A stretch of DNA of 64,000 nt from assembly GCA_943788985.1 (NCBI GenBank), contig CALSSJ010000023.1, positions 96,001 to 160,000 on the forward strand, in the 5' to 3' direction. Origin of the DNA: an uncultured Lentisphaerales bacterium (GTDB lineage: Bacteria; Verrucomicrobiota; Lentisphaeria; JABSQK01; UBA12247). The notes under the pieces were generated by a model. It was not told the origin of the DNA. It made no database searches and saw nothing but the letters and a program-made list of their open reading frames with translations. Positions 1-64,000 of the stretch are shown here, piece by piece (positions within the stretch are counted from its first letter, which is position 1; each line of letters opens with the position of its first letter). The translations under genes were made by a program, and so were the position numbers.

Positions 1-403
1 CGAGCGGACCGTCAACCTTTGGGTGCGCGACCAATCTCCCGACTGGCAACTTGGCCTGAAGCTGGCGAACCTAGACTGCGCCGTCCTTATGAGCTATCAG
101 CTCCAGAAAAACTGGCAGGGCACTGTACGATTGCTCACGGTCGTCCGCGAGGCAAACCATCTCGAGCTTGCCAGAACCTTTCTTACCGATCTTCTTAGAC
201 TGGCCCGGATGTCGAAGAACGTCGCCATTGATGTCCGCCAGGGGAGCTTTGCCACTGCCCTTCAGGATGCACCGAGAGCGGACCTCCACATCTTCGGTCT
301 TGCCTCGGAAACCACCGTCACGTCCATGCGTACGCTCGTCCAGAGCGTGGAAGGCTCCTGCCTGTTTGTTCTCGACTCAGGCTCAGAAAGTGCCCTTGCC
401 TGA
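1..403 (+). CDS. C-terminal part of an amino acid permease / cation-chloride cotransporter-like protein (5' truncated by the window edge)
   Basis: Translation ends 'ADLHIFGL...SCLFVLDSGSESALA', typical of the cytoplasmic C-terminal domain of bacterial SLC12/CCC-like amino acid permeases. The frame appears to continue upstream of position 23. Confidence 0.7.
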   Translation, partial: ERTVNLWVRDQSPDWQLGLKLANLDCAVLMSYQLQKNWQGTVRLLTVVREANHLELARTFLTDLLRLARMSKNVAIDVRQGSFATALQDAPRADLHIFGLASETTVTSMRTLVQSVEGSCLFVLDSGSESALA

Positions 404-404
404 G

Positions 405-1703
405 TCAGCGCGCCGGTAACACTTCCACATACTCCGATTCATCAGTTAGCCGATCCCATCCGGCTCGGCAAATCTCGATGTTCTGCGCCAGTTCACCACT
501 CTGGAATCGTCTGCGCAGCCGCGTGAGAACTTGCCCCTCTTTCAGCAGGCCTCGCAATGAGCCAATCGCCTTAAACTCCTGGTCTGACGCAACCCGCCAC
601 AGGTAGCCTTCCGGCTTAAAAGCTTTGCTCCGCGCGACGCGTCGCTCGATCTCATCCGCGGCATCAGACATCGCCACACGATCAGAACGGTCCGTGCCTT
701 CATATCCTTCATCGACATTTGGCAGTGCCTCACTGTAACTGCCGTCTCCCGTCGTCAAGCTGATATCAGTACTCGTCAGCCGCTTGCACCACTCCAAGCG
801 CGTAGGCTCAATTCCCGACGCCCCAGTGCTCCCTCTTTCGAAGTCGAACCCCAAAGCCTTTGCAAGGCCCGCTACGCTTCCTGCATGAGCAGCCATCTGA
901 TCGTACCAAGCTTGAGCCCCCCACGGTAAGGCCTCTCCCCGCGGCATCCGCCCCTGAGCCCGCCTCAGTTGGTCCAGCCATGCGAACTGATAGCTCAGAT
1001 CATCCGGCAGATCTAGCTTTGTGCTTCCGTGCAAGTAGAATGTTACCGGTAGCTGCCCTGACACTCCGGAGCGCAGCGAGCGCAGCGGGTAGACCGCCGG
1101 GCGCTCGCTTCGAAAGCTAATCACAACCGGAACAGTTCGCGCAGAAATGGCCGCCGCTCCCGCCCGCCCCATGTAGTGCGTGTCAAAATAGAGAGCATTT
1201 AGATACCAATCACCAAGTGCAAACTCCGCAATGGTCGACTCCCGCCCTTTCGATGAAACCCGCCGATCCGCAAGCCACGAGTACAGCTCCCTGGCTCGCT
1301 TGGGCGCAAACGCCCTGTGCTCCACAAGCATGGCTTCCATCAGCCCCTGTGACTCGGCCGCCACCGCCTCTGCGGTCAGCGCCACATCCCCCAACAGAAC
1401 CGAACGCGGTTGCTCCCTTTGCTTAAGCCGGGTAAAGGCCATCAAGCCATCAAACAGGCCACCAGGAGCCGCCTCGATGCGCCCTCTCATCGGTGTCGGT
1501 AAAAGCAGCACAAACGCTCCCCCCTTTCCCCCAAGGTCGTACTGCATGCACCAGGTATGGATATCGCTCGAAGCGTCAAACGATAGCAATGCCTGGTGAG
1601 AGGAGATCCGTAGTCCAGTCCCTTCTCCCTGAAGCAGAATTCCTGCCTGTGTGTACCCACACAACAGGGCAAAACACCCGAGACTAATGAATCGGATACG
1701 CAT
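405..1703 (-). CDS. Exported protein, DUF2330-like
   Basis: Likely ATG at 1703 (MRIRFISLGCFALLCGYTQAG, signal-peptide-like). Segments 'QALLSFD..IHTWCMQYDL..AFVLLLPTP..IEAAP..LFDGL', 'LYSWL' and 'PVVISFRSERPAVYPLR' resemble DUF2330. Overlaps the pyrB stop. Confidence 0.6.
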   Translation of the reverse strand: MRIRFISLGCFALLCGYTQAGILLQGEGTGLRISSHQALLSFDASSDIHTWCMQYDLGGKGGAFVLLLPTPMRGRIEAAPGGLFDGLMAFTRLKQREQPRSVLLGDVALTAEAVAAESQGLMEAMLVEHRAFAPKRARELYSWLADRRVSSKGRESTIAEFALGDWYLNALYFDTHYMGRAGAAAISARTVPVVISFRSERPAVYPLRSLRSGVSGQLPVTFYLHGSTKLDLPDDLSYQFAWLDQLRRAQGRMPRGEALPWGAQAWYDQMAAHAGSVAGLAKALGFDFERGSTGASGIEPTRLEWCKRLTSTDISLTTGDGSYSEALPNVDEGYEGTDRSDRVAMSDAADEIERRVARSKAFKPEGYLWRVASDQEFKAIGSLRGLLKEGQVLTRLRRRFQSGELAQNIEICRAGWDRLTDESEYVEVLPAR

Positions 1704-2775
1704 GTGCCAAAATAGCAGCGTCGGCTTTAAACAAGGCCGCAATAATCGCAACCCGCATCCACATCCCGTTTCGCTCCTGACGCCAATACACGACACGACC
1801 GTCTCCTGAGTAATCCACCGCTTCATCGATCTCGTCGCGCTTCGGTAACGGATGCAACAAGCACCCAGACTGCTTCAACATATCCAAGTGCCGCAGCCCA
1901 AACCGGAAGCGCTCTGGAGTTGCCACATGACCGTCGCTAGCCGCCAGGCCATCCCACTCGTCCTGGATCCGCGTCATGTAGACTGCATCCGCATCCTTGA
2001 TGCCATCATCAATCGAATCCACACAAGAATACGGAATCGAATGAAGGTCCAAAAATGTACAGACATCTGCTGACATTTGATAACGGTCTGGGGCTGCGAA
2101 AATTAACCGTACTCCTGGGTAATGCCGCATCATGTAAGACAAAGAGCGAACAGTGCGCCCTCTCTTAAGGTCTCCAACCATCATTATGGTTTTCCCCGCG
2201 ATTCCGCCATGCTGATCAAAGCTTTTCTGAAGCGTGTAAACATCAAGCAACGCCTGAGTTGGATGCTCCTCTGTACCTGCCCCACCCGACACAATCGGAA
2301 CCATTTGCTCCCCATCCCCCACCAAGAGCCGCCGCTCAGAATTCCAAGAGATCCAAAAAGCGGCCTTCACAGCATTTTCATCCTCATGGCGCATCACGAT
2401 CATATCCACATAAGACATGAACGTTCGAATCGAGTCCACCAAGGATTCGCCCTTCGACATCGAACTAATCTTGAGATCACGAAGAGACATTCGTCGCATG
2501 CCCAGAATCGTCTGCGCAGCGCTGAACGACAGAAACGTTCGAGAGCTCGGCTGCACAAAGAAATTCAAAGCCGTCCGGTGACGAAGGAGGCTTGCCAATA
2601 AATCTGCCCCAGCATCTGTTTTGTGAATGATCCGGCACGCATCTGCAACTTTGCAATAATGGTCCAATTGGGAACGATCAAACTGCTCCGCGTATAGAAT
2701 TGAATTTTTCCCAATAAGCGGAAGTTGCTGCTCTTTTGTGATAGCAAGGAACTGTGGAAGAGAATATCGTTTCAT
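1684..2775 (-). CDS. pyrB: Aspartate carbamoyltransferase catalytic subunit
   Basis: Motifs F-x-x-P-SSRT-x-x-SF, KGESLxD, MRH, HPTQALLD, GDLKRGRTVRSL, YMTRIQDE and HPLP. Confidence 0.93.
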   Translation of the reverse strand: MKRYSLPQFLAITKEQQLPLIGKNSILYAEQFDRSQLDHYCKVADACRIIHKTDAGADLLASLLRHRTALNFFVQPSSRTFLSFSAAQTILGMRRMSLRDLKISSMSKGESLVDSIRTFMSYVDMIVMRHEDENAVKAAFWISWNSERRLLVGDGEQMVPIVSGGAGTEEHPTQALLDVYTLQKSFDQHGGIAGKTIMMVGDLKRGRTVRSLSYMMRHYPGVRLIFAAPDRYQMSADVCTFLDLHSIPYSCVDSIDDGIKDADAVYMTRIQDEWDGLAASDGHVATPERFRFGLRHLDMLKQSGCLLHPLPKRDEIDEAVDYSGDGRVVYWRQERNGMWMRVAIIAALFKADAAILAHAYPIH

Positions 2776-2907
2776 AGGGCACTCATTCTTGTCACGCTAC
2801 TGCATTCCGGATACTGCAACTTATTAGAGATTACGCCGAGGTCCACACGAACCGCCCAAACCTGATCGTAATCGCCCTTTGCCGGTGGGCCGGGCACAAG
2901 CTTCTAC

Positions 2908-3867
2908 TCATCCGAGATCTCCCGGGCCGGCTCTGCCTCGGCATAGACTAAAAAAGCCCTCTCCCGTGAGAGAGCGAGCTTCGCATAGGCGGCGCTTCTC
3001 TGCGCGCCCCACGCCCAAAACATCGATCGCCACCATGCGCACGAAGCCCTGCGTCCCGATCACCGCGCCGTTGCTCCAGTACGCGGCCTTCCGCAGAAAG
3101 GAAGCAACCCTAACCCCCTCTTCCTTCGCCCTTCGGTACGCGCTTTGGATACTTTCGCTTGTTGCACCGTCCTGTTCTGCGGCAATCGTCCGTGCCATAT
3201 CCCCCTTCAGCTCGGCAGCTACCTGATTGGCCGAACAAAAGTGTGCACCGTCCCCCAGTGTGCGTGCCATATGCCGTAGAAATGCTCCTCCACATGGATG
3301 CCTCCCACACCCGTGCCAGGCTCCCCAACTGGAATGGCGATAGTCACCCGGCTCGTTCACGAGTCCCGCCCGCACTGGGTTCAACTCCACGTACTTTACA
3401 CAGCTCCAGAGTGCCGTCTTGCCGTCTAGTAGGACACTTTTGAAGCGGTCGCCCCACAACCGGCCACGGCGACGCTTCGCGCGGCTCTCATTGAACCACA
3501 TCGTGAAGAGCTGCTGCAAGTCTTTCATCAACATACTGAAGTCACACAGTCGGTCCTGGACAGCCGGTAGCCCTGGTGACTCCGGGGTCATAACGCGCCG
3601 CCCTTCGTAGTAGGCGTTGTACCGAGCCACCGTCTCTTCTACTCCCGCCTTCTTCCCAGATGCGTAGAGAACCACGTGAAAATGGTTACTCATCACCACG
3701 TACGAGATCACCTCCACAGTATAGAACTGATCCAAGCGCCTGAGCAGCTTGACAAACATCTCCTTCTCAAGCTCCCCGAGCGGGCGCTCATCGGCATAGC
3801 CACCGCAGCGGTTAATGCAGTGGTAGTAGGCCCCACCGCCTTGATATTTGATCCGTGCTGTTCTCAT
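2908..3867 (-). mobile_element. Y1 HUH transposase (IS200/RAYT, REP-associated tyrosine transposase-like)
   Basis: N-terminal 'YYHCINR', HUH motif 'MSNHFHVVL', 'LWGDRFKS' and catalytic-Tyr motif 'YVELNPVRAGLV..PGDYRHSS'. Confidence 0.9.
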
Positions 3868-3911
3868 AAATCATTCAGTACTAGAACTTCTTGAAAAGGC
3901 AAATCCAGTTT

Positions 3912-3939
3912 ATTAAAATGGGGTCTGTCCCTTAATTTT
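3912..3939. repeat. Short imperfect palindrome GGGGTCTGTCCC in AT-rich flanks upstream of the Y1 transposase (possible REP-like end or recognition site)
   Basis: The sequence attaaaatGGGGTCTGTCCCttaatttt lies about 50 bp upstream of the transposase start. Confidence 0.45.
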
Positions 3940-3996
3940 CGACGAGGAGAACGGGACTTGCTCGCACCTCGAGTTTTGTGGTTACCGCAGAAGGCG

Positions 3997-4878
3997 CTAC
4001 TCGCGTGGAAAGGCCAATGTGTCAGCGATATTATCTGTCTTACCCATTGCCATGATCAGGCGGTCCACGCCTATGGCAATGCCGCCTGTCGGAGGCATAC
4101 CCGCCTCCAAGGCACCAAGGAAGGCTTCATCTAATGGGTACACTTCGTGCCCTGCGTGCGCTCGTGTCGACGCAGACTCTTCGAACCGGGCGCGCTGCTC
4201 CCCGGCATCGACCAATTCTGAATAGGCGTTCGCCAGCTCTAAGCCGTTGGCGTACAACTCCCAGCGCTCGGCGACCTCGGGATTCTGCGGAGACCGCCGC
4301 GCTAGGGCTGCCAGCTTTGTGGGATAATCGATCAGAACGGTCGGGCGGCCGACCCCAAGGTGCCGCTCGATACGGTCCACAAGGAGATAGTCAAAATCGC
4401 CCTGCTCTACCGCCTGCACCGCAGAGATGTGGGTGTAGCGCCGGAAGGCCTCCTCGACGGTGAGTACCTCCCATTCACTGCCCCAAAACGCGGCTTCAGT
4501 CACGGCAAGAGCTCTGCTCACGTGCCGGAAAAGCCCTTGCGTCCTGCGTAAGATATCTCGGTAGTCGGCATTTCCTTCATAGAACTCTAGCATGCAGAAC
4601 TCGCTGCGATGCCGTCGACCGTGTTCACCAGCACGGAAACACGGTCCAAGCTGGTAGATTCGCTCGGCTCCAGCCTGAATCAGACGCTTCATGTGAAGCT
4701 CGGGTGAGGTTCGTAGCCACCAACTGCCAGCCGGAATCGCGTCTATGGTGTCTTCGAGGGCTGGAATCCGAACCCGGACCGGGGTGCTGACTTCGCAGAA
4801 GCCCTGGCTGTCTAGATAGCCCCGGATCTCACGATATACGGAAGCGCGAAGCTGAAGCGACTCAGCCCTTACGGACAC
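3997..4878 (-). CDS. epmA: EF-P lysine aminoacylase (LysRS paralog lacking the anticodon domain)
   Basis: 'LRTSPELHMKRL', 'FRAGE.GRRH..EF.MLEFY', 'AERWELYANGLELANAYSEL' and 'GMPPTGGIAIGVDRL'; lies directly downstream of efp. Confidence 0.92.
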   Translation of the reverse strand: MSVRAESLQLRASVYREIRGYLDSQGFCEVSTPVRVRIPALEDTIDAIPAGSWWLRTSPELHMKRLIQAGAERIYQLGPCFRAGEHGRRHRSEFCMLEFYEGNADYRDILRRTQGLFRHVSRALAVTEAAFWGSEWEVLTVEEAFRRYTHISAVQAVEQGDFDYLLVDRIERHLGVGRPTVLIDYPTKLAALARRSPQNPEVAERWELYANGLELANAYSELVDAGEQRARFEESASTRAHAGHEVYPLDEAFLGALEAGMPPTGGIAIGVDRLIMAMGKTDNIADTLAFPRE

Positions 4879-5428
4879 GTTCGCTGTATTCGCCGGTACG
4901 CGTGTCTATTTTGATCACGTCGCCTTCGTTGATCCACAAGGGTACCTGCACCTCGTATCCACTGTCAAGGGCCGCAGGCTTAAGCGTATTGGTGGCTGTA
5001 TCACCTTTGGCGCCAGGCTCCGTGTACTGGATGGTCTTATCGATAAAAATCGGCAACGTAACTTCCAAAGGCAGGTCGTTGTAATACAGAATTTTGCAGG
5101 CAGCGTTCTCGACGAGAAAGTGCACCTGGTCGCCCAGCAGATCCCCGGAGATATAGGTCTCCTCGAAGGTAGAATTGTCGCTGAAGACATACTCCTCGCC
5201 GGTGCTGTATAAGTAGGTTTGATCGCGTTCTTCCAACTGAGGCTTGGCGTGGCGATCATTGGGCCGGAACGTGCGCTCCATTGTATTACCGGTGATCATA
5301 TTCTTGAGCTTGGTTCTGTATAAGGCGAGACCTTTCCCCGGCTTGCAGAAGTCAAACTCTACGATTTGCCAAGGCTGGCCGTCGATCTCGACTTTCAGCC
5401 CCTTCCGTAGGTCCGAGCTATTGTACAT
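4862..5428 (-). CDS. efp: Elongation factor P
   Basis: 'KPGKG' loop, 'PGAKGDTAT..LKPA.L.SG..VQVPLWI..GD.IKIDTRTGEY..R'; 188 aa. Confidence 0.97.
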   Translation of the reverse strand: MYNSSDLRKGLKVEIDGQPWQIVEFDFCKPGKGLALYRTKLKNMITGNTMERTFRPNDRHAKPQLEERDQTYLYSTGEEYVFSDNSTFEETYISGDLLGDQVHFLVENAACKILYYNDLPLEVTLPIFIDKTIQYTEPGAKGDTATNTLKPAALDSGYEVQVPLWINEGDVIKIDTRTGEYSERVRKG

Positions 5429-5470
5429 TCTTGCTCCCCAAAATGCCTAAAATTTTTGCGACCGGGCGGC

Positions 5471-5800
5471 TCAGCCTTCCTGGCGCAGTGCCACTCCAAA
5501 CTTGACCACATCATCTACCGAGCGCGCCGCGGTCTGAACTCGGCTTATCGCGGTGGTGACCTTGGTGATGTCGGCGTATGCATCCTGTGCCGCTGCCGCT
5601 GCCAGCGCTAACGCGTGCAGAGCATTCAGATAGATCTCCTGCGTGGGCTCTAGGTCCTGCCGGATAACCTCTTCCCAAAGCACCATGAGGAGGTGTACGA
5701 GTTTACGAAGCTCACGCTCCGTATTCGCCTCGGTCGCTAGCTGCTGAACTTTGTTCAGCGTATTGGCGAGCTCTGTAATTTCGCTGCGTAGGGTTGCCAT
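5471..5800 (-). CDS. Hypothetical small alpha-helical protein
   Basis: 109-aa ORF with an ATG start and a plausible RBS (GGAGA), co-oriented between ahcY and efp; amphipathic helical pattern. Confidence 0.7.
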   Translation of the reverse strand: MATLRSEITELANTLNKVQQLATEANTERELRKLVHLLMVLWEEVIRQDLEPTQEIYLNALHALALAAAAAQDAYADITKVTTAISRVQTAARSVDDVVKFGVALRQEG

Positions 5801-5815
5801 GCGGCGGTTCTCCGA

Positions 5816-7234
5816 TCAGTAGCGGTAATGTTCAGGCTTGAAGGGGCCGGACACGTCAATACCGAGGTAGTCCGCTTGCTCCTCGCTCAGAGTCGACATC
5901 TTAACGCCGATTCGTGCCAAATGAAGGCGGGCAACCTCTTCGTCGAGATGCTTGGGTAGAACAGTCACGCCAATCTCTCGCTTATTTTCCCACAGATCAA
6001 TCTGCGCCAAGACTTGATTGGTAAAGGAAGCACTCATCACGAAGCTTGGGTGACCGGTGGCGCAGCCGAGGTTCACCAGGCGACCTTCAGCAAGGAGGTA
6101 GATGCTGTTGCCATTGGCAAACGTGTACCGGTCCACTTGTGGCTTGATCGTGAGCTTCTTCACACCGGCAAGTTCGTCAAGCTTCTCGACTTGGATCTCA
6201 TTATCGAAGTGGCCGATATTGCAGACGATCGCTTGATCGCGCATATTCGCCATATGCTCTGCCGTAATGATATCTTTGTTCCCCGTACAGGTCACGTAGA
6301 TGTCGGCGGTAGGCAGGGCTTCTTCGATGGTTGTAACCTGAAAGCCAGCCATCGCGGCCTGTAAGGCACAAATTGGGTCCACCTCAGTAACAATAATCCG
6401 GCACCCTAGTCCCAGCAGAGCCTGGGCGCAGCCCTTGCCAACGTCACCATAGCCACAGACCACGGCGACCTTTCCAGCAATCATGACGTCCGTAGCGCGC
6501 TTGATCCCGTCCACCAATGATTCACGGCAACCGTAGAGGTTATCAAACTTGGCCTTCGTCACTGAGTCGTTGACGTTAATCGCGGGAACGAGCAACTCCC
6601 CTGCCGCCATCATCTGATACAAGCGATGCACACCAGTAGTGGTCTCCTCGGAGACGCCACGCCAGCTGGAAACCATATCGTGCCAGAAAGTAGGATTCTC
6701 CGCCAAGCGCTCTTTGATGACGCGGTGAACAATGGCGAGTTCTTTGTTGTCGGTTGGCACATCAAGGAACGCTGCATCGTCCTCTGCAGCAAAGCCGCGA
6801 TGTGCAGCCAGCGTCGCGTCACCACCGTCATCGACGATAAGATTTGGTCCATTGCCATCCGGGAAGGTAAGCGCCTTCATCGTGCAATCCCAATACTCAT
6901 CTAGCGTCTCGCCCTTCCAGGCGAAGACTGGCACACCGGAAGCTGCAATTGCCGCTGCGGCATGGTCTTGGGTGCTAAAGATGTTACAGGACGCCCAGCG
7001 AACGTCAGCGCCAAGTGCGACTAACGTCTCGATCAGGACAGCTGTCTGAATCGTCATGTGCAAACTGCCGGAGATGCGCGCGCCAGCCAAAGGCTGCTGC
7101 GTACCATACTTCTCGCGCAAAGCGATTAGACCGGGCATTTCATGCTCGGCAATCTCTATTTCACGTCGTCCAAAATCGGCCAGGCCGATATCTTTTACTT
7201 CAAAATCCACATTCAACTCCGTTCTCTTATTCAT
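5816..7234 (-). CDS. ahcY: Adenosylhomocysteinase (SAH hydrolase)
   Basis: 'EMPGL', '[16 protein letters not shown]', 'SCNIFSTQD', 'EETTTGV', '[12 protein letters not shown]', 'GYGDVGKG' and C-terminal '[10 protein letters not shown]'. Start placed at the ATG at 7234, which overlaps the upstream stop. Confidence 0.98.
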
Positions 7235-8210
7235 CGAGCCGTGCTCCAATATTATTCCATTTGCTATCGCTGATAACCGCTCCGGATTGTTGTACAACCG
7301 CGGCTCCTAACTTTGCGCCAAGCGCGCCGGCACGCGAGAGGTCCCAGCCATTTAGCCAGCCATACAGAAACCCGGCAGCCCAAAGGTCCCCTGCTCCCGT
7401 CGTATCGATGGCCTGCACGCGGTCGGCACCAGCCCTCGTAGACTCGCTCCCTGCGCGCAACAAGGCACCTTCTGGACCGAGTTTGACAGCCACCACGCGA
7501 CAGTGTTCTGCGAGGGTATCCAAAGCAACCTGCGGGTCATTGCTCCCGCAATGTGCGCGCGCCTCGTCTTCGTTGGCAAACACAACATCCACGTACTTAT
7601 CCAGCAACTCATCAAGGACATCACGGTTGGCCTCCACCACCTCGAACGAGGCCAAGTCCAGACTTACGCTGCACCCTGCGGACTTCGCAAGCTCTAGGAC
7701 ATGGCGCGCAAGGTCGCGATTAAACAGCACGTATCCCTCGATGTGCGCATGCCTTGCGGAAATGAAGTCAGCTGCCGAAAGCTCATCTGGTGCAAGGGTC
7801 ATCGCAGCACCCAGATTGGTCCGACAGGTACGTTCCGAGTCTGGAGTCACCAAGCTCAGACAGGCACCTGTAGGCACCGAGTCACTGGTCCGAATATAGG
7901 ACGTATCGACATTCTGTTGCGTTGCAGACGACAGGTAAAACTTGCCGCTGGGGTCGGTTCCGACCTTGCCAATAAAGCTTGCCGATGCACCGAGCCGAGC
8001 CATGCCGACGATCGTGTTTGCCGACGAGCCGCCTGGCGCACGAAGAAGCTCTACCGGCACACTCGCCACCAAGGCGTCGAGAGCTGCGGCATCCAGCAGT
8101 TCCATCCCGCCCTTGGCACCGGGAACCGATGACATGTACGACTCCGGGACATGAGCAATCATGTCCACCAACGGTGAGCCGACTCCGACGATATCGAATG
8201 GGCGCGCCAT
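7227..8210 (-). CDS. PfkB-family nucleoside kinase, probably adenosine kinase
   Basis: 'GSPLVD', 'KGGMEL', 'PGGSSANT', 'PDSERT', 'FANEDEA' and the PfkB signature '[14 protein letters not shown]'; sits between metK and ahcY. Confidence 0.85.
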
Positions 8211-8218
8211 GACTGCGG

Positions 8219-9406
8219 TCAGCCTGCTGCCTGTTTCAAGTCGGCAGCCTTGTCAGTCTTCTCCCAAGGGAAAATCGACCGGCCGAAATGCCCACCCGCT
8301 GCGGTCTGGCGATAGCGCCAGCCCTGCGTGAAAGGGTGAAGAAGGTCCAGATGCGAGACGATCGCAGCGGGGCGAAAGTCGAAAATTCCGCCATCCTCGA
8401 GGATGGCCTGAAGTGCTGCGTCGGAAATCTTACCAGTACCGTACGTATCAACGTTTACGCTCAATGGGTGCGGCACGCCAATCGCGTACGACACCTGCAC
8501 TTCGCATTTATTAGCCAAGCCAGCTGCAACGATGTTCTTCGCGACATAGCGCCCCATGTATGCAGCAGAGCGGTCTACCTTGCTCGGATCCTTGCCTGAG
8601 AATGCACCGCCGCCATGGGAACCAACACCACCATAGGTATCCACGATAATCTTGCGGCCAGTAAGCCCGCAGTCACCGTGTGGTCCGCCGATCACGAAGC
8701 GACCGGTCGGATTCACGAAATAGGAAATGTCGTCATTTAGCAAGTTCGCTGGCACGACCTCCGCGACCACACCGCGTACCAGGTCTTCCAGTTGCTCCCG
8801 GGTCGCGTCCTCGCTGTGCTGGTGCGACACGACGACTGTTTCAACTGCGACAGGCAGTCCGTTGTCATAGCGCACAGATACCTGGCTTTTCGCATCGGGC
8901 CGGAGATAGCCATAGGCCGAATCATCGTGCCGGATCTCCGTCAGACGATTAAGAATCCCGTGTGAGAAGTGGATTGGTGCAGGCATCAGGTCAGGCGTCT
9001 CGTCGGACGCGTAGCCAAACATCATGCCTTGGTCGCCAGCCCCTTGCGCGCTGAACAGGCCAGCGCCTTCGTCCACGCCCTGCTGAATGTCGGCAGACTG
9101 CGTATCAATGCGCACAATCACCTCGGCGTCATCCGCGCTGAAGCCCAGGTCGGCGTGCGTGTAGCCAATTTCGCGAACTGTACGACGAGCGACTGCCGCA
9201 TAGTCTACCGGACTGCTCGTCGTAATTTCGCCAGCCACCACGATGAGATTTGTCGTTACCAACGTCTCACAGGCAACGCGGCTAGTCGGATCATGCTCAA
9301 GACAGGCGTCCAGAATGGCATCTGAAACCTGATCACTCACTTTGTCCGGATGTCCTTCTGACACCGACTCTGAGGTAAATACATGGTTGCCTTTAATCTT
9401 GCTCAT
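8219..9406 (-). CDS. metK: S-adenosylmethionine synthase
   Basis: '[13 protein letters not shown]', 'GAGDQG', '[14 protein letters not shown]' and '[15 protein letters not shown]'. Confidence 0.98.
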
Positions 9407-9436
9407 GCGTCCAAACCTGTCTCCATTGATTTATTC

Positions 9437-9452
9437 ATCCGCATTAGCGGAT
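9437..9452. promoter_or_regulatory. Palindromic operator ATCCGC-N4-GCGGAT upstream of metK (SahR/SamR-like box)
   Basis: Perfect 6-4-6 inverted repeat about 30 bp upstream of the metK ATG and just downstream of a sigma70-like promoter. It has the ATC-NNN-N4-NNN-GAT layout of ArsR-family SAM-cycle regulators. Confidence 0.6.
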
Positions 9453-9474
9453 TCTTGCCGACTTAAAAGCGATT

Positions 9475-9502
9475 AACATGCCCATGTACCCGCAGATGTC
9501 AA
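9475..9502 (-). promoter_or_regulatory. Putative sigma70 promoter of the metK operon
   Basis: Exact TTGACA on the minus strand (9502-9497), followed 16 bp later by a weak -10-like CATGTT. Confidence 0.45.
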
Positions 9503-9540
9503 CTAAAATTTGTGGGTAGCACAGGGATAAAACTAGGCCA

Positions 9541-9560
9541 GCGTCACCCGGAGGTGACGC
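9541..9560 (-). terminator. Hairpin after V-ATPase subunit K, possible terminator
   Basis: Perfect 8-bp stem GCGTCACC/GGTGACGC with a 4-nt loop, 12 bp after the K stop; a short T-run follows on the minus strand. Confidence 0.5.
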
Positions 9561-9572
9561 GGCGTTTCCGCA

Positions 9573-10046
9573 TCAGGCAAGTTTGCCAATCGTGAGCATC
9601 AGAAAGACCATCACAAAGAGACCCACGGATTCGATAATTCCGAGCACCATAATGAAGTTACCAAGGCCTTTTCCGGTCTCTCCGACTGCATCGGCGGCAG
9701 CTGCGGCAGCCTTCCCCTGCATCAGCGCCGACAGACCAATGGCGATTCCGCCAAAGATCCCGGCAGCGATCAGATGCGTAAAGTTCGCGCCCAGCGTACC
9801 GGCAGCGACAAGCTCACTGGCCTCTTTGCTTAGTGCCTTCATCAGCAGCAAGCCATAGATCGTCTGAGACAGCGGAGCCCCAACGAATGCGATGAGAATA
9901 AACGGCAAGCCCCGATCTTCAAGGATGCAGCGCTTCCAGGCGCCAATCGCTGCCAGGCCTGCAATTCCCGTACCAAAACATGACCCTGCGGCAGACAGAC
10001 TAATTGCGGCAGACACGCCGACATTTCCCCAAACTTCGATACTCAT
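9573..10046 (-). CDS. atpK: V/A-type ATPase subunit K (4-TM proteolipid)
   Basis: Four hydrophobic helices; 'APLSQTIYG', 'MQGKAAA' and 'LGIIESVGLF'; last gene of the operon. Confidence 0.92.
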   Translation of the reverse strand: MSIEVWGNVGVSAAISLSAAGSCFGTGIAGLAAIGAWKRCILEDRGLPFILIAFVGAPLSQTIYGLLLMKALSKEASELVAAGTLGANFTHLIAAGIFGGIAIGLSALMQGKAAAAAADAVGETGKGLGNFIMVLGIIESVGLFVMVFLMLTIGKLA

Positions 10047-11839
10047 TGCGATTCTCCTTCTCCGGATGTGATGGTTAATGGTGCGTACTCACTGCCAGAC
10101 CACTGGATGCCGACATGTCCCGAGTACTCAAGCAGATTCAAACGAACGCCATGGACCACGACTGCCAGCGCGGCCAAGATCATGTTGACAGCATGCCCAA
10201 CGACCAAGATCAAGACTGCGGCACCTGCGGCCACTGCCCCCTTGCCGAGCCCGGCTGCTATTTCATTAAAACTCGCGGCAATGGCGAATGTGGCCATGCC
10301 TGCGGCGAAGAGACGGATGTAGCTGACAATGTCCGCAAAGCAGGCGATTACCTTGCCAAGCAGTTCGGCTAGTCCCAGCCCGATCGTCTTGAAAATATTC
10401 TTGCTTGGGGCGGTGAAGAAGAGGATAAAGCTAGCCCCGCCCACCATCAGCCAGCGCGCCGGATCCGGCAATGGTGCGTCCATTACCATCAGTCGCACGA
10501 CGAAATACATCCCCCAGACGAACAACATCCAGCCCAGTTCGCCCAGTGCCCGCAACGAGTTAGACATCCGCATCGCGGCCAGAGCATGCGCCAGCGACAG
10601 GTGCGTGGCCCCAATGATGAAGCAGATTTCCATCATCGGCCCGGTGCTGTCCTGTTCGAGACTGAACACATCAAGCGATGCGATCGTCATCGAATCGACC
10701 CACGGAAGCGCGCGGAGCCCGCTCGAGCCAAACCAGTTCCCGGTAATCGCGCCCCAGATGACAGTCACAATGCCGAAAACAAAGCCCAAATTCAACAGTT
10801 CTCGCGGCGGAGTCTTGAGCTTGATATAGAGGCCAGCACACATCACCATGATCAGAACACCGTAGCCAGCATCGCCGATCAGGATCGCGAAAAACAGCGT
10901 CAGAAACAGCATGAAGCTTCTGCTGATGTCCACCTCGGCATAGCCCGGAAAGACATTGATCATCTTAAACACCGCGCCGATCCCGTCCAACCAGGCTGGG
11001 TTGCGGATCAGTGTTGGGGGCTCGTGGTGTTCATAAGGATCATCCACGACAATCGCCCAACCATGCTCTGTAGCCGCGGATTGCACCGCTTCCACTTGGT
11101 CGAATGGGATAAAACCGTGCAGGTAGCGCACCACCGATTTCTCAGGCATCGCCATCGCGACCAGAGCGAGCTTCAGGCGGTCCTCTGCTACCAGCCATGC
11201 CTTTTCCAGCTGGTCTCGAAGCGCAGCAAGCTCACTCATTCGTGCTCTTGCAGCCTCTATCTGTCGCTCCATGTCCGCAAGGTTATCGCGGAGGGAGGAA
11301 AGCGATGCCGATGGCAGTTCTAATTCGTTAAGCGGCAGCGTTGCTGGCTCACCGCGTTGAATAGTCGCCACGTAGACCGTGCGCTTTTCTCGGCCGATTA
11401 TCTGAATCGGCACCTCGCTGGGGATCTCGGCCAGTTGCTTTTCATCTCCGGAATACAGCCGTACGTGCACCCCAGCGCTCGGCGCCAGCGCCTGCAAGGC
11501 GGCTGGGTCGAAATCACCAAGAGGCGAATATTGCTGAATCGTAGTCGCCAGCGTCCGGCCTTCCTTCTGGCCTTCCGAGATCTGCTCGCGAAGCGTCAGA
11601 ATTTCGCCAGCTATGGCCGCTGCGCAGTCCACAGATTCGCGCTGTTCAACCTTCGGCAATCTGTCCAGCTGGCGGACAGCCTGGGCAAACTTATTCACCT
11701 CGGCGCGGAGTTCGCTCGGATCACTCTCTGGGTGGTCCATATCCAAATGAAGTGTTCCTAACGCGGCCAGATGCTGTACTGCATCCGCTGTATCCTCGCT
11801 GCGCACAATCACCGTGACGTGCTTCATGGGTACGATCAT
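10043..11839 (-). CDS. atpI: V/A-type ATPase subunit I
   Basis: 'MIVPMKHV', 'PPTLIRNP', 'FFAILIGDAGYG', 'DIVSYIRLFA' and 'HGVRLNLLEYS'. Confidence 0.95.
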   Translation of the reverse strand: MIVPMKHVTVIVRSEDTADAVQHLAALGTLHLDMDHPESDPSELRAEVNKFAQAVRQLDRLPKVEQRESVDCAAAIAGEILTLREQISEGQKEGRTLATTIQQYSPLGDFDPAALQALAPSAGVHVRLYSGDEKQLAEIPSEVPIQIIGREKRTVYVATIQRGEPATLPLNELELPSASLSSLRDNLADMERQIEAARARMSELAALRDQLEKAWLVAEDRLKLALVAMAMPEKSVVRYLHGFIPFDQVEAVQSAATEHGWAIVVDDPYEHHEPPTLIRNPAWLDGIGAVFKMINVFPGYAEVDISRSFMLFLTLFFAILIGDAGYGVLIMVMCAGLYIKLKTPPRELLNLGFVFGIVTVIWGAITGNWFGSSGLRALPWVDSMTIASLDVFSLEQDSTGPMMEICFIIGATHLSLAHALAAMRMSNSLRALGELGWMLFVWGMYFVVRLMVMDAPLPDPARWLMVGGASFILFFTAPSKNIFKTIGLGLAELLGKVIACFADIVSYIRLFAAGMATFAIAASFNEIAAGLGKGAVAAGAAVLILVVGHAVNMILAALAVVVHGVRLNLLEYSGHVGIQWSGSEYAPLTITSGEGESQ

Positions 11840-12435
11840 GCCGCGCTCCGGAGCTTCTTTTTCGAAATCTTACCGCGCACCACAGCCGCGGTTTGTTGAT
11901 CGCCGAGAAATAGCTGAATATTTCGAATATTGTGCTTTGTCTGTGGAATCATAACCTTCTCGAACAGGTTTACCCGTTGCGAGGTAACCCGAAGTTCCTC
12001 AGCGATGAGCGTTTCCTGCTCCTCCAGCACCACGATAGTGGATTGTAGCTCAAACAGCTCTTTGATCGCGCGGATGGCGCGATCGAACCACAGCGGCTTC
12101 TCGAACAGGTCATAACGCAAGTCCGCAAAGGTCACCCCTTCGAACACAGGGATGTCCACGCCAGCGATGTTTCCAGTGCCTCGGCTGATACTTTCTATCT
12201 GGATAAAATCCCCGACCGACGGGTCATCATTCAATAACCCGATCCAAGACGTCGTGGCCGCCGTCAGCGCGTCCAAACGCACACGCGTCGTCTCCGCCTC
12301 GCTACGGATACGCCGAAGCTCCACAGTCAGCTGTGTCTTCTTCAATTCAAGCATCGGCAGATACCGCTTGAAGCGCTTCAGTTCGTCTTTACAACGCTTC
12401 AGCTCTTGCTTGGTGAGTTTTACCTTTGCGGCCAT
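11836..12435 (-). CDS. atpD: V/A-type ATPase subunit D
   Basis: 'LTKQEL', 'YLPMLELKK' and 'LRVTSQRVNLFEKVMIP'. Confidence 0.95.
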   Translation of the reverse strand: MAAKVKLTKQELKRCKDELKRFKRYLPMLELKKTQLTVELRRIRSEAETTRVRLDALTAATTSWIGLLNDDPSVGDFIQIESISRGTGNIAGVDIPVFEGVTFADLRYDLFEKPLWFDRAIRAIKELFELQSTIVVLEEQETLIAEELRVTSQRVNLFEKVMIPQTKHNIRNIQLFLGDQQTAAVVRGKISKKKLRSAA

Positions 12436-12448
12436 GTGTGGCGCTCCT

Positions 12449-13744
12449 TCAGGCAGCCGGCCAGAACTTGTCGATCAACGCACTACGCATCCCCACTTCG
12501 TCCTTGTCAAAGCATCGTGCACAGATACTCCAGCACCGATCCAGCGCAGCTTCCAACGGAATGTTTACCGACAGGTCCATGATCTCGGCCTCGAACAGCT
12601 CGCCGAAACGCACAAGCTTGTCGTCCCAGTCACTCATTTTGAAGCCCATCGCGCGCTTCTCGAGCGTCTCGCGGGTCTGGGCATAGAGGCGAATCATCGC
12701 GTCCATGACATCACGGTGGTCTTCACGGCTATCTTTGTTGACCAGCTGCTTAAGGCGGCTCAAGGAGCCAAACGGGTCGATTCGCCCGTCGCGCAGATAG
12801 TATTGGCCTTCGGTGATGTAGCCTGTGTTGTCCGGCACGGGATGCGTGACATCGTCACCGGGCATCGTCGTCACACCAAGCGTTGTCACCGAACCAGCGC
12901 CTTCAAAGTCCACAGCCTTCTCGTAGCGTCTGGCCAACTGGCTGTACAAATCGCCCGGGTAACCGCGGTTCGATGGCACCTGCTCCATCGTGATCGCGAT
13001 CTCCTTCATGGCATCCGCAAAGTTTGTCATGTCAGTCAACAGGACCAGTACATTCTTGCCTTCGACCGCGAAGCGTTCGGCGACAGTAAGCGCCATATCC
13101 GGGACAAGCAGGCATTCTACGACTGGGTCTGCCGCCGTATGCACGAAGAATATAGAATTCCCCAGCGCGCCACCGTCTTCGAGCGTCTGCTTCAGCGTCA
13201 GGTAGTCATTGTACTTCAGGCCCATCCCACCGATCACGATCAAGTCCACTTCGGCCTGCATCGCGATGCGCGCCAACAGCTCGTTATACGGCTCACCAGC
13301 AATGGAAAAGATTGGCAGCTTCTGCGACATGACCAGCGTGTTAAACACGTCAATCATCGGGATGCCGGTACGAATCATCTTGCTCGGGATAATCCGGCAT
13401 GCCGGGTTTACCGACGGCGTATTGATCTCGATCATGCAGTCCGTCAGCTGCGGCCCGTTGTCCAGCGGCTGGCCTGCACCATTAAAAATTCGTCCGAGCA
13501 GATTCTCAGAGAATGAAACTTGCATGCCGTAGCCGAGGAATCGCACCTCGTCTCGCGTCGAGATCCCCGCTCCGCCGGAATACACCTGCAGGAAGACCAA
13601 GTCGCCTTCAATACGAATCACTTCTGCCAAGGCGTCGCCCTGCGCGGTGGAGACAATCGCCAACTCGCCATAAGCCACGTCATCTGCGGCCAGCGCAATG
13701 ACATTCCCGGAGACCTGGTCAATCTTTGTGTAAATTTTTTGCAT
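12449..13744 (-). CDS. atpB: V/A-type ATPase subunit B
   Basis: 'SQKLPIFS', '[11 protein letters not shown]', '[12 protein letters not shown]' and '[11 protein letters not shown]'. Confidence 0.96.
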
Positions 13745-13746
13745 GA

Positions 13747-15471
13747 TTAGTTCCCCGACGCCAACAGTTCGGTAATCTCAGCTTCCTTCGCCCGAAACTC
13801 GTCCGAGTCCCAAGCCAAGTAATTCCAGTCCACGAATGCCTGGCGCAGCTGGTTAAAAAAGCTCCGCGCATCTTCCTTTGCCGTCACTGCGGACTTCGCG
13901 ACCAACAGATCGGACAACAGGTTGAAGACATACTTCTGTCGTTCCTCAGAGCAGTATGAGTCTACGTCATCGAACGCATTCTGCTGCAGGTAGACCGAGT
14001 CTAACAGCTCCGCCTTGAGGTACAGAATAAAGTCATCCAAGCTCACGCCTTCCTCTCCCACCACCGTCATCATCTGGCGGATTTCATCAGCGCTTTTCAT
14101 CATAGCCCGCACTGTTGCCACCCGCTGCGGGTCGACCACGCCTTGGTACTTGCTCCAACTCTCCAGCGGGTCGATTGAGGGAAAGCGTCGCGCGTCTGCC
14201 CGTGCTTTGGACAAACCATGGAATGCACCCACCACTTTGAGCGTGCTTTGCGTAACCGGCTCCTCAAAGTTACCGCCGGCCGGACTCACCGTCCCGCCGA
14301 TACTTAGCGTGCCAGTCTCTCCGTTATTCAGCTTGACCACGCCAGCCCGTTCGTAGAACGCAGCAATCCGTGATTCCAGATATGCCGGAAAGGCTTCCTC
14401 ACCCGGAATCTCCTCCAGTTTCCCGGACATCTCGCGCAGTGCCTGAGCCCAGCGGCTGGTCGAGTCCGCCAGCACCAGCACATCCAGGCCCATCTGCCGA
14501 TAGTACTCGCCTAGGGCCACCCCGGTATAGACCGACGCTTCACGCGCTGCGGTCGGCATTGAGCTCGTATTACAAATCACAATCGTACGCTCCATCAAGC
14601 TGCGGCCCGTTCGCGGGTCGATCAGCTCAGGAAACTCTTGCATCAACTCCACCACCTCACCGGCGCGCTCACCGCAGGCGGCCACGATCACAATATCGAC
14701 CGTAGCATGGCGGCTCGTGATGTGCTGCAGCACCGTCTTGCCAGCACCAAACGGCCCCGGAATACAGAACGTGCCGCCCTTCACAACTGGAAAGAACGTA
14801 TCGATCGCCCGGGTACCAATCACCAGTGGTTCTTCCGGCATCAAGCGCTCTTGAAACGCCTCGACCGACAACTTCACCGGCCAGTCAAACGACATCGTGA
14901 CCAGATGGTCAAAGCCATCCTCGCCCTTCAGCACTGCCACCGTGTCGTCGATCTTATACTGGCCCTTCTGGACCAGTGAGTGAATCGTAAAGGCGCCGCG
15001 GAAGTGAAACGGCACCATAATCTTGTGCTCGAACAGCCCTTCCTGGACCCAGCCCAGCCAGTCTCCTGCCCGGACCGTATCACCTTCTACCATCAGCGGC
15101 TCAAACGTCCAGGATTTGCTGCCATCAAGCGGCGGCAGCGAAATGCCACGTTTCAGAAAGACACCATGTGCGTCGGCCAGTTTATTGAGTGGGTTCTGCA
15201 GCCCGTCATAGGTCATACCCAGCAAACCTGGGCCCACCTGCACAGACAGCAGTTGACCGGTGAACTCCACGCGATCCCCGCGCTTCAGCCCCGCCGTGTC
15301 CTCAAACACCTGCAGCTCTGCTTTATTGCCACGGATGCGGATCACTTCCGCCTTCAGTCGTTCTTCGCCGCGCACAGCGTAGGCGACCTCATTCTGACGG
15401 ACATAACTGTCGAACAACACGCCGATCAGATTTCCGTTGATCGATTCGATCTTCCCGGTTTGGACTGCCAT
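13747..15471 (-). CDS. atpA: V/A-type ATPase subunit A (catalytic)
   Basis: P-loop 'GPFGAGKT', 'CGERAGE', '[13 protein letters not shown]' and '[13 protein letters not shown]'. Confidence 0.97.
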
Positions 15472-15477
15472 TCCGCG

Positions 15478-15999
15478 TTACTCCCGATTCATGATACCGG
15501 CCAGAACCTCGCGGCCACGTTCTACGTCGAACCGTGCCCAGCGTTCCAGCAATTGTAGTTGCAGGCGATAAATCACCACGCCAATAAGATCAAAACCCGC
15601 CTGCCCTGCCTGCAGGTCGTGTAAAAAGCGCCATCGCGCCTTGTCGAGCAAGCGCTCGCCCTCTAGCGGGCTCGGCGCCTCGACCACGCCAGTCAGCCAG
15701 GCATACGACGTATTCGCCATCGGGACAGCCCGATGCGAATCCCGTGCCGGCCAGGAAAGCTTTCTTGCCCGCAGCGCGGCCAGAGAGTTGCGCACGCCCG
15801 CATCCCAATCACGCCACCGCGTCAACACAGGGTGCTCCGAAGCACACAGCTCCAGCGTCGCGCTGTCCACCAACGCATAGTCCGCATCACCCAGCTGCGT
15901 CCGGCAAGTCGCCAAGAATTCCTCCGAAGCCACAGGGGGCTTTCCCGGAAATTTCAGGCTCGGTAAGCTTGCCAGCAGATAATAACAGTCGAGACGCAT
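15478..15999 (-). CDS. V/A-type ATPase subunit C-like (DUF2764 family)
   Basis: 'YYLLASLPSL' and 'PLEGERLLDKARWRFL..F....YRLQLQLLERW'; positioned between E and A. Confidence 0.85.
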   Translation of the reverse strand: MRLDCYYLLASLPSLKFPGKPPVASEEFLATCRTQLGDADYALVDSATLELCASEHPVLTRWRDWDAGVRNSLAALRARKLSWPARDSHRAVPMANTSYAWLTGVVEAPSPLEGERLLDKARWRFLHDLQAGQAGFDLIGVVIYRLQLQLLERWARFDVERGREVLAGIMNRE

Positions 16000-16001
16000 G
16001 C

Positions 16002-16616
16002 TTATTTCTCGCGAATTAGCTCCGCGAGCTTCGAGTTCAGAAACGCTGCCACGATGTCACTCAGTCCTGCGCCAGTGAAATCCCATTGCACGTTACCTTC
16101 CCCGCGGCTGATGCGGAATCCGCTCGTCACTTGTCGGTGGGGCTGAATCGTACAATTCTCCAGCTCTTTCGTCAGCCGGTCGCCGAAGTGCTTCGCCAGC
16201 GCCTCCGCGTCCTGCTCGCCCACCAGCACCTGAAACTCCCCGCCGCCGGACTGCGTCCAAGTCTTCACGCAAGTTTCCAGCATCGTCCCGACCTGTGCTG
16301 GCGTCAGGGCCGCGGTCAGGTCTTGCCGGATCAAGCGACCCAGGATCGCCTGCAACTCACCTGTCAGGCTGAGAATCAAGTCTCGGCCCGCCTGTTGAAG
16401 TGCCTGATTCGATCGCGTTTCAAGCTGCGCCGCCGCCGCTTCCGCATCGCTCAGCTTCTGCTTTGCTTTTGCATCTGCGTCTAAAATAGTTTTCCGGGCT
16501 ATCGCCTCGGCATCTGCGATAATTTGCTCGGCCTGTTTTTTGGCTTCGCCAACACCGTCTTCATTGATCTTCTGAATCAACGCATCAAGCTGCACATCCA
16601 CGGTTGCTCTCTCCAT
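16002..16616 (-). CDS. atpE: V/A-type ATPase subunit E
   Basis: 'LDALIQKINEDGVGEA...A..II..A', 'ALQQAGRDLIL' and 'SGFRI......WDFT'; first gene of the operon. Confidence 0.9.
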   Translation of the reverse strand: MERATVDVQLDALIQKINEDGVGEAKKQAEQIIADAEAIARKTILDADAKAKQKLSDAEAAAAQLETRSNQALQQAGRDLILSLTGELQAILGRLIRQDLTAALTPAQVGTMLETCVKTWTQSGGGEFQVLVGEQDAEALAKHFGDRLTKELENCTIQPHRQVTSGFRISRGEGNVQWDFTGAGLSDIVAAFLNSKLAELIREK

Positions 16617-16770
16617 TTGAGATTTGTGCGCGTGAGAGAAAGCCCGGTACTATCCGGGCGTGCGAGGAGTCCGCAATGGCTGCACGGCCCTTTATTCTAT
16701 AGATTGCGCGCACGCCCCACAGAAGTAGGCCTATAGTTGCCCTGTCGTTCGGCAAACTCCCAGGCAAGAT

Positions 16771-18241
16771 ATGACGCATTCTTCATCAACAGCTTCACCA
16801 ACTCTGTTTCAGTGCCAGAGTCGGCTGGGAAATCTAGTTGCGGAGTTCGCAACAGCCGACTGCCCCGTGCGGCGGGTGGTAGCCGACTCGCGCCAGGTGA
16901 TGCCGGGGGATCTATTCGTGGCCATCTCCGGTAGCACCGTGGATGGCTGCCGGTTCATCGATGACGCCATAGCCAAAGGGGCAGCAGGGGTGCTATATGA
17001 GGGATCCTCTCGTCTAGTCTCGGTGCCAGCCATCCGGGTTGCCGACAGTTACCGAGCTTGGGGCATTCTTGCGGAGTTCGCAAACTCTGATCTAGCCCGC
17101 CGCCTCACCTGGCTGGGCGTCACCGGAACCAACGGCAAATCTACCACCGCGCTGCTGTTGCAACATCTCCTGCGGCACGGCGGCCTGCGTTGCGGCCTGA
17201 TCAGCACCATTCACTACGACCTCGGCGATGGTGCCGAGCTTGAGGCCGACCGGACCACGCCGATGCCGGAGACCTTTCAGCAACTCGCCGCCGAGATGGT
17301 GGGTAACGGCTGCACCCACGCCGTCACCGAGGTCTCCAGCCATGCCCTGGCGCAGGGCCGAATGGGCCAGCTGCCATTTGCAGTAGCGGGGTTTACCAAT
17401 CTCACCCGCGATCATCTGGACTACCATCTGGACATGGAGCAGTACTTCGCAGCCAAGTCAAGGCTATTCCGGGACCATCTGAGCGGCTCTGCCGTAATCA
17501 TGACCGACTGCCCTTGGGGGCAACGCCTTGCGGAGTTCGCAACCCAACCAGTGACCTGCGCCCTGACGCGGGCGGCAGATTGGCGGCCTACGAACGTAAA
17601 GATGCGCGCGCACAGCACGCGCTTTCGCCTTCATGGCCAAGCAGTTGAGACGCCGCTGGTCGGGCCCTTCAACATTGCCAATACCGTCCTCGCGATCGCC
17701 ATGGCTGTCGAGGCCGGGATCCCCATCGCCCAAGTGTGTGCTGCAGTTGCGGCGTTCGCAGGCGTCCCGGGTCGGCTCGAGCACATTTCGGGCCCGCCGC
17801 CTAGCCCGACGGTCTTGGTCGACTATGCGCATACGGACGACGCACTCACCAATGTGCTGGCTGCAGCCCGTGAGCTGACCGCCGGTCGACTCATCGTGGT
17901 CTTCGGCTGCGGCGGCAACCGCGATCGCGGCAAGCGACCGCGGATGGCACAGGCGGCTGAGCATGGCGCGGACGTCGTCATCGTCACCAGCGATAATCCG
18001 CGCGGCGAAGCGCCCACGCAGATTCTGGCGGACATTCGTGCGGGGTTTGCAAAACCAGCCCTTGTCCAAGAGATCTGCGATCGGCGCGAAGCAATCGTTG
18101 CCGCAATCGCCAAAGCCAGGCCTGACGATGTGGTGTTTGATTGCCGGAAAGGGGCACGAGACCTACCAGGAGGTTTGCGGAATTCGCAACCCCTTTGATG
18201 ATCGGCAGGTGGTAAAGGAAGCGCTAGGCGCAACTTCTTAG
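16771..18241 (+). CDS. murE: UDP-MurNAc-tripeptide synthetase (meso-DAP ligase), with an apparent frameshift at ~18137
   Basis: 'DSRQV', '[10 protein letters not shown]', 'EVSSHAL', '[11 protein letters not shown]', 'VDYAHT', 'FGCGGNRD' and the DAP-specific 'DNPR'. The conserved C-terminus '[11 protein letters not shown]...FDDR' is in another frame and ends at 18241. Confidence 0.93.
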
Positions 18242-18304
18242 CACATTTGAAGTCTTAGTTGGTCGGCCTAGCGATCTCAGATTATACACAGGATACTTTT
18301 TCAC

Positions 18305-18983
18305 ATGTTCTACTTGCTCATTATTATGATTCCGGGGCTATTGGCAGCGGCCCTGACCAAATCGACCTTTGCCAAATACTCGCGCATTGGCGCCCAACGC
18401 GGGCTGACCGGTGCAGAAGCTGCGCAGGCAATGCTGCGTCGCGCTGGTGTCTCCGGCTGCCGGATCGAGCCACATCGCGGATTTCTGAGCGACCACTATG
18501 ATCCAAGAGCGAAGGCGCTGCGTTTGTCGGAGGGCGTGTTCTACGGGCAGTCGCTGTCTTCTATCGGGGGTGGGCCCCCCTGCCATGAAGCAGGGCACGC
18601 GATTCAGGATGCCGAGAACTACGGCCCCCTTGGACTGCGCTCCGGGTTGGTGCCAGTCACCCAGGTCTGCGGGCAAACCTGGATATTCCTGATTATGGCT
18701 GGCATGCTCCTGCATGTTCCTGGGCTCTATATGGTGGGCCTGCTGATGCTGGCGGTAAGCGTCCTGTTCGCCATCGTCACGCTCCCCGGTCGAGTGGGAT
18801 GCCAGCAGGCGGGCCAAACTGGCCATGGCTGACGCAGGCTTTCTGGTAGGTGAGGAGAACCGTGGCGCCGCAAAGGTGCTGAATGCCGCGTTTCTGACCT
18901 ACCTTGCCGCGGCGGTAACGTCTATGTTCATGCTGCTTTACTACGCGCTCCCGCTGCTTGGCGGCGGAAGAAGTAACGACTAA
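18305..18983 (+). CDS. Membrane zinc metallopeptidase (YugP / Zn_peptidase_2-like), with apparent indels
   Basis: 'LTGAEAA..ML', 'LSDHYDP', HExxH in 'HEAGHAIQ'. After a frameshift at ~18788 it continues 'PVEWDASRRA...AAKVLNAAFLTYLAAA' to TAA at 18981-18983. Confidence 0.88.
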
Positions 18984-19025
18984 GATCCCGGCGAGGCCTG
19001 GGAACAACTGGGAGAACGCCTCACA

Positions 19026-20412
19026 ATGAGGATGGAGAAAGATGCCCTCGGGCCAGTAGAAGTACCAGATGGCGCCTATTTTGGTGCGCAGACGCAGCGT
19101 GCCTGCGAGAACTTTCAGGTCGGAAACGAGCGCCTTCCGAGCGAGTTCATTCAGGCTCATGCCTTGGTCAAGAAAGCGGCAGCGATCGTCAATTGTGAGC
19201 TGGGTGGCCTAGATGCGGAGATCGCAACTGTCATTCAGGGCCCGCGGCTGATGAGGTGATCGCCGGGAAGTTCGACGCACACTTCCCGCTGGTGATCTGG
19301 CAGAGCGGCAGCGGCACGCAGTCGAACATGAATGTAAACGAAGTCATCGCGAACCGGGCGATTGAGATGATGGGCGGCACGATCGGGACCAAGTCTCCGG
19401 TGCATCCAAACGACCATGTGAATATGTCACAGTCCACTAATGATACCGTCCCGACATCCATTCATGTGGCCGCGGTCACGGCGATCGAGAACGACCTCCT
19501 TCCGGCGCTCAAGTCTCTCGCCGAAGTGTTCGAAGATAAGTCTGCGAAGTTCGCAGACATCGTCAAGATTGGGCGGACGCATCTGCAGGATGCGACGCCG
19601 TTGACTTTGGGCCAGGAGTTCTCTGGCTACGCAGCCCAATTGCGTGCTGCTGCCGGTGGTATCCAAGGCGTGCTGCCCCAGCTGCGTGAGCTGGCCGTGG
19701 GTGGCACTGCCGTCGGCACCGGTCTGAACACACGCACGGCCTACGCCACACGCATGGCAGAAGTCATCAGCGAGCTGAGTGGCCATGCCTTCGTCTCAGC
19801 CCCGAACAAATTCGCCGGGCTGGCTGCACATGATGCAGTCGTAGCCTGCTCAGGCTCGCTCAAAACGCTGGCCGCGGCAATGATGAAGATCGCAAACGAT
19901 TTGCGTTGGCTTGGCAGCGGTCCCCGTTGCGGCCTCGGCGAGCTACGCCTGCCCGCCAACGAGCCAGGCAGCTCAATCATGCCGGGCAAGGTCAATCCCA
20001 CGCAGTGTGAAATGGTCACTCAGGTAGCCTGCCAGGTCATGGGCAACGATACCACCATTACGATCGCTGGTAGTCAGGGAAACTTCGAACTGAACGTGTT
20101 CAAGCCACTGCTGGGCCCAACGCACTGCAGCAATCGATTCGGCTGCTTGCCACGGCCTGCGATTCTTTTGAGCGGCACTGCGTCTGCGGGATCGAGGCCG
20201 ATCGCAATAAGATCCAGGAGCATCTGACCAATTCATTGATGCTGGTCACCGCACTCAACCGTCATATCGGCTATGACAAGGCTGCGGAGATTGCACTCAA
20301 AGCATGGCGAGAGGAGCTGACGCTCAAGCAAGCTGCGTTAGCGCTCGAGTACCTGACCGACGCGGAGTTCGCAGCATGGGTTCGCCCTGAAGAAATGGTT
20401 TCTCCTACCTGA
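19026..20412 (+). CDS. fumC: Class II fumarate hydratase, with apparent frameshifts at ~19240 and ~20115
   Basis: '[18 protein letters not shown]', '[16 protein letters not shown]', '[12 protein letters not shown]' and '[15 protein letters not shown]'. The C-terminal '[18 protein letters not shown]' is in a third segment ending at TGA 20410-20412. Confidence 0.93.
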
Positions 20413-20433
20413 GAAACTGTATCGGAACCCTGA

Positions 20434-22464
20434 ATGCCACTTAATCTGTCGTCCTTGAACGCCCCCCAACAGGAGGCGATTCGGACGATTGATGGTCCTG
20501 TGCTGGTGCTTGCCGGAGCCGGCACTGGCAAGACCACCGTGGTGACCTATCGGATTGGCTGGATTCTCCAAAGCGGCGTCCAGCCTGAGCATATTCTGGC
20601 GGTCACGTTTACGAACAAGGCCGCGCGGGAGATGAAGGAGCGTATCGTCAGGCTGTTGCCCAACGAGAAACACTCGGCCCTCACAGTCGCCACCTTCCAC
20701 GCGTTCTGTGGCCGGCTCCTTCGTCGCTACGCCCGCCGGTTCGGCTACACGCCATCGTTTGGAATCGCCGATGATGGGGATCAGCGCGACTTGATTCGCC
20801 AGTCCCTGGTAGAGCTGGGAAATCACAGCGACGAACTGACCGTGCCACGCATGCAGTCCTGGATCAGCGCTGCCAAGAACAAGCTCTACACCCCGGACGA
20901 TGTGCGGGACGACCCAAGCCAGGAGTGGGCAGATACGATTGCCACGGTCTATGCGTCCTACAGCAAACGCTTGCACGCGATGAATCTGGTGGATTTCGAC
21001 GACATGATTCTGCTGGTGGCACGCTTGTTACAGCAGGACGAGGAGGCGCGAAATGAGCTGCGAGAGCAGTATCAGTACATTCTGGTGGACGAGTACCAGG
21101 ACACCAACATGGCCCAGGCTGAACTGCTGCGACAGCTAGCCGGCGAGCGCCAGAATCTGTGCGTGGTGGGCGATGATGATCAGTCTATCTATGGCTGGCG
21201 CGGAGCTGAAATCGATAATATTCTGCAGTTTCCGCAGCAGTATCCCGGGACTAAGGTGATCAAGCTAGAGCAGAACTACCGGTCCACAGAAGTCATTCTG
21301 AAGACGGCAAACACCGTGATCGGCGGCAATAGACAGCGTCACGCCAAGGAATTGTGGTCTGAGCGCGGGCACGGCGACGTGATTCGGCTGCATGAGTTAC
21401 CGACCGAGCGTGAAGAAGCGTCCTTCGTAGCACGGGTGGTGCAGGAGCTACGGTTTGAGCGTAAACTTGAGCCTAAAGATATCGCAGTGCTCTATCGCTC
21501 TAACGCGCTTTCACGGCTACCGGAAGAAGCGCTGCGGGCCAAAGCGATCCCCTATCGCGTAATCGGGGGCCAATCGTTCTATGAGCGGCGCGAGATCAAG
21601 GACACGCTCGCCTACATGCGGGTGCTGGAGAATGAGCGGGACGAGCAAGCGCTGTTGCGCATCCTCAACGTGCCGCCGCGTGGAATCGGCACCACCACGA
21701 TCGAGAAGCTGCGGCTGCGGCGAGAGTTTAGCAGCAGCCCGATGCAGCGAGTCTTGGGCGAAGACCAGTTTCTCAGCGTGATCCCAGCAGCTACTGCGGA
21801 GTCCGCAAGAGGATTCCTGGGCTGTATTCGGCAGGCTCGACGAATCGTAGCGCAGCCCGGCAAGCTGAGCGCGAAGGTGTATCAATATTTAAAGGATATC
21901 GGCTATATCTCAGGGTTGCCCAAAATTTACAAGAAGCGCAGTGAGTATCTGCGTCGGTATGAGAACGTGCAGGAATTCATCCATGCGATCCACGAGTATG
22001 AGCAGCGGGCGGCAGATCCCTCGCTGCGTGACTTTCTGGAGCGCAACTCGCTATCCGAGGCCGCGGACCAGAAGGAGGAGGAGAACGAAAATGCGGTCAC
22101 CTTAATGACCGTCCACGCCGCCAAGGGCCTGGAGTTTTCTTTGGTCGTGGTGGTCGGCATGTCTCATCACACCTTTCCCCATCATCGCTCGGTGCTGGAG
22201 CGAATGCTGGACGAGGAGCGACGCCTTTTCTACGTCGCCATCACCAGAGCGAAGGACCTGCTGATCTTGACCCGACCGCGCACGCGCAATACCCTGCAAC
22301 ATGGCCGCATGGTGGAGAAGAGGTCACTGCCGTCACAGTTCCTGGCAGAAGTACCAAGCGAGTTCCTAACAGTGAACGATAACGCACTCTTTGAGAGCGC
22401 AGGAACGGATGGAGCCCTGGACCACCTGGCGATGCTCAAGCAGCGCTGGGCGAAAAAGGACTGA
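20434..22464 (+). CDS. UvrD/PcrA/Rep family SF1 DNA helicase
   Basis: 'LAGAGTGKT', 'TFTNKAAREM', 'VDEYQDTN', 'VGDDDQSIYGWRGA', 'LEQNYRS', 'TVHAAKGLEF' and 'EERRLFYVAITRA'. Confidence 0.96.
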   Translation: MPLNLSSLNAPQQEAIRTIDGPVLVLAGAGTGKTTVVTYRIGWILQSGVQPEHILAVTFTNKAAREMKERIVRLLPNEKHSALTVATFHAFCGRLLRRYARRFGYTPSFGIADDGDQRDLIRQSLVELGNHSDELTVPRMQSWISAAKNKLYTPDDVRDDPSQEWADTIATVYASYSKRLHAMNLVDFDDMILLVARLLQQDEEARNELREQYQYILVDEYQDTNMAQAELLRQLAGERQNLCVVGDDDQSIYGWRGAEIDNILQFPQQYPGTKVIKLEQNYRSTEVILKTANTVIGGNRQRHAKELWSERGHGDVIRLHELPTEREEASFVARVVQELRFERKLEPKDIAVLYRSNALSRLPEEALRAKAIPYRVIGGQSFYERREIKDTLAYMRVLENERDEQALLRILNVPPRGIGTTTIEKLRLRREFSSSPMQRVLGEDQFLSVIPAATAESARGFLGCIRQARRIVAQPGKLSAKVYQYLKDIGYISGLPKIYKKRSEYLRRYENVQEFIHAIHEYEQRAADPSLRDFLERNSLSEAADQKEEENENAVTLMTVHAAKGLEFSLVVVVGMSHHTFPHHRSVLERMLDEERRLFYVAITRAKDLLILTRPRTRNTLQHGRMVEKRSLPSQFLAEVPSEFLTVNDNALFESAGTDGALDHLAMLKQRWAKKD

Positions 22465-22475
22465 CCTAGGCCAAC

Positions 22476-23198
22476 GTGTATCTGCTTCACAACGACAGCG
22501 TAGCGTTTCCGCCGCCCCAGCTGGCAGACAGTGATGGTTTTCTCGCCGTCGGCGGCGACCTGTCTGCAGAGCGACTGACAGCGTCGTATGCCTTGGGGAT
22601 CTTTCCGTGGTATAACGAACCGCCGATCCTGTGGTTCTCTCCCGCCCCCCGGTTTGTCCTGCCGCCAGAGAAGCTGCGCATCCAGAGGAGCCTGAAGCGC
22701 GTGATTGCGAAGTCCGCATTTACGATCACAATGGACCGGGACTTTTCGGCCGTTTTGCGCGCCTGCCAAGCCGCCCCCAGGACCGGCCAGGACGGCTCCT
22801 GGCTGAATGATGACCTGATCGCTGCGTTTGAATCAATGCATGCGCTCGGCCGGGCACATTCTGTCGAAAGCTGGTCGGACGGCGAACTGGTCGGTGGCCT
22901 CTACGGAGTCACCCTCGGCAGCGTCTTTTTCGGGGAGTCGATGTTTGCGAACATCGCAAACGCCTCGAAGGTGGCATTCGCCCATTTGGTCCGACACCTG
23001 ACGGACTGCGGCTTCAGCCTGATTGACTGTCAGATGCATACACCGCATCTCGAGCGCTTTGGCGCTGAGTTTTGGTCACGCGAGCGGTTTCAGGAGCACC
23101 TCGCAGCGCATACGGGCCGAAAACCCGCAACCGCGCTAGGCCCAGCCATTCTGGCGGAGGTCAAGGCACCGATTAATCCTGGCTCGGAGGAGCCTTAA
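22476..23198 (+). CDS. aat: Leucyl/phenylalanyl-tRNA--protein transferase
   Basis: 'LAVGGDLS', 'GIFPWY', 'LVGGLYG', 'FFGESMF', 'ASKVA' and 'LIDCQ..T.HL..FGA'. Confidence 0.96.
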   Translation: MYLLHNDSVAFPPPQLADSDGFLAVGGDLSAERLTASYALGIFPWYNEPPILWFSPAPRFVLPPEKLRIQRSLKRVIAKSAFTITMDRDFSAVLRACQAAPRTGQDGSWLNDDLIAAFESMHALGRAHSVESWSDGELVGGLYGVTLGSVFFGESMFANIANASKVAFAHLVRHLTDCGFSLIDCQMHTPHLERFGAEFWSRERFQEHLAAHTGRKPATALGPAILAEVKAPINPGSEEP

Positions 23199-24969
23199 GA
23201 AAGCGGATTAGGCGCTCGCGAACAGCTGCGCAGGAATTGTCTTGACCAAGTAGATTGATGGGGACCTTGTGGAGCTGGGCGTAGGCGCGGAGTGCAAGTG
23301 CCGAAGGCCCCGGAGCCGCCCGATTCGGCCTCAAAACGCCGTGCCAGATCGCCAGCTTTTGGGAAGGGGACAGGTCCTCGCGCCAGCGGCGGCTGATCAC
23401 CCGGTCTTGCGTCGTAATGGTGATTTGGCCGCGGTCAACGGCGGTCACGGTCCCTTGAGAGGAGGCAGGAAGGTTCGCCCCAATCGCGGCATACGTTCCC
23501 GCAGGGTCAGCCGCGCAGCGCGAAAGCAGCGCACGCATGAGCTGGCCCTCTGCTTCGTCCAAAGTGACCATGCATGCTACGAGCTCGCGAGAGGCCCGGG
23601 TCTCCAAGTCTAGCGCGTGCGCGTCCGCCAGGCGCCGAAGCGTGCCTTTGTATTGCAGCATGGCTACCTTTAGTCGCTCCAGGATGTCGCATTCTAGCCG
23701 GTATTGGTCGAGGCGTGCCCGTTGATGACGAGCGCGCTGGTCCGTGCGCTGCTGTATGGCAGTGACGAGCTTTTCTCGCCAGGCGGTGGTGGCGTCGCGA
23801 TGGGCACCTACGAGTGGCAGTAGCACTCGAAAGGTGTCCAGCCGCGCGAGTGCAGTGTCGAACTCTTCTGCATGAAACAGAGCTTCGATCAGAGCAAGCT
23901 CATCATCAACCGCAGCCTTAATCTCCTGGCGGGCAGATGCAATCGCCTGCTTCACTAAATCTCTGTCTTCCGCGGTTTTCGCCGAGGAGATGAGCTCGCT
24001 TCCTTCGTCCTCAAAGGCAACGTACTGGCCAGCCTGCGCCAAACGGACGAGATGGAAAGCGCGCTGCTTCAGCACGGCGCCACTGCGATCTGTCCGCACA
24101 GGCACTGGCGCGATGGTCTTCCGGATGTTCTGGCTGGTTTCCGCAGAGAGCGCCTCTGCCGTCGCTCCCTGCCAACCCTCGGCACGAGTAAGGTTGTATA
24201 CGCGAAGGCCCCCTGCGATGCCTAATACGACCGTACAGGCCAGTGCTAGCCGGAGTACGCGCCCTAGCGATCTCTTCTCCACAACAGAGTGCTTGGCCAA
24301 GCGCTGATAAATGCGAAGTTCGTGATCAGCGATTGTGCCAGCTTGATGCGCGGCGTTAAGCTCGTCTTCACTGGGCTGCCAGCTCCCGCTAATGAGCCTG
24401 CCATAGAGCCTGCGGAGTGCCTGCTGGCCCTTCTGTGCCGAATCGTCCGGGTAGCGATGGGACCAGGCATCGATGATGCGGACAATCTCGCCATGATGTG
24501 CCCATGGGCCCCAGATGGTGCCATCCACCGTGACCTCACTCTCGCCAAGATAGATCATCGGCAAGGGGGTCTGATCGTCGATCGTGCTAAGCGCCTGGCT
24601 CAAGCCGGGCAAAAGTGCCGCGAGACGGTTGGCAGAAAACCGCCCGGGGCGAAGAAGTGCCTGCCAGATTGGCTCGCCACGCCGATGGGGGCGGATCAGA
24701 TACAGGCCACGGTCACCATCGATCACAGCTGGCGGACGGCCAAGGGGATGACGCATGGTCGTGGCCTCGAGCGCATAGGCATTGAGCGCTGTGTTGTCAC
24801 AGGCGAGCCGATCACAGGCCTCTATCTCCACCAACGCGCCGTTCTGACGCCCTAGGAACCAGACTGCCCGCCCCGTCTCATAGAGGATGCGAATGGTCCG
24901 GATATCCCGTGCAGCAAGCTCTTGGCTCGCCACCACTTCGAGATCCGGAGCCTTGACCTCAGTAGCCAT
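23173..24969 (-). CDS. Hypothetical single-pass membrane protein with a degenerate Ser/Thr-kinase-like N-terminus and a helical C-terminal region
   Basis: 598-aa ORF with one TM segment 'VLRLALACTVVLGIAGGL'. The N-terminus follows Hanks-kinase spacing but has no HRD or DFG motif. Confidence 0.6.
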   Translation of the reverse strand: MATEVKAPDLEVVASQELAARDIRTIRILYETGRAVWFLGRQNGALVEIEACDRLACDNTALNAYALEATTMRHPLGRPPAVIDGDRGLYLIRPHRRGEPIWQALLRPGRFSANRLAALLPGLSQALSTIDDQTPLPMIYLGESEVTVDGTIWGPWAHHGEIVRIIDAWSHRYPDDSAQKGQQALRRLYGRLISGSWQPSEDELNAAHQAGTIADHELRIYQRLAKHSVVEKRSLGRVLRLALACTVVLGIAGGLRVYNLTRAEGWQGATAEALSAETSQNIRKTIAPVPVRTDRSGAVLKQRAFHLVRLAQAGQYVAFEDEGSELISSAKTAEDRDLVKQAIASARQEIKAAVDDELALIEALFHAEEFDTALARLDTFRVLLPLVGAHRDATTAWREKLVTAIQQRTDQRARHQRARLDQYRLECDILERLKVAMLQYKGTLRRLADAHALDLETRASRELVACMVTLDEAEGQLMRALLSRCAADPAGTYAAIGANLPASSQGTVTAVDRGQITITTQDRVISRRWREDLSPSQKLAIWHGVLRPNRAAPGPSALALRAYAQLHKVPINLLGQDNSCAAVRERLIRFLKAPPSQD

Positions 24970-24974
24970 GCCCG

Positions 24975-25994
24975 CTACGCGTAGGTCGCGACTCGTACTT
25001 CGACCACTTGGCAGCCGATCAATTGAAACGCCTGAGTGACACGAAGGAGATGCTCGTCATCCGTAAAAGTGCCGACGATGGCGCCGCCTGAGCCGCACTG
25101 CTTCGCATGGCTACCGTTATGCCTAGCCGTCTCGACCATCTCTAGGTTCATCGGCGCGAGGTCGTACACCGAGCGCCTGAGCTCAAAGTCACGCGTCATC
25201 AGAGGCCCAATCGCATCCTTGTCCGCACGCTCGATCACCACTCTGGCTTCTTCTACTAATTCCGCCTTCTGCGCCATGACCCGGAGGATGGCCTTTTTCT
25301 GATCCTCTGGCCGCCTCTGGATATTCCCATGGACTCGCCCCGAGGACTCCGAGAGCCGCTCGTCATAGGCTACGTATAGCCGGGGTAGGTTCGCCGGGTC
25401 AAGACGCTTGTAATCTCCATACAGGTTATAATTCCGCTCAAAGGCGTCGCGCGTAAAGTCCATATAGACGAGGCCGCCGTAGATGGATACCACGCGGTCC
25501 TGGGGCCCAGCTACGATACCAAGCTCCAGGGTTTCAGCTTCGAGAATTATATTTGCCTGAATTGGAAGCGGAATGTCCGTATCCGCCAAATCATAGAATT
25601 TCATCAGGCAGACCAACGTGGCGCGGGCAATGGCACTGGACCCAGCAAGGCCCACGCGAAACGGGATGTTGGAACTGTAGGCCAGATGAAAACTGCGCTT
25701 TCCGTCGAGTTGGATATTGAGTCGCTGGCAATGCCGATGTAGCCGGACAATGGTGGCCTCGATGATCCGAATCCCGCCATAGTAGCCAAACTCTCGGCGA
25801 AAATGTACCAACTCATCGAGTCCGGCAAACGCGCGCCCATCGTGGTTGGTCCGCTCAATCTCAATCCGCTCCGATTCTGTGATGGTGACCTCTGCCTGGA
25901 ATGCATCAAGCAGCAGGCTGATGGTCCGCCCATGAAAGAGATCAGAAGGGTTCCCAACCAGTCCGGTTCGGGGGTAGGCAACGGTGCGAATCAT
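24975..25994 (-). CDS. GHMP-family sugar kinase, glucuronokinase-like
   Basis: 'AYPRTGLVGNPSD..HGRTIS', GHMP loop 'IPFRVGLAGSSA', 'ELGIVAGPQDRV...YGGLVYMDF' and 'KQCGSGGA'. Confidence 0.8.
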   Translation of the reverse strand: MIRTVAYPRTGLVGNPSDLFHGRTISLLLDAFQAEVTITESERIEIERTNHDGRAFAGLDELVHFRREFGYYGGIRIIEATIVRLHRHCQRLNIQLDGKRSFHLAYSSNIPFRVGLAGSSAIARATLVCLMKFYDLADTDIPLPIQANIILEAETLELGIVAGPQDRVVSIYGGLVYMDFTRDAFERNYNLYGDYKRLDPANLPRLYVAYDERLSESSGRVHGNIQRRPEDQKKAILRVMAQKAELVEEARVVIERADKDAIGPLMTRDFELRRSVYDLAPMNLEMVETARHNGSHAKQCGSGGAIVGTFTDDEHLLRVTQAFQLIGCQVVEVRVATYA

Positions 25995-26487
25995 AGTCAA
26001 CGTCCAGCTTGTAGCAAAGGGAAATAAGCCTCGAAAACTATACCTGCAAGATCGAGAGTTGCGATGTTCGCAAAGTCCATCGCCAAAGTTACAGCTTTCT
26101 CCTAGCCCTTGAGTAAATATCAGTCAATCAGTTTCAGGAGAGATCAATGCTATAACTACACATTCCCTTTGAGGATGCCCTGCTCGATTTGAAGAGCGGC
26201 TGCACGGTGATGGGGCGTTGTGAAGGGGGGAGTCGCGATGTGAGCCCGATTCACTCCGCCCCAAGATTGGGACGGTTGTGCTATCAGCAGAAGATCAAGA
26301 TCTCATGTTTGCCGCCGATGCGTGTCCGCTTGATCTAGCCGCAGAGCTCTTGATCCGGCTATGAGACCTTGAGTCGTTGTGTCACGATGCCGGGTCGAAC
26401 ACCAAAACAACAACCGCATTCGCTGACAACGGGACGCGCACCGAGAAAGCCAGATCTTTTTCTGCCGCCCGCGGCAGCAGGTGCTTC

Positions 26488-27909
26488 TTAGCTGACGTCG
26501 CGTACCAGAACCGTGTCACCGCGCACACTGAAGGCGCGAATCTCAGAAATCGCCACAACGCAGTCTCCTGCCTGTAAGTGGCCCTGCTCCTTGAGATGGC
26601 TAATGGCCGTCTCCACATCATTGAGCGGCGCCTCTTCGCAGAATTCAATCAGATGCGGCTGCAACCCCCAATGGAGCGTGAGCTGCGGTAAGACCTTACG
26701 ATCATTGGTAAAGCAGTGAATCGGGGTCAGGCTGGGCCGAAACCAAGAGGCGTACCGTGCCATCGTGCCCGTGTGGGTAAACACGATGAGTGCGGAAGCC
26801 CCGAGTTCACCAGCCATACTGGCGGCTGCTTTCATGATATGAGCGGGGCGTGCATCGACTTGAGCACCGGCGGAAAACCCTGCCTTCTCTCCCTCTTCGG
26901 TGCGCTGGGCGATGCGATCCATCACTTCGACACAGCGAAGCGGGTAGCTGCCAATCGATGTTTCTCCGGAGAGCATGATCGCGTCAGCCTCCTCGAATAC
27001 AGCATTCGCGACGTCTGTGATCTCGGCCCGGGTCGGAGACGGTGTTTCAACCATGGACTCGAGCATATGGGTCGCGACAATGACGGTGCGGCCGCGCTCG
27101 ACGCATTGCTTGACTACGCTGCGCTGAATAAGCGGCAGGTCTTCGTACGGGCACTCAATCCCGAGATCGCCGCGGGCGACCATGATCCCGTCAGCGACGT
27201 CAATGATCTCCTTACAGTTTCGAATGCCCTCTTGGTCCTCGAGCTTGGCAATGATGCGCTGATTTGCCCCGTCGTGATATTCAAGAATGCCCCGCAGCTT
27301 GACCACATCACTGGCTTCACGGACAAAGGACATGGCAAAGAAATCAACTTCCATTTCGATGCCCAAGTTGATATCACGAATATCTTTCTTGGTCAGCGCC
27401 GGGAGGTTTACCCGAACCCCTGGCAGGTTGATGTGCTTGCGGCTGGCCAGGACGCCGGCAGTAAGTACTTCGCAGTGCAGCTGATTGCGGCGCTTCTCAA
27501 GGACACGCAGATGGATGTCGCCATTGTCCACGATGACCACATTGCCAATGCCAATGGTGTCGACAAGGTCATCATAGTTCACGTCTACCGACTGGTGCTC
27601 TTCTGAGGTCTCGCCACGCACCGTCAAAACAAGCTTCGCGCCTACAGCGAGCTCCAACGGCTGCTCTACATCGCCTGTCCTAATCGCGGGGCCCTGGGTA
27701 TCCATGAGAATCCCTACGGGAATGTTCAGCTCCGCGCTGATTGTCCGAATGTTGTCGACAATGCTTCGGGCGCTCTCGTGGGTCGCATGGGACATATTCA
27801 ATCTCGCTACATTCATGCCTCCTTTAATTAACTCGCGGATCATCTCCGGAGAATCGGTCGCTGGACCGATGGTGGCGAGAATTTTTACGCGTCGATTGAT
27901 GTTGCCCAT
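26488..27909 (-). CDS. pyk: Pyruvate kinase
   Basis: 'KILATIGPAT', 'ARLNMSH', 'DTQGP.IR', 'IIAKLE', 'MVARGDLGIE', 'PTRAEITDVANA' and 'MLSGET'. Start is 27909 or 27921. Confidence 0.96.
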   Translation of the reverse strand: MGNINRRVKILATIGPATDSPEMIRELIKGGMNVARLNMSHATHESARSIVDNIRTISAELNIPVGILMDTQGPAIRTGDVEQPLELAVGAKLVLTVRGETSEEHQSVDVNYDDLVDTIGIGNVVIVDNGDIHLRVLEKRRNQLHCEVLTAGVLASRKHINLPGVRVNLPALTKKDIRDINLGIEMEVDFFAMSFVREASDVVKLRGILEYHDGANQRIIAKLEDQEGIRNCKEIIDVADGIMVARGDLGIECPYEDLPLIQRSVVKQCVERGRTVIVATHMLESMVETPSPTRAEITDVANAVFEEADAIMLSGETSIGSYPLRCVEVMDRIAQRTEEGEKAGFSAGAQVDARPAHIMKAAASMAGELGASALIVFTHTGTMARYASWFRPSLTPIHCFTNDRKVLPQLTLHWGLQPHLIEFCEEAPLNDVETAISHLKEQGHLQAGDCVVAISEIRAFSVRGDTVLVRDVS

Positions 27910-27982
27910 AGATTTTCCCATAGTTTTGTGTAGCAGAAAGCGCTGGCTTCGGGAGCCCAAGCGCGATGTAAAAACACCAACG

Positions 27983-28015
27983 AGCACCAATCCTCGCTGG
28001 GCGAAGATTGGTGCT
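27983..28015 (-). terminator. Long hairpin downstream of the giant gene, likely intrinsic terminator
   Basis: The minus strand reads AGCACCAATCTTCGC-CCA-GCGAGGATTGGTGCT (15-bp stem with one G-U pair), followed by CGTTGGTGTTTTT; it begins 30 bp after the stop at 28046. Confidence 0.65.
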
Positions 28016-28045
28016 GTTAGCGTTCAGCTCGAAGCTGGGTCGCAA

Positions 28046-28489
28046 CTACTCGAAGTGAATCACACGTTCCTGGTCGCTGTTGACCCAGTAGCCCTTCCCG
28101 GCCTTGAGCGGCAGCGGATCCGTCAGGTCGAGCGGGCGATAGCTCCCACGCGAGTACTCAGACACCTTACTAGGATCAATCCCGTCAGGCACTGCCATAT
28201 CTCGCGTCGGGCCAATCAAGTTCCAGCCTTCCTTGAGCACGATCGTCAGCGGTGCATGATAGCCACCGACCACGATTGTAGCCGCGATGTCACGTGGGTT
28301 AAGGACCCAATAGCCCTCGCCAGCACGAATCTCGGTCGCAGCGATATAGCTGCCGTTGAGGAAGGTCCAGGCGGCGCCACTGATAATGCGCCCGGTATTG
28401 TTGGCGAAGACCAGGTCTGGATCTGGGTCGTTAGGCGTGATTGGGAAGGAGATCAGGTTCCAGCCCGCATCCAGCGTCAGGCTAACGGT
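28046..28489 (-). other. C-terminal tandem 'GWNL' domain of the giant protein
   Basis: 'LTLDAGWNLISFP...IRAGEGYWV...IVLKEGWNLIG...LKAGKGYWV' immediately before the stop. Confidence 0.7.
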
Positions 28490-31400
28490 CCGGCTGCTCT
28501 GCGCAATCATCACCCGGAAGACGCGTGTCGTCCGCTCGGTATTCCCCGAGATATCGATGCCGACACGTCGCTCAGCCAACATATCCAGCTCCGTACCAGG
28601 GATTGGTGCGAAGTCGCTGTCTGGGTCTACTTCTACCCAAGTCAGCGGCAAGTCAGACCGTGGCAGCAGGATTGGGTCCCACTCGATGCGCACTTCTGTA
28701 GGCTGATCCCCAAAGTCAAGGTAGAGATACCAGGTCGCTGCATCGCCAAACGGACGCATGTCAAGGGACAGCGCGGAGTGCCCTTCGGTGAAGCCTGCAG
28801 AGAAGAAGCTTCCGGATGGCACACTGGTGCCGTCCGGTAGTGGGGTCGGTCCGTTGACGTTGCCGAAGAAGGCGGGAATGTTCAGCGAGGTGGGCAGATC
28901 CACATCAAGGTTTTCATCCCAGCCATGGCTTGCGCCAGCCAGCCAGCCAATCCCGACTGTCTGCGTCGGCGCTTCAGAGCCATCCCCAAAACGCTTGTCG
29001 ACGCGCAGGGTCGCAAGCCAGGCCTGCTGCTCAATCTCGACTTCAACACTGAGCGGACTGTCCGCACTTACTTCACCAGCCGGATTCCGTGCGAACACAG
29101 AGACCGCCCATTCCTGGCCAGCCTGCGTAAAGCGGTGGTCCAGGACACGATCCTCTGTGACCATGACCTGCACGCCGTCCACGTACCAGCGGTAGAAGAG
29201 CTGATGACCGGACAGCACCGTTGCTGGGTCTACGTCGGCGAAGAGATCGTCGGTGACCTGTGCGTTCGTGGGGCGCAGCACAGGCTGCGCTGGCGAGCTC
29301 ACGAAGACCCCTGGTACCGGGTTGGCCAAAACCAGGATGCCGTACTCAGAAGCGAGCGTACCAAACTGATGATGCGGGGCAACACGGATGTAGTAGGTGC
29401 CTGGGTCCACGACCACTTTGAAGCGGGCAGCCAGATTGAATTCCGGATGCGCGAACGAACGATAGTCATCATTGAAAATGATCGCACGCTCGAAATCGCC
29501 TTCGCTGTATAGCCACATGCGCGTATCAACGCCAAGATCCAGGCGCGTTCCAGTATCTCGGGCCGGATTGCGAATCCGCTGCTCGATCTCGTCCACGGTA
29601 CGACCGGTAGCGACTTCGACCTCAGAAGTTTGCAGAACTGTAAACTTCATCCAGTCCTCGTCTTCCAAGAAGAACGAGTGGGCCTGCCCTTCGAACGTAC
29701 CTTCCAGCGAAAGAGAATTGCCCTCTTCCTCGGTATTTTCGGTGTCTGAACCGGAATTGTTGTTGCTTTCGTTGGTGTTACCGGACTCCTCGACGGTGCT
29801 GAACCCACCCGACTGATCGCCGCTGTTCTCGTCACCGCCACCGCCGCCGCCGCCGCTACCATTCTCTTGGTCCGTGGAGCTGTTGAACACATCAAAGCCG
29901 TTGACCAAGATCCGACGCGCTTCCTGCGGTGTATCATTGGGCTCGTAGGTCTCGGCATCGATGACCAAGGAACTCGTTCCTTCTCCGCCACCTCCTCCGC
30001 CACCACCTTCGTCATCCTCGTTGGAACCGGGCAAGCCGAAGCCTGGGAAGACGGTGACTGTTTGGGACCGCGCTGGCTCGCTGCGGTTGCCGAACGTATC
30101 CACGGCCTGCACTTCGCAGTAGACCAGAACGCCTTCTAGACGATGATTCTCAGTCGCCAACATGGTGCTGATGATATTGCTGTCGATCGCAAACTCAACC
30201 TGAGCCTGGCCTGCGGTCAGGATGATACTGCCTTCAAGAATATCGCCATCGTCCGGCGCAAGTACGTCGGTACCAGTACCACTGAGCAAGTCGTCAAGTT
30301 CAGTGCCTGTCACGCTCGTGTCGACGAAGCCTGGGAAGCCGATCTCTTTCCGTCCGCCAGTTTCGATCACACCTTCGGTGGTTGTGCGCGAGCGGCGTTC
30401 CAGCTGTTGGTAGGTATTGGTCACACGGTTGAAACCGTACCACTCGAAGAAGTATGACACCACGTCCCCATCGGGATCAACGGCAGGCAGGGTGAGAACA
30501 CAACGAATGTCGTCGTCTTCAGCACGAGGCTGAGCCGGCTCGATCGCAATCGCAGGCGGCTCTGGCCGGCTGTTAGTGCCAACCCCGCCGCCGTGGACAA
30601 AGCTGTTGCTGTAGCTAGGAGCGCTGCGACGCCCGGTGGCGGTGTTGTTTCCGTCTACCTCATCGGTGACGTAAGCCTCCAGTTTGACCACATCACCGAC
30701 CCGCAGCTGCGCGTGACCATATGACAGGTCGACCAGCATTAGCGACCAATCCGTGATGGCAATGCCCTGGTTCTTGATCCAGCGCGTGAAGACATGGACT
30801 TGATCGCCGTCGGCGTCTGTAGGTTCGGTCGTCAGCGTGCCGATGTAATGCTCAGCGCGCTCATCCTCGTCCAGATCGGCCTGGGAGACCACGTACTCGG
30901 CTACGGTCGGCGAGCTTTGAGCGGCGTCTACAGTAACTGCTTCACTCCATACCCAAGTACTCGCACCACCGTCTTCATCCACGGCACGTACAGAGACGCG
31001 GTAGCTGCGGCTCCCGGCCTGTACGGTCCAATGACGTGCGGTTGCATCAGCAATGGGCTCCATGCAGGTCGTGTCGACACAACCTGCATCGTCGATGTAC
31101 CACTGATACTCATAGCTGAACATGTCACCATTCGGATCAAAGGCACCACGCGGGTGCGCGGTCAGCACGCTGTCCACACCAGGCGACTGCGGGTCAATGT
31201 CGACGATTAAGTTCATGACATTCGGCTCATCATTGGCTTGTACCAAGGTAGCCCGGGCATTGGTAGCTGTGGTAAGTTGCAAGGCATGTACCCAGCGGTC
31301 TGTATCGACCAGCGACTGCGACAGCAGGCGCTCGTAAGGCAGCCAGTCGGCATGCCAGACGAAGTCCTGAATGGTTGGTGTCACAGGGTTGACAACCCAG

Positions 31401-34400
31401 TTGCGACCGGAGGTCGGATCAATGTCCACCTTGTAGGCAGCCTCATCGCTGCGATAGATCGCACCGATGTAGGTGGTAGCCACAGCGTCTTCCGCGGCCT
31501 GGTCAGCGACCGTCAGGACCATTGGACCATCGTCGAACTTCAGGTACAAGCCCAGATTCAGCGGAGTTGCCCAGTCATTCACGCCTGGGAAGAAGGCATC
31601 CTGCAGGGTGACGTAGTCATCCCACATGTCCTCGGTTGCTTCCCAAGTCGCGTTGCTGTTGGTATCGCCAAAGTAGAGGGCTGCGAGGCTGCCCGGGGCA
31701 TCCTGAATCAACGTGCCATCATCGCTGGCGACTGTGAAGTCAGGAATAAGGACAACCGCTGCATTCTCGTCCACAGTCACTGTAGGATCATGAGAGCCCG
31801 GCAGGATCACAGTATCGATCACGGTTTCCTCAGTCTCCCCTTCGACGAGAACCGGTTCATCGTAGACGTTGTTACCATTCTGATCGATCCAGAGCCCCTC
31901 ATGTGCGTCGCGAGTCTGGTTCAAGTTTGCGTCAAAGTAGCGTGCCTGAGCCAGCAGTAGTCCCTGTGTACCGGCAGTAGTTTCCCACAGACCGTCGGTC
32001 GACAGCTGCGAGTCAATGCCTGGATCGTAGACGGATTCCTGTGGTACCAGCCCAGAACGGAAGGTATCGAGGTTGCCGAGCACAATCTCAACATCGCGGT
32101 TATAGGCTTCCTTGATTTCTGCCTCGGTGCGGACGTCACCCCAAATACGCACTTCGTCGAGGTCACCCACGAAGTTGTGTGTCGAGATGCTGTCGCTTAC
32201 GTCGTCTACATCTACCGATGCACCGATGCGGATCACGGCAAGCTTGTCGAGATCCTTCGGCTTGGCGCTACCGAAAGCATTGATGTTGCGAGCTACTTCC
32301 ACCCCGTTCACGTAAAGGAACATGGAGTTATTGGCAGCATTGAAGGTACCCAGAATGTGCGTCCAGACGAAGTTTTCGTCAGCGGATTGGATCGGCGTGC
32401 CAGCCTTGACCTTGCGGACAACGGTCGGCGTACTCCAGAGCACGTAAGGCCGCTCATCGGTATCGATACCGAGCTCATAGCTGATCACGTCAGCGTCTCC
32501 ATTCAGGCTCAGGGAGCGTTGAATAATGACCATTCGGCGGTCAGGATCGGCGTGAAGGGTCAGATCCAGCTGTGGACGAACCCAGGCTTCCACCGTCCAG
32601 CTCTCATAGCCGAGGCGCTGTGCGTCCGGATCGTCTTCCACGGCCACATTGGCGTCGGACTGGCCGATGTTCACCAGCGGCACGTCGAGGAAGGTCGCAC
32701 CATCCAGGTTCAAGACCAGGTTCTGCACCCCCTTGTACTTGAGGCTATTCAGCGGATCGCTAAGGAAGCCCAGTTCGGCGTCGTTGTGCTCGACGATGTC
32801 GGCGATGCCGTCATCATCAGTATCAGGCAATTGACGGTCGGTGTTCTGCTGAATTTCGTCGGTGTCAGCCACGTCATCATTATCAGTATCGACATCGAAG
32901 TTGTCAGCAACCCATGGGTCGGTCCCAGCGAGGTACTCGAGACGGTTGGTACGGCCATCCTCGTCAGGGTCACCGTCAGTTCCGTGGATGCCGGTGGCAT
33001 CGAGCGGGTCCAGCGAGACTGCGCTGGAGTTGGTTGAGATAACCTCCCAGCCGTCCGGCAGCAAGTCGCCATCGGTGTCAGGATTGCGCGGCTCTGTGCC
33101 ACGATTCTGCTCACCTGCGTTGTCCAGCGCGTCGTTGTCGGTGTCTTCCTCGCCGTCCAACGTACCGTCACCGTCGGTGTCGTTGTTGAGCGGATCGAAG
33201 GAGTTTGCAACTTCCCAGCCGTCCTTGAGCGAGTCACCATCGGTATCAGCAACAGTTGGCTTGGTGCCAAGCTGCAGTTCGCGAATGTTGGTCAGGTCGT
33301 CTGCATCCGGGTCGCCGTCTGCGCCATTGTCGCCGCTGGCGTCGTTCGGATCCAGGTCATTCTCGACCTCGGCCTTGTCGCCCATGGCGTCACCATCGCT
33401 GTCAGCGCTGGTTGGGTCAGTAGCATCACCCCAGAGACTGCGGTCAGATGAGCTGATCAGGATGGCTCCAGTGGAGCCCGCGAAGGCTGCCTGATTGTCA
33501 GCACCGAGGAACTCAGAGATGTTGTTCAGACCGTCACCGTCGGCGTCATCAAAGGCATCGTCGGCTTTTGGCAGCAGGCTGAAAAGGACTTCAAATCCGT
33601 CATCCATACCATCTGCATCGGTGTCACGATGCTGTGGATTAGTATCCGCGTCGTATTCCTGCAGGTTCAGCAGGCCATCGTTGTCCGGATCACCAGTTGC
33701 CCCGTTGTCGCCAGTGGCGTCGAATGGATCCAGGCCGTTGGCGTTCTCCCAGAAGTCGGGCATGCCATCATTATCGCTGTCCATGTCTGAAAGGTCAGGC
33801 ACTACCGTATCGAAGGCATAGTCGCCACGGCCCAAAGCGGCCACGGTGAAGTCATTCGGAATCGCGTGATCCTCGGCACCAAACTTGTGCTCGTAGGGCG
33901 GGTTGCTCGTCCCGTACTCGCCGTCATCCATGCGGAAGTAGCTGCTCAAGCCGTCTTCAGTCGCGGCCAACGTGGAGTCCTTAAGCCCATTGATCTGCGC
34001 CGTGCTGCGGGCTACGCTCCAAACTCGTACTTCGTCGATCAGACCTTCGAAGCCGCCAGAAGCTGCACCAATGTACAGGTCACCTGGCTTCTGATAAGGC
34101 TTGAAGCCTGTGAAGTTCACGGACTGCGAGCGACCGTTCACGTAGAGGATTAGACGCCCGGCATCCGGGTCAAGGGTACCAGCGATATGGGTCCATTCGC
34201 CCAGCTCTGCGAGGTCGGTTCCCACAATTTCCTGGTTTTCACCGAGGTTATCTGGCGTGTAGGAGACGTATGGGAAGCCTGCACGCAGACCCAGCTCGTA
34301 GTTCACAGCGTCAGCGACCAGCTGTACGCGGCTGTTGCTCGGCGCTTCGTTGGCCAGTGTTTCACCGCCAGCCAAGGTAAGGACAGTTGGTGTAACTTCC

Positions 34401-37400
34401 GCAATCTCATAGCTGCCGTTGTTGGACAGCGAGCCTTCCACGGTAATGGTCATACCAGCCGCCATTCCGGCAGTGATGAAGTCACCCCCGGCTGTGGTGA
34501 TCGTGTCTGCGAGCGGATCGTTATTGGCAAACGTCAGGTCGCGACGATCGACACGACCGCTGACCTTGCGAACCACAACGCCGTCGGCGTTGGCTGCATC
34601 TGGGTAGACCCACGCTTCAACCGTGAAGGAATCCAGCTCATGGCGTGCCTGGCCAATGGCCTGCATGTAGCCACCAGCACCAAGACGCAAGCTGCGACGA
34701 ACCAGCGGATCGAGTGAGGATGTCGGGCTATCGCCCTGAGCAATCTCGGTCTCGTCATCCAGGCCATCGTCATCGCTGTCTACCAGCAGTGGATCACTGC
34801 CATAGGTGTTGAGCTCTGCCCCGTCCAACAGGGAGTCGCCATCGGTGTCTGCGACCGTCGGGATGGTGCCGTCGGTATTCTCGTAGCGACGATCAGTGAT
34901 TGGACCAGTGATGTTGATCGTGGTGACGTAGTGATCCCCGGTCGTTGGCGTGTCATTCGGCGTCGCAACTGGCTCGACAAAGCTCCAAGTGCCGTCAAAC
35001 TTTGCCAGCATGCCAATCTGGCCCTGCCATTCATTCCCGATATTGATCTCGGTCCCGCTCGCGGATGCTTCCACGTAATACCAGACGCCGATTTGCGGAT
35101 TGGTTGGGCGAATCGCATCTGCGACCACTTCGTCGTAGACCCATTCGGAGCTGACGTCGTCGTAGACACCGATACCGATCTGCGGGATGGTGCTGTCGCG
35201 GCCGAGGTACTCTTCCATGTTGGTCAGGCCATCACGGTCGATGTCTTCGGCGCCGTCACGAATACCGTCGTTATCAGTATCTGCATTGTTCGGGTTGAGG
35301 TCGACATCAATCTGGCCGATCTGCCCCAAGCCGAAGATCCGGTTCTCACTGTAAAGCATTTCGAACCAGTTCGGTAAACCGTCACCGTCGTTATCCAGCT
35401 GACCTTCACCGGCGAACGTGTTACCGACAACGCGGGCAGCGTAGCGCCAGTTATAGCCGTCGACGGAGGAAACGTTCAGCCAATCTCGCGGATGAGCGAA
35501 GTCCTCGACGAACTGTCCACCATCGTTGAAGCTGTAAAACAGGACCGGTTCGATCGTGTCGACCACGATGGTCTCGACCTGTGTGCCAGTGACGGCTCCG
35601 GCGTCGTCCACAATCGTTGTGCTGATTGTATCGAAAATCTCGAAGGCACCGAAGGAGTTTCCTTCACGAGCAAGCAGGTAGATCTCCTGCAACTGCGCGG
35701 CAGTCAGGATGTCTTCCCAGATCGTGATGTCATCCATCTGGCCGCTGTAGTGCGTGCTGCCAACTGCGGACTGCGTCACACCGTTGTAGTCCACACCCAC
35801 GTAGAGGTGGCCGGTCTCGATGACCGGTGTGGAGATCGGCAGGCGCGAGTTGGTGCGCTGGTCGAACGTGTCAGGCCCAGTCGGGACAAACAGGTCCAAC
35901 TGCATGTTGTTGTTCGCGATATCCAAGGTAGCTGCGATCATCGCCCACTCGCCGGCACCAATCGTGTCGCGGCTTTCCAGAGTCACCAGACGGTTGATCA
36001 GCTGATTATGATACTCGAAGATCACCGTGCCATCCGGTAGCAAGCGAAGTGCGTAGTTCAGCACGTCGTTGTTGTCGCCACGGGCGTGCTTCTCCAAGAT
36101 CGTGTGGCTGCCGTTGAGGTCCGGCTTGACCCACAGCGTAATCATGAACGTCTCGAGGCCAATGGTCTCGTTGTCGTAGGCCACGAGGTAGTCATCACCA
36201 TCGAAGGTACCAACCCGACGAACGCCTGGATCCAGGGAGTTTGCAGCGTCACTGGTCAGCGTGGTCGAGATCGCATTGACCTCGTCGTTGTCGCCGATGC
36301 CATCATCGTCGGTGTCCTTCAACAACGGATGCAAGCCCAGAACCTGTTCTTCCAAGTTCGTCAGGCCATCGCCCAATTGCTGCTCTTCGCCTGTGTCGTA
36401 GACACCATTCGCGATCGAATCCGTCCAGACAGCCAAGCCATTGTTCGCCACCAAGAAGCCCGCGTTCGGCGAACCGGCAGTGCCAGCGCGGATGATCGCC
36501 AAGTCGCGATCCTCTTCACGATCAGGAGTGCCGTTACCGTCACTATCGAAACGCTTCGGATCGAGCTCTGCGAGATACTCGTAGAAGTCGTTCAGGCTGT
36601 CGGAGTCGAAGTCCGTGTAGCCCTGCGGGCCATTCTCATCGAGTCCAACAGACGTCAGATTGCCGAAGTATGCCAGCTCCCACGAATCAGGAATTTCGTC
36701 GTCGTCGGTGTCGACAGGTACCGCTGGTGTCGGAACAGCTTCCGCTGGCTCCGTCATCGTCGCGCCGTTCGCGAGAACTGCCGCGTTGGCCCACTCGCTC
36801 AGCCAATCGGCCTGGGCAACAGCATCTGCAGCAGTCTCACCACCGTCGTCGAACCGATAGTAGGCAACCAAGCCAGCTTCCGTGCCGCTAAGAGTCTCGA
36901 CCATCTGTGCCTGAATCGTGGTCTGATTGCGCACGATAGACCAGATACGAACTTCGTCGATGAAGCCGATGAAGCCTTCACCCATCCGCGTGAAGACTGG
37001 TCCCGGACCGTTGAGTACGGGCTTCTTCAGGGTGTTGGTTGTGGTGGAGTCGACGCCATTCAGAATCAAGCTCACGACATTCTCGGCAGGATCGAAGGTT
37101 GCCGCGACGTGCGTCCACTCATCCAGCTGGGCAGTCGCAGTCACAACGGACATCACAGTCACAGGACCGGAGCCATCGCGAGCATCGAAGGTGATGGAAA
37201 GCTGACCACCTGCATTCACTGACAAGCGATAGGAGTTACCGCCGACGGTGCGCTGCAGGACTGTACCATCGCTGGCTGCTGTTGGGTAGATCCAGGCTTC
37301 AATCGTCCAAGCCGGCAAGGCCAAGCGGCTAGTCAGTGGCAGTGTAGCATAGGATGAGCCGTCGACAGACAGCGCAAGCTCTTGGACTGGGCTGAACTGG

Positions 37401-40400
37401 TTGCGTGGGTCGTTGCCGCCAAGTTCCTCGTCACCATCGGAGACGCCGTCATCATCAGTGTCAGCGACCAAAGGCAGGGTCGCGAGAATGAGTTCGTCGC
37501 CGTTTGCGAGTCCGTCACTGTCCGCGTCCGCGTCGAGATCGAGGATGCCATCGACATTTGCATCCGGCAGGGAGACGTGTCCTGCCCAACTGTAGCTGGG
37601 CAGCAGAGGCTGGTTATCGGCTGGATCGTCGTCAGTCTGCGCTGACTCGTCACCACTTTCACGCTCACCGTCAGGCCGGGTCGCTGTGCTCGGATCATTG
37701 GCGACCTGAACGACACCATACCAGTCAGGCACCTGGTCAAGGTCGGCATCATCGAAGACGGTGCGCAGGGCGACCGGCATCCGGCGTCCACCAAAGCTCA
37801 GTGCTGCGGTGTCAATTTCGACAACAGTACCGGTGATGGTATAGCTCTGGCCGATTCTGTCGGCGCGCAAGGGCCTCCGGAAATCCTCAATGGTGCTTCC
37901 GCCGTCATCGAAGCGGTAATAGGCTTGTAGGTCTTCGTCGCCTTCGAGTACCAGGTGATCGCGCATTGCCTCAACCTGGCCAGCGGTTCGGGCGATATTC
38001 CAGACACGCACCTCGTCTAGCAGGCCGCTGCTGAAATTGCTGGAAGCGTTGCCATTACCACCGAGGTAGACCATCGCATCTTCGTCAACGGGGACTTCGA
38101 TTGGGAGGGCATTGCTTTGCGCCTTCCAGAGCAATCCGTCCACATAGAGTGCGATGGTCTGCAGATCACTATCGTAGGCCACAGCCACGTGATGCCACTC
38201 ACCAGTCCCGAAGGCGGTAAAATAGTCATCACCTATTCTCACGGTCTGGTTGGTGGTTGTGACGTACTGAGCGTAGGGCTGACCAGCGTTCACGCCAATC
38301 TCGAGTACCACGCTACCAGCGACCTGCGCCCCCAGTACCACGCCAGTTGTATCACCATCAAGCTGAATCCAGTACTCAGCGGTCCAGCTGTCAGCCAGTG
38401 AGTCGAAGCGCTCTGCATGCGGCAGAGTCGTACCAGTGAAACTGATCGAGCTCAGATCGAGAGCCCGCGCTACGTAGCCACTGCGGTTTGCCGCGCTTCT
38501 CGGGACCTGGCTCATTGAATGTGCAGGGCTCGTAAATTGAGCGGCTTCTACGTCATCGTTCACGCCGTCGTCATCGGTATCTTCGTTTCGAGGATCCGAG
38601 TGGACCTGCTGTTCTTGGAAGTTGGTCAGCGTATCGCCATCCGCATTCTCCAAGTCGTCATCAAGGCCATCACCATCGGTGTCTTCATTGGTTGGGCTGG
38701 TGCCAGCGAGATACTCGTAGAAGTTGGTCAAGCCATCTTCGTCCTCGTCGCCGTCGGCTTCGCCACTCAGGTCACCGAAGACCTCACGCTCCCACCAGTC
38801 TGGCAGACCGTCGTCGTCTTCGTCGGCACGCACAGATGGCGTGCCTGCGGAGAACGCGGCGCCGGTTGCCATGCGGGCTGCATGCATCCAGTTGGTCTCC
38901 CAGTCGCGAGCGACCGAGTAGTCTTCTACTGTCGTGCCACCATCATTGAAGGAGAAGAGAGCGACCAAGTCGGACTCGTCGCCGGTCAAGGCTGTGTCGT
39001 AGCTACTTTCTACAGCAGCGCTCCAGATCGCGACATCGTCGATCGCCCCCTTGAAGTTGGCGCCGAGTTCGACGTAGGTCTCACCGGGGCCACTCGTTGG
39101 GGGCAGGTTCACGGCAGTCGTGCTCTCGTCGCTGATTTCCTCGCCACTTTCGTAGTCGTGTACAGTCAGCGTCAGCATTTGACCGCTGGCGCTGTAGGAA
39201 CCGGAGATATGGCTCCAGGTCCCAAGCGCAACCGGATCGTCGGACAACAGCTCGATCGTCTGGATGTAGGACTGGTTGGCCTGGAAGGCGCGGCGATAGC
39301 GATAGGCAACGTAGGCATGCAGGCTGCCATTGACATCACGCAGGCCTATCTCGTAGTTGGTGCCCTCGGCGAGGCCGTTGGTGACCTGGACCGGGAAGCT
39401 ACGCGAGAGGATCACACCATCCCGAAGTTCGGTGGGCTGGACCCAGGCCTCAACCGTCCACTCAGTAAGAGCGTGACGATCCTGTGGCTGGAGCCAAAGC
39501 TTGCCAGAACCATTGAAGCTCATCACGAAGTCGCGAACGCGCTTGGTGGAATCAGCAGGGTCGGACTCGTTGCCGGCATCTGCCTGATTCTGTGCTTCTT
39601 CGTAGTCGTTGCCGGGCTCGTAGCCGTCCCACCAGTTGATCTGGCCGTCTGCCACGCCGGCAGGACCATTGTCGTCGATCTGGCTGATGACGCCATCGAA
39701 GACACCGTTCTCGTCAGCGACATCGGTGAAGTCGTCATCGGTGTCGATCAGCAGCGGATGCGTGCCGCGGAGCTGCTCAATTAGGTTAACCAAGCCATCC
39801 CAGTCAGAATCCTCGTGGGTATCCGGAGTGCCGTTCAGGTTGGTGTCGCCTTCGAGCGGATCCGTGCCAGCCAGGAACTCGTAGAGGTCGTTCAGACCGT
39901 CGGCGTCCGTATCGGTGTAGCCATCGACGTAGGCGTCTTCATTGAACGTGCCAGAGGTTGGTGCAGCTTCGGCAGTGGTGAGGTCTGCGAAGTTCTGTAG
40001 CTCCCACGCATCAGCAATGCGATCGTCATCGGAGTCTTCGGTGCCGAAGACCGGTACTGGTGCAGCGACCGGTTCTTCGACCACGACTGCCAGGCCGTCA
40101 CGGTCAAGGGCGTAGGCCCAATCGGAAGGCTGGGTGAAATCTTCGATGGTTGCGCCACCATCGTCGAAACGGAAGTAGACGAGCAAACCAGCGGCATCAC
40201 CAGGTACGGGACCGTGGCGATTGGCTGCGATTTCGGCTGCCGTGCGCTGTGGGGACCAGACGCGGACTTCGTCCACGAGGTGGCCAACATCAGCGAAGCC
40301 GCTGTCGAGTACCAGTGTGCCGTTGTGCCCTGGGCCAGTGACGGCAGCTTGCGCCCCGTCGACCTGGGTGCCATTCAGATACAAGCGCAGCGTTGCGGAG

Positions 40401-43400
40401 TCCGCATCCCAGCTGGCAGCCAAGTGATTCCAACGGCCAGCAGCAAGCGTCGTCTCTAACGTGGCGGTTACGCCGAGTACAGAGGCAACCGGGCTCCCGT
40501 TGTCGAGACCAAAGGAGAACAGGTCATCCTGCGGTCCGAGCAAGGTCAGGATGTCACCGCTTGCGGAATCGTTGGCAGCGTAGAACCATGCTTCAACGGT
40601 CCAGCTGTCGAGGGCGAAACGACTACCTTCGGGCTGCGGAACAACCAAACCAGCGGACTGCAGTGCATAAACCCGCGAAACTGCTGGATCGAGGCTGACG
40701 AGAGGATTGATCTCGTTGCCATCGAGCAGACCGTTGTCATCGGTATCCGGATTGTTCGGATGGGTGCCACGCAGTTGCTCGTTGAGATTGGACAGGTTGT
40801 CGTTGTCTAGATCGCGACGATCATCACGGATGCCGTCGTTGTAGGTGATCTGGTCGGTCGGATCGGTTCCAGCGAGCCACTCGTAGTAGTCGCTGAGGCT
40901 ATCGCCGTCGACATCCCCGGAGCCATCGCGGCCCAAGTTGCCGAAGAAGTGGAGTTCCCACCAGTCCGCCATGCCGTCGCCATCGCTGTCAAGGTTGACT
41001 GCGACTGGATTGTCACCAGAGACGCCATCGTTCGAGCCAGCGAAGGTTGCTGCGTGATGCCAGCCAGACAACCAGTCATTCACAGGCATTGCGAAGTCTT
41101 GGGCCGTAGTTCCGCTGTCATCGAAGCGATACAGGGCGACGAGAGCATCCGACCCGGTGTGGAATCCCTGACCGGTCAAGTCGCTTGTGGAGGCGCTACT
41201 CCAGATTGCGAGATCGTCCAGCTCGGCCGCCAAGCCTTCACCGACTGCCATGCTGCTCCAGCCAATCACGTCCGCGGCGGGGGCAATCCCGCTGGTGACG
41301 GTGTTTTGCAGCAAGCCATTGACCGTGATACTCAACTCGCCGCTCTCGGCGTCGTACTGAGCTGCTACGTGACTCCAACGTTCCGCAAGAATCGACGCCC
41401 CGGAGGTGGCGATCACGCTGGCGGAGCCGTGGTCTTCATAGCTGCCAGTAAAGCTGGCGTATGGCTGCAGGCTGCTGTTGATGCCCAGCTCATAGTTGAC
41501 GGAACGAGCGTCGTCATCGTCATGCGCATCGGCGATGCGGCGCGATACGATGATACCACCATCGGTATCGCTGGTGCTCAGCTTGATCCAGGTCTCCACG
41601 GTCCAGCTTTCAGCAAGGTTGAAGCGGCTCTGGTTTGGTACTGCTAGAGTGGCGCCTTCGGTCGGCAAGGACAGGACGCGAGGCACATACGGTGACAGCG
41701 GCTGGATCGGACTGCTGGTCACAGCATTGGCGAACAGTTCTGCATTGTCTTCAGCGCCGTCGTCATCCGTATCAGCAGCGGCATTCCACGGATCTGTGCT
41801 CTGGGCAGCCTCTTCGAGGTTGCTCAGGTCATCACTGTCAGGGTTACGCTGCGCATCGGAGGTGCCGTTGGTGGTCGCGTCGATCGGGCTGGTACCGGAG
41901 CGCCATTCAGCAACTTCGTCCAGGCCGTCGCCATCTTCGTCGTTCTCTTCTGCTGCGGTCGGATTCAGGCCGTAAGCGTGTTCGAACCAAGTTGGCAGGT
42001 TGTCGCCATCGAGGTCGCCGTGAGTCGGGGCAAAGCTGCTGTTGACGACCGAGGCACCTGTCAGCGTGGCTGCGTGGCGGGTATGACGCCCGCGCAGTGC
42101 CAAGGAGAAGTCCTCGGATTCGGTCAGGTCCTGCACGAAGGCAGAGCCAGCGATGGCTTCGTCAGCATTGAAGTAGGCGATCAGCCCGGTTGCTTCCACA
42201 GTCGCCAGCGCTTCGCCGAGGTTCAGCGTGGCACCCGTGAGAATGCGGCCGTCCAGGCTTGCCAGCGGCGTCGCCGTTTCGAGCAGGCGTGTCTTGATCT
42301 CGAGGAAGGTACGCTTTGGCTGCGCCGAGAGCAGCACAGCAGCAGCACCCGCGACATGTGGTGATGCCATCGAAGTGCCCTGCAGATTGTGGTAGCCACC
42401 GCCAAGGCGAGTGCTGTAGATCTCGACACCAGGAGCAGCGATGTCTACGGTGGTGATGCCATAGTTGCTGAAGCCTGCCATCTGGCCGTCACGGCTGATC
42501 GCTGCGACAGAGATGATGTTCTCTAGGTCGTAGCTTGCCGGGTAGGCTGGATTGGAGTCGTTGTTGCCGGCGTCGTTGCCAGCAGCAGCGACAAAGAGCT
42601 GGCCAACGGCCTGGGCGCGGGCGATCGAGTCGTAAAGGGCTTGCGAGAAACCGCCGCCGCCCCAGCTGTTGTTGGTGAGCGTGGCGCCCATCTGAACAGC
42701 ATAGTCGATGGCCGCGATGGCATCTGCTGTGGTCCCAGAGCCATTGTCACCGAGGAAGCGGAGCGCCATAATGCGCACGTTCCAGGCTACCCCGACGACA
42801 CCGACATTGTTGTCGCCCACGGCGCCAACGGTGCCAGAGACATGCGTCCCGTGCCCGTCCACATCCATCGGGTCCCCGTCGTCCTGGGCGAAGTCGTACC
42901 CGTAGACATCGTCGATGAAGCCATTGCCATCGTCGTCGATCCCGTTATCCGGGGTTTCGCCTTCGTTCTTCCACATGTTTGCGGCCAGATCAGGATGGGT
43001 GTAATCAACGCCGGTGTCAATGACCGCGACGATGACTTCGTGAGAACCAGTGTTTACGTCCCACGCTTCGGGTCCGTTGATATCCGTGTGCTCGAAGCCC
43101 TCGGTGACATTGTTCATGCCCCACAACTTGGCGAAATCTGGGTCGTTCGGCGTCCGAATCGCGGAGACGATGTAATTCGGCTCTGCGTATTCGATGTCCG
43201 CGCGGCCTTGGAACTCGGCAAGGGTTGCTTCCAGGGATTCGCCGTCGGCAATCTGTACCAGCGTGTGACCGGTGTTGAAGCTCTTGAGCGTGGCTACGCC
43301 GACCGTGGCGTTGATCGCGGCATGATCCTTACTTGGCACGCCGTCTGCATAGCGGACGATGATCTCATCGGCAGTGTGCTCTTGCGCGAGCATTTCAGTG

Positions 43401-46400
43401 ATGGAACGCGGTCCACGGCGCTCGGCGTCGAAACGCTCGATCTTGCCGGTGAAGCCTGGAACCGTGGAGCGGTACAGCGCGCCGACTTGCTCGGCGTCGC
43501 GTGCCTCGGACCAGACCCGGACTTCATCAATCGAACCCAGATAGTTGCCACCGATGGTGGTCTGGGCGCCGACGAAGGTCGTCCCAGCGACATCTTGGCC
43601 ATTGCCGATTGTGACAGGTACATCACCAGCAGTCGTGCGGTCGATCCAAGCAACGGGCAGCCCGTCTACATAGAGGACCAGCAGGTAGGTTTCTTCGTCG
43701 AAGCTCGCGGCCAAGTGCGTCCAAGTCCCTGCCTCAATCGAGAGCAGGTTATCGAACGGTACCTCACCATTCTGGGCAGACTCACCACCAACCTTCACAT
43801 TGTGACCGTCGGTGCTGTCAAAGCGAACGTACGGACGAAGGACGCCAGCGGCATCCTCATCCAAACCGAGTGCGAAGTTCGCAACGGGAGTGCCGTCCGC
43901 AACGCCCACAGCGCGGCGCAGCAGGAGACGATCGCCAGCGGAACCAGCCGATGCTGGGTTGGCCCAGACTTCGATGGTCCATGAGCTCATAGCCAGCTTC
44001 TGGCTATCAGGAACATTCACGACATCGGTGAGATTCAGGAAGTCCAAGCTGCCCAAGCGCGGTGGTGCGGTGTTGGCAAGTGGCGACAGCGGATCACCGG
44101 CCATGCTGACTGCATGCAGTTCGTCATAGTCGTTGATACCATCACCGTCAGTATCGGCGTTGCGTGGATCCGTACCATAGGTCTGCTCATCCAGGTTGGT
44201 GAGCATGTCGCCGTCCTCGTCGGCTCCTGCATCACGCCCATTGTTGAACTGATCGATCGGGTTGGTTCCGCCCAAGAATTCGCTGATATTGGTCAGGCCG
44301 TCTTCATCCTCGTCCTCTTCAGCGTCGTCCACGTCGTACAGACTTTCGAACCAGTCTGGCATGCCATCATCATCACTATCGACGTAGCCGTAGAAGGCCT
44401 GCGCATTCGCAGGAGCATCCCGGCGGTCAACGATCCAGTCAAGCGTGCCATCGGCGTCTGTGTCCGTCACATCGTCGATCCCGTCGCCATCCAAATCGGC
44501 AGAGATTGCGTCGTCCCAGTCGCCTAGGCCGTGGTCGTCATCATCCGCAAAGTTCTGGATGCTGCTACCGCCATCATCAAAGCGGAAGTGGCGCCAGAGG
44601 TCGTCCCTGTCAGAGACAGCAAATTCGTGAAGGTCCCGCGCGATCTGTTCCGCCTCAAGGTCGCGGTGCCAGATACGGAGTTCGTCCAGAAGCGCGCCAG
44701 TCCACGTACTGTCGCCCAAGGTGACTTCACCAAAGCCGGTCACTGCCTGTTCATCGTCTGCTAGATCACGCACTGCGTGTGACGTGCCATTCAGGTACAT
44801 AGCCACGCGGTCTTCATCAGCAACGACGGCCACATGGGTCCAGCCATTGAGCGGCAGGCTTGCCTCGAGAGTCACGGTATTGCCATTGACGGTATCGAAG
44901 GTCACATAAGGAACGTTGGCCTGCAAGCCAAGCTCGTACTCGGTGGCGCCATTATGTGCACCTTAGTCAGCACTGCGCCGGTCTGGCTGGCAGCCGAGCC
45001 GACTGAAATCCAGAACTCAACGGTCCATTCTCCCGTGCGATCAACGTAGTCCTCTCCGACCTGCGGAATCCGCACACCATCCACCACGGCGAGATCGAAG
45101 GCACGATCGCGTTGCGGGCTGAGTGAGTGCTTGGCGCTGGATGCCGGAGCCATCCGAATATCAGATGAGACGCTAAAGCCATAGACGCCATTGCTGGCAG
45201 CGGTGAGCACGGTGAGCGGTGTATCGGCACCGTGGTCGTAGTGCGGGCTGTCATTACGATCGATCCAAGCATGCTCGTTGCTGTCGATCATGCCGTCGCC
45301 GTTTGCATCGCCGAAGCGGACGTTCGCCAGGCCAAGGGTCGTGTGCGCTGGGGTCGGCGCATCACCAACCAGCAGGATGTCCGTCCCATCGGTGTAGACG
45401 CCATCGCGATCAATGTCTACCCAGACCGAACGGCCTACGAGATAGCCAGCGCTATGGCCATCGTCGTCTAGAGGGTCAATGGAAAGCAGCGCATGCGTGT
45501 GCTGCTCGATCAGGTCCGTGATGCCGTCGTTGTCGCTGTCGGCATCCCCCGGATGCAGCTCGAGTTCCTGCTCTTGACCGTTGGTAAGGCCATCGCCGTC
45601 TGCATCCTCGTGGGCATCTGCAATGCCATCGAGATCGCTGTCCAGCTGCGTCGGGATCGTACCAGCCAACCACTCGTAGTAGTTGCTCAGGCCGTCGCCG
45701 TCTGCGTCGTCATCCCCATCGGCTTCCAAATCACCGAAGTGGACGAGTTCCCAGCTGTCTGGGAGGCCGTCGTCGTCTGCGTCAAGCTCACGCTCTTCGA
45801 CAGGAATGGAAGGAGACATCGTGCCCACGGTTGCGGTGCCATGGAGACGACCGGCGTGCAGCCAGTTCTGCTTCCAATCCATCGCAAGATCAGCAACATG
45901 ATCTTCGATGGTCTCGCCGCCATCGTCAAACAGGTACTGTAGAACCAGGCCATTGGCGTCGGCTTCGATCTGGCGATGCATGGCGGCTCTCATGCCACCG
46001 GCAAAGCGCGTGTGTTCCCAAATCCGCACGTTATCAATTGCGCCGCTAAAGCCCTCACCGACGCGGACCCAAGTGGGACCGTAGCCGTTCTGATGAACTG
46101 GGAGATCGGCGACAAGGTCAATCACACGGATGCCATTGACATAGATCGCGAGATTGTTCCCGTCAAAGGTCGCAGCAACATGGGTCCACACAGATTGCGG
46201 TACGGACTCGGCTGCGCTCACGACAAAATCGGCATCGCCGGTTGCGGGGCTGACCGCAACCGTGGGCCGCCCACCATCCAAGTAGAAATGGTAGTTGTAG
46301 AGGCCTTCAGTTACCTGACGGCCGAGAATCGTACCGCTATTCGCTGTCGGGTAGATCCACGCTTCGATGGTAAACTGCTCAAGCGCCAGACGGTTCGATT

Positions 46401-49400
46401 CCCATGGCGCCTGCACGTAGCCGCTGCCGTCGAGCAGTAGCGCGTTGGCCTGGACAGGATCGAAGGCAAAGGCTGGGGCTGTGCCCTGTACGACTTCTGC
46501 ACCATCCTCAGTCCCATCATCGTCAGTATCGACCAGGCGCGGATCGGTGCCATGGAACTGCTCAACACCATTGTCGAGGTCATCGCCATCGCGGTCCTCA
46601 AAGGCATCGATGATGGTGTTGCCATCAGTGTCAGAAACGAGAGGGCTCGTGCTGCTGAGGAATTCATACAGGTTGGTCAGACCGTCGGAATCGAGGTCCT
46701 TGGTCGGATCCATGGTCAGGTCCCCGAAGCGCAGCTCGTACCAATCCTCAATCCCATCGTGGTCGCTGTCCGGTGCGCCGTTCAGCAACGGTGATGGATT
46801 GGTGGTCGAGAGCGCGTCAAGGTGGCCGTCGGTAAGGCCAGTGGCGCCAACGATCGAATCCCAGACCGCGTTGGTGCCCAAGTCAACCTGGGTATCACCG
46901 GCGTCATAGAGGCCGTCCTCGTTCACGTCCACAAACGTTTCGTCCTCGTCGTCCAAGTACAGATTGCCATTTACGTCGATGTACAGAATGCGCGCGCTGG
47001 CGGCATTCTCGATGCGGATATCGAGGCCAGTCAGGTCGGACTCCAAGACATCGGTCGCGTAGTCATCGACAGTTTCGCCACCGTCATCGAACATGTAGTA
47101 AAGAACCATAGCGCCAAAGAGCTCATCGGTGGCTGGAATGGCACGGAAGCGTTGAGCGTCGATCACTTTGTCGCTCAGCGCAGCGCGCCAGACCCGCACT
47201 TCGTCGATCGCCACACCCGTCAACGTGGTGCTGTTGTGTGGACCGTTTAGATGGGCAACACCACCAGGCGTAATATTCAATCCAGTGATGGACTTGCCGA
47301 CGCTGACGCCGTTCACATTAATGCGAATCTCGTTTGTCACCCCATTGAAGGTGAAGGCCAGATGGTTCCAGCTGTCACCAGCAAGCGCATGTTCCATCTC
47401 GAGAGTCTCATGGACGCCCGGAGCCAGCATAGTCTGGAAGTACGGCCGATTCTCGTTCAGGCCGACGCTGTAGGCGACAAGCCCAGACAGATTTGCGTAC
47501 TGGAACAAGGCACCGGACTGCAGAGCAGCAGTTGGCCGGACCCACATTTCAATGGTGAAGCCCTCGAGGGTGTTGGTACGGCGCACGAGCTCGGTGCCAC
47601 TGCCGGATACAGCGCGTCCAGGTGGGTTCATTGCACCGCTCGGCCAGCTGATGTCGGTCACATGCCACCAGGCTTCTTCGTTGGTGCCATTGCCATCGGT
47701 AACGCTCATGGTCGTCGGGCCAAACTCGACTAGCCGCTCGTCCGGCTGACCTTCGTGGACCAGCACGCGAATGGTGCTCTGCGGATCGCCACCGTTGCTG
47801 TAGTTGTTGCTCCAGACCTGATAAACGCCATCTTCAGCAGAGCCGGAAAACACGGTAATGTTCTCAGGGCCAGTGCCGCTAATGTCATCAATGTCGAGAT
47901 CAGAGCCCGGGATCTGCCCAGCATCAGTGGTCACGCCGTTGAAAACATCTGGGTACCCAGGGCCGAAGGTGGTCCAGCCCATGTGGCGGAATGTGGGGTC
48001 CACCAGCCAGGTATCCAAATCGCCGTTCACATCCCACGTCTGCGTGACGCGAATGTCCGCTTCTGCGACCGTGCTGGTGATGTTGACCGAGCCATAGCCA
48101 AATAGACCAGCACCATCTTCTGCTTCCACGGTGATCTCGTTTTCATTGGCCGCAATCACGATCGTACGGCTGAAGCTCTCGCCACCTGGGATCGAATCCG
48201 CCAGCAAGTTGTTCACGTAGAAGTTCAGTGCCACGATCGCAGAGGTACTGCTGGCCGTTCCGGTAACAGTCACAAAGCGATCGTCAATGCTGGCACCAGC
48301 GATCGGTGCGGTAATTTCCACCTGTGGGCCCAAGCCAGTCACTTCTTCTTCGACTTCAAGAAACGAGAAGCGCTCGGACAGAGGCAGCAAGATGCTGGAA
48401 CCATCTAGGAGCAGGTTACGAGACACGTACGGGGACAACGGCTCAAGCGCGCCGCTATAGACGGCACCCGGGTCAGCGAAGGCCATTTCCTTGCCGTCAG
48501 GCAACCCATCGCCATCCGAATCGGCCAGATCAATGCGTAATCCTGCATTCTGTTCAATGATGTTGGCGATACCGTCGCCATCGGTGTCTTCTTCGCCATC
48601 CTCAATCTGGTTGCCATCACTGTCCGTCAGGGTGGGGTTGAGACCAGCGAGGTATTCGTAGAGGTTAGTAAGTCCGTCAAGATCATTGTCTCCATCCGGC
48701 GTGGCCGAAAGGTCGCCGAAGTAGGTGACTTCCCATTTGTCGGGCAAGCCGTCCTCATCACGGTCTAGGACAGAGTCCTGGACTGGCCCATCGATCGTGG
48801 TTACGATCTCGCCGCCGTACAGAGTTGCCGCGTGGCTCCACTCCGCCAGCCAATCGGTCTGCGCTGTCGAATCCTGCGCGAATCGACCCACGTCATCGAA
48901 GCGGAAGTAGGCCACCAGGTTCGCCTCTCCGAGGTTGAGTGCGGCATCCCTGCGGTCCTAAGATGGTCGCTGGAGTCAGCGCCCCAGCCCACAAGCGCAA
49001 CTCGTCAACCAGGCCTTCGTAGGTCTCGCCTGCTCGAATTGAAATCGGACCTGGCCCCGACTGCGGTGAGGGAACGCCGCTGGTCGTTGTCGCGACGAGT
49101 TCGCCGTCCACGACCAGTGACAGGGTTCGGGTGGCGAGATCAAACGATCCAGCCACGTGGGTCCAGGTTTCGCCATCACGGGCAATCGCACTCAAGGATG
49201 TCGCAGAGATTTCGTCACCGCCATCGGCTTTCGTAAAGTAAACGGTGACCGTTCCGTCAACGTTCAGGCGCAGTCCTTTGCTGACGACTAATACCGGTTC
49301 GGTCCCGATCACACGTTGGAACAGGACACCGTCACTGTCCACATCCGGCCGGACCCACATTTCCAAGGTCCAGCTGGGCAGCGAATAGTCAGCAGAGTTT

Positions 49401-52400
49401 GGCAATTCCAGATAACCACGGCCATCCAGGCTCAACGCCTTATAGGCATCTGCGGCCGTAGCCAACGGACGACTGTTGCCATCTGTCGGGTCTGAGCCAA
49501 GCGTAATTTCGACGCCATCGGCGAAGCCGTCATCGTCAGTGTCTCCCAGCAGAGGATGAGTGCCCAGTTCCTGCTCCTGACCATCTGTGATTCCATCATC
49601 ATCGGTATCTTCTTCCGGGTCGCTGATCCCGTCATTATCACTATCTTCATCCCGTGGATTCGATCCTGAGAGGAATTCATAGGCATTGGAGAACCCATCT
49701 GTATCGGTGTTGAGGAAGCCGAAGTTGGGGTCTGGCGGCGTGCGGCCAAGCCGGTCCACCGGCGTCACATCATCAAGGAATGTGGCAGCACGGCCGTACC
49801 AGACAGCTCGGGTGTCATAGTCACTATCATCGCCACGGACAATCACGGGGGTTCCGTCCATGACCAGACCGATCGCAACACTCATATTGGCACGTGGCCA
49901 GGTGTGCAGCTGCGGTGCCCAAGGCTGAAGAATAGCGCTTGGATCGCCATTGGGAATGATGAGGGTATAGAAACCAGGCGCCGTGACGAGCATGCTTTGG
50001 GTAGAACCGCTAACATCGGCAAGAACTGCATAGATCTGGTTTCGTCCAACCTCGAGGTATTGGGCGATATTGACGGTAAACCTGCCGGTGCCGACGCTGG
50101 TCGCCCCGCCCAGGATCTCCTCGCCGTTGATATACAGCTCGAGAATGTCGGAGTTGACCAGATCAAACTCCAGCGGTGCAGTCCCAGGAATGCGCGCCAA
50201 CTCGATGTACTTCAGCAAGGCAAGGAATTTTCCGGAGTCCATCATTACGGCGGACCGTGCGCTCTCGGAGCCAATCGAGCCATACGCGAGGAAGTCGCGG
50301 AAGATGTGACCAGGATCGTTTACCATGGGCGCATTCAGATTGAGAACTGTCGAAGTGATGGCACCATTGAGCACTCCAGTGCTCCAGCCGGTGGTATCTG
50401 TGTCCGTGACGAACCCATCCACGTTGAGGTCCTGGCGAAAGATTCCGACGTCGTAGGTCGTGTTGTCAGGGAAGGTACTGAGCTCGTGCTGATCGACCCA
50501 CCAGTCAGGCAGGCCGTCGCCGTCCGCGTCATTGGACAGTTCGACCGGTGCGAAGTGGCTATTGGTCTGTACAGCTGACAGCGCACGATCCAAATCCACC
50601 GATCTGAGAGCGTCATTAGCGTAGACACCACCATCGTCGAACTGGAAGTAGGCGAGTAGCGTGTAGGCGGATTCGTAAATGTTGCGTGTGGCGAAGGTGG
50701 CTCCGTCCAGTTCCTGCGCGATCAACTCGGGCTCGAACGGTGCGATATTTGCCACGGAATCAGTCACGATCGCTGTATTCAAGTCATTGGCAATAGCCAG
50801 TTCAGGACGTTCTCCATCCCAGATACGGATGTCATCCATGTAGCCGACACCCACTTCGCCAATTTCAAGCGTCACGGGACCGGTGATCGAGGTGACCGAG
50901 TTTTGTTGTGCGATCAATAAGACTCCGTTTCGAACCAGGCGAATGCTGTTGTCCTCCGGGGCCCAGACGATTGCCAGGTGCTCCCAACGGCCCGGTACAA
51001 GCGGGGCAATATGGTCGCCGCCTGCCTCTGCCAGAACGATGTTGCCTCTGCGTAATGAGCCCTGCGGACGGCCGTCGATCAAAGAGAGGTAGAGGCTATC
51101 GCCACTATCAGACTTCAGGGCAATCAAATCGCCCGTCGGGGTGACGTCGCCCCCTGCGTCCAGCCAAACCACATCATCCGATCCATTATCGGGCGTGTCG
51201 GCTGGATCAACCACAATACTGTGGACCGTATCGGTAAGAACAGCAGCCTCAGCAGGAGCTCCGCTGAGAACAACATCGTCGGCTTCAACGAATCGGCGAT
51301 CGCCATTATCCAACCAGACGTGATCATAGGGCGATCCACCATCGTTATCATCGACATAGACGACAAAGCTGAGGCCTATCACATCGGTGACTTCCCCAGT
51401 GGGGGTTCCAACTAGGATAAGATCAGTGGCATCGAGCCCGTCTGCGAGCCAATCCACCCAAGCTGCGTCATTGGCCGAGTCGATTGGATCGTTGTAGTAG
51501 CTGACTTGGGAAATTTCCCGCGTCGCGTTTACGGTTGGAGTGCCGAGCAAAAGCACGTCCTGATCGGCGCTGTAGGTCAGGTCGGACGCACTTGGCAGGT
51601 ACCAAGTTTCAATCGTCCAGCCATTGTCGCCTAGCAGGATATGGTTCGAGTTCACGGGAGATGCGGCACCGCTCAGGCCAGCGAGGTTCAAACTACCGCG
51701 CTGTGCATTCGGGTGACTCTCCGCTCGAATGGGGCTAAAGCCACCGACTGCTTCTTCAAAGTCATTGTGGCCATCATCGTCTGAGTCCACAAGAGTCGGG
51801 TTCGTACCACGTGTGGCTTCCCGACCATTGGTCAGGCCATCCTCGTCATGGTCTTCCTCACCATCTGGAACTCCATTATTGTTGGAATCTGCGGCATTGG
51901 GATTCAAGCCCAACAGAAATTCGTGCACGTTAGGGACCCCATCGCCATCAGGATCATCGAGCGGGTTGACACTGCGAATAGTGCCGCCGATGAGATGTTC
52001 CCACCAGTCGGGGATGGTGTCGCCGTCGGCATCATCGATTCCGCTCGCACCAAATGCATTATCGCGCGTCACCCAGTCGGCATGTTGATCACCGTCGGCA
52101 TCCAGAACCGAGAAGTCGGTGCTGTTAAGCTGATAGTCTGTGGCTTCCGGCCTTGGATAAGCAAAGACGAAATCTTCGATTGCCAAGCCGCCATCGTCGA
52201 AACGCCAGTAAGCGACCAAGTCCGTGCTGGTTTGGTGAACATCCGCCTGCACGAGCAGTTGGGTGGTCGTCCGGGCGACGCTCCAGACACGAATCTCGTC
52301 CAATAAGCCGTCGGTCAGGGCATGTGCAGAGCTGCCATCGGAACCGATATACAACGTGCCCACTCCGGAGATCCGATCAAGCAAGCTGGCCGCACCATAG

Positions 52401-55400
52401 ACGTGGGTGCCGTTAATCACCAATTCGATGCCCTGCGTTGCGGCGCTAACCACCACAGCCAAATGGGTCCATTCATCCTCGACTAGGGCTTCCGCAACAG
52501 CACCGCCAGCAGTCACCAAGTCTCCTTGGACGGTGGTGAAGCGCGCATAGGGATGGCCGCCTTCTAGGCCCAACTCAACAGTTGACGCGCCGTCAACCAC
52601 ATATGCCAGGATCGCGCCGTCAAGGTCGGAACCCGGAGCAATTTGCAGCTCGAAGGTCATGTCTGTGCTCGGGCGATGGAAACGGCCGGACTCTGGCACA
52701 ATGAGACCGGTGTCGTTGCCAGCGGCAGAAACTACGGCTAGATCCAGAGACAGTGACGGCGTAAATGCCAGGGAGCCGTCTGCATTCAGTGGCGCAGCAG
52801 CGTCATAATGCGCCATGCTAAACAGCGGACTGGTAATGAGCGCAAAGCTCTCAGTGCCAGTATCAAGCGGATCGCCTGTGACTTCCAAACGATCATTGAC
52901 GCCGTCGTCGTCTGTGTCTGCCAGATCAGGGCGAGTGCTCACAGTCTGCTCGGCAATATTGATCAACCCGTCGTCATCCGGATCCTCCATGGGGTCCGTG
53001 GTTCCGTCGTTATCGGTGTCGTCCACGGTTGGATTGGTACCAGCAAGATACTCGTAGTTATCCCACAGCCCGTCCGAATCGAAGTCTGTCGGTATCCCAT
53101 CCGTGCCAAAACCAGCAACGGTGAGGTCATCGAAGTAGAACAATTCCCACGCGTCGGGGATGCCATCGCCATCGAAATCCTCTTCGCCTGGTGTCGCAAT
53201 CGCAGCGGTGATAATCGCAGTCCCGCTGAGACGCGCAGATGCCCGTGCATCCTGACGTGCCGTAAAGTCCTCAGCGCCGAGCACATAGGGTGTACCACGG
53301 TCACCGGCTGCCGGGTCTCCGACGATCAATTGGTCCTTGTTGGCTTCGTAGATCCCATCACCGTCGTCGAGCCAGAGATCGTCACCCACATTGTAGTAAA
53401 TACCATCTGAGTTGTTCGCCAAGGTGGCAAAGGAAAGGATTCCGCTTGCAGCGGTGTCTTCTGCGATTAGGCCGCGAATCACTGTGTCATTGGCGGAATT
53501 GTAGACTCTGTCGCCATCATCTTCCCAAATCGCGTCCGTGGCATCGTAGCCATCGCCCGTTCCATCCAGATACATCAACGCTCGCAATGCCTGACCATCG
53601 TCGAAACGGAAGTCTGCAGCCAGCTGTGTGGTATCATAGGCGCCTGCCGCCACGGCCTGATCACGATTGCCCGCGATGAAATCTGCGGTAATGATCATGT
53701 TCAGTCCGTTCCAGATACGGACATCATCAAGATGCCCAGCAAAACCCATGCCGATCACAAGGTCACCAGTGCCGGTTGCCGGTACGGCAGACGTGGCCTC
53801 GGTGATGGTGTTCGTAATGAACGTCCCCTCGAGTTCGCCTTCACCCGGCTGATAAGCGATCAAGGTTAAATCACTCGTCCGGACCTCGCCGCCAATGATG
53901 CTACCGTTCAGAATTACCGCCAAATGGCTCCATTTCTCTGCTGGCAGCGGATCGCCCCCAAGCGTCATGGAGCGGAGCAGGCCAGATTCGGTCTGGTACT
54001 CCACGTACGCATGATTGTCAGCGTCAATCCCGAGCAGGAAGTTGATGTAGCCATCTGCTTCGCGGCGCTTCGATACAATTTCGCCAGCGCCGGTGCCCGC
54101 AGGCCGTACCCAAGCCTCAATGACGCAGGCCTTCAGATCCAGCTTATCCTGTGTTCTATCCCCGCGAACAATGGCAAAGGAAACGGCATCGCCAGGCAAT
54201 TCAAGGACACGAGCAGCACTTGGATCCGTCGAATCAGTTGGATCTGACGTCCCTACTTCTTCCTCTGCGTCCGTCAAACCATCGTCGTCCGAGTCTGGTG
54301 TGGCGGGATTGAGACCTTTGGCGATCTCGTCGCTGTTCAGGAGGCCGTCACCATCCGAGTCTTCGTTGCCATCCAGAATGCCGTTGTCGTCTGAATCCTG
54401 GTCCAGCGGGGACAAATTCAACAGGTACTCGCTGAGGTTTGAAAGACCATCCTGATCAATATCCCCGTCCGCTCCATGATCACCGGTAGCATCGCTGGGC
54501 GACAGGCCATATGCAGTTTCCCAGCTGTCCGGCAGTCCGTCGCCATCAGAATCGGCCACTGGGTTCGCGGTCTCGGCCCCTACGGCGGTGGCGGCTCCAA
54601 CTGGAATACCGGCATGGAGATCTGCATTACGCCAGTCCCGGACCACGGCAATATTGGTGGCAAGCGGACGGCTGGTAGGTACCCAGCCGTTTGTGCCCGC
54701 GGCAAAGAACGCGCCAATGTTGATGTAGTGACTACCGGTGCTGAGATCGCGAACGACTCCGCTTTGCTCGGGCAACGCGAAGACCGCAGCAACATCAGCA
54801 ACCTCGGTTACAATTGGGCCGTCATCGAAGCGGTACAGCGCTGCCACTTGAAATGGCAGGCCTCGGCTGGTGTCACGAAGTGTCTGGATCTCCGCAGTCG
54901 ACAGTGAACGTTGGGCGATAAAGATGTCGTCAATCAGTCCCGCAACACCTTCACCCGCGCGCTGAATGGTCGGCCCCGCACCGTTAGTCGCGCTAGAGGC
55001 GGCGCTCTCGGCGAAGTTGACGCGGTCACCGTTTACATAGAGGGTCAGGTGATGCGTGGCCGCATCGTACGTTGCACTCAGATGTGTCCAAGTCAGCGAG
55101 TCCGCAATCAGTCGGATGCCGTAGAGCTTGACCTCGCCGCCAGCGAGAGAGTCATGGTAGGCAATGAATGGATATACACCGGCTGCCGCATTAGTCGCTG
55201 GATTCGCATCGTCGTAGCCGAGGGCAAAATTATGGCGAGCGCTGCCATCGGCGTTACGCAGATCACGCCGCACCAGATAGCCAGCTGTGTCGCCTGTATC
55301 GGGCCGGACCCAGCCGCCCACGGACCAGGAAGTCAACCGGGCTTCTGCGGAACCAAGGCGACCTTCGGCAGGAACGATAAGGTAAGAATCAGCTGCGCCA

Positions 55401-58400
55401 TTGGTTCGCAGCGCACGTTGCTCATGCGGAAGATTGGCGTCTTCGCCCTGTCCGTTCTCGCGGATCTCACGGGAATCGGCAACGCCATCCCCATCCGTAT
55501 CGACGCGCGATGGTGAGGTGCCCAAGATGCCAATTACTTCACCGTCGCCATTCAGCGCCAATGTCTGCTCGTCCAGGTTACGCAGGCCGTCTCCGTCGGA
55601 GTCCTCGTCAGCATCCAGGATGCCGTTGTTATTGCTGTCGTTCGAGAGCGGGTCGGTACCGAACAGCAGCTCAAAGTAATTGACGAGGCCATCATCATCG
55701 GAATCCGCAGCAGGTGCCGCCTGCGCGTCGTTCCGGTTCTCAAGGCCATACAGGAAGCGATGCCAGAGAAAATCGCGGGCGTCAACCGGCGGCTGAATGG
55801 TTTCCTCGCCTACAGCACCGTACACATACCACTCATTGCTTGGCAGACGCTGCTGGGCCAGTTCGCCGAATGTCGAGTGAAACTCAATTCCGGACACTTC
55901 CGTGATTGGAGCCACATCAGCCCAGCCGGCACCATCAGTTTGATAGACCGAGCAGTCGAAATGCCCAATGCCGTTCGCATTCGAAATCTCAACAGAGGCC
56001 CGGAGCCGCGGCGGGGGCTCGCCCTCGAAATCGAACGGAATCACCGTCATACCGGGACCATTGCCACGGTAGTTTGAGACCTGTTGGCCATTGCCGCTGC
56101 GTCGAACCAAAGACACTGGGCTGTCGATGGGCCAGAACAGGGAGTCCTTGGCCGGTAAACGGGTTCCGTTGATGTAGACATCTTCAATCGTACCATCATG
56201 CACGATGGCGATTTGGAATGTTGAACTGGTACTCACCCAACCGTTGCTGTAGTCGCGAACAAAGAAAGCGTTGTCGGGGCCTTGGCTCAGAACATGCGTA
56301 TCAACGCCTTGGCTACCGAACGGCGTGTTGCTCAGGCGCCAGCCCTTGGGATAGGCCTGGTAAGCGCCGAGGAAATGGAATTCTTCCCACCAGTCCGGCA
56401 GTCCGTCAAAGTCAGAGTCGTCGGCCGGAGCCCGGAACTCACCCGCGGAAGGCTCGGATCCAGCGGGTGTACCCAAGATAGTTGCCGCGTCCAGCGAGAA
56501 CCAATCCGCCGATCCGTCTCCGTCAGTATCGATCACACCAAAGTCTGCCGCTACAATCGCAACCGCCTGGCTCACGGTTAGCCCGCGGTTTGGCACGGTG
56601 AAGTCCTCAATGCTGAGGCCACCATCATCAAAGCGATAGTGCGCTGCAAGACCGGGGGTGCTCCCTTCCAGCAGTAGCTCGCGGCTCGTGCCAATAATTT
56701 CCCCGAATGTACGCAGCGTTGTCCATAGACGCACGTCATCAATCAGCCCTGAGGTAAGGACACGGTCTCCGTCGTCGGTCCCGGCGCCACCCAGGTAGGC
56801 TGCAGAAAGCGCACCGGTAATGCGTCCATCGGGCATGGCCTGTGCAAATTCATTCAGACCATCGATCAACAGCGTAATGCTTCCTGCCTGTTCATCATAG
56901 GCAGCAGCCAAGTGATGCCACTCGCCCTCTTGAAGGACGCCAGCGACGCCGTCGCCACCGGCTTTGTATTCGGCCATGGTTTCGGATTCGAATCGAGCGT
57001 AGGGCCGCCCGTCCTCAATACCGAGCTCGAGGATGGCGCCGCCCCGGATGTCCAAGACCTTCTGGGAGACGATCGCACCGTCCGCATCGTTGCCACGGTT
57101 GAACCACAGTTCGATGGTGGCAAGCCCCGCAGCGAAACGACCACGACGGGGCAATTCAATGCCGCTCCACTGGCGGTTGAGGCCGGTCATTCCAGCCGCC
57201 GCAACTGATAGGTCCAGGCTTTTGGCCTGGAAATATGGTTGTGCCATCGAATAACGTGGGCTGGTCCGGTGCTGGTGATCATCACGAGCATACTCGCCCA
57301 GATCGCCGTCTCGATAGCCGTCGTCGTCTGTATCTTTTAGGTCAGGCCGGAGGAGACGGTCCATCTCTTGCCCGTTCGACAGTCCATCGCCATCCTTATC
57401 TTCGTCGGCATCATTGATACCGTCAAAGTCGGTGTCTACATGCAGTGGGCTGGTGCCCGACCAATACTCGTAAGCATTGCTCAGGCCGTCACCGTCTTCG
57501 TCAAGATCCCGGTCCGCAGCAGATGCGGGGCTATAGCCAAAGCGAATTTCCCAGAGATCCACAATGTCGTCCCCGTCTTCATCCAGCAGTGTGATGCCGG
57601 AGCCGTCAATGATGCTGGCGCCATTCAGCAGCGTTCCGGCATGGGACCACTCTGTGAGCCAATCACTGTCAATGGTAAAGTCTTCGACGCCAGGCAAGCT
57701 CTGCGAGCTGCTGTCGTCGGCCCGGAAGTAGGCGACGAGCCCGCCAGCGGACGTGCCAATGGCACCTGGCAGGTTCAGCATCCCACCAGTGCCTACGCGC
57801 CCGTCGAGGGCCGGAAGCGCTACAACACTGCCCAAGAGAGCTGCCTTGACGGCCGCATAACTGCCGCCGGGCCGACGGGCGTAGACCATGGCGGCAGCAC
57901 CCGCAACATGCGGGCTGGCCATAGAGGTACCACTTTTCGTTCCGTACTGATCGCCGGGTTCTGTGCTGTAGATGTCGACACCCGGGGCACCAAGATCAAC
58001 CGTGGCTACCCCATAGTTTGAGAAGCCCGCCAGGTTGCCGCTGGCATCGATCGCCGCCACAGAGACGATGTTTTCGACCTCGTAGTTGGCAGGATAGAAC
58101 GGATTGGCATCGTTGTCACTTCCATTATTGCCAGCTGCAGCCACGAACAGGCTGTTCGCATCGCGAGCCCGGGTAATGGCATCCTCCAGCGCTTGGCTAA
58201 AGCCGCCACCGCCCCAACTATTGTTCGTCAAGGTTGCGCCGTTATCGGTGGCATAATCGACGGCGAGAATCGCACCGGCAGTGGACCCGGAGCCGGAAGC
58301 CCCCAGAAACTTGAGTGCCATGATCCGCACGTCCCAGTTTACGCCTACGACACCGACACCGTTGTTGCCGACGGCACCAATGGTACCAGCACAATGGGTA

Positions 58401-61400
58401 CCGTGGCTATGGTCGTCATCAGGATCACCATCATTGTTGACGAAGTCGTAGCCGTGGACATCGTCGATGTAGCCATTGCCATCATCGTCGATTCCATTCC
58501 CCGCGATTTCGCCGGAATTCACCCACATGTTGGCGGCGAGGTCCTCATGATCCCAGTCCACACCCGTGTCGATGACACCAACGATAACAGACCGTGCTCC
58601 AGTAGAAATGTCCCACGCTTCGGGAGCATCAATATCGATATCGTCCACACCACCTGTCTGGCCGGTGTTATGCAGACCCCAGAGGCGGTCGAAAGAAGGA
58701 TCGTTGGCTTGACGGTTGATCGAAATCACGTAGTTGGGCTCGGCGTAGCGCACGCCTGGCGTGCTGCGATACTGGAAGATCTTTTCCGCCAGCTCGCTGC
58801 CGTCCAGAATTCTTACCTGCTGCATACCCGATTGCGACGTTGCCACCACTTCCACGCCCAGCTGTGCCTGAATATCAGCACGAACCTCGGCAGACACCGA
58901 ATCGTCAAATCCAACCAGCAGTTCGTCGGCGACATGATCATGAGAGAGCATTTCGGCAGCAGCGATTGGCGCAACGTTGCTGAAGGAACGACGCGGTAGT
59001 TCGGACCCGTAGCCCTGCGCAATATCAGTGGCAGTGCGTGCTGCTGCCCAAATGCGTACCTCGTCCATCAAGCCACCAAAATAGAGGTCGCTGTCGCTCC
59101 CGTCCCCAATGCCGTCCAGCGGTCCACCGACACTCACGCCGCTGGCGAGGCCTGCAGCGTGGTTGGCAAGCACGGTCAACCGCGAACGCTGGGCAACTAG
59201 GTCTCCAGCAACATACAGGTTCAATTCCCCTGTCTCTGGCTCAAACGTGGCAGCAACATGAGTCCACGTTTCCAGTGGAATGAGGAATGAGCTGTCTTTC
59301 AACCAGACATGCCAGACACCCAGTGCTGGGTCGTGCGTCGTATTCGCTCCGACCGAGTAGCTGCGGATGCTGCCATCAGTTTCGCGATTGTCGAAGCGTG
59401 CGTATGGCACCAGGGCCCCTGACTCAAGACGCAGACCCAACTCGTAGTTGAGATCGCCGTTGCTCAGTAGATTGGTGATCAACACACCACCATCGTCTTC
59501 GCCGACTGCAGGCTTGATCATCGCTTCCACAGTCCACGCACTCAGGATATGGCGTGTCTGGTTGGGCACAGCCATCCGGTCATCAGTACCATCGAAGGAG
59601 AGGACGCGCTGATAGATCGGGCTTAACGAATCGGTTGGATCGCTGGTGAGGTCCTTGGTGTCCTGCGTCGTGGTTTGCCCATTGTAGTCGTTCGCGCCGG
59701 TTACTTCTTCACCGTCTGTCAGCCCGTCGTCGTCGGTATCGACCACGAGTGGAAGTGTCCCGTGCTCCTGCTCCTGCAGGTTGGTGAGTCCGTCGTTGTC
59801 CAAGTCACGCTGTCCGTCATCGATGCTGATATTATTCGTGCGAACCGCATTGGGATCTAGCTCAGCGAGATACTCATAGCGGTTGGTCAGCCCATCGTCG
59901 TCTGGGTCGCCAGTTCCATCATAGGCTGTGGTGCTGCCAAAATGGGCCAGCTCCCACGCATCGGGCAAGCCGTCGCCATCGCTATCGGCGGATGGCAGGC
60001 GGACGGGAGCGCCGTCAGTAGTGATGGAGGCGTTAACCAGCGTTGGTGCCCCCTTCCAGCCAGTCTCCCAGCCCGGGCTGTTGACACCGCTCATGTCCTC
60101 AATCCAGCTGCCACCGTCGTCGAAGCGGAAGTAGGCAACCAGATTGCCCGAGCCTGTGAGTCCGGCGCTGCCCAAGCTTCCGCCAGGAACGGGAACAATG
60201 GCCGTGGACCAGAGGGCGACCTCGTCGATCAAGCCCACAAAGTTCTCGCCGACGCGCTGCACGGGCGCACGACGTACGTCTACGGTGTTCGACGTCAGAC
60301 CGGTTGCAGGCGCAGTCCAGTCAGCAACCCCGTTCACATACACGGTGAGCTCCTTGGTCGTGTGGTTATAAGAGCCAGCTACGTGCTGCCAGGCGCCAGT
60401 AGGCAGAGACAGATTGCTGGTCGCCGACCGGGCTACACCATTGCTGTCTTGAAAGCGGGCGTAGACCTGGAAGTTGTTCAGGCCCAATTCGTAGTTGGCC
60501 TGCCCGGCCGTTGTGTTGTCTGCATCGGCCAGATCGTCGATCAACGTGCGGCGCAACAGCACGGCATTCCCGTCTTCTGCACCCAACTTGACCCACATTT
60601 CAATGGTCCAGCTGTCATCGAGTTGATAGTCGAGTGTTGTAGGCAGGCTCAAATAGCCACCGCCGTCCAGCGAGAGAGCGCGGTTGGTGAATGGCACCCG
60701 TGCATCCAATGGATCCTCATCCGCACCATCCTCAACCCCATCGTCATCGGTGTCAGCCAGATCGGCACGGGTGCCGCGTAGTTGTTCAGCCAAAGCGCTC
60801 AGACCGTCGCCATCACGGTCTCGACCGGCGTCTGAGATATCATCGCCGTCGCTGTCTACCGCTAACGGGCTGGTACGATTGTAAAACTCGTGCAAAGCCA
60901 GCAGTTGATCACCATCGTCATCTGTGGCTGCGCCTAACCCGGTTGGACTCCCAGAATAGAGGTCCTCGTACCAGTCGGAGATTCCGTCGCCATCGGCGTC
61001 ATCCGCTGCGATCGACCACGTGACGGCGTTTGCAAGACCGCCAGAGACATGGAGAGGTGCATTCGCTTCGATCACGTCTCCGCTCTCAACCGCTACGACA
61101 TAATCGTAGGGGCTGTAGGCAACAGACTCGCCAGCGACCGTTGGGCTTGGGCGCTGATTTGTAGCCGAACCGGGTACGTGGTACAGCTGCCAAGCAAAGT
61201 CCTCCACCGTGACACCGCCGTCATCGAACCGGTAGTAGGCGACCAAGTCCTGCTGATTGGCCTGAACATAGCCCAAGCGACCAGCGTCCAGTTCTTCTTG
61301 TGAGCGAGCAACAGCCCAGACACGTACCTCATCAAGGCGGGCATCAAGGGCATCGCTACCCATGCTAGCGCCAAACTCGGCAAAGGCATCGGGGGCGGTG

Positions 61401-64000
61401 AAGGGTGCAACACCGGCGAGCAGAGGTGCGTTCGTATTTTCAATTTCTGTCGCGTAGTCGTAGACAGTCACGCCATTGACGGTGAGCGTCAGCGTCTCGG
61501 CATCAGCATCCCAGGCACCGGCCACATGCGACCACGTGCCAGCCACCAAAGGCAGCTGGCTGGTGACGCGGTAGGAGATGAATACCGGCGGATTGCTGTT
61601 GAACCAAACGTATGGCTTGCCAGCGGCCAGGCCCAACTCATACTGAACCGCACCATTAATCGTGCTTTGCAGAATGCTGCCGTCTTCCGTACCCGTGTCG
61701 GGTTGGACCCAGGCTTCGAGCGTCCAGCTTCCGGCCAACCGGTCGAACCGATCCGCCAGGGGCAGGGTAACCTCACCGGAAACGCTGACATCTAGCGCCC
61801 GCCCACGGACGTTGGTACCCGACATGCTGAAGCCGGGGTGGGTAAGATCGTCATCCGTTTCGTTCGCGTCAAATTCTTGGCCGTCCGGAATGCCGTCATC
61901 GTCAGTGTCTGCCAGATCGGTACGCGTCCCAAGGGCGGTTTCCTCGACCTGAGTCAGGCCATCACTATCTTGGTCATTCCGCAGGGCATCCTCGTCGGAA
62001 AGAACCGTGCGCCAGGTACCAGCAACGTGTGGAATTGCTGCGTGCCGCCAGCCTTCGAGGTAGTCAATGGCCTGAGCGCTGTCTTCAGCTGTCTCACCGC
62101 CATCACTCAGTCGGTAGAAACTCGACGAGGCGCCGCCTCCGCCGACCTGGGCCGCGATACGCGCGCTCAGGGTCTCGAAGATTGCGGAGTAGTCGTCGCT
62201 GTTGATGAGTACTTCAAGGCCACCGGTGGCGGCCACCAGTTCGGTCACGTCTGGGTTGGTGGATGGGTTGTGGATTGCGTGCAGAACCACTCTGTCAGCC
62301 TTCATCCGCGCAATCACATCAGCGCGGGATTGAAGCGCGCCGCGGTCGCCGTCTTCCGTGTCCTTAATCGGCGCATCGGTCACCAGAATCAGAACCGGCG
62401 TGGCATTGGAGCGAAAGCCATTGGTGGTAAACTGATCACCATCCAACGCTACCGTGATGCCACCGAGGCCGTCTTCCGCCCAGTCGCCACCGCCCTGCAG
62501 GGGAAGCGGAGTCAACCAGCCGTCAAGAAATTCTTGGGCCGTGCCGTAGAGGCCTGCACCATCGGGGGCCGTGTCCCTGAACCCACCACCGGTCAAGGTG
62601 TCGCTGTAGCGGATGCCACCGATGAGTACGTCCAAATTGCGCGCTTCCAATTCGGTGACAAATGCTGCCACGTTGGTCTTGACCCGGGTGATCGGCCCGC
62701 CCATACTGCCGGAAACATCAATCACAAAGACTAGGTCAACCGCGCTGGAGGAGCGCTGCTGGCCTGAATCATACCACGTGTAAATCGCGGTATCTTCCAT
62801 CGCACCCGCGTTAATACGCAACTCACTCATGCGGCCAGCGAACGCTTCGCCTGCGTGGGTTTCAACCGGACCAGCACCGGAGGTAGCCGGTATATCGGCG
62901 GCAACCCCAAGCTCGATGGAGTCAACCATGCGCCCGTTGCGGTACTGCGTCATTAGGCCGGTCTCGCTGTTGAACTGTAGGGCCACGTGCGTCCACTGAT
63001 TGAGCGGCAGGGCCTGGGTGTCGGTGGTCCCGTATTCGGCGTTGCTTTCTTCGCCATGCACCAGCGCATATGGAATATCGGCAGCGTCCACAGCCAATTG
63101 GAAGCTGTGACGTCCTGCTCCTACGCTGCGGCGTACAATCGTGGCCGGGCCAGATGCGGTCGGATAGACCCAAACACCAACCGCGACAGAGTCCGTCACA
63201 TGGTTTAGGCTGCTGGGAATCTCCAGATAATCACCGGCAGCCAGCTCGAGAACGCCGTTCGCAGGGCGAACCGGGCTGTCCGAACTGAGCGGATTGGAGT
63301 GGCCAATGACTTCGTTGGAATCGGTCACTTCGTCATCATCCGCATCGCTGGTCCATGGCAAGGTTGCAAAGCGCTGCTTGTCGAAGTTTGTCATGCCGTC
63401 GGCAGCTGCAGCCAACTCGTCTCCGTCAGCCGTACCATCGCCATTTGTGTCGGCTTCCAACGGATTGGTGCCTGCGTAGAATTCCCACAGGTTTGTGAGC
63501 GTGTCGCCGTCGGGATCTTCCTGCCCATCGGAGATCTGGTTGTCATCCGTATCGGCGACAGTTGGATCAAGTCCGAGCAGATGCTCAAAGTAGTCTGGGA
63601 GCAGATCTTGATCGCTGTCATCCACAGAGCCGGCGGCCGGCACAAATGGTGCGAACTCAGTAGAGGTCATGGCACCGGCCGTGACCGGGAGAGCCAGATC
63701 GTCGTTCGCCACGTTGGCGAAGTCGCTGGCAGCAGTGCCGCCATCATCGAAGCGGTAGTTAAGCAGCAATCCGCTGGTACCAGCCGCCTGCAGTAGGCCA
63801 GCCGCGTCAGCCAGCTCAGCACGGAGGCGTGCCACATTCCAAACCCGAATCTCGTCGACAAAACCAGAGGTCAGCTGATGACCAATGCGGAGAGTCCCTA
63901 GGCCACTGACTGGTGATACTGTGGCAAAGCCAAAGTCATCACCAATGCGGCTCACAACCTGCGCGTCGACATACAGGTGAAGCTCCTGTGCGGGGCCATT
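28046..64000 (-). CDS. Giant multidomain surface/secreted protein (at least ~11,980 aa, 5' end outside the window): LamG + TSP3-like repeats, vWA, two S8 proteases, YfaP-like, Ig-like, PPC-like and GWNL C-terminal domains; interrupted by two indels
   Basis: Three overlapping ORFs (48893-63955, 44902-48915, 28046-44926) share one repeat grammar. Both junctions fall in the middle of a LamG domain and are repaired by a small indel. The frame is open to 64000 (NGPAQELHLYVDAQVVSRI). Confidence 0.88.
29040..31200 (-). other. Four Ig-like repeats plus a PPC-like (EPND) domain and Gly/Ser/Asn/Glu low-complexity linkers
   Basis: Recurrent 'D(P/A)(D/N)GD..SY.(Y/F).W' strands in three of the repeats, with 'FYRWYVDG' in the fourth. 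Also 'YEPNDTPQEA...DEDWMKF...DTRMWLY...NDD...PGTYYIRV' and poly-Gly tracts. Confidence 0.65.
32790..33787 (-). repeat. Longest block of TSP3-like acidic Ca-binding repeats (DxDxDG(L/M)xDxxE....(T/L)DP)
   Basis: More than ten consecutive motifs such as DSDNDGMPDFWE, DPDNDGLLNLQE, DTDADGMDDGFE, DTDGDSLKDGWE and DTDDDGIADIVE. Similar blocks separate all the LamG domains. Confidence 0.85.
42205..43380 (-). other. S8 subtilisin domain 2 with N-terminal pro-domain
   Basis: Catalytic triad VIDTG (D ~43017), HGTHVSG (H ~42852) and GTSMASPHVAG (S ~42372); oxyanion AAAGN; pro-domain ending 'IEYAEPNYIV'. Confidence 0.95.
47641..48330 (-). other. Ig-like domain plus YfaP/DUF2135-like domain
   Basis: 'PQVEITAP..GA.I....VTVTG....NEITVEAED.AG' followed by 'DIRVTQTWD..GDLDTWLVDP...LDIDDISGTGPENI.......GVYQVWSNNY'. 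Confidence 0.75.
57760..58940 (-). other. S8 subtilisin domain 1 with N-terminal pro-domain
   Basis: Catalytic triad VIDTG (D ~58569), HGTHCAG (H ~58404) and GTSMASPHVAG (S ~57924); AAAGN; pro-domain ending 'VRYAEPNYVI'. Confidence 0.95.
62160..62740 (-). other. von Willebrand factor A domain
   Basis: 'VDLVFVIDVSGSM' (MIDAS DxSxS), 'GGGDWAEDGL', 'FRSNA..VLILVTDA' and 'ELVAATGG'. Confidence 0.9.

Follow-up and report, generated by a model that had tools for sequence, protein, structure and literature searches.

A 64,000-nucleotide stretch of the genome of an uncultured Lentisphaerales bacterium, referred to here as the window, raises the question of whether three very long abutting reading frames on its minus strand form a single giant gene, and what a product of such size would do. 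The frames encode 5020, 1337 and 5626 aa (48893-63955 and open to 64000, 44902-48915, and 28046-44926, respectively). An earlier note on this DNA had read them as one gene of more than 36 kb, still open at position 64000 and encoding about 12,000 aa or more.

One reading frame across the window and beyond

The features that define the gene and its breaks are as follows.

28046..64000, minus strand: 3' part of the giant gene (~11,980 codons), continuing past the window
48954, no strand: Break 1, a single surplus base compared with public contigs, within LamG unit 23 of the contig part (assembly error)
44959..44960, no strand: Break 2, a two-base surplus compared with public contigs, again within a LamG unit (assembly error)
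27970..28022, minus strand: strong hairpin and T run resembling an intrinsic terminator, just after the stop codon (-42.1 kcal/mol)

The three frames are one gene, because contigs from two DNA runs, X4 and X7, which belong to different studies, lack the extra bases at whole depth and stay in frame at both breaks, and because ordinary genes of the same assembly are frameshifted too (7 of 24 change frame, with 10 shifts in 31,068 aligned bases). One X7 contig carries four single-base insertions at 45811-45817 plus four more indel rows. The reading of separate genes, a programmed frameshift or a decaying pseudogene would draw on the two frame changes in the window, the many more on contig C16 and one in a relative (G035); it is scarcely credible and already largely refuted, since both runs are in frame, the breaks split LamG units and ordinary genes change frame as well. 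Followed past the window, the gene gains 4,994 codons and remains open to the contig end (G000:C23:174982), and with 16,977 aa the open frame on this contig part is larger than first claimed. No two internal DNA copies exceed 72% identity, which rules out assembly duplication as the source of the repeats. The hairpin after the stop codon is far more stable than expected (z -7.7), with none of 200 shuffles equally stable. Contigs of two RNA runs, X16 and X18, cover 30/30 and 23/30 bins, respectively, and neither reaches the two breaks; they carry no strand or level and were set aside as evidence of transcription.

The gene probably runs on from the end of contig C23 onto G000:C16:41532-54547, a join we infer, and C16 would then supply a signal peptide and a matrixin and bring the total to about 21,000 aa. 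About 65-80 codons, completing one LamG unit, would then lie between the two contig ends. C16 has a signal-peptide-like start with a GAGG site, and its part of the frame changes far more often than the window does. The two contig ends share no suffix-prefix overlap; an exact 25-base search of metagenome contigs for a bridge returned nothing and a protein search returned just distant TSP3-type matches, near-identical records possibly lying outside the coverage of both. The N-terminal piece of C16 matched one relative, weakly (E 1e-5), and a later C16 domain matched the giants of G002, G012, G014 and G038. A likeness by eye between the N-termini of C16 and G002 was not upheld by tblastn, genome search or phmmer.

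LamG backbone and embedded cargo

Searching with a profile made from the repeats of the protein itself gave 36 matches on the contig part, two of which are halves of one domain. There are thus 35 LamG units on the contig part and 23 within the window, the first partial, the same count as in the earlier note. For the Pfam scan the protein was divided into 30 pieces, which cover the frameshifted C16 stretch in part. Laminin_G_3 was at or above its cut-off in 26/30 pieces and TSP3_bac (PF18884) above it in 6/30, and Big_7, Peptidase_S8 and VWA reached theirs too. The alternation of LamG units with acidic DxDxDGxxDxxE blocks was likewise recovered, with 109 DxDxDG motifs on the contig part. The chain is strongly acidic (D+E 16.6% vs K+R 4.6%; Cys 0.1%), and its best 19-residue hydropathy is 1.62, with no transmembrane segments. 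A five-unit block is repeated three times with different cargo, visible as five starred clades. These comparisons show, at the level of sequence, that LamG units and DxDxDG (TSP3-like) blocks take turns along the backbone, which grew by block duplication; binding of glycans or proteins is the predicted role of the LamG units.

Cargo domains in the window are listed below, where the gap is the distance from the core to the last strand of the LamG unit concerned.

62186..62737, minus strand: vWA domain with MIDAS motif DxSxS (Pfam VWA E 4e-8), inside a LamG unit, gap 239 aa
58733..58951, minus strand: fervidolysin-type (I9-like) prodomain of the first in-window S8 (E 3.5e-11)
57758..58705, minus strand: first S8 catalytic domain, Asp/His/Ser and oxyanion Asn intact, inside the LamG unit at 57578-59635, gap 448 aa
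47623..48327, minus strand: a pair of domains, Ig-like and YfaP-like; in the translation it interrupts a LamG unit once the first strands have passed
43175..43384, minus strand: prodomain of the second in-window S8 (E 1.3e-6)
42212..43150, minus strand: second S8 catalytic domain, triad intact, inside a LamG unit, gap 454 aa
29378..29662, minus strand: weak PPC-like domain (Pfam E 0.06, below cut-off; Atlas lead score 0.90)

From the domain list of the earlier note, vWA, the two S8 proteases and TSP3 reached the Pfam cut-off, while YfaP/DUF2135 (E 0.089) and PPC fell below it. The Ig-like and YfaP-like pair has a second copy, 55% identical, beyond the window. Peptidase_S8 (PF00082) is above cut-off twice in the window and once beyond. 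Each of these three copies has a PF22148 prodomain directly upstream and an intact Asp/His/Ser triad with oxyanion Asn; they are intact zymogens as judged from their residues, with self-maturation and activity predicted. The catalytic domain of the first has deseasin MCP-01 (PDB 3VV3) as its closest solved relative (E 8.5e-115, aligned from the mature N-terminus), a marine collagenolytic protease according to the accessible text of PMC5691207. The copies resemble MCP-01 and fervidolysin-type S8 enzymes in the catalytic domain and the prodomain directly upstream. Those, however, are free multidomain enzymes, whereas the three zymogens here are embedded in LamG units midway along a chain of 17,000 residues.

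This placement of the proteases, as zymogens inside LamG units, had been overlooked. The gap is 30-41 aa in 15 of the 22 LamG units with both motifs located (the pattern search missed one or both in 14 of 36 rows), 448-454 aa where an S8 is present and 239 aa with the vWA; two other gaps, of 68 and 135, stand outside this pattern. On C16 the matrixin also lies inside a LamG unit, with a gap of about 430 aa read from the translation. In all 6 chains whose start is intact the array opens with a core, and in 5 of the 6 whose end is intact it closes with the strand motif; the strand motif therefore belongs to the preceding unit. All seven S8 domains, from five genomes, keep the triad, a prodomain-type stretch and the insertion context. 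The motif positions show S8, vWA and matrixin inserted at one fixed LamG site, before the last strand. Among the 120 matches listed in a protein search with the LamG-S8 unit, which were mostly unrelated S8 proteins, one covers the whole unit.

C-type lectin domains of the relatives lie after the last strand, away from the insertion site. Two toxin-type matches, Binary_toxB (below cut-off) and, in relatives, Toxin_R_bind_N, were rejected as toxin domains, as both coincide with acidic repeats and LamG-like folds.

The C-terminal GWNL domain

Two further domains close the chain, the last 150 residues being a conserved, uncatalogued domain that the earlier note had not picked out.

28499..28960, minus strand: conserved beta-sandwich domain preceding the tail, without a family match, best Z 5.3
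28049..28498, minus strand: two-repeat domain, called 'GWNL' here after its motif; may act as a non-covalent surface anchor or as a sorting tag

The GWNL domain also ends 25 other ORFs of the same genome. Of 29 ORFs in this genome that carry it, 26 have it no more than 15 aa before the stop and none has a C-terminal helix; in 135 of 144 database matches it lies at most 60 aa from the C-terminus. Adhesin-type or protease domains occur in 16 of the 20 tail-bearing ORFs scanned. Across the class the tail is present in families f2, f3, f5, f6, f8 and f10 and missing from f4, f7, f9, f11 and f12. It is present in all 13 genomes with a strong match to the giant gene, and a database search returned 10,617 clusters with a GWNL-type tail. 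In a crude N-terminal hydrophobicity test, 3/18 tail-bearing ORFs scored against 321/826 controls, hence no enrichment, many of the tail-bearing frames being cut by frameshifts.

No Pfam or NCBIfam family, Por_Secre_tail/TIGR04183 included, matched the tail when the last 384-630 aa were scanned. The predicted model of the domain (pLDDT 96) consists of short-stranded beta domains; its best hit among 48,161 solved chains had Z 3.9 (rmsd 3.1, 69 aligned), and Foldseek gave no match at E<=0.001. A sequence search of solved structures with the last domains gave no convincing match. Fold searches with the last two domains gave no clear match, from which a new fold does not follow. Like the T9SS CTD, SLH, dockerin and cell-wall-binding repeats, GWNL is a short C-terminal module common to many unrelated exported proteins of one genome. 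In FCB-group records it lies upstream of a tail that looks T9SS-like by eye and does not replace that tail. It also terminates proteins in archaeal and Chloroflexota records, which favours an anchor over an outer-membrane signal. GWNL is likely a surface anchor, and the 150-residue tail may be a general one in bacteria and archaea. The T9SS machinery family PF11751 was not matched in this genome, which is 83.6% complete, and the control genomes gave no match either. Secretin genes are adjacent in two cases, but secretins occur in 41/41 genomes, including all those without the tail, and the link is anecdotal.

Relatives, rival readings and known systems

Homologous giants were sought in related genomes, and strong relatives turned up in 13 of the 40 genomes from the class (probably Lentisphaeria), with unbroken frames of 17,083, 16,552, 13,069 and 12,587 aa. 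The family spans at least two orders and ranges from about 6,300 to >17,000 aa, and a giant is kept as a 19 kb gene even in genomes of 2.1-2.4 Mb. Cargo varies: G012, G014, G029 and G035 have one S8 each, G038 has a C10 protease with an I69 prodomain in place of S8, and neither Pfam nor a motif search detected a protease in the complete 13,069-aa giant of G002. G035 shows recent tandem expansion and one frame change near its 3' end. Because the proteases vary and G002 has none detected, the scaffold is the core of the family, and proteolysis is not essential to it.

The account we favour, at somewhat better than even confidence, is that of an exported, acidic, Ca2+-stiffened fibre held by GWNL, binding through LamG and vWA and carrying spaced proteases. 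The gene would yield one strongly acidic chain, no shorter than 17,000 residues and probably about 21,000 long, exported across the inner membrane by Sec. Ca2+ would stiffen it into a long fibre, roughly 200-300 nm as estimated from the number of units, which the GWNL domain would tether to the cell; LamG and vWA may bind particles, matrix or cells, and the proteases would be carried at intervals along its length. Since S8, vWA and matrixin precede the last strand, activation, in which each S8 would cut off its own prodomain in subtilase fashion, would nick a backbone that may remain locked by its strands: as the host LamG has its last strand on the far side of the protease, the two sides may either hold together or part and shed the distal piece. 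Locked or parted, the anchored stub would retain an active protease. With zymogens inside LamG units, self-cleavage of the chain is as likely a role as digestion of outside substrates. The earlier proposal of a surface filament that binds and digests is partly supported: an exported calcium-binding surface scaffold with proteases is the best reading, whereas binding and digestion stay putative, with G002 lacking a detected protease and G038 carrying C10. More tentatively, and with considerable doubt, the data may point to an undescribed display system in part of the Lentisphaeria, comprising dozens of GWNL-docked exported proteins, the largest of them a self-nicking, strand-locked fibre of ~2.2 MDa with interchangeable cargo.

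A plain giant adhesin or spacer, whose purpose would lie in LamG/TSP3 length and binding, with proteases as occasional passengers that serve detachment or shedding, would fit the cargo differences among relatives, their range of lengths and the tandem expansion in G035. We regard it as unlikely, since 7/7 S8 domains keep triad and insertion site across two orders and the source genome has retained three S8 domains and, probably, a matrixin. Removal of a prodomain inevitably severs the backbone, given subtilase maturation as set out in the accessible text of PMC10580911, and a polyprotein cut by its own proteases into subunits for a coat, sheath or matrix, or into diffusing enzymes, would make use of this; the accessible text on the Omnitrophota giants already raises the idea for their S8 and C39 domains. 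Here it is quite improbable: the whole chain has a single tail module, the cuts would land inside LamG domains and not between them, and a protease-free relative exists in G002. A predation or antagonism device like the Omnitrophota giants, binding prey cells and degrading their surface, would share its superphylum with them, and TSP3 repeats with peptidases are common to Dockerin-type giants. The chain, however, has no transmembrane segments and no glycosyl hydrolase, transferase, dockerin or SecA-like Pfam match (E<=0.001, 30 pieces), nor did this analysis give any sign of a predatory host, which makes such a device very improbable.

Among known systems, these Omnitrophota giants are among the closest to the favoured fibre. 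The accessible text of 10.1101/2023.11.21.568195 and 10.64898/2026.06.07.730766 describes Dockerin-type giants with bacterial TSP3 repeats, dockerin domains and a C-terminal transmembrane anchor followed by SecA-like domains, and Archaeovorins with many transmembrane segments and glycosyl transferase/hydrolase, methylase and NUDIX domains, and it proposes that S8 and C39 domains process the chain. Alike are the PVC superphylum, a length >10,000 aa, TSP3 repeats, embedded peptidases and a proposed role in attachment; the LamG backbone and the GWNL end are different, and the terms laminin, LamG and Lentisph- are absent from the main texts of both sources. The Dockerin-type hallmarks are missing from our chain, with no dockerin match at E<=0.001 in the 30 pieces (C16 covered in part), no helix in the last 60 aa, a best hydropathy of 1.62 and no SecA match, and the Archaeovorin features were not found either. 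In the accessible text of a UniProt survey (PMC11573180), Lentisphaerae are among the phyla richest in proteins >5,000 aa, which received no COG assignment, and among huge proteins of archaea no domain is commoner than Laminin_G_3, though most of them carry one or a few LamG domains, not 35; a family of the present architecture is not described there.

With regard to other long surface proteins, the Sec-type start that is likely here, the embedded zymogens and the tail set the chain apart from giant adhesins. LapA-type RTX proteins, SwmB and halomucin are very long, repetitive, acidic, calcium-binding surface proteins, and LapA-type proteins carry vWA. RTX adhesins have nonapeptide repeats near the C-terminus, and no RTX repeat was matched by Pfam in the 30 pieces; autotransporters (type V) have a C-terminal beta-barrel domain, for which the giant gave no Pfam or NCBIfam match. 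The view that this architecture is not a recognised characterised system held up, as literature searches returned no description of it and 'GWNL' is absent from the literature matches listed, though giant TSP3-rich PVC proteins are described and supplementary giant-protein catalogues could list members.

Giant PVC proteins are recognised and mostly unexplained, and this family has been hidden by fragmented or frameshifted assemblies. If the strand-locked display reading is true, activation would cut the backbone while beta-strand complementation would keep a fibre of ~2.2 MDa whole. The 690-residue LamG-plus-zymogen unit is a piece small enough to express, suited to learning if a chain holds together when a protease inside it is activated. 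The embedded dormant proteases suggest an uncharacterised form of enzyme display on a long cell-surface fibre. If such a fibre digests protein on particles, it would let a marine bacterium keep its enzymes and their products near the cell.

One giant gene and its probable continuation

The three minus-strand open reading frames that the earlier note had reported in the window (28046..64000) were found where it placed them, and they belong to one real gene. Both breaks, one extra base at 48954 and two at 44959-44960, interrupt LamG units. In a comparison of window 30001-50000 with contigs from four of 24 listed public runs (two DNA, two RNA), the contigs of X4 and X7, DNA runs of separate studies, covered both breaks and at whole depth lacked the extra bases (one at 48954, two at 44959), so the frame is kept; the RNA-run contigs leave both places uncovered. 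Apart from four single-base insertions confined to a single X7 contig, the other indels listed preserve the frame (21 and 3 bases) or cancel each other. The assembly is indel-prone, with frame changes in 7/24 ordinary genes comparable with relatives (10 in 31,068 aligned bases). Given the breaks inside LamG units, the intact frame in X4 and X7 and this error rate, we regard the chance that the three frames are separate genes as negligible. The zinc-peptidase gene (window 18305-18960) and the fumarase-like lyase gene (19028-20420) are each frameshifted, probably also by assembly errors. Dense substitutions relative to the X4 and X7 contigs mark a divergent allele within the giant gene at window 48660-48820; along part of this patch X7 has two alleles. 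The 20 runs containing the stretch carry marine, plankton, estuary or salt-marsh metagenome labels, except one labelled with a coded organism. Other genes of the window are as follows.

9573-16616, minus strand: V/A-type ATPase operon
3997-9406, after the ATPase operon: SAM synthetase, PfkB kinase, SAH hydrolase, EF-P and a class II synthetase-like gene
2908-3867, minus strand: IS200-like transposase, weak match (E 3e-5)

The contig part of the giant protein, read through with X at both breaks, comprises 16,977 aa (~1.8 MDa). It holds 35 LamG units (36 profile matches, two being halves of one domain), 109 DxDxDG motifs and one vWA domain, in which a MIDAS motif is present. The three S8 proteases of this part all retain Asp, His, Ser and the oxyanion Asn, and all have a prodomain. 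The count of 23 LamG units in the window given by the earlier note was confirmed, as were its vWA domain and two full S8 proteases, while the YfaP-like and PPC-like domains it listed are weak matches. DNA identity among internal copies is at most 72%, and a strong hairpin lies 3' of the stop.

The gene had been described as still open at base 64000, and the first frame indeed stays open over 10,029 codons up to the end of its contig, C23, on which the window is G000:C23:96001-160000; the start appears to lie on another contig, C16, the only other place in the genome (G000) with giant-type matches. The 3' end of C16 carries the same repeat grammar and breaks off inside a LamG core, in its first quarter, and C23 opens in the last third of one. 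The C16 gene has its start at 41532, marked by a GAGG site and a signal-peptide-like sequence. Frameshifts are numerous along this gene, which encodes a YCF48/BNR-like domain as well as a matrixin with zinc motif; the four best matches of the matrixin-bearing LamG belong to the S8-carrying unit class of C23. No sequence bridging the gap was found by contig-end overlap, in metagenome contigs or by protein search, so we infer the join, and the two parts very probably form one gene. If joined, it would span ~64 kb and encode ~21,000 aa.

Homologous architectures, including unbroken frames with the same C-terminal region, were found in relatives. A LamG-TSP3 query matched 22/41 genomes; among the 40 relatives, E was below 1e-20 in 13 and a weak match alone was seen in 8. 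Giant frames stay open for 17,083 aa in the one-contig genome G035, where another break occurs close to the end, for 16,552 aa in G014 and for 13,069 aa in G002; in G012 the contig cuts the frame at 12,587 aa. In G002, G014 and G038 a signal-like start leads through to the C-terminal region that the window's gene also has. Named records matching that region best come from Lentisphaeria, Lentisphaerales, Victivallales and Oligosphaeraceae, Atlas records included, which makes the organism a probable member of the Lentisphaeria.

Cargo within LamG units and readings of the proposed fibre

Both the core motif and the last-strand motif were resolved in 22/36 rows (14/36 not), and in 15 of these 22 units the strand motif lies 30-41 residues C-terminal to the core motif. 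The gap widens to 448-454 residues with S8, 239 with vWA and 207 with an insert of no assigned domain; two further gaps, of 68 and 135 residues, fall outside these classes. The C16 matrixin occupies the same place, and all 7 S8 domains, from 5 genomes, share this context. As arrays open with a core in 6/6 chains with intact start and close with the strand motif in 5/6 with intact end, the motif belongs to the preceding core, and the strand after the protease may physically complete the LamG sandwich.

Cargo differs among relatives: one S8 each in G012, G014, G029 and G035, C-type lectins in G002, G029 and G035, and a C10 protease with prodomain in G038. In G000 a five-unit block is repeated three times, the copies carrying different inserts; a tree of 34 units, with two partial matches excluded, shows the repetition as five starred clades. 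Near-identical tandem units in the G035 giant gene (G035:C1:1561687-1573707) indicate recent expansion.

We consider the most likely reading, held with modest confidence, to be a fibre that would be exported by Sec, stiffened by Ca2+ and anchored by its tail, with binding units spaced along it and zymogens that, once activated, would nick the chain. The first S8 in the window has deseasin MCP-01 as its closest solved relative. Subtilase propeptides, which serve as chaperone and inhibitor, are removed at maturation (PMC10580911); S8 activation should therefore nick the giant chain. Cutting would also occur in a polyprotein processed into subunits, which we judge improbable. No protease was detected in the G002 giant protein, and a plain adhesin with optional proteases is a somewhat better, though still unlikely, candidate; a predation device is very doubtful.

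The GWNL tail as a candidate anchor

The last 150 residues of the giant protein hold two GWNL...GYW units. A profile of the C-terminal region matched 10,617 clusters at E<=0.001. Of the 150 best examined, 144 contain the unit, and in 135 of those no more than 60 residues separate its end from the C-terminus. At E<=1e-5 the tail has matches in 29 ORFs of G000, 26 of them within 15 residues of the stop; no C-terminal helix was seen. Domain scans of 20 of these ORFs showed Ig-like, cadherin-like, FG-GAP, beta-helix or protease domains in 16. Every genome with a strong giant match (13 in all) has the tail, which was found in 19/20 relatives of six families against 0/20 of five others, counts in which kin are not independent and distant copies may escape the single query. 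Neither Pfam (no consistent match among 93 members) nor NCBIfam (no match) accounts for it, and its model (pLDDT 96) has no clear match among solved structures. The domain lies upstream of a T9SS-like tail in FCB-group records and forms the protein end in archaeal and Chloroflexota records. These positions favour a candidate non-covalent anchor, which fits better than an outer-membrane signal; the lack of signal-peptide enrichment among GWNL-tailed ORFs by a crude test counts against the anchor.

Several GWNL loci were also observed. At G000:C5:43183-57372, a tailed 2,278-aa trypsin and cadherin-like protein is flanked by a secretin gene on one side and, on the other, by genes labelled by eye as PilM/N/O-like and ATPase-like; a tailed 4,112-aa protein comes next. 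In G035 the secretin gene of a pilus-like operon (G035:C1:1593958-1601406) is located ~4.6 kb upstream of where the giant gene begins. In G015, G019, G023 and G038, whose genomes measure 2.1-2.4 Mb, there are just 1-2 matches, and the strongest falls in the giant frame; three of these frames are ~6,300 aa long, and that of G038 starts with the C10 protease. Further matching frames measure 13,986 aa (G007:C4:93921-94322) and 7,165 aa (G035:C1:2039476-2039895). A second large tailed frame of G000, with 6,492 aa, carries Ig-like, FG-GAP and cadherin domains (G000:C18:116240-135715). Contig ends G000:C23:299-1309 and G000:C27:1-432 carry an almost identical tailed ORF, either a recent duplicate or overlapping contigs.

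Relation to known giant proteins

A UniProt survey describes Lentisphaerae as rich in huge uncharacterised proteins (PMC11573180). The Omnitrophota giants on record (10.1101/2023.11.21.568195; 10.64898/2026.06.07.730766) likewise combine TSP3 repeats with embedded peptidases; they differ in having membrane anchors, dockerins or glycosyl enzymes. No description of the present architecture was found in the literature searched; supplementary catalogues could list members. The giant protein belongs among the giant surface proteins and is distinct by its zymogens inside LamG domains and its uncatalogued shared tail, both of which are testable features.
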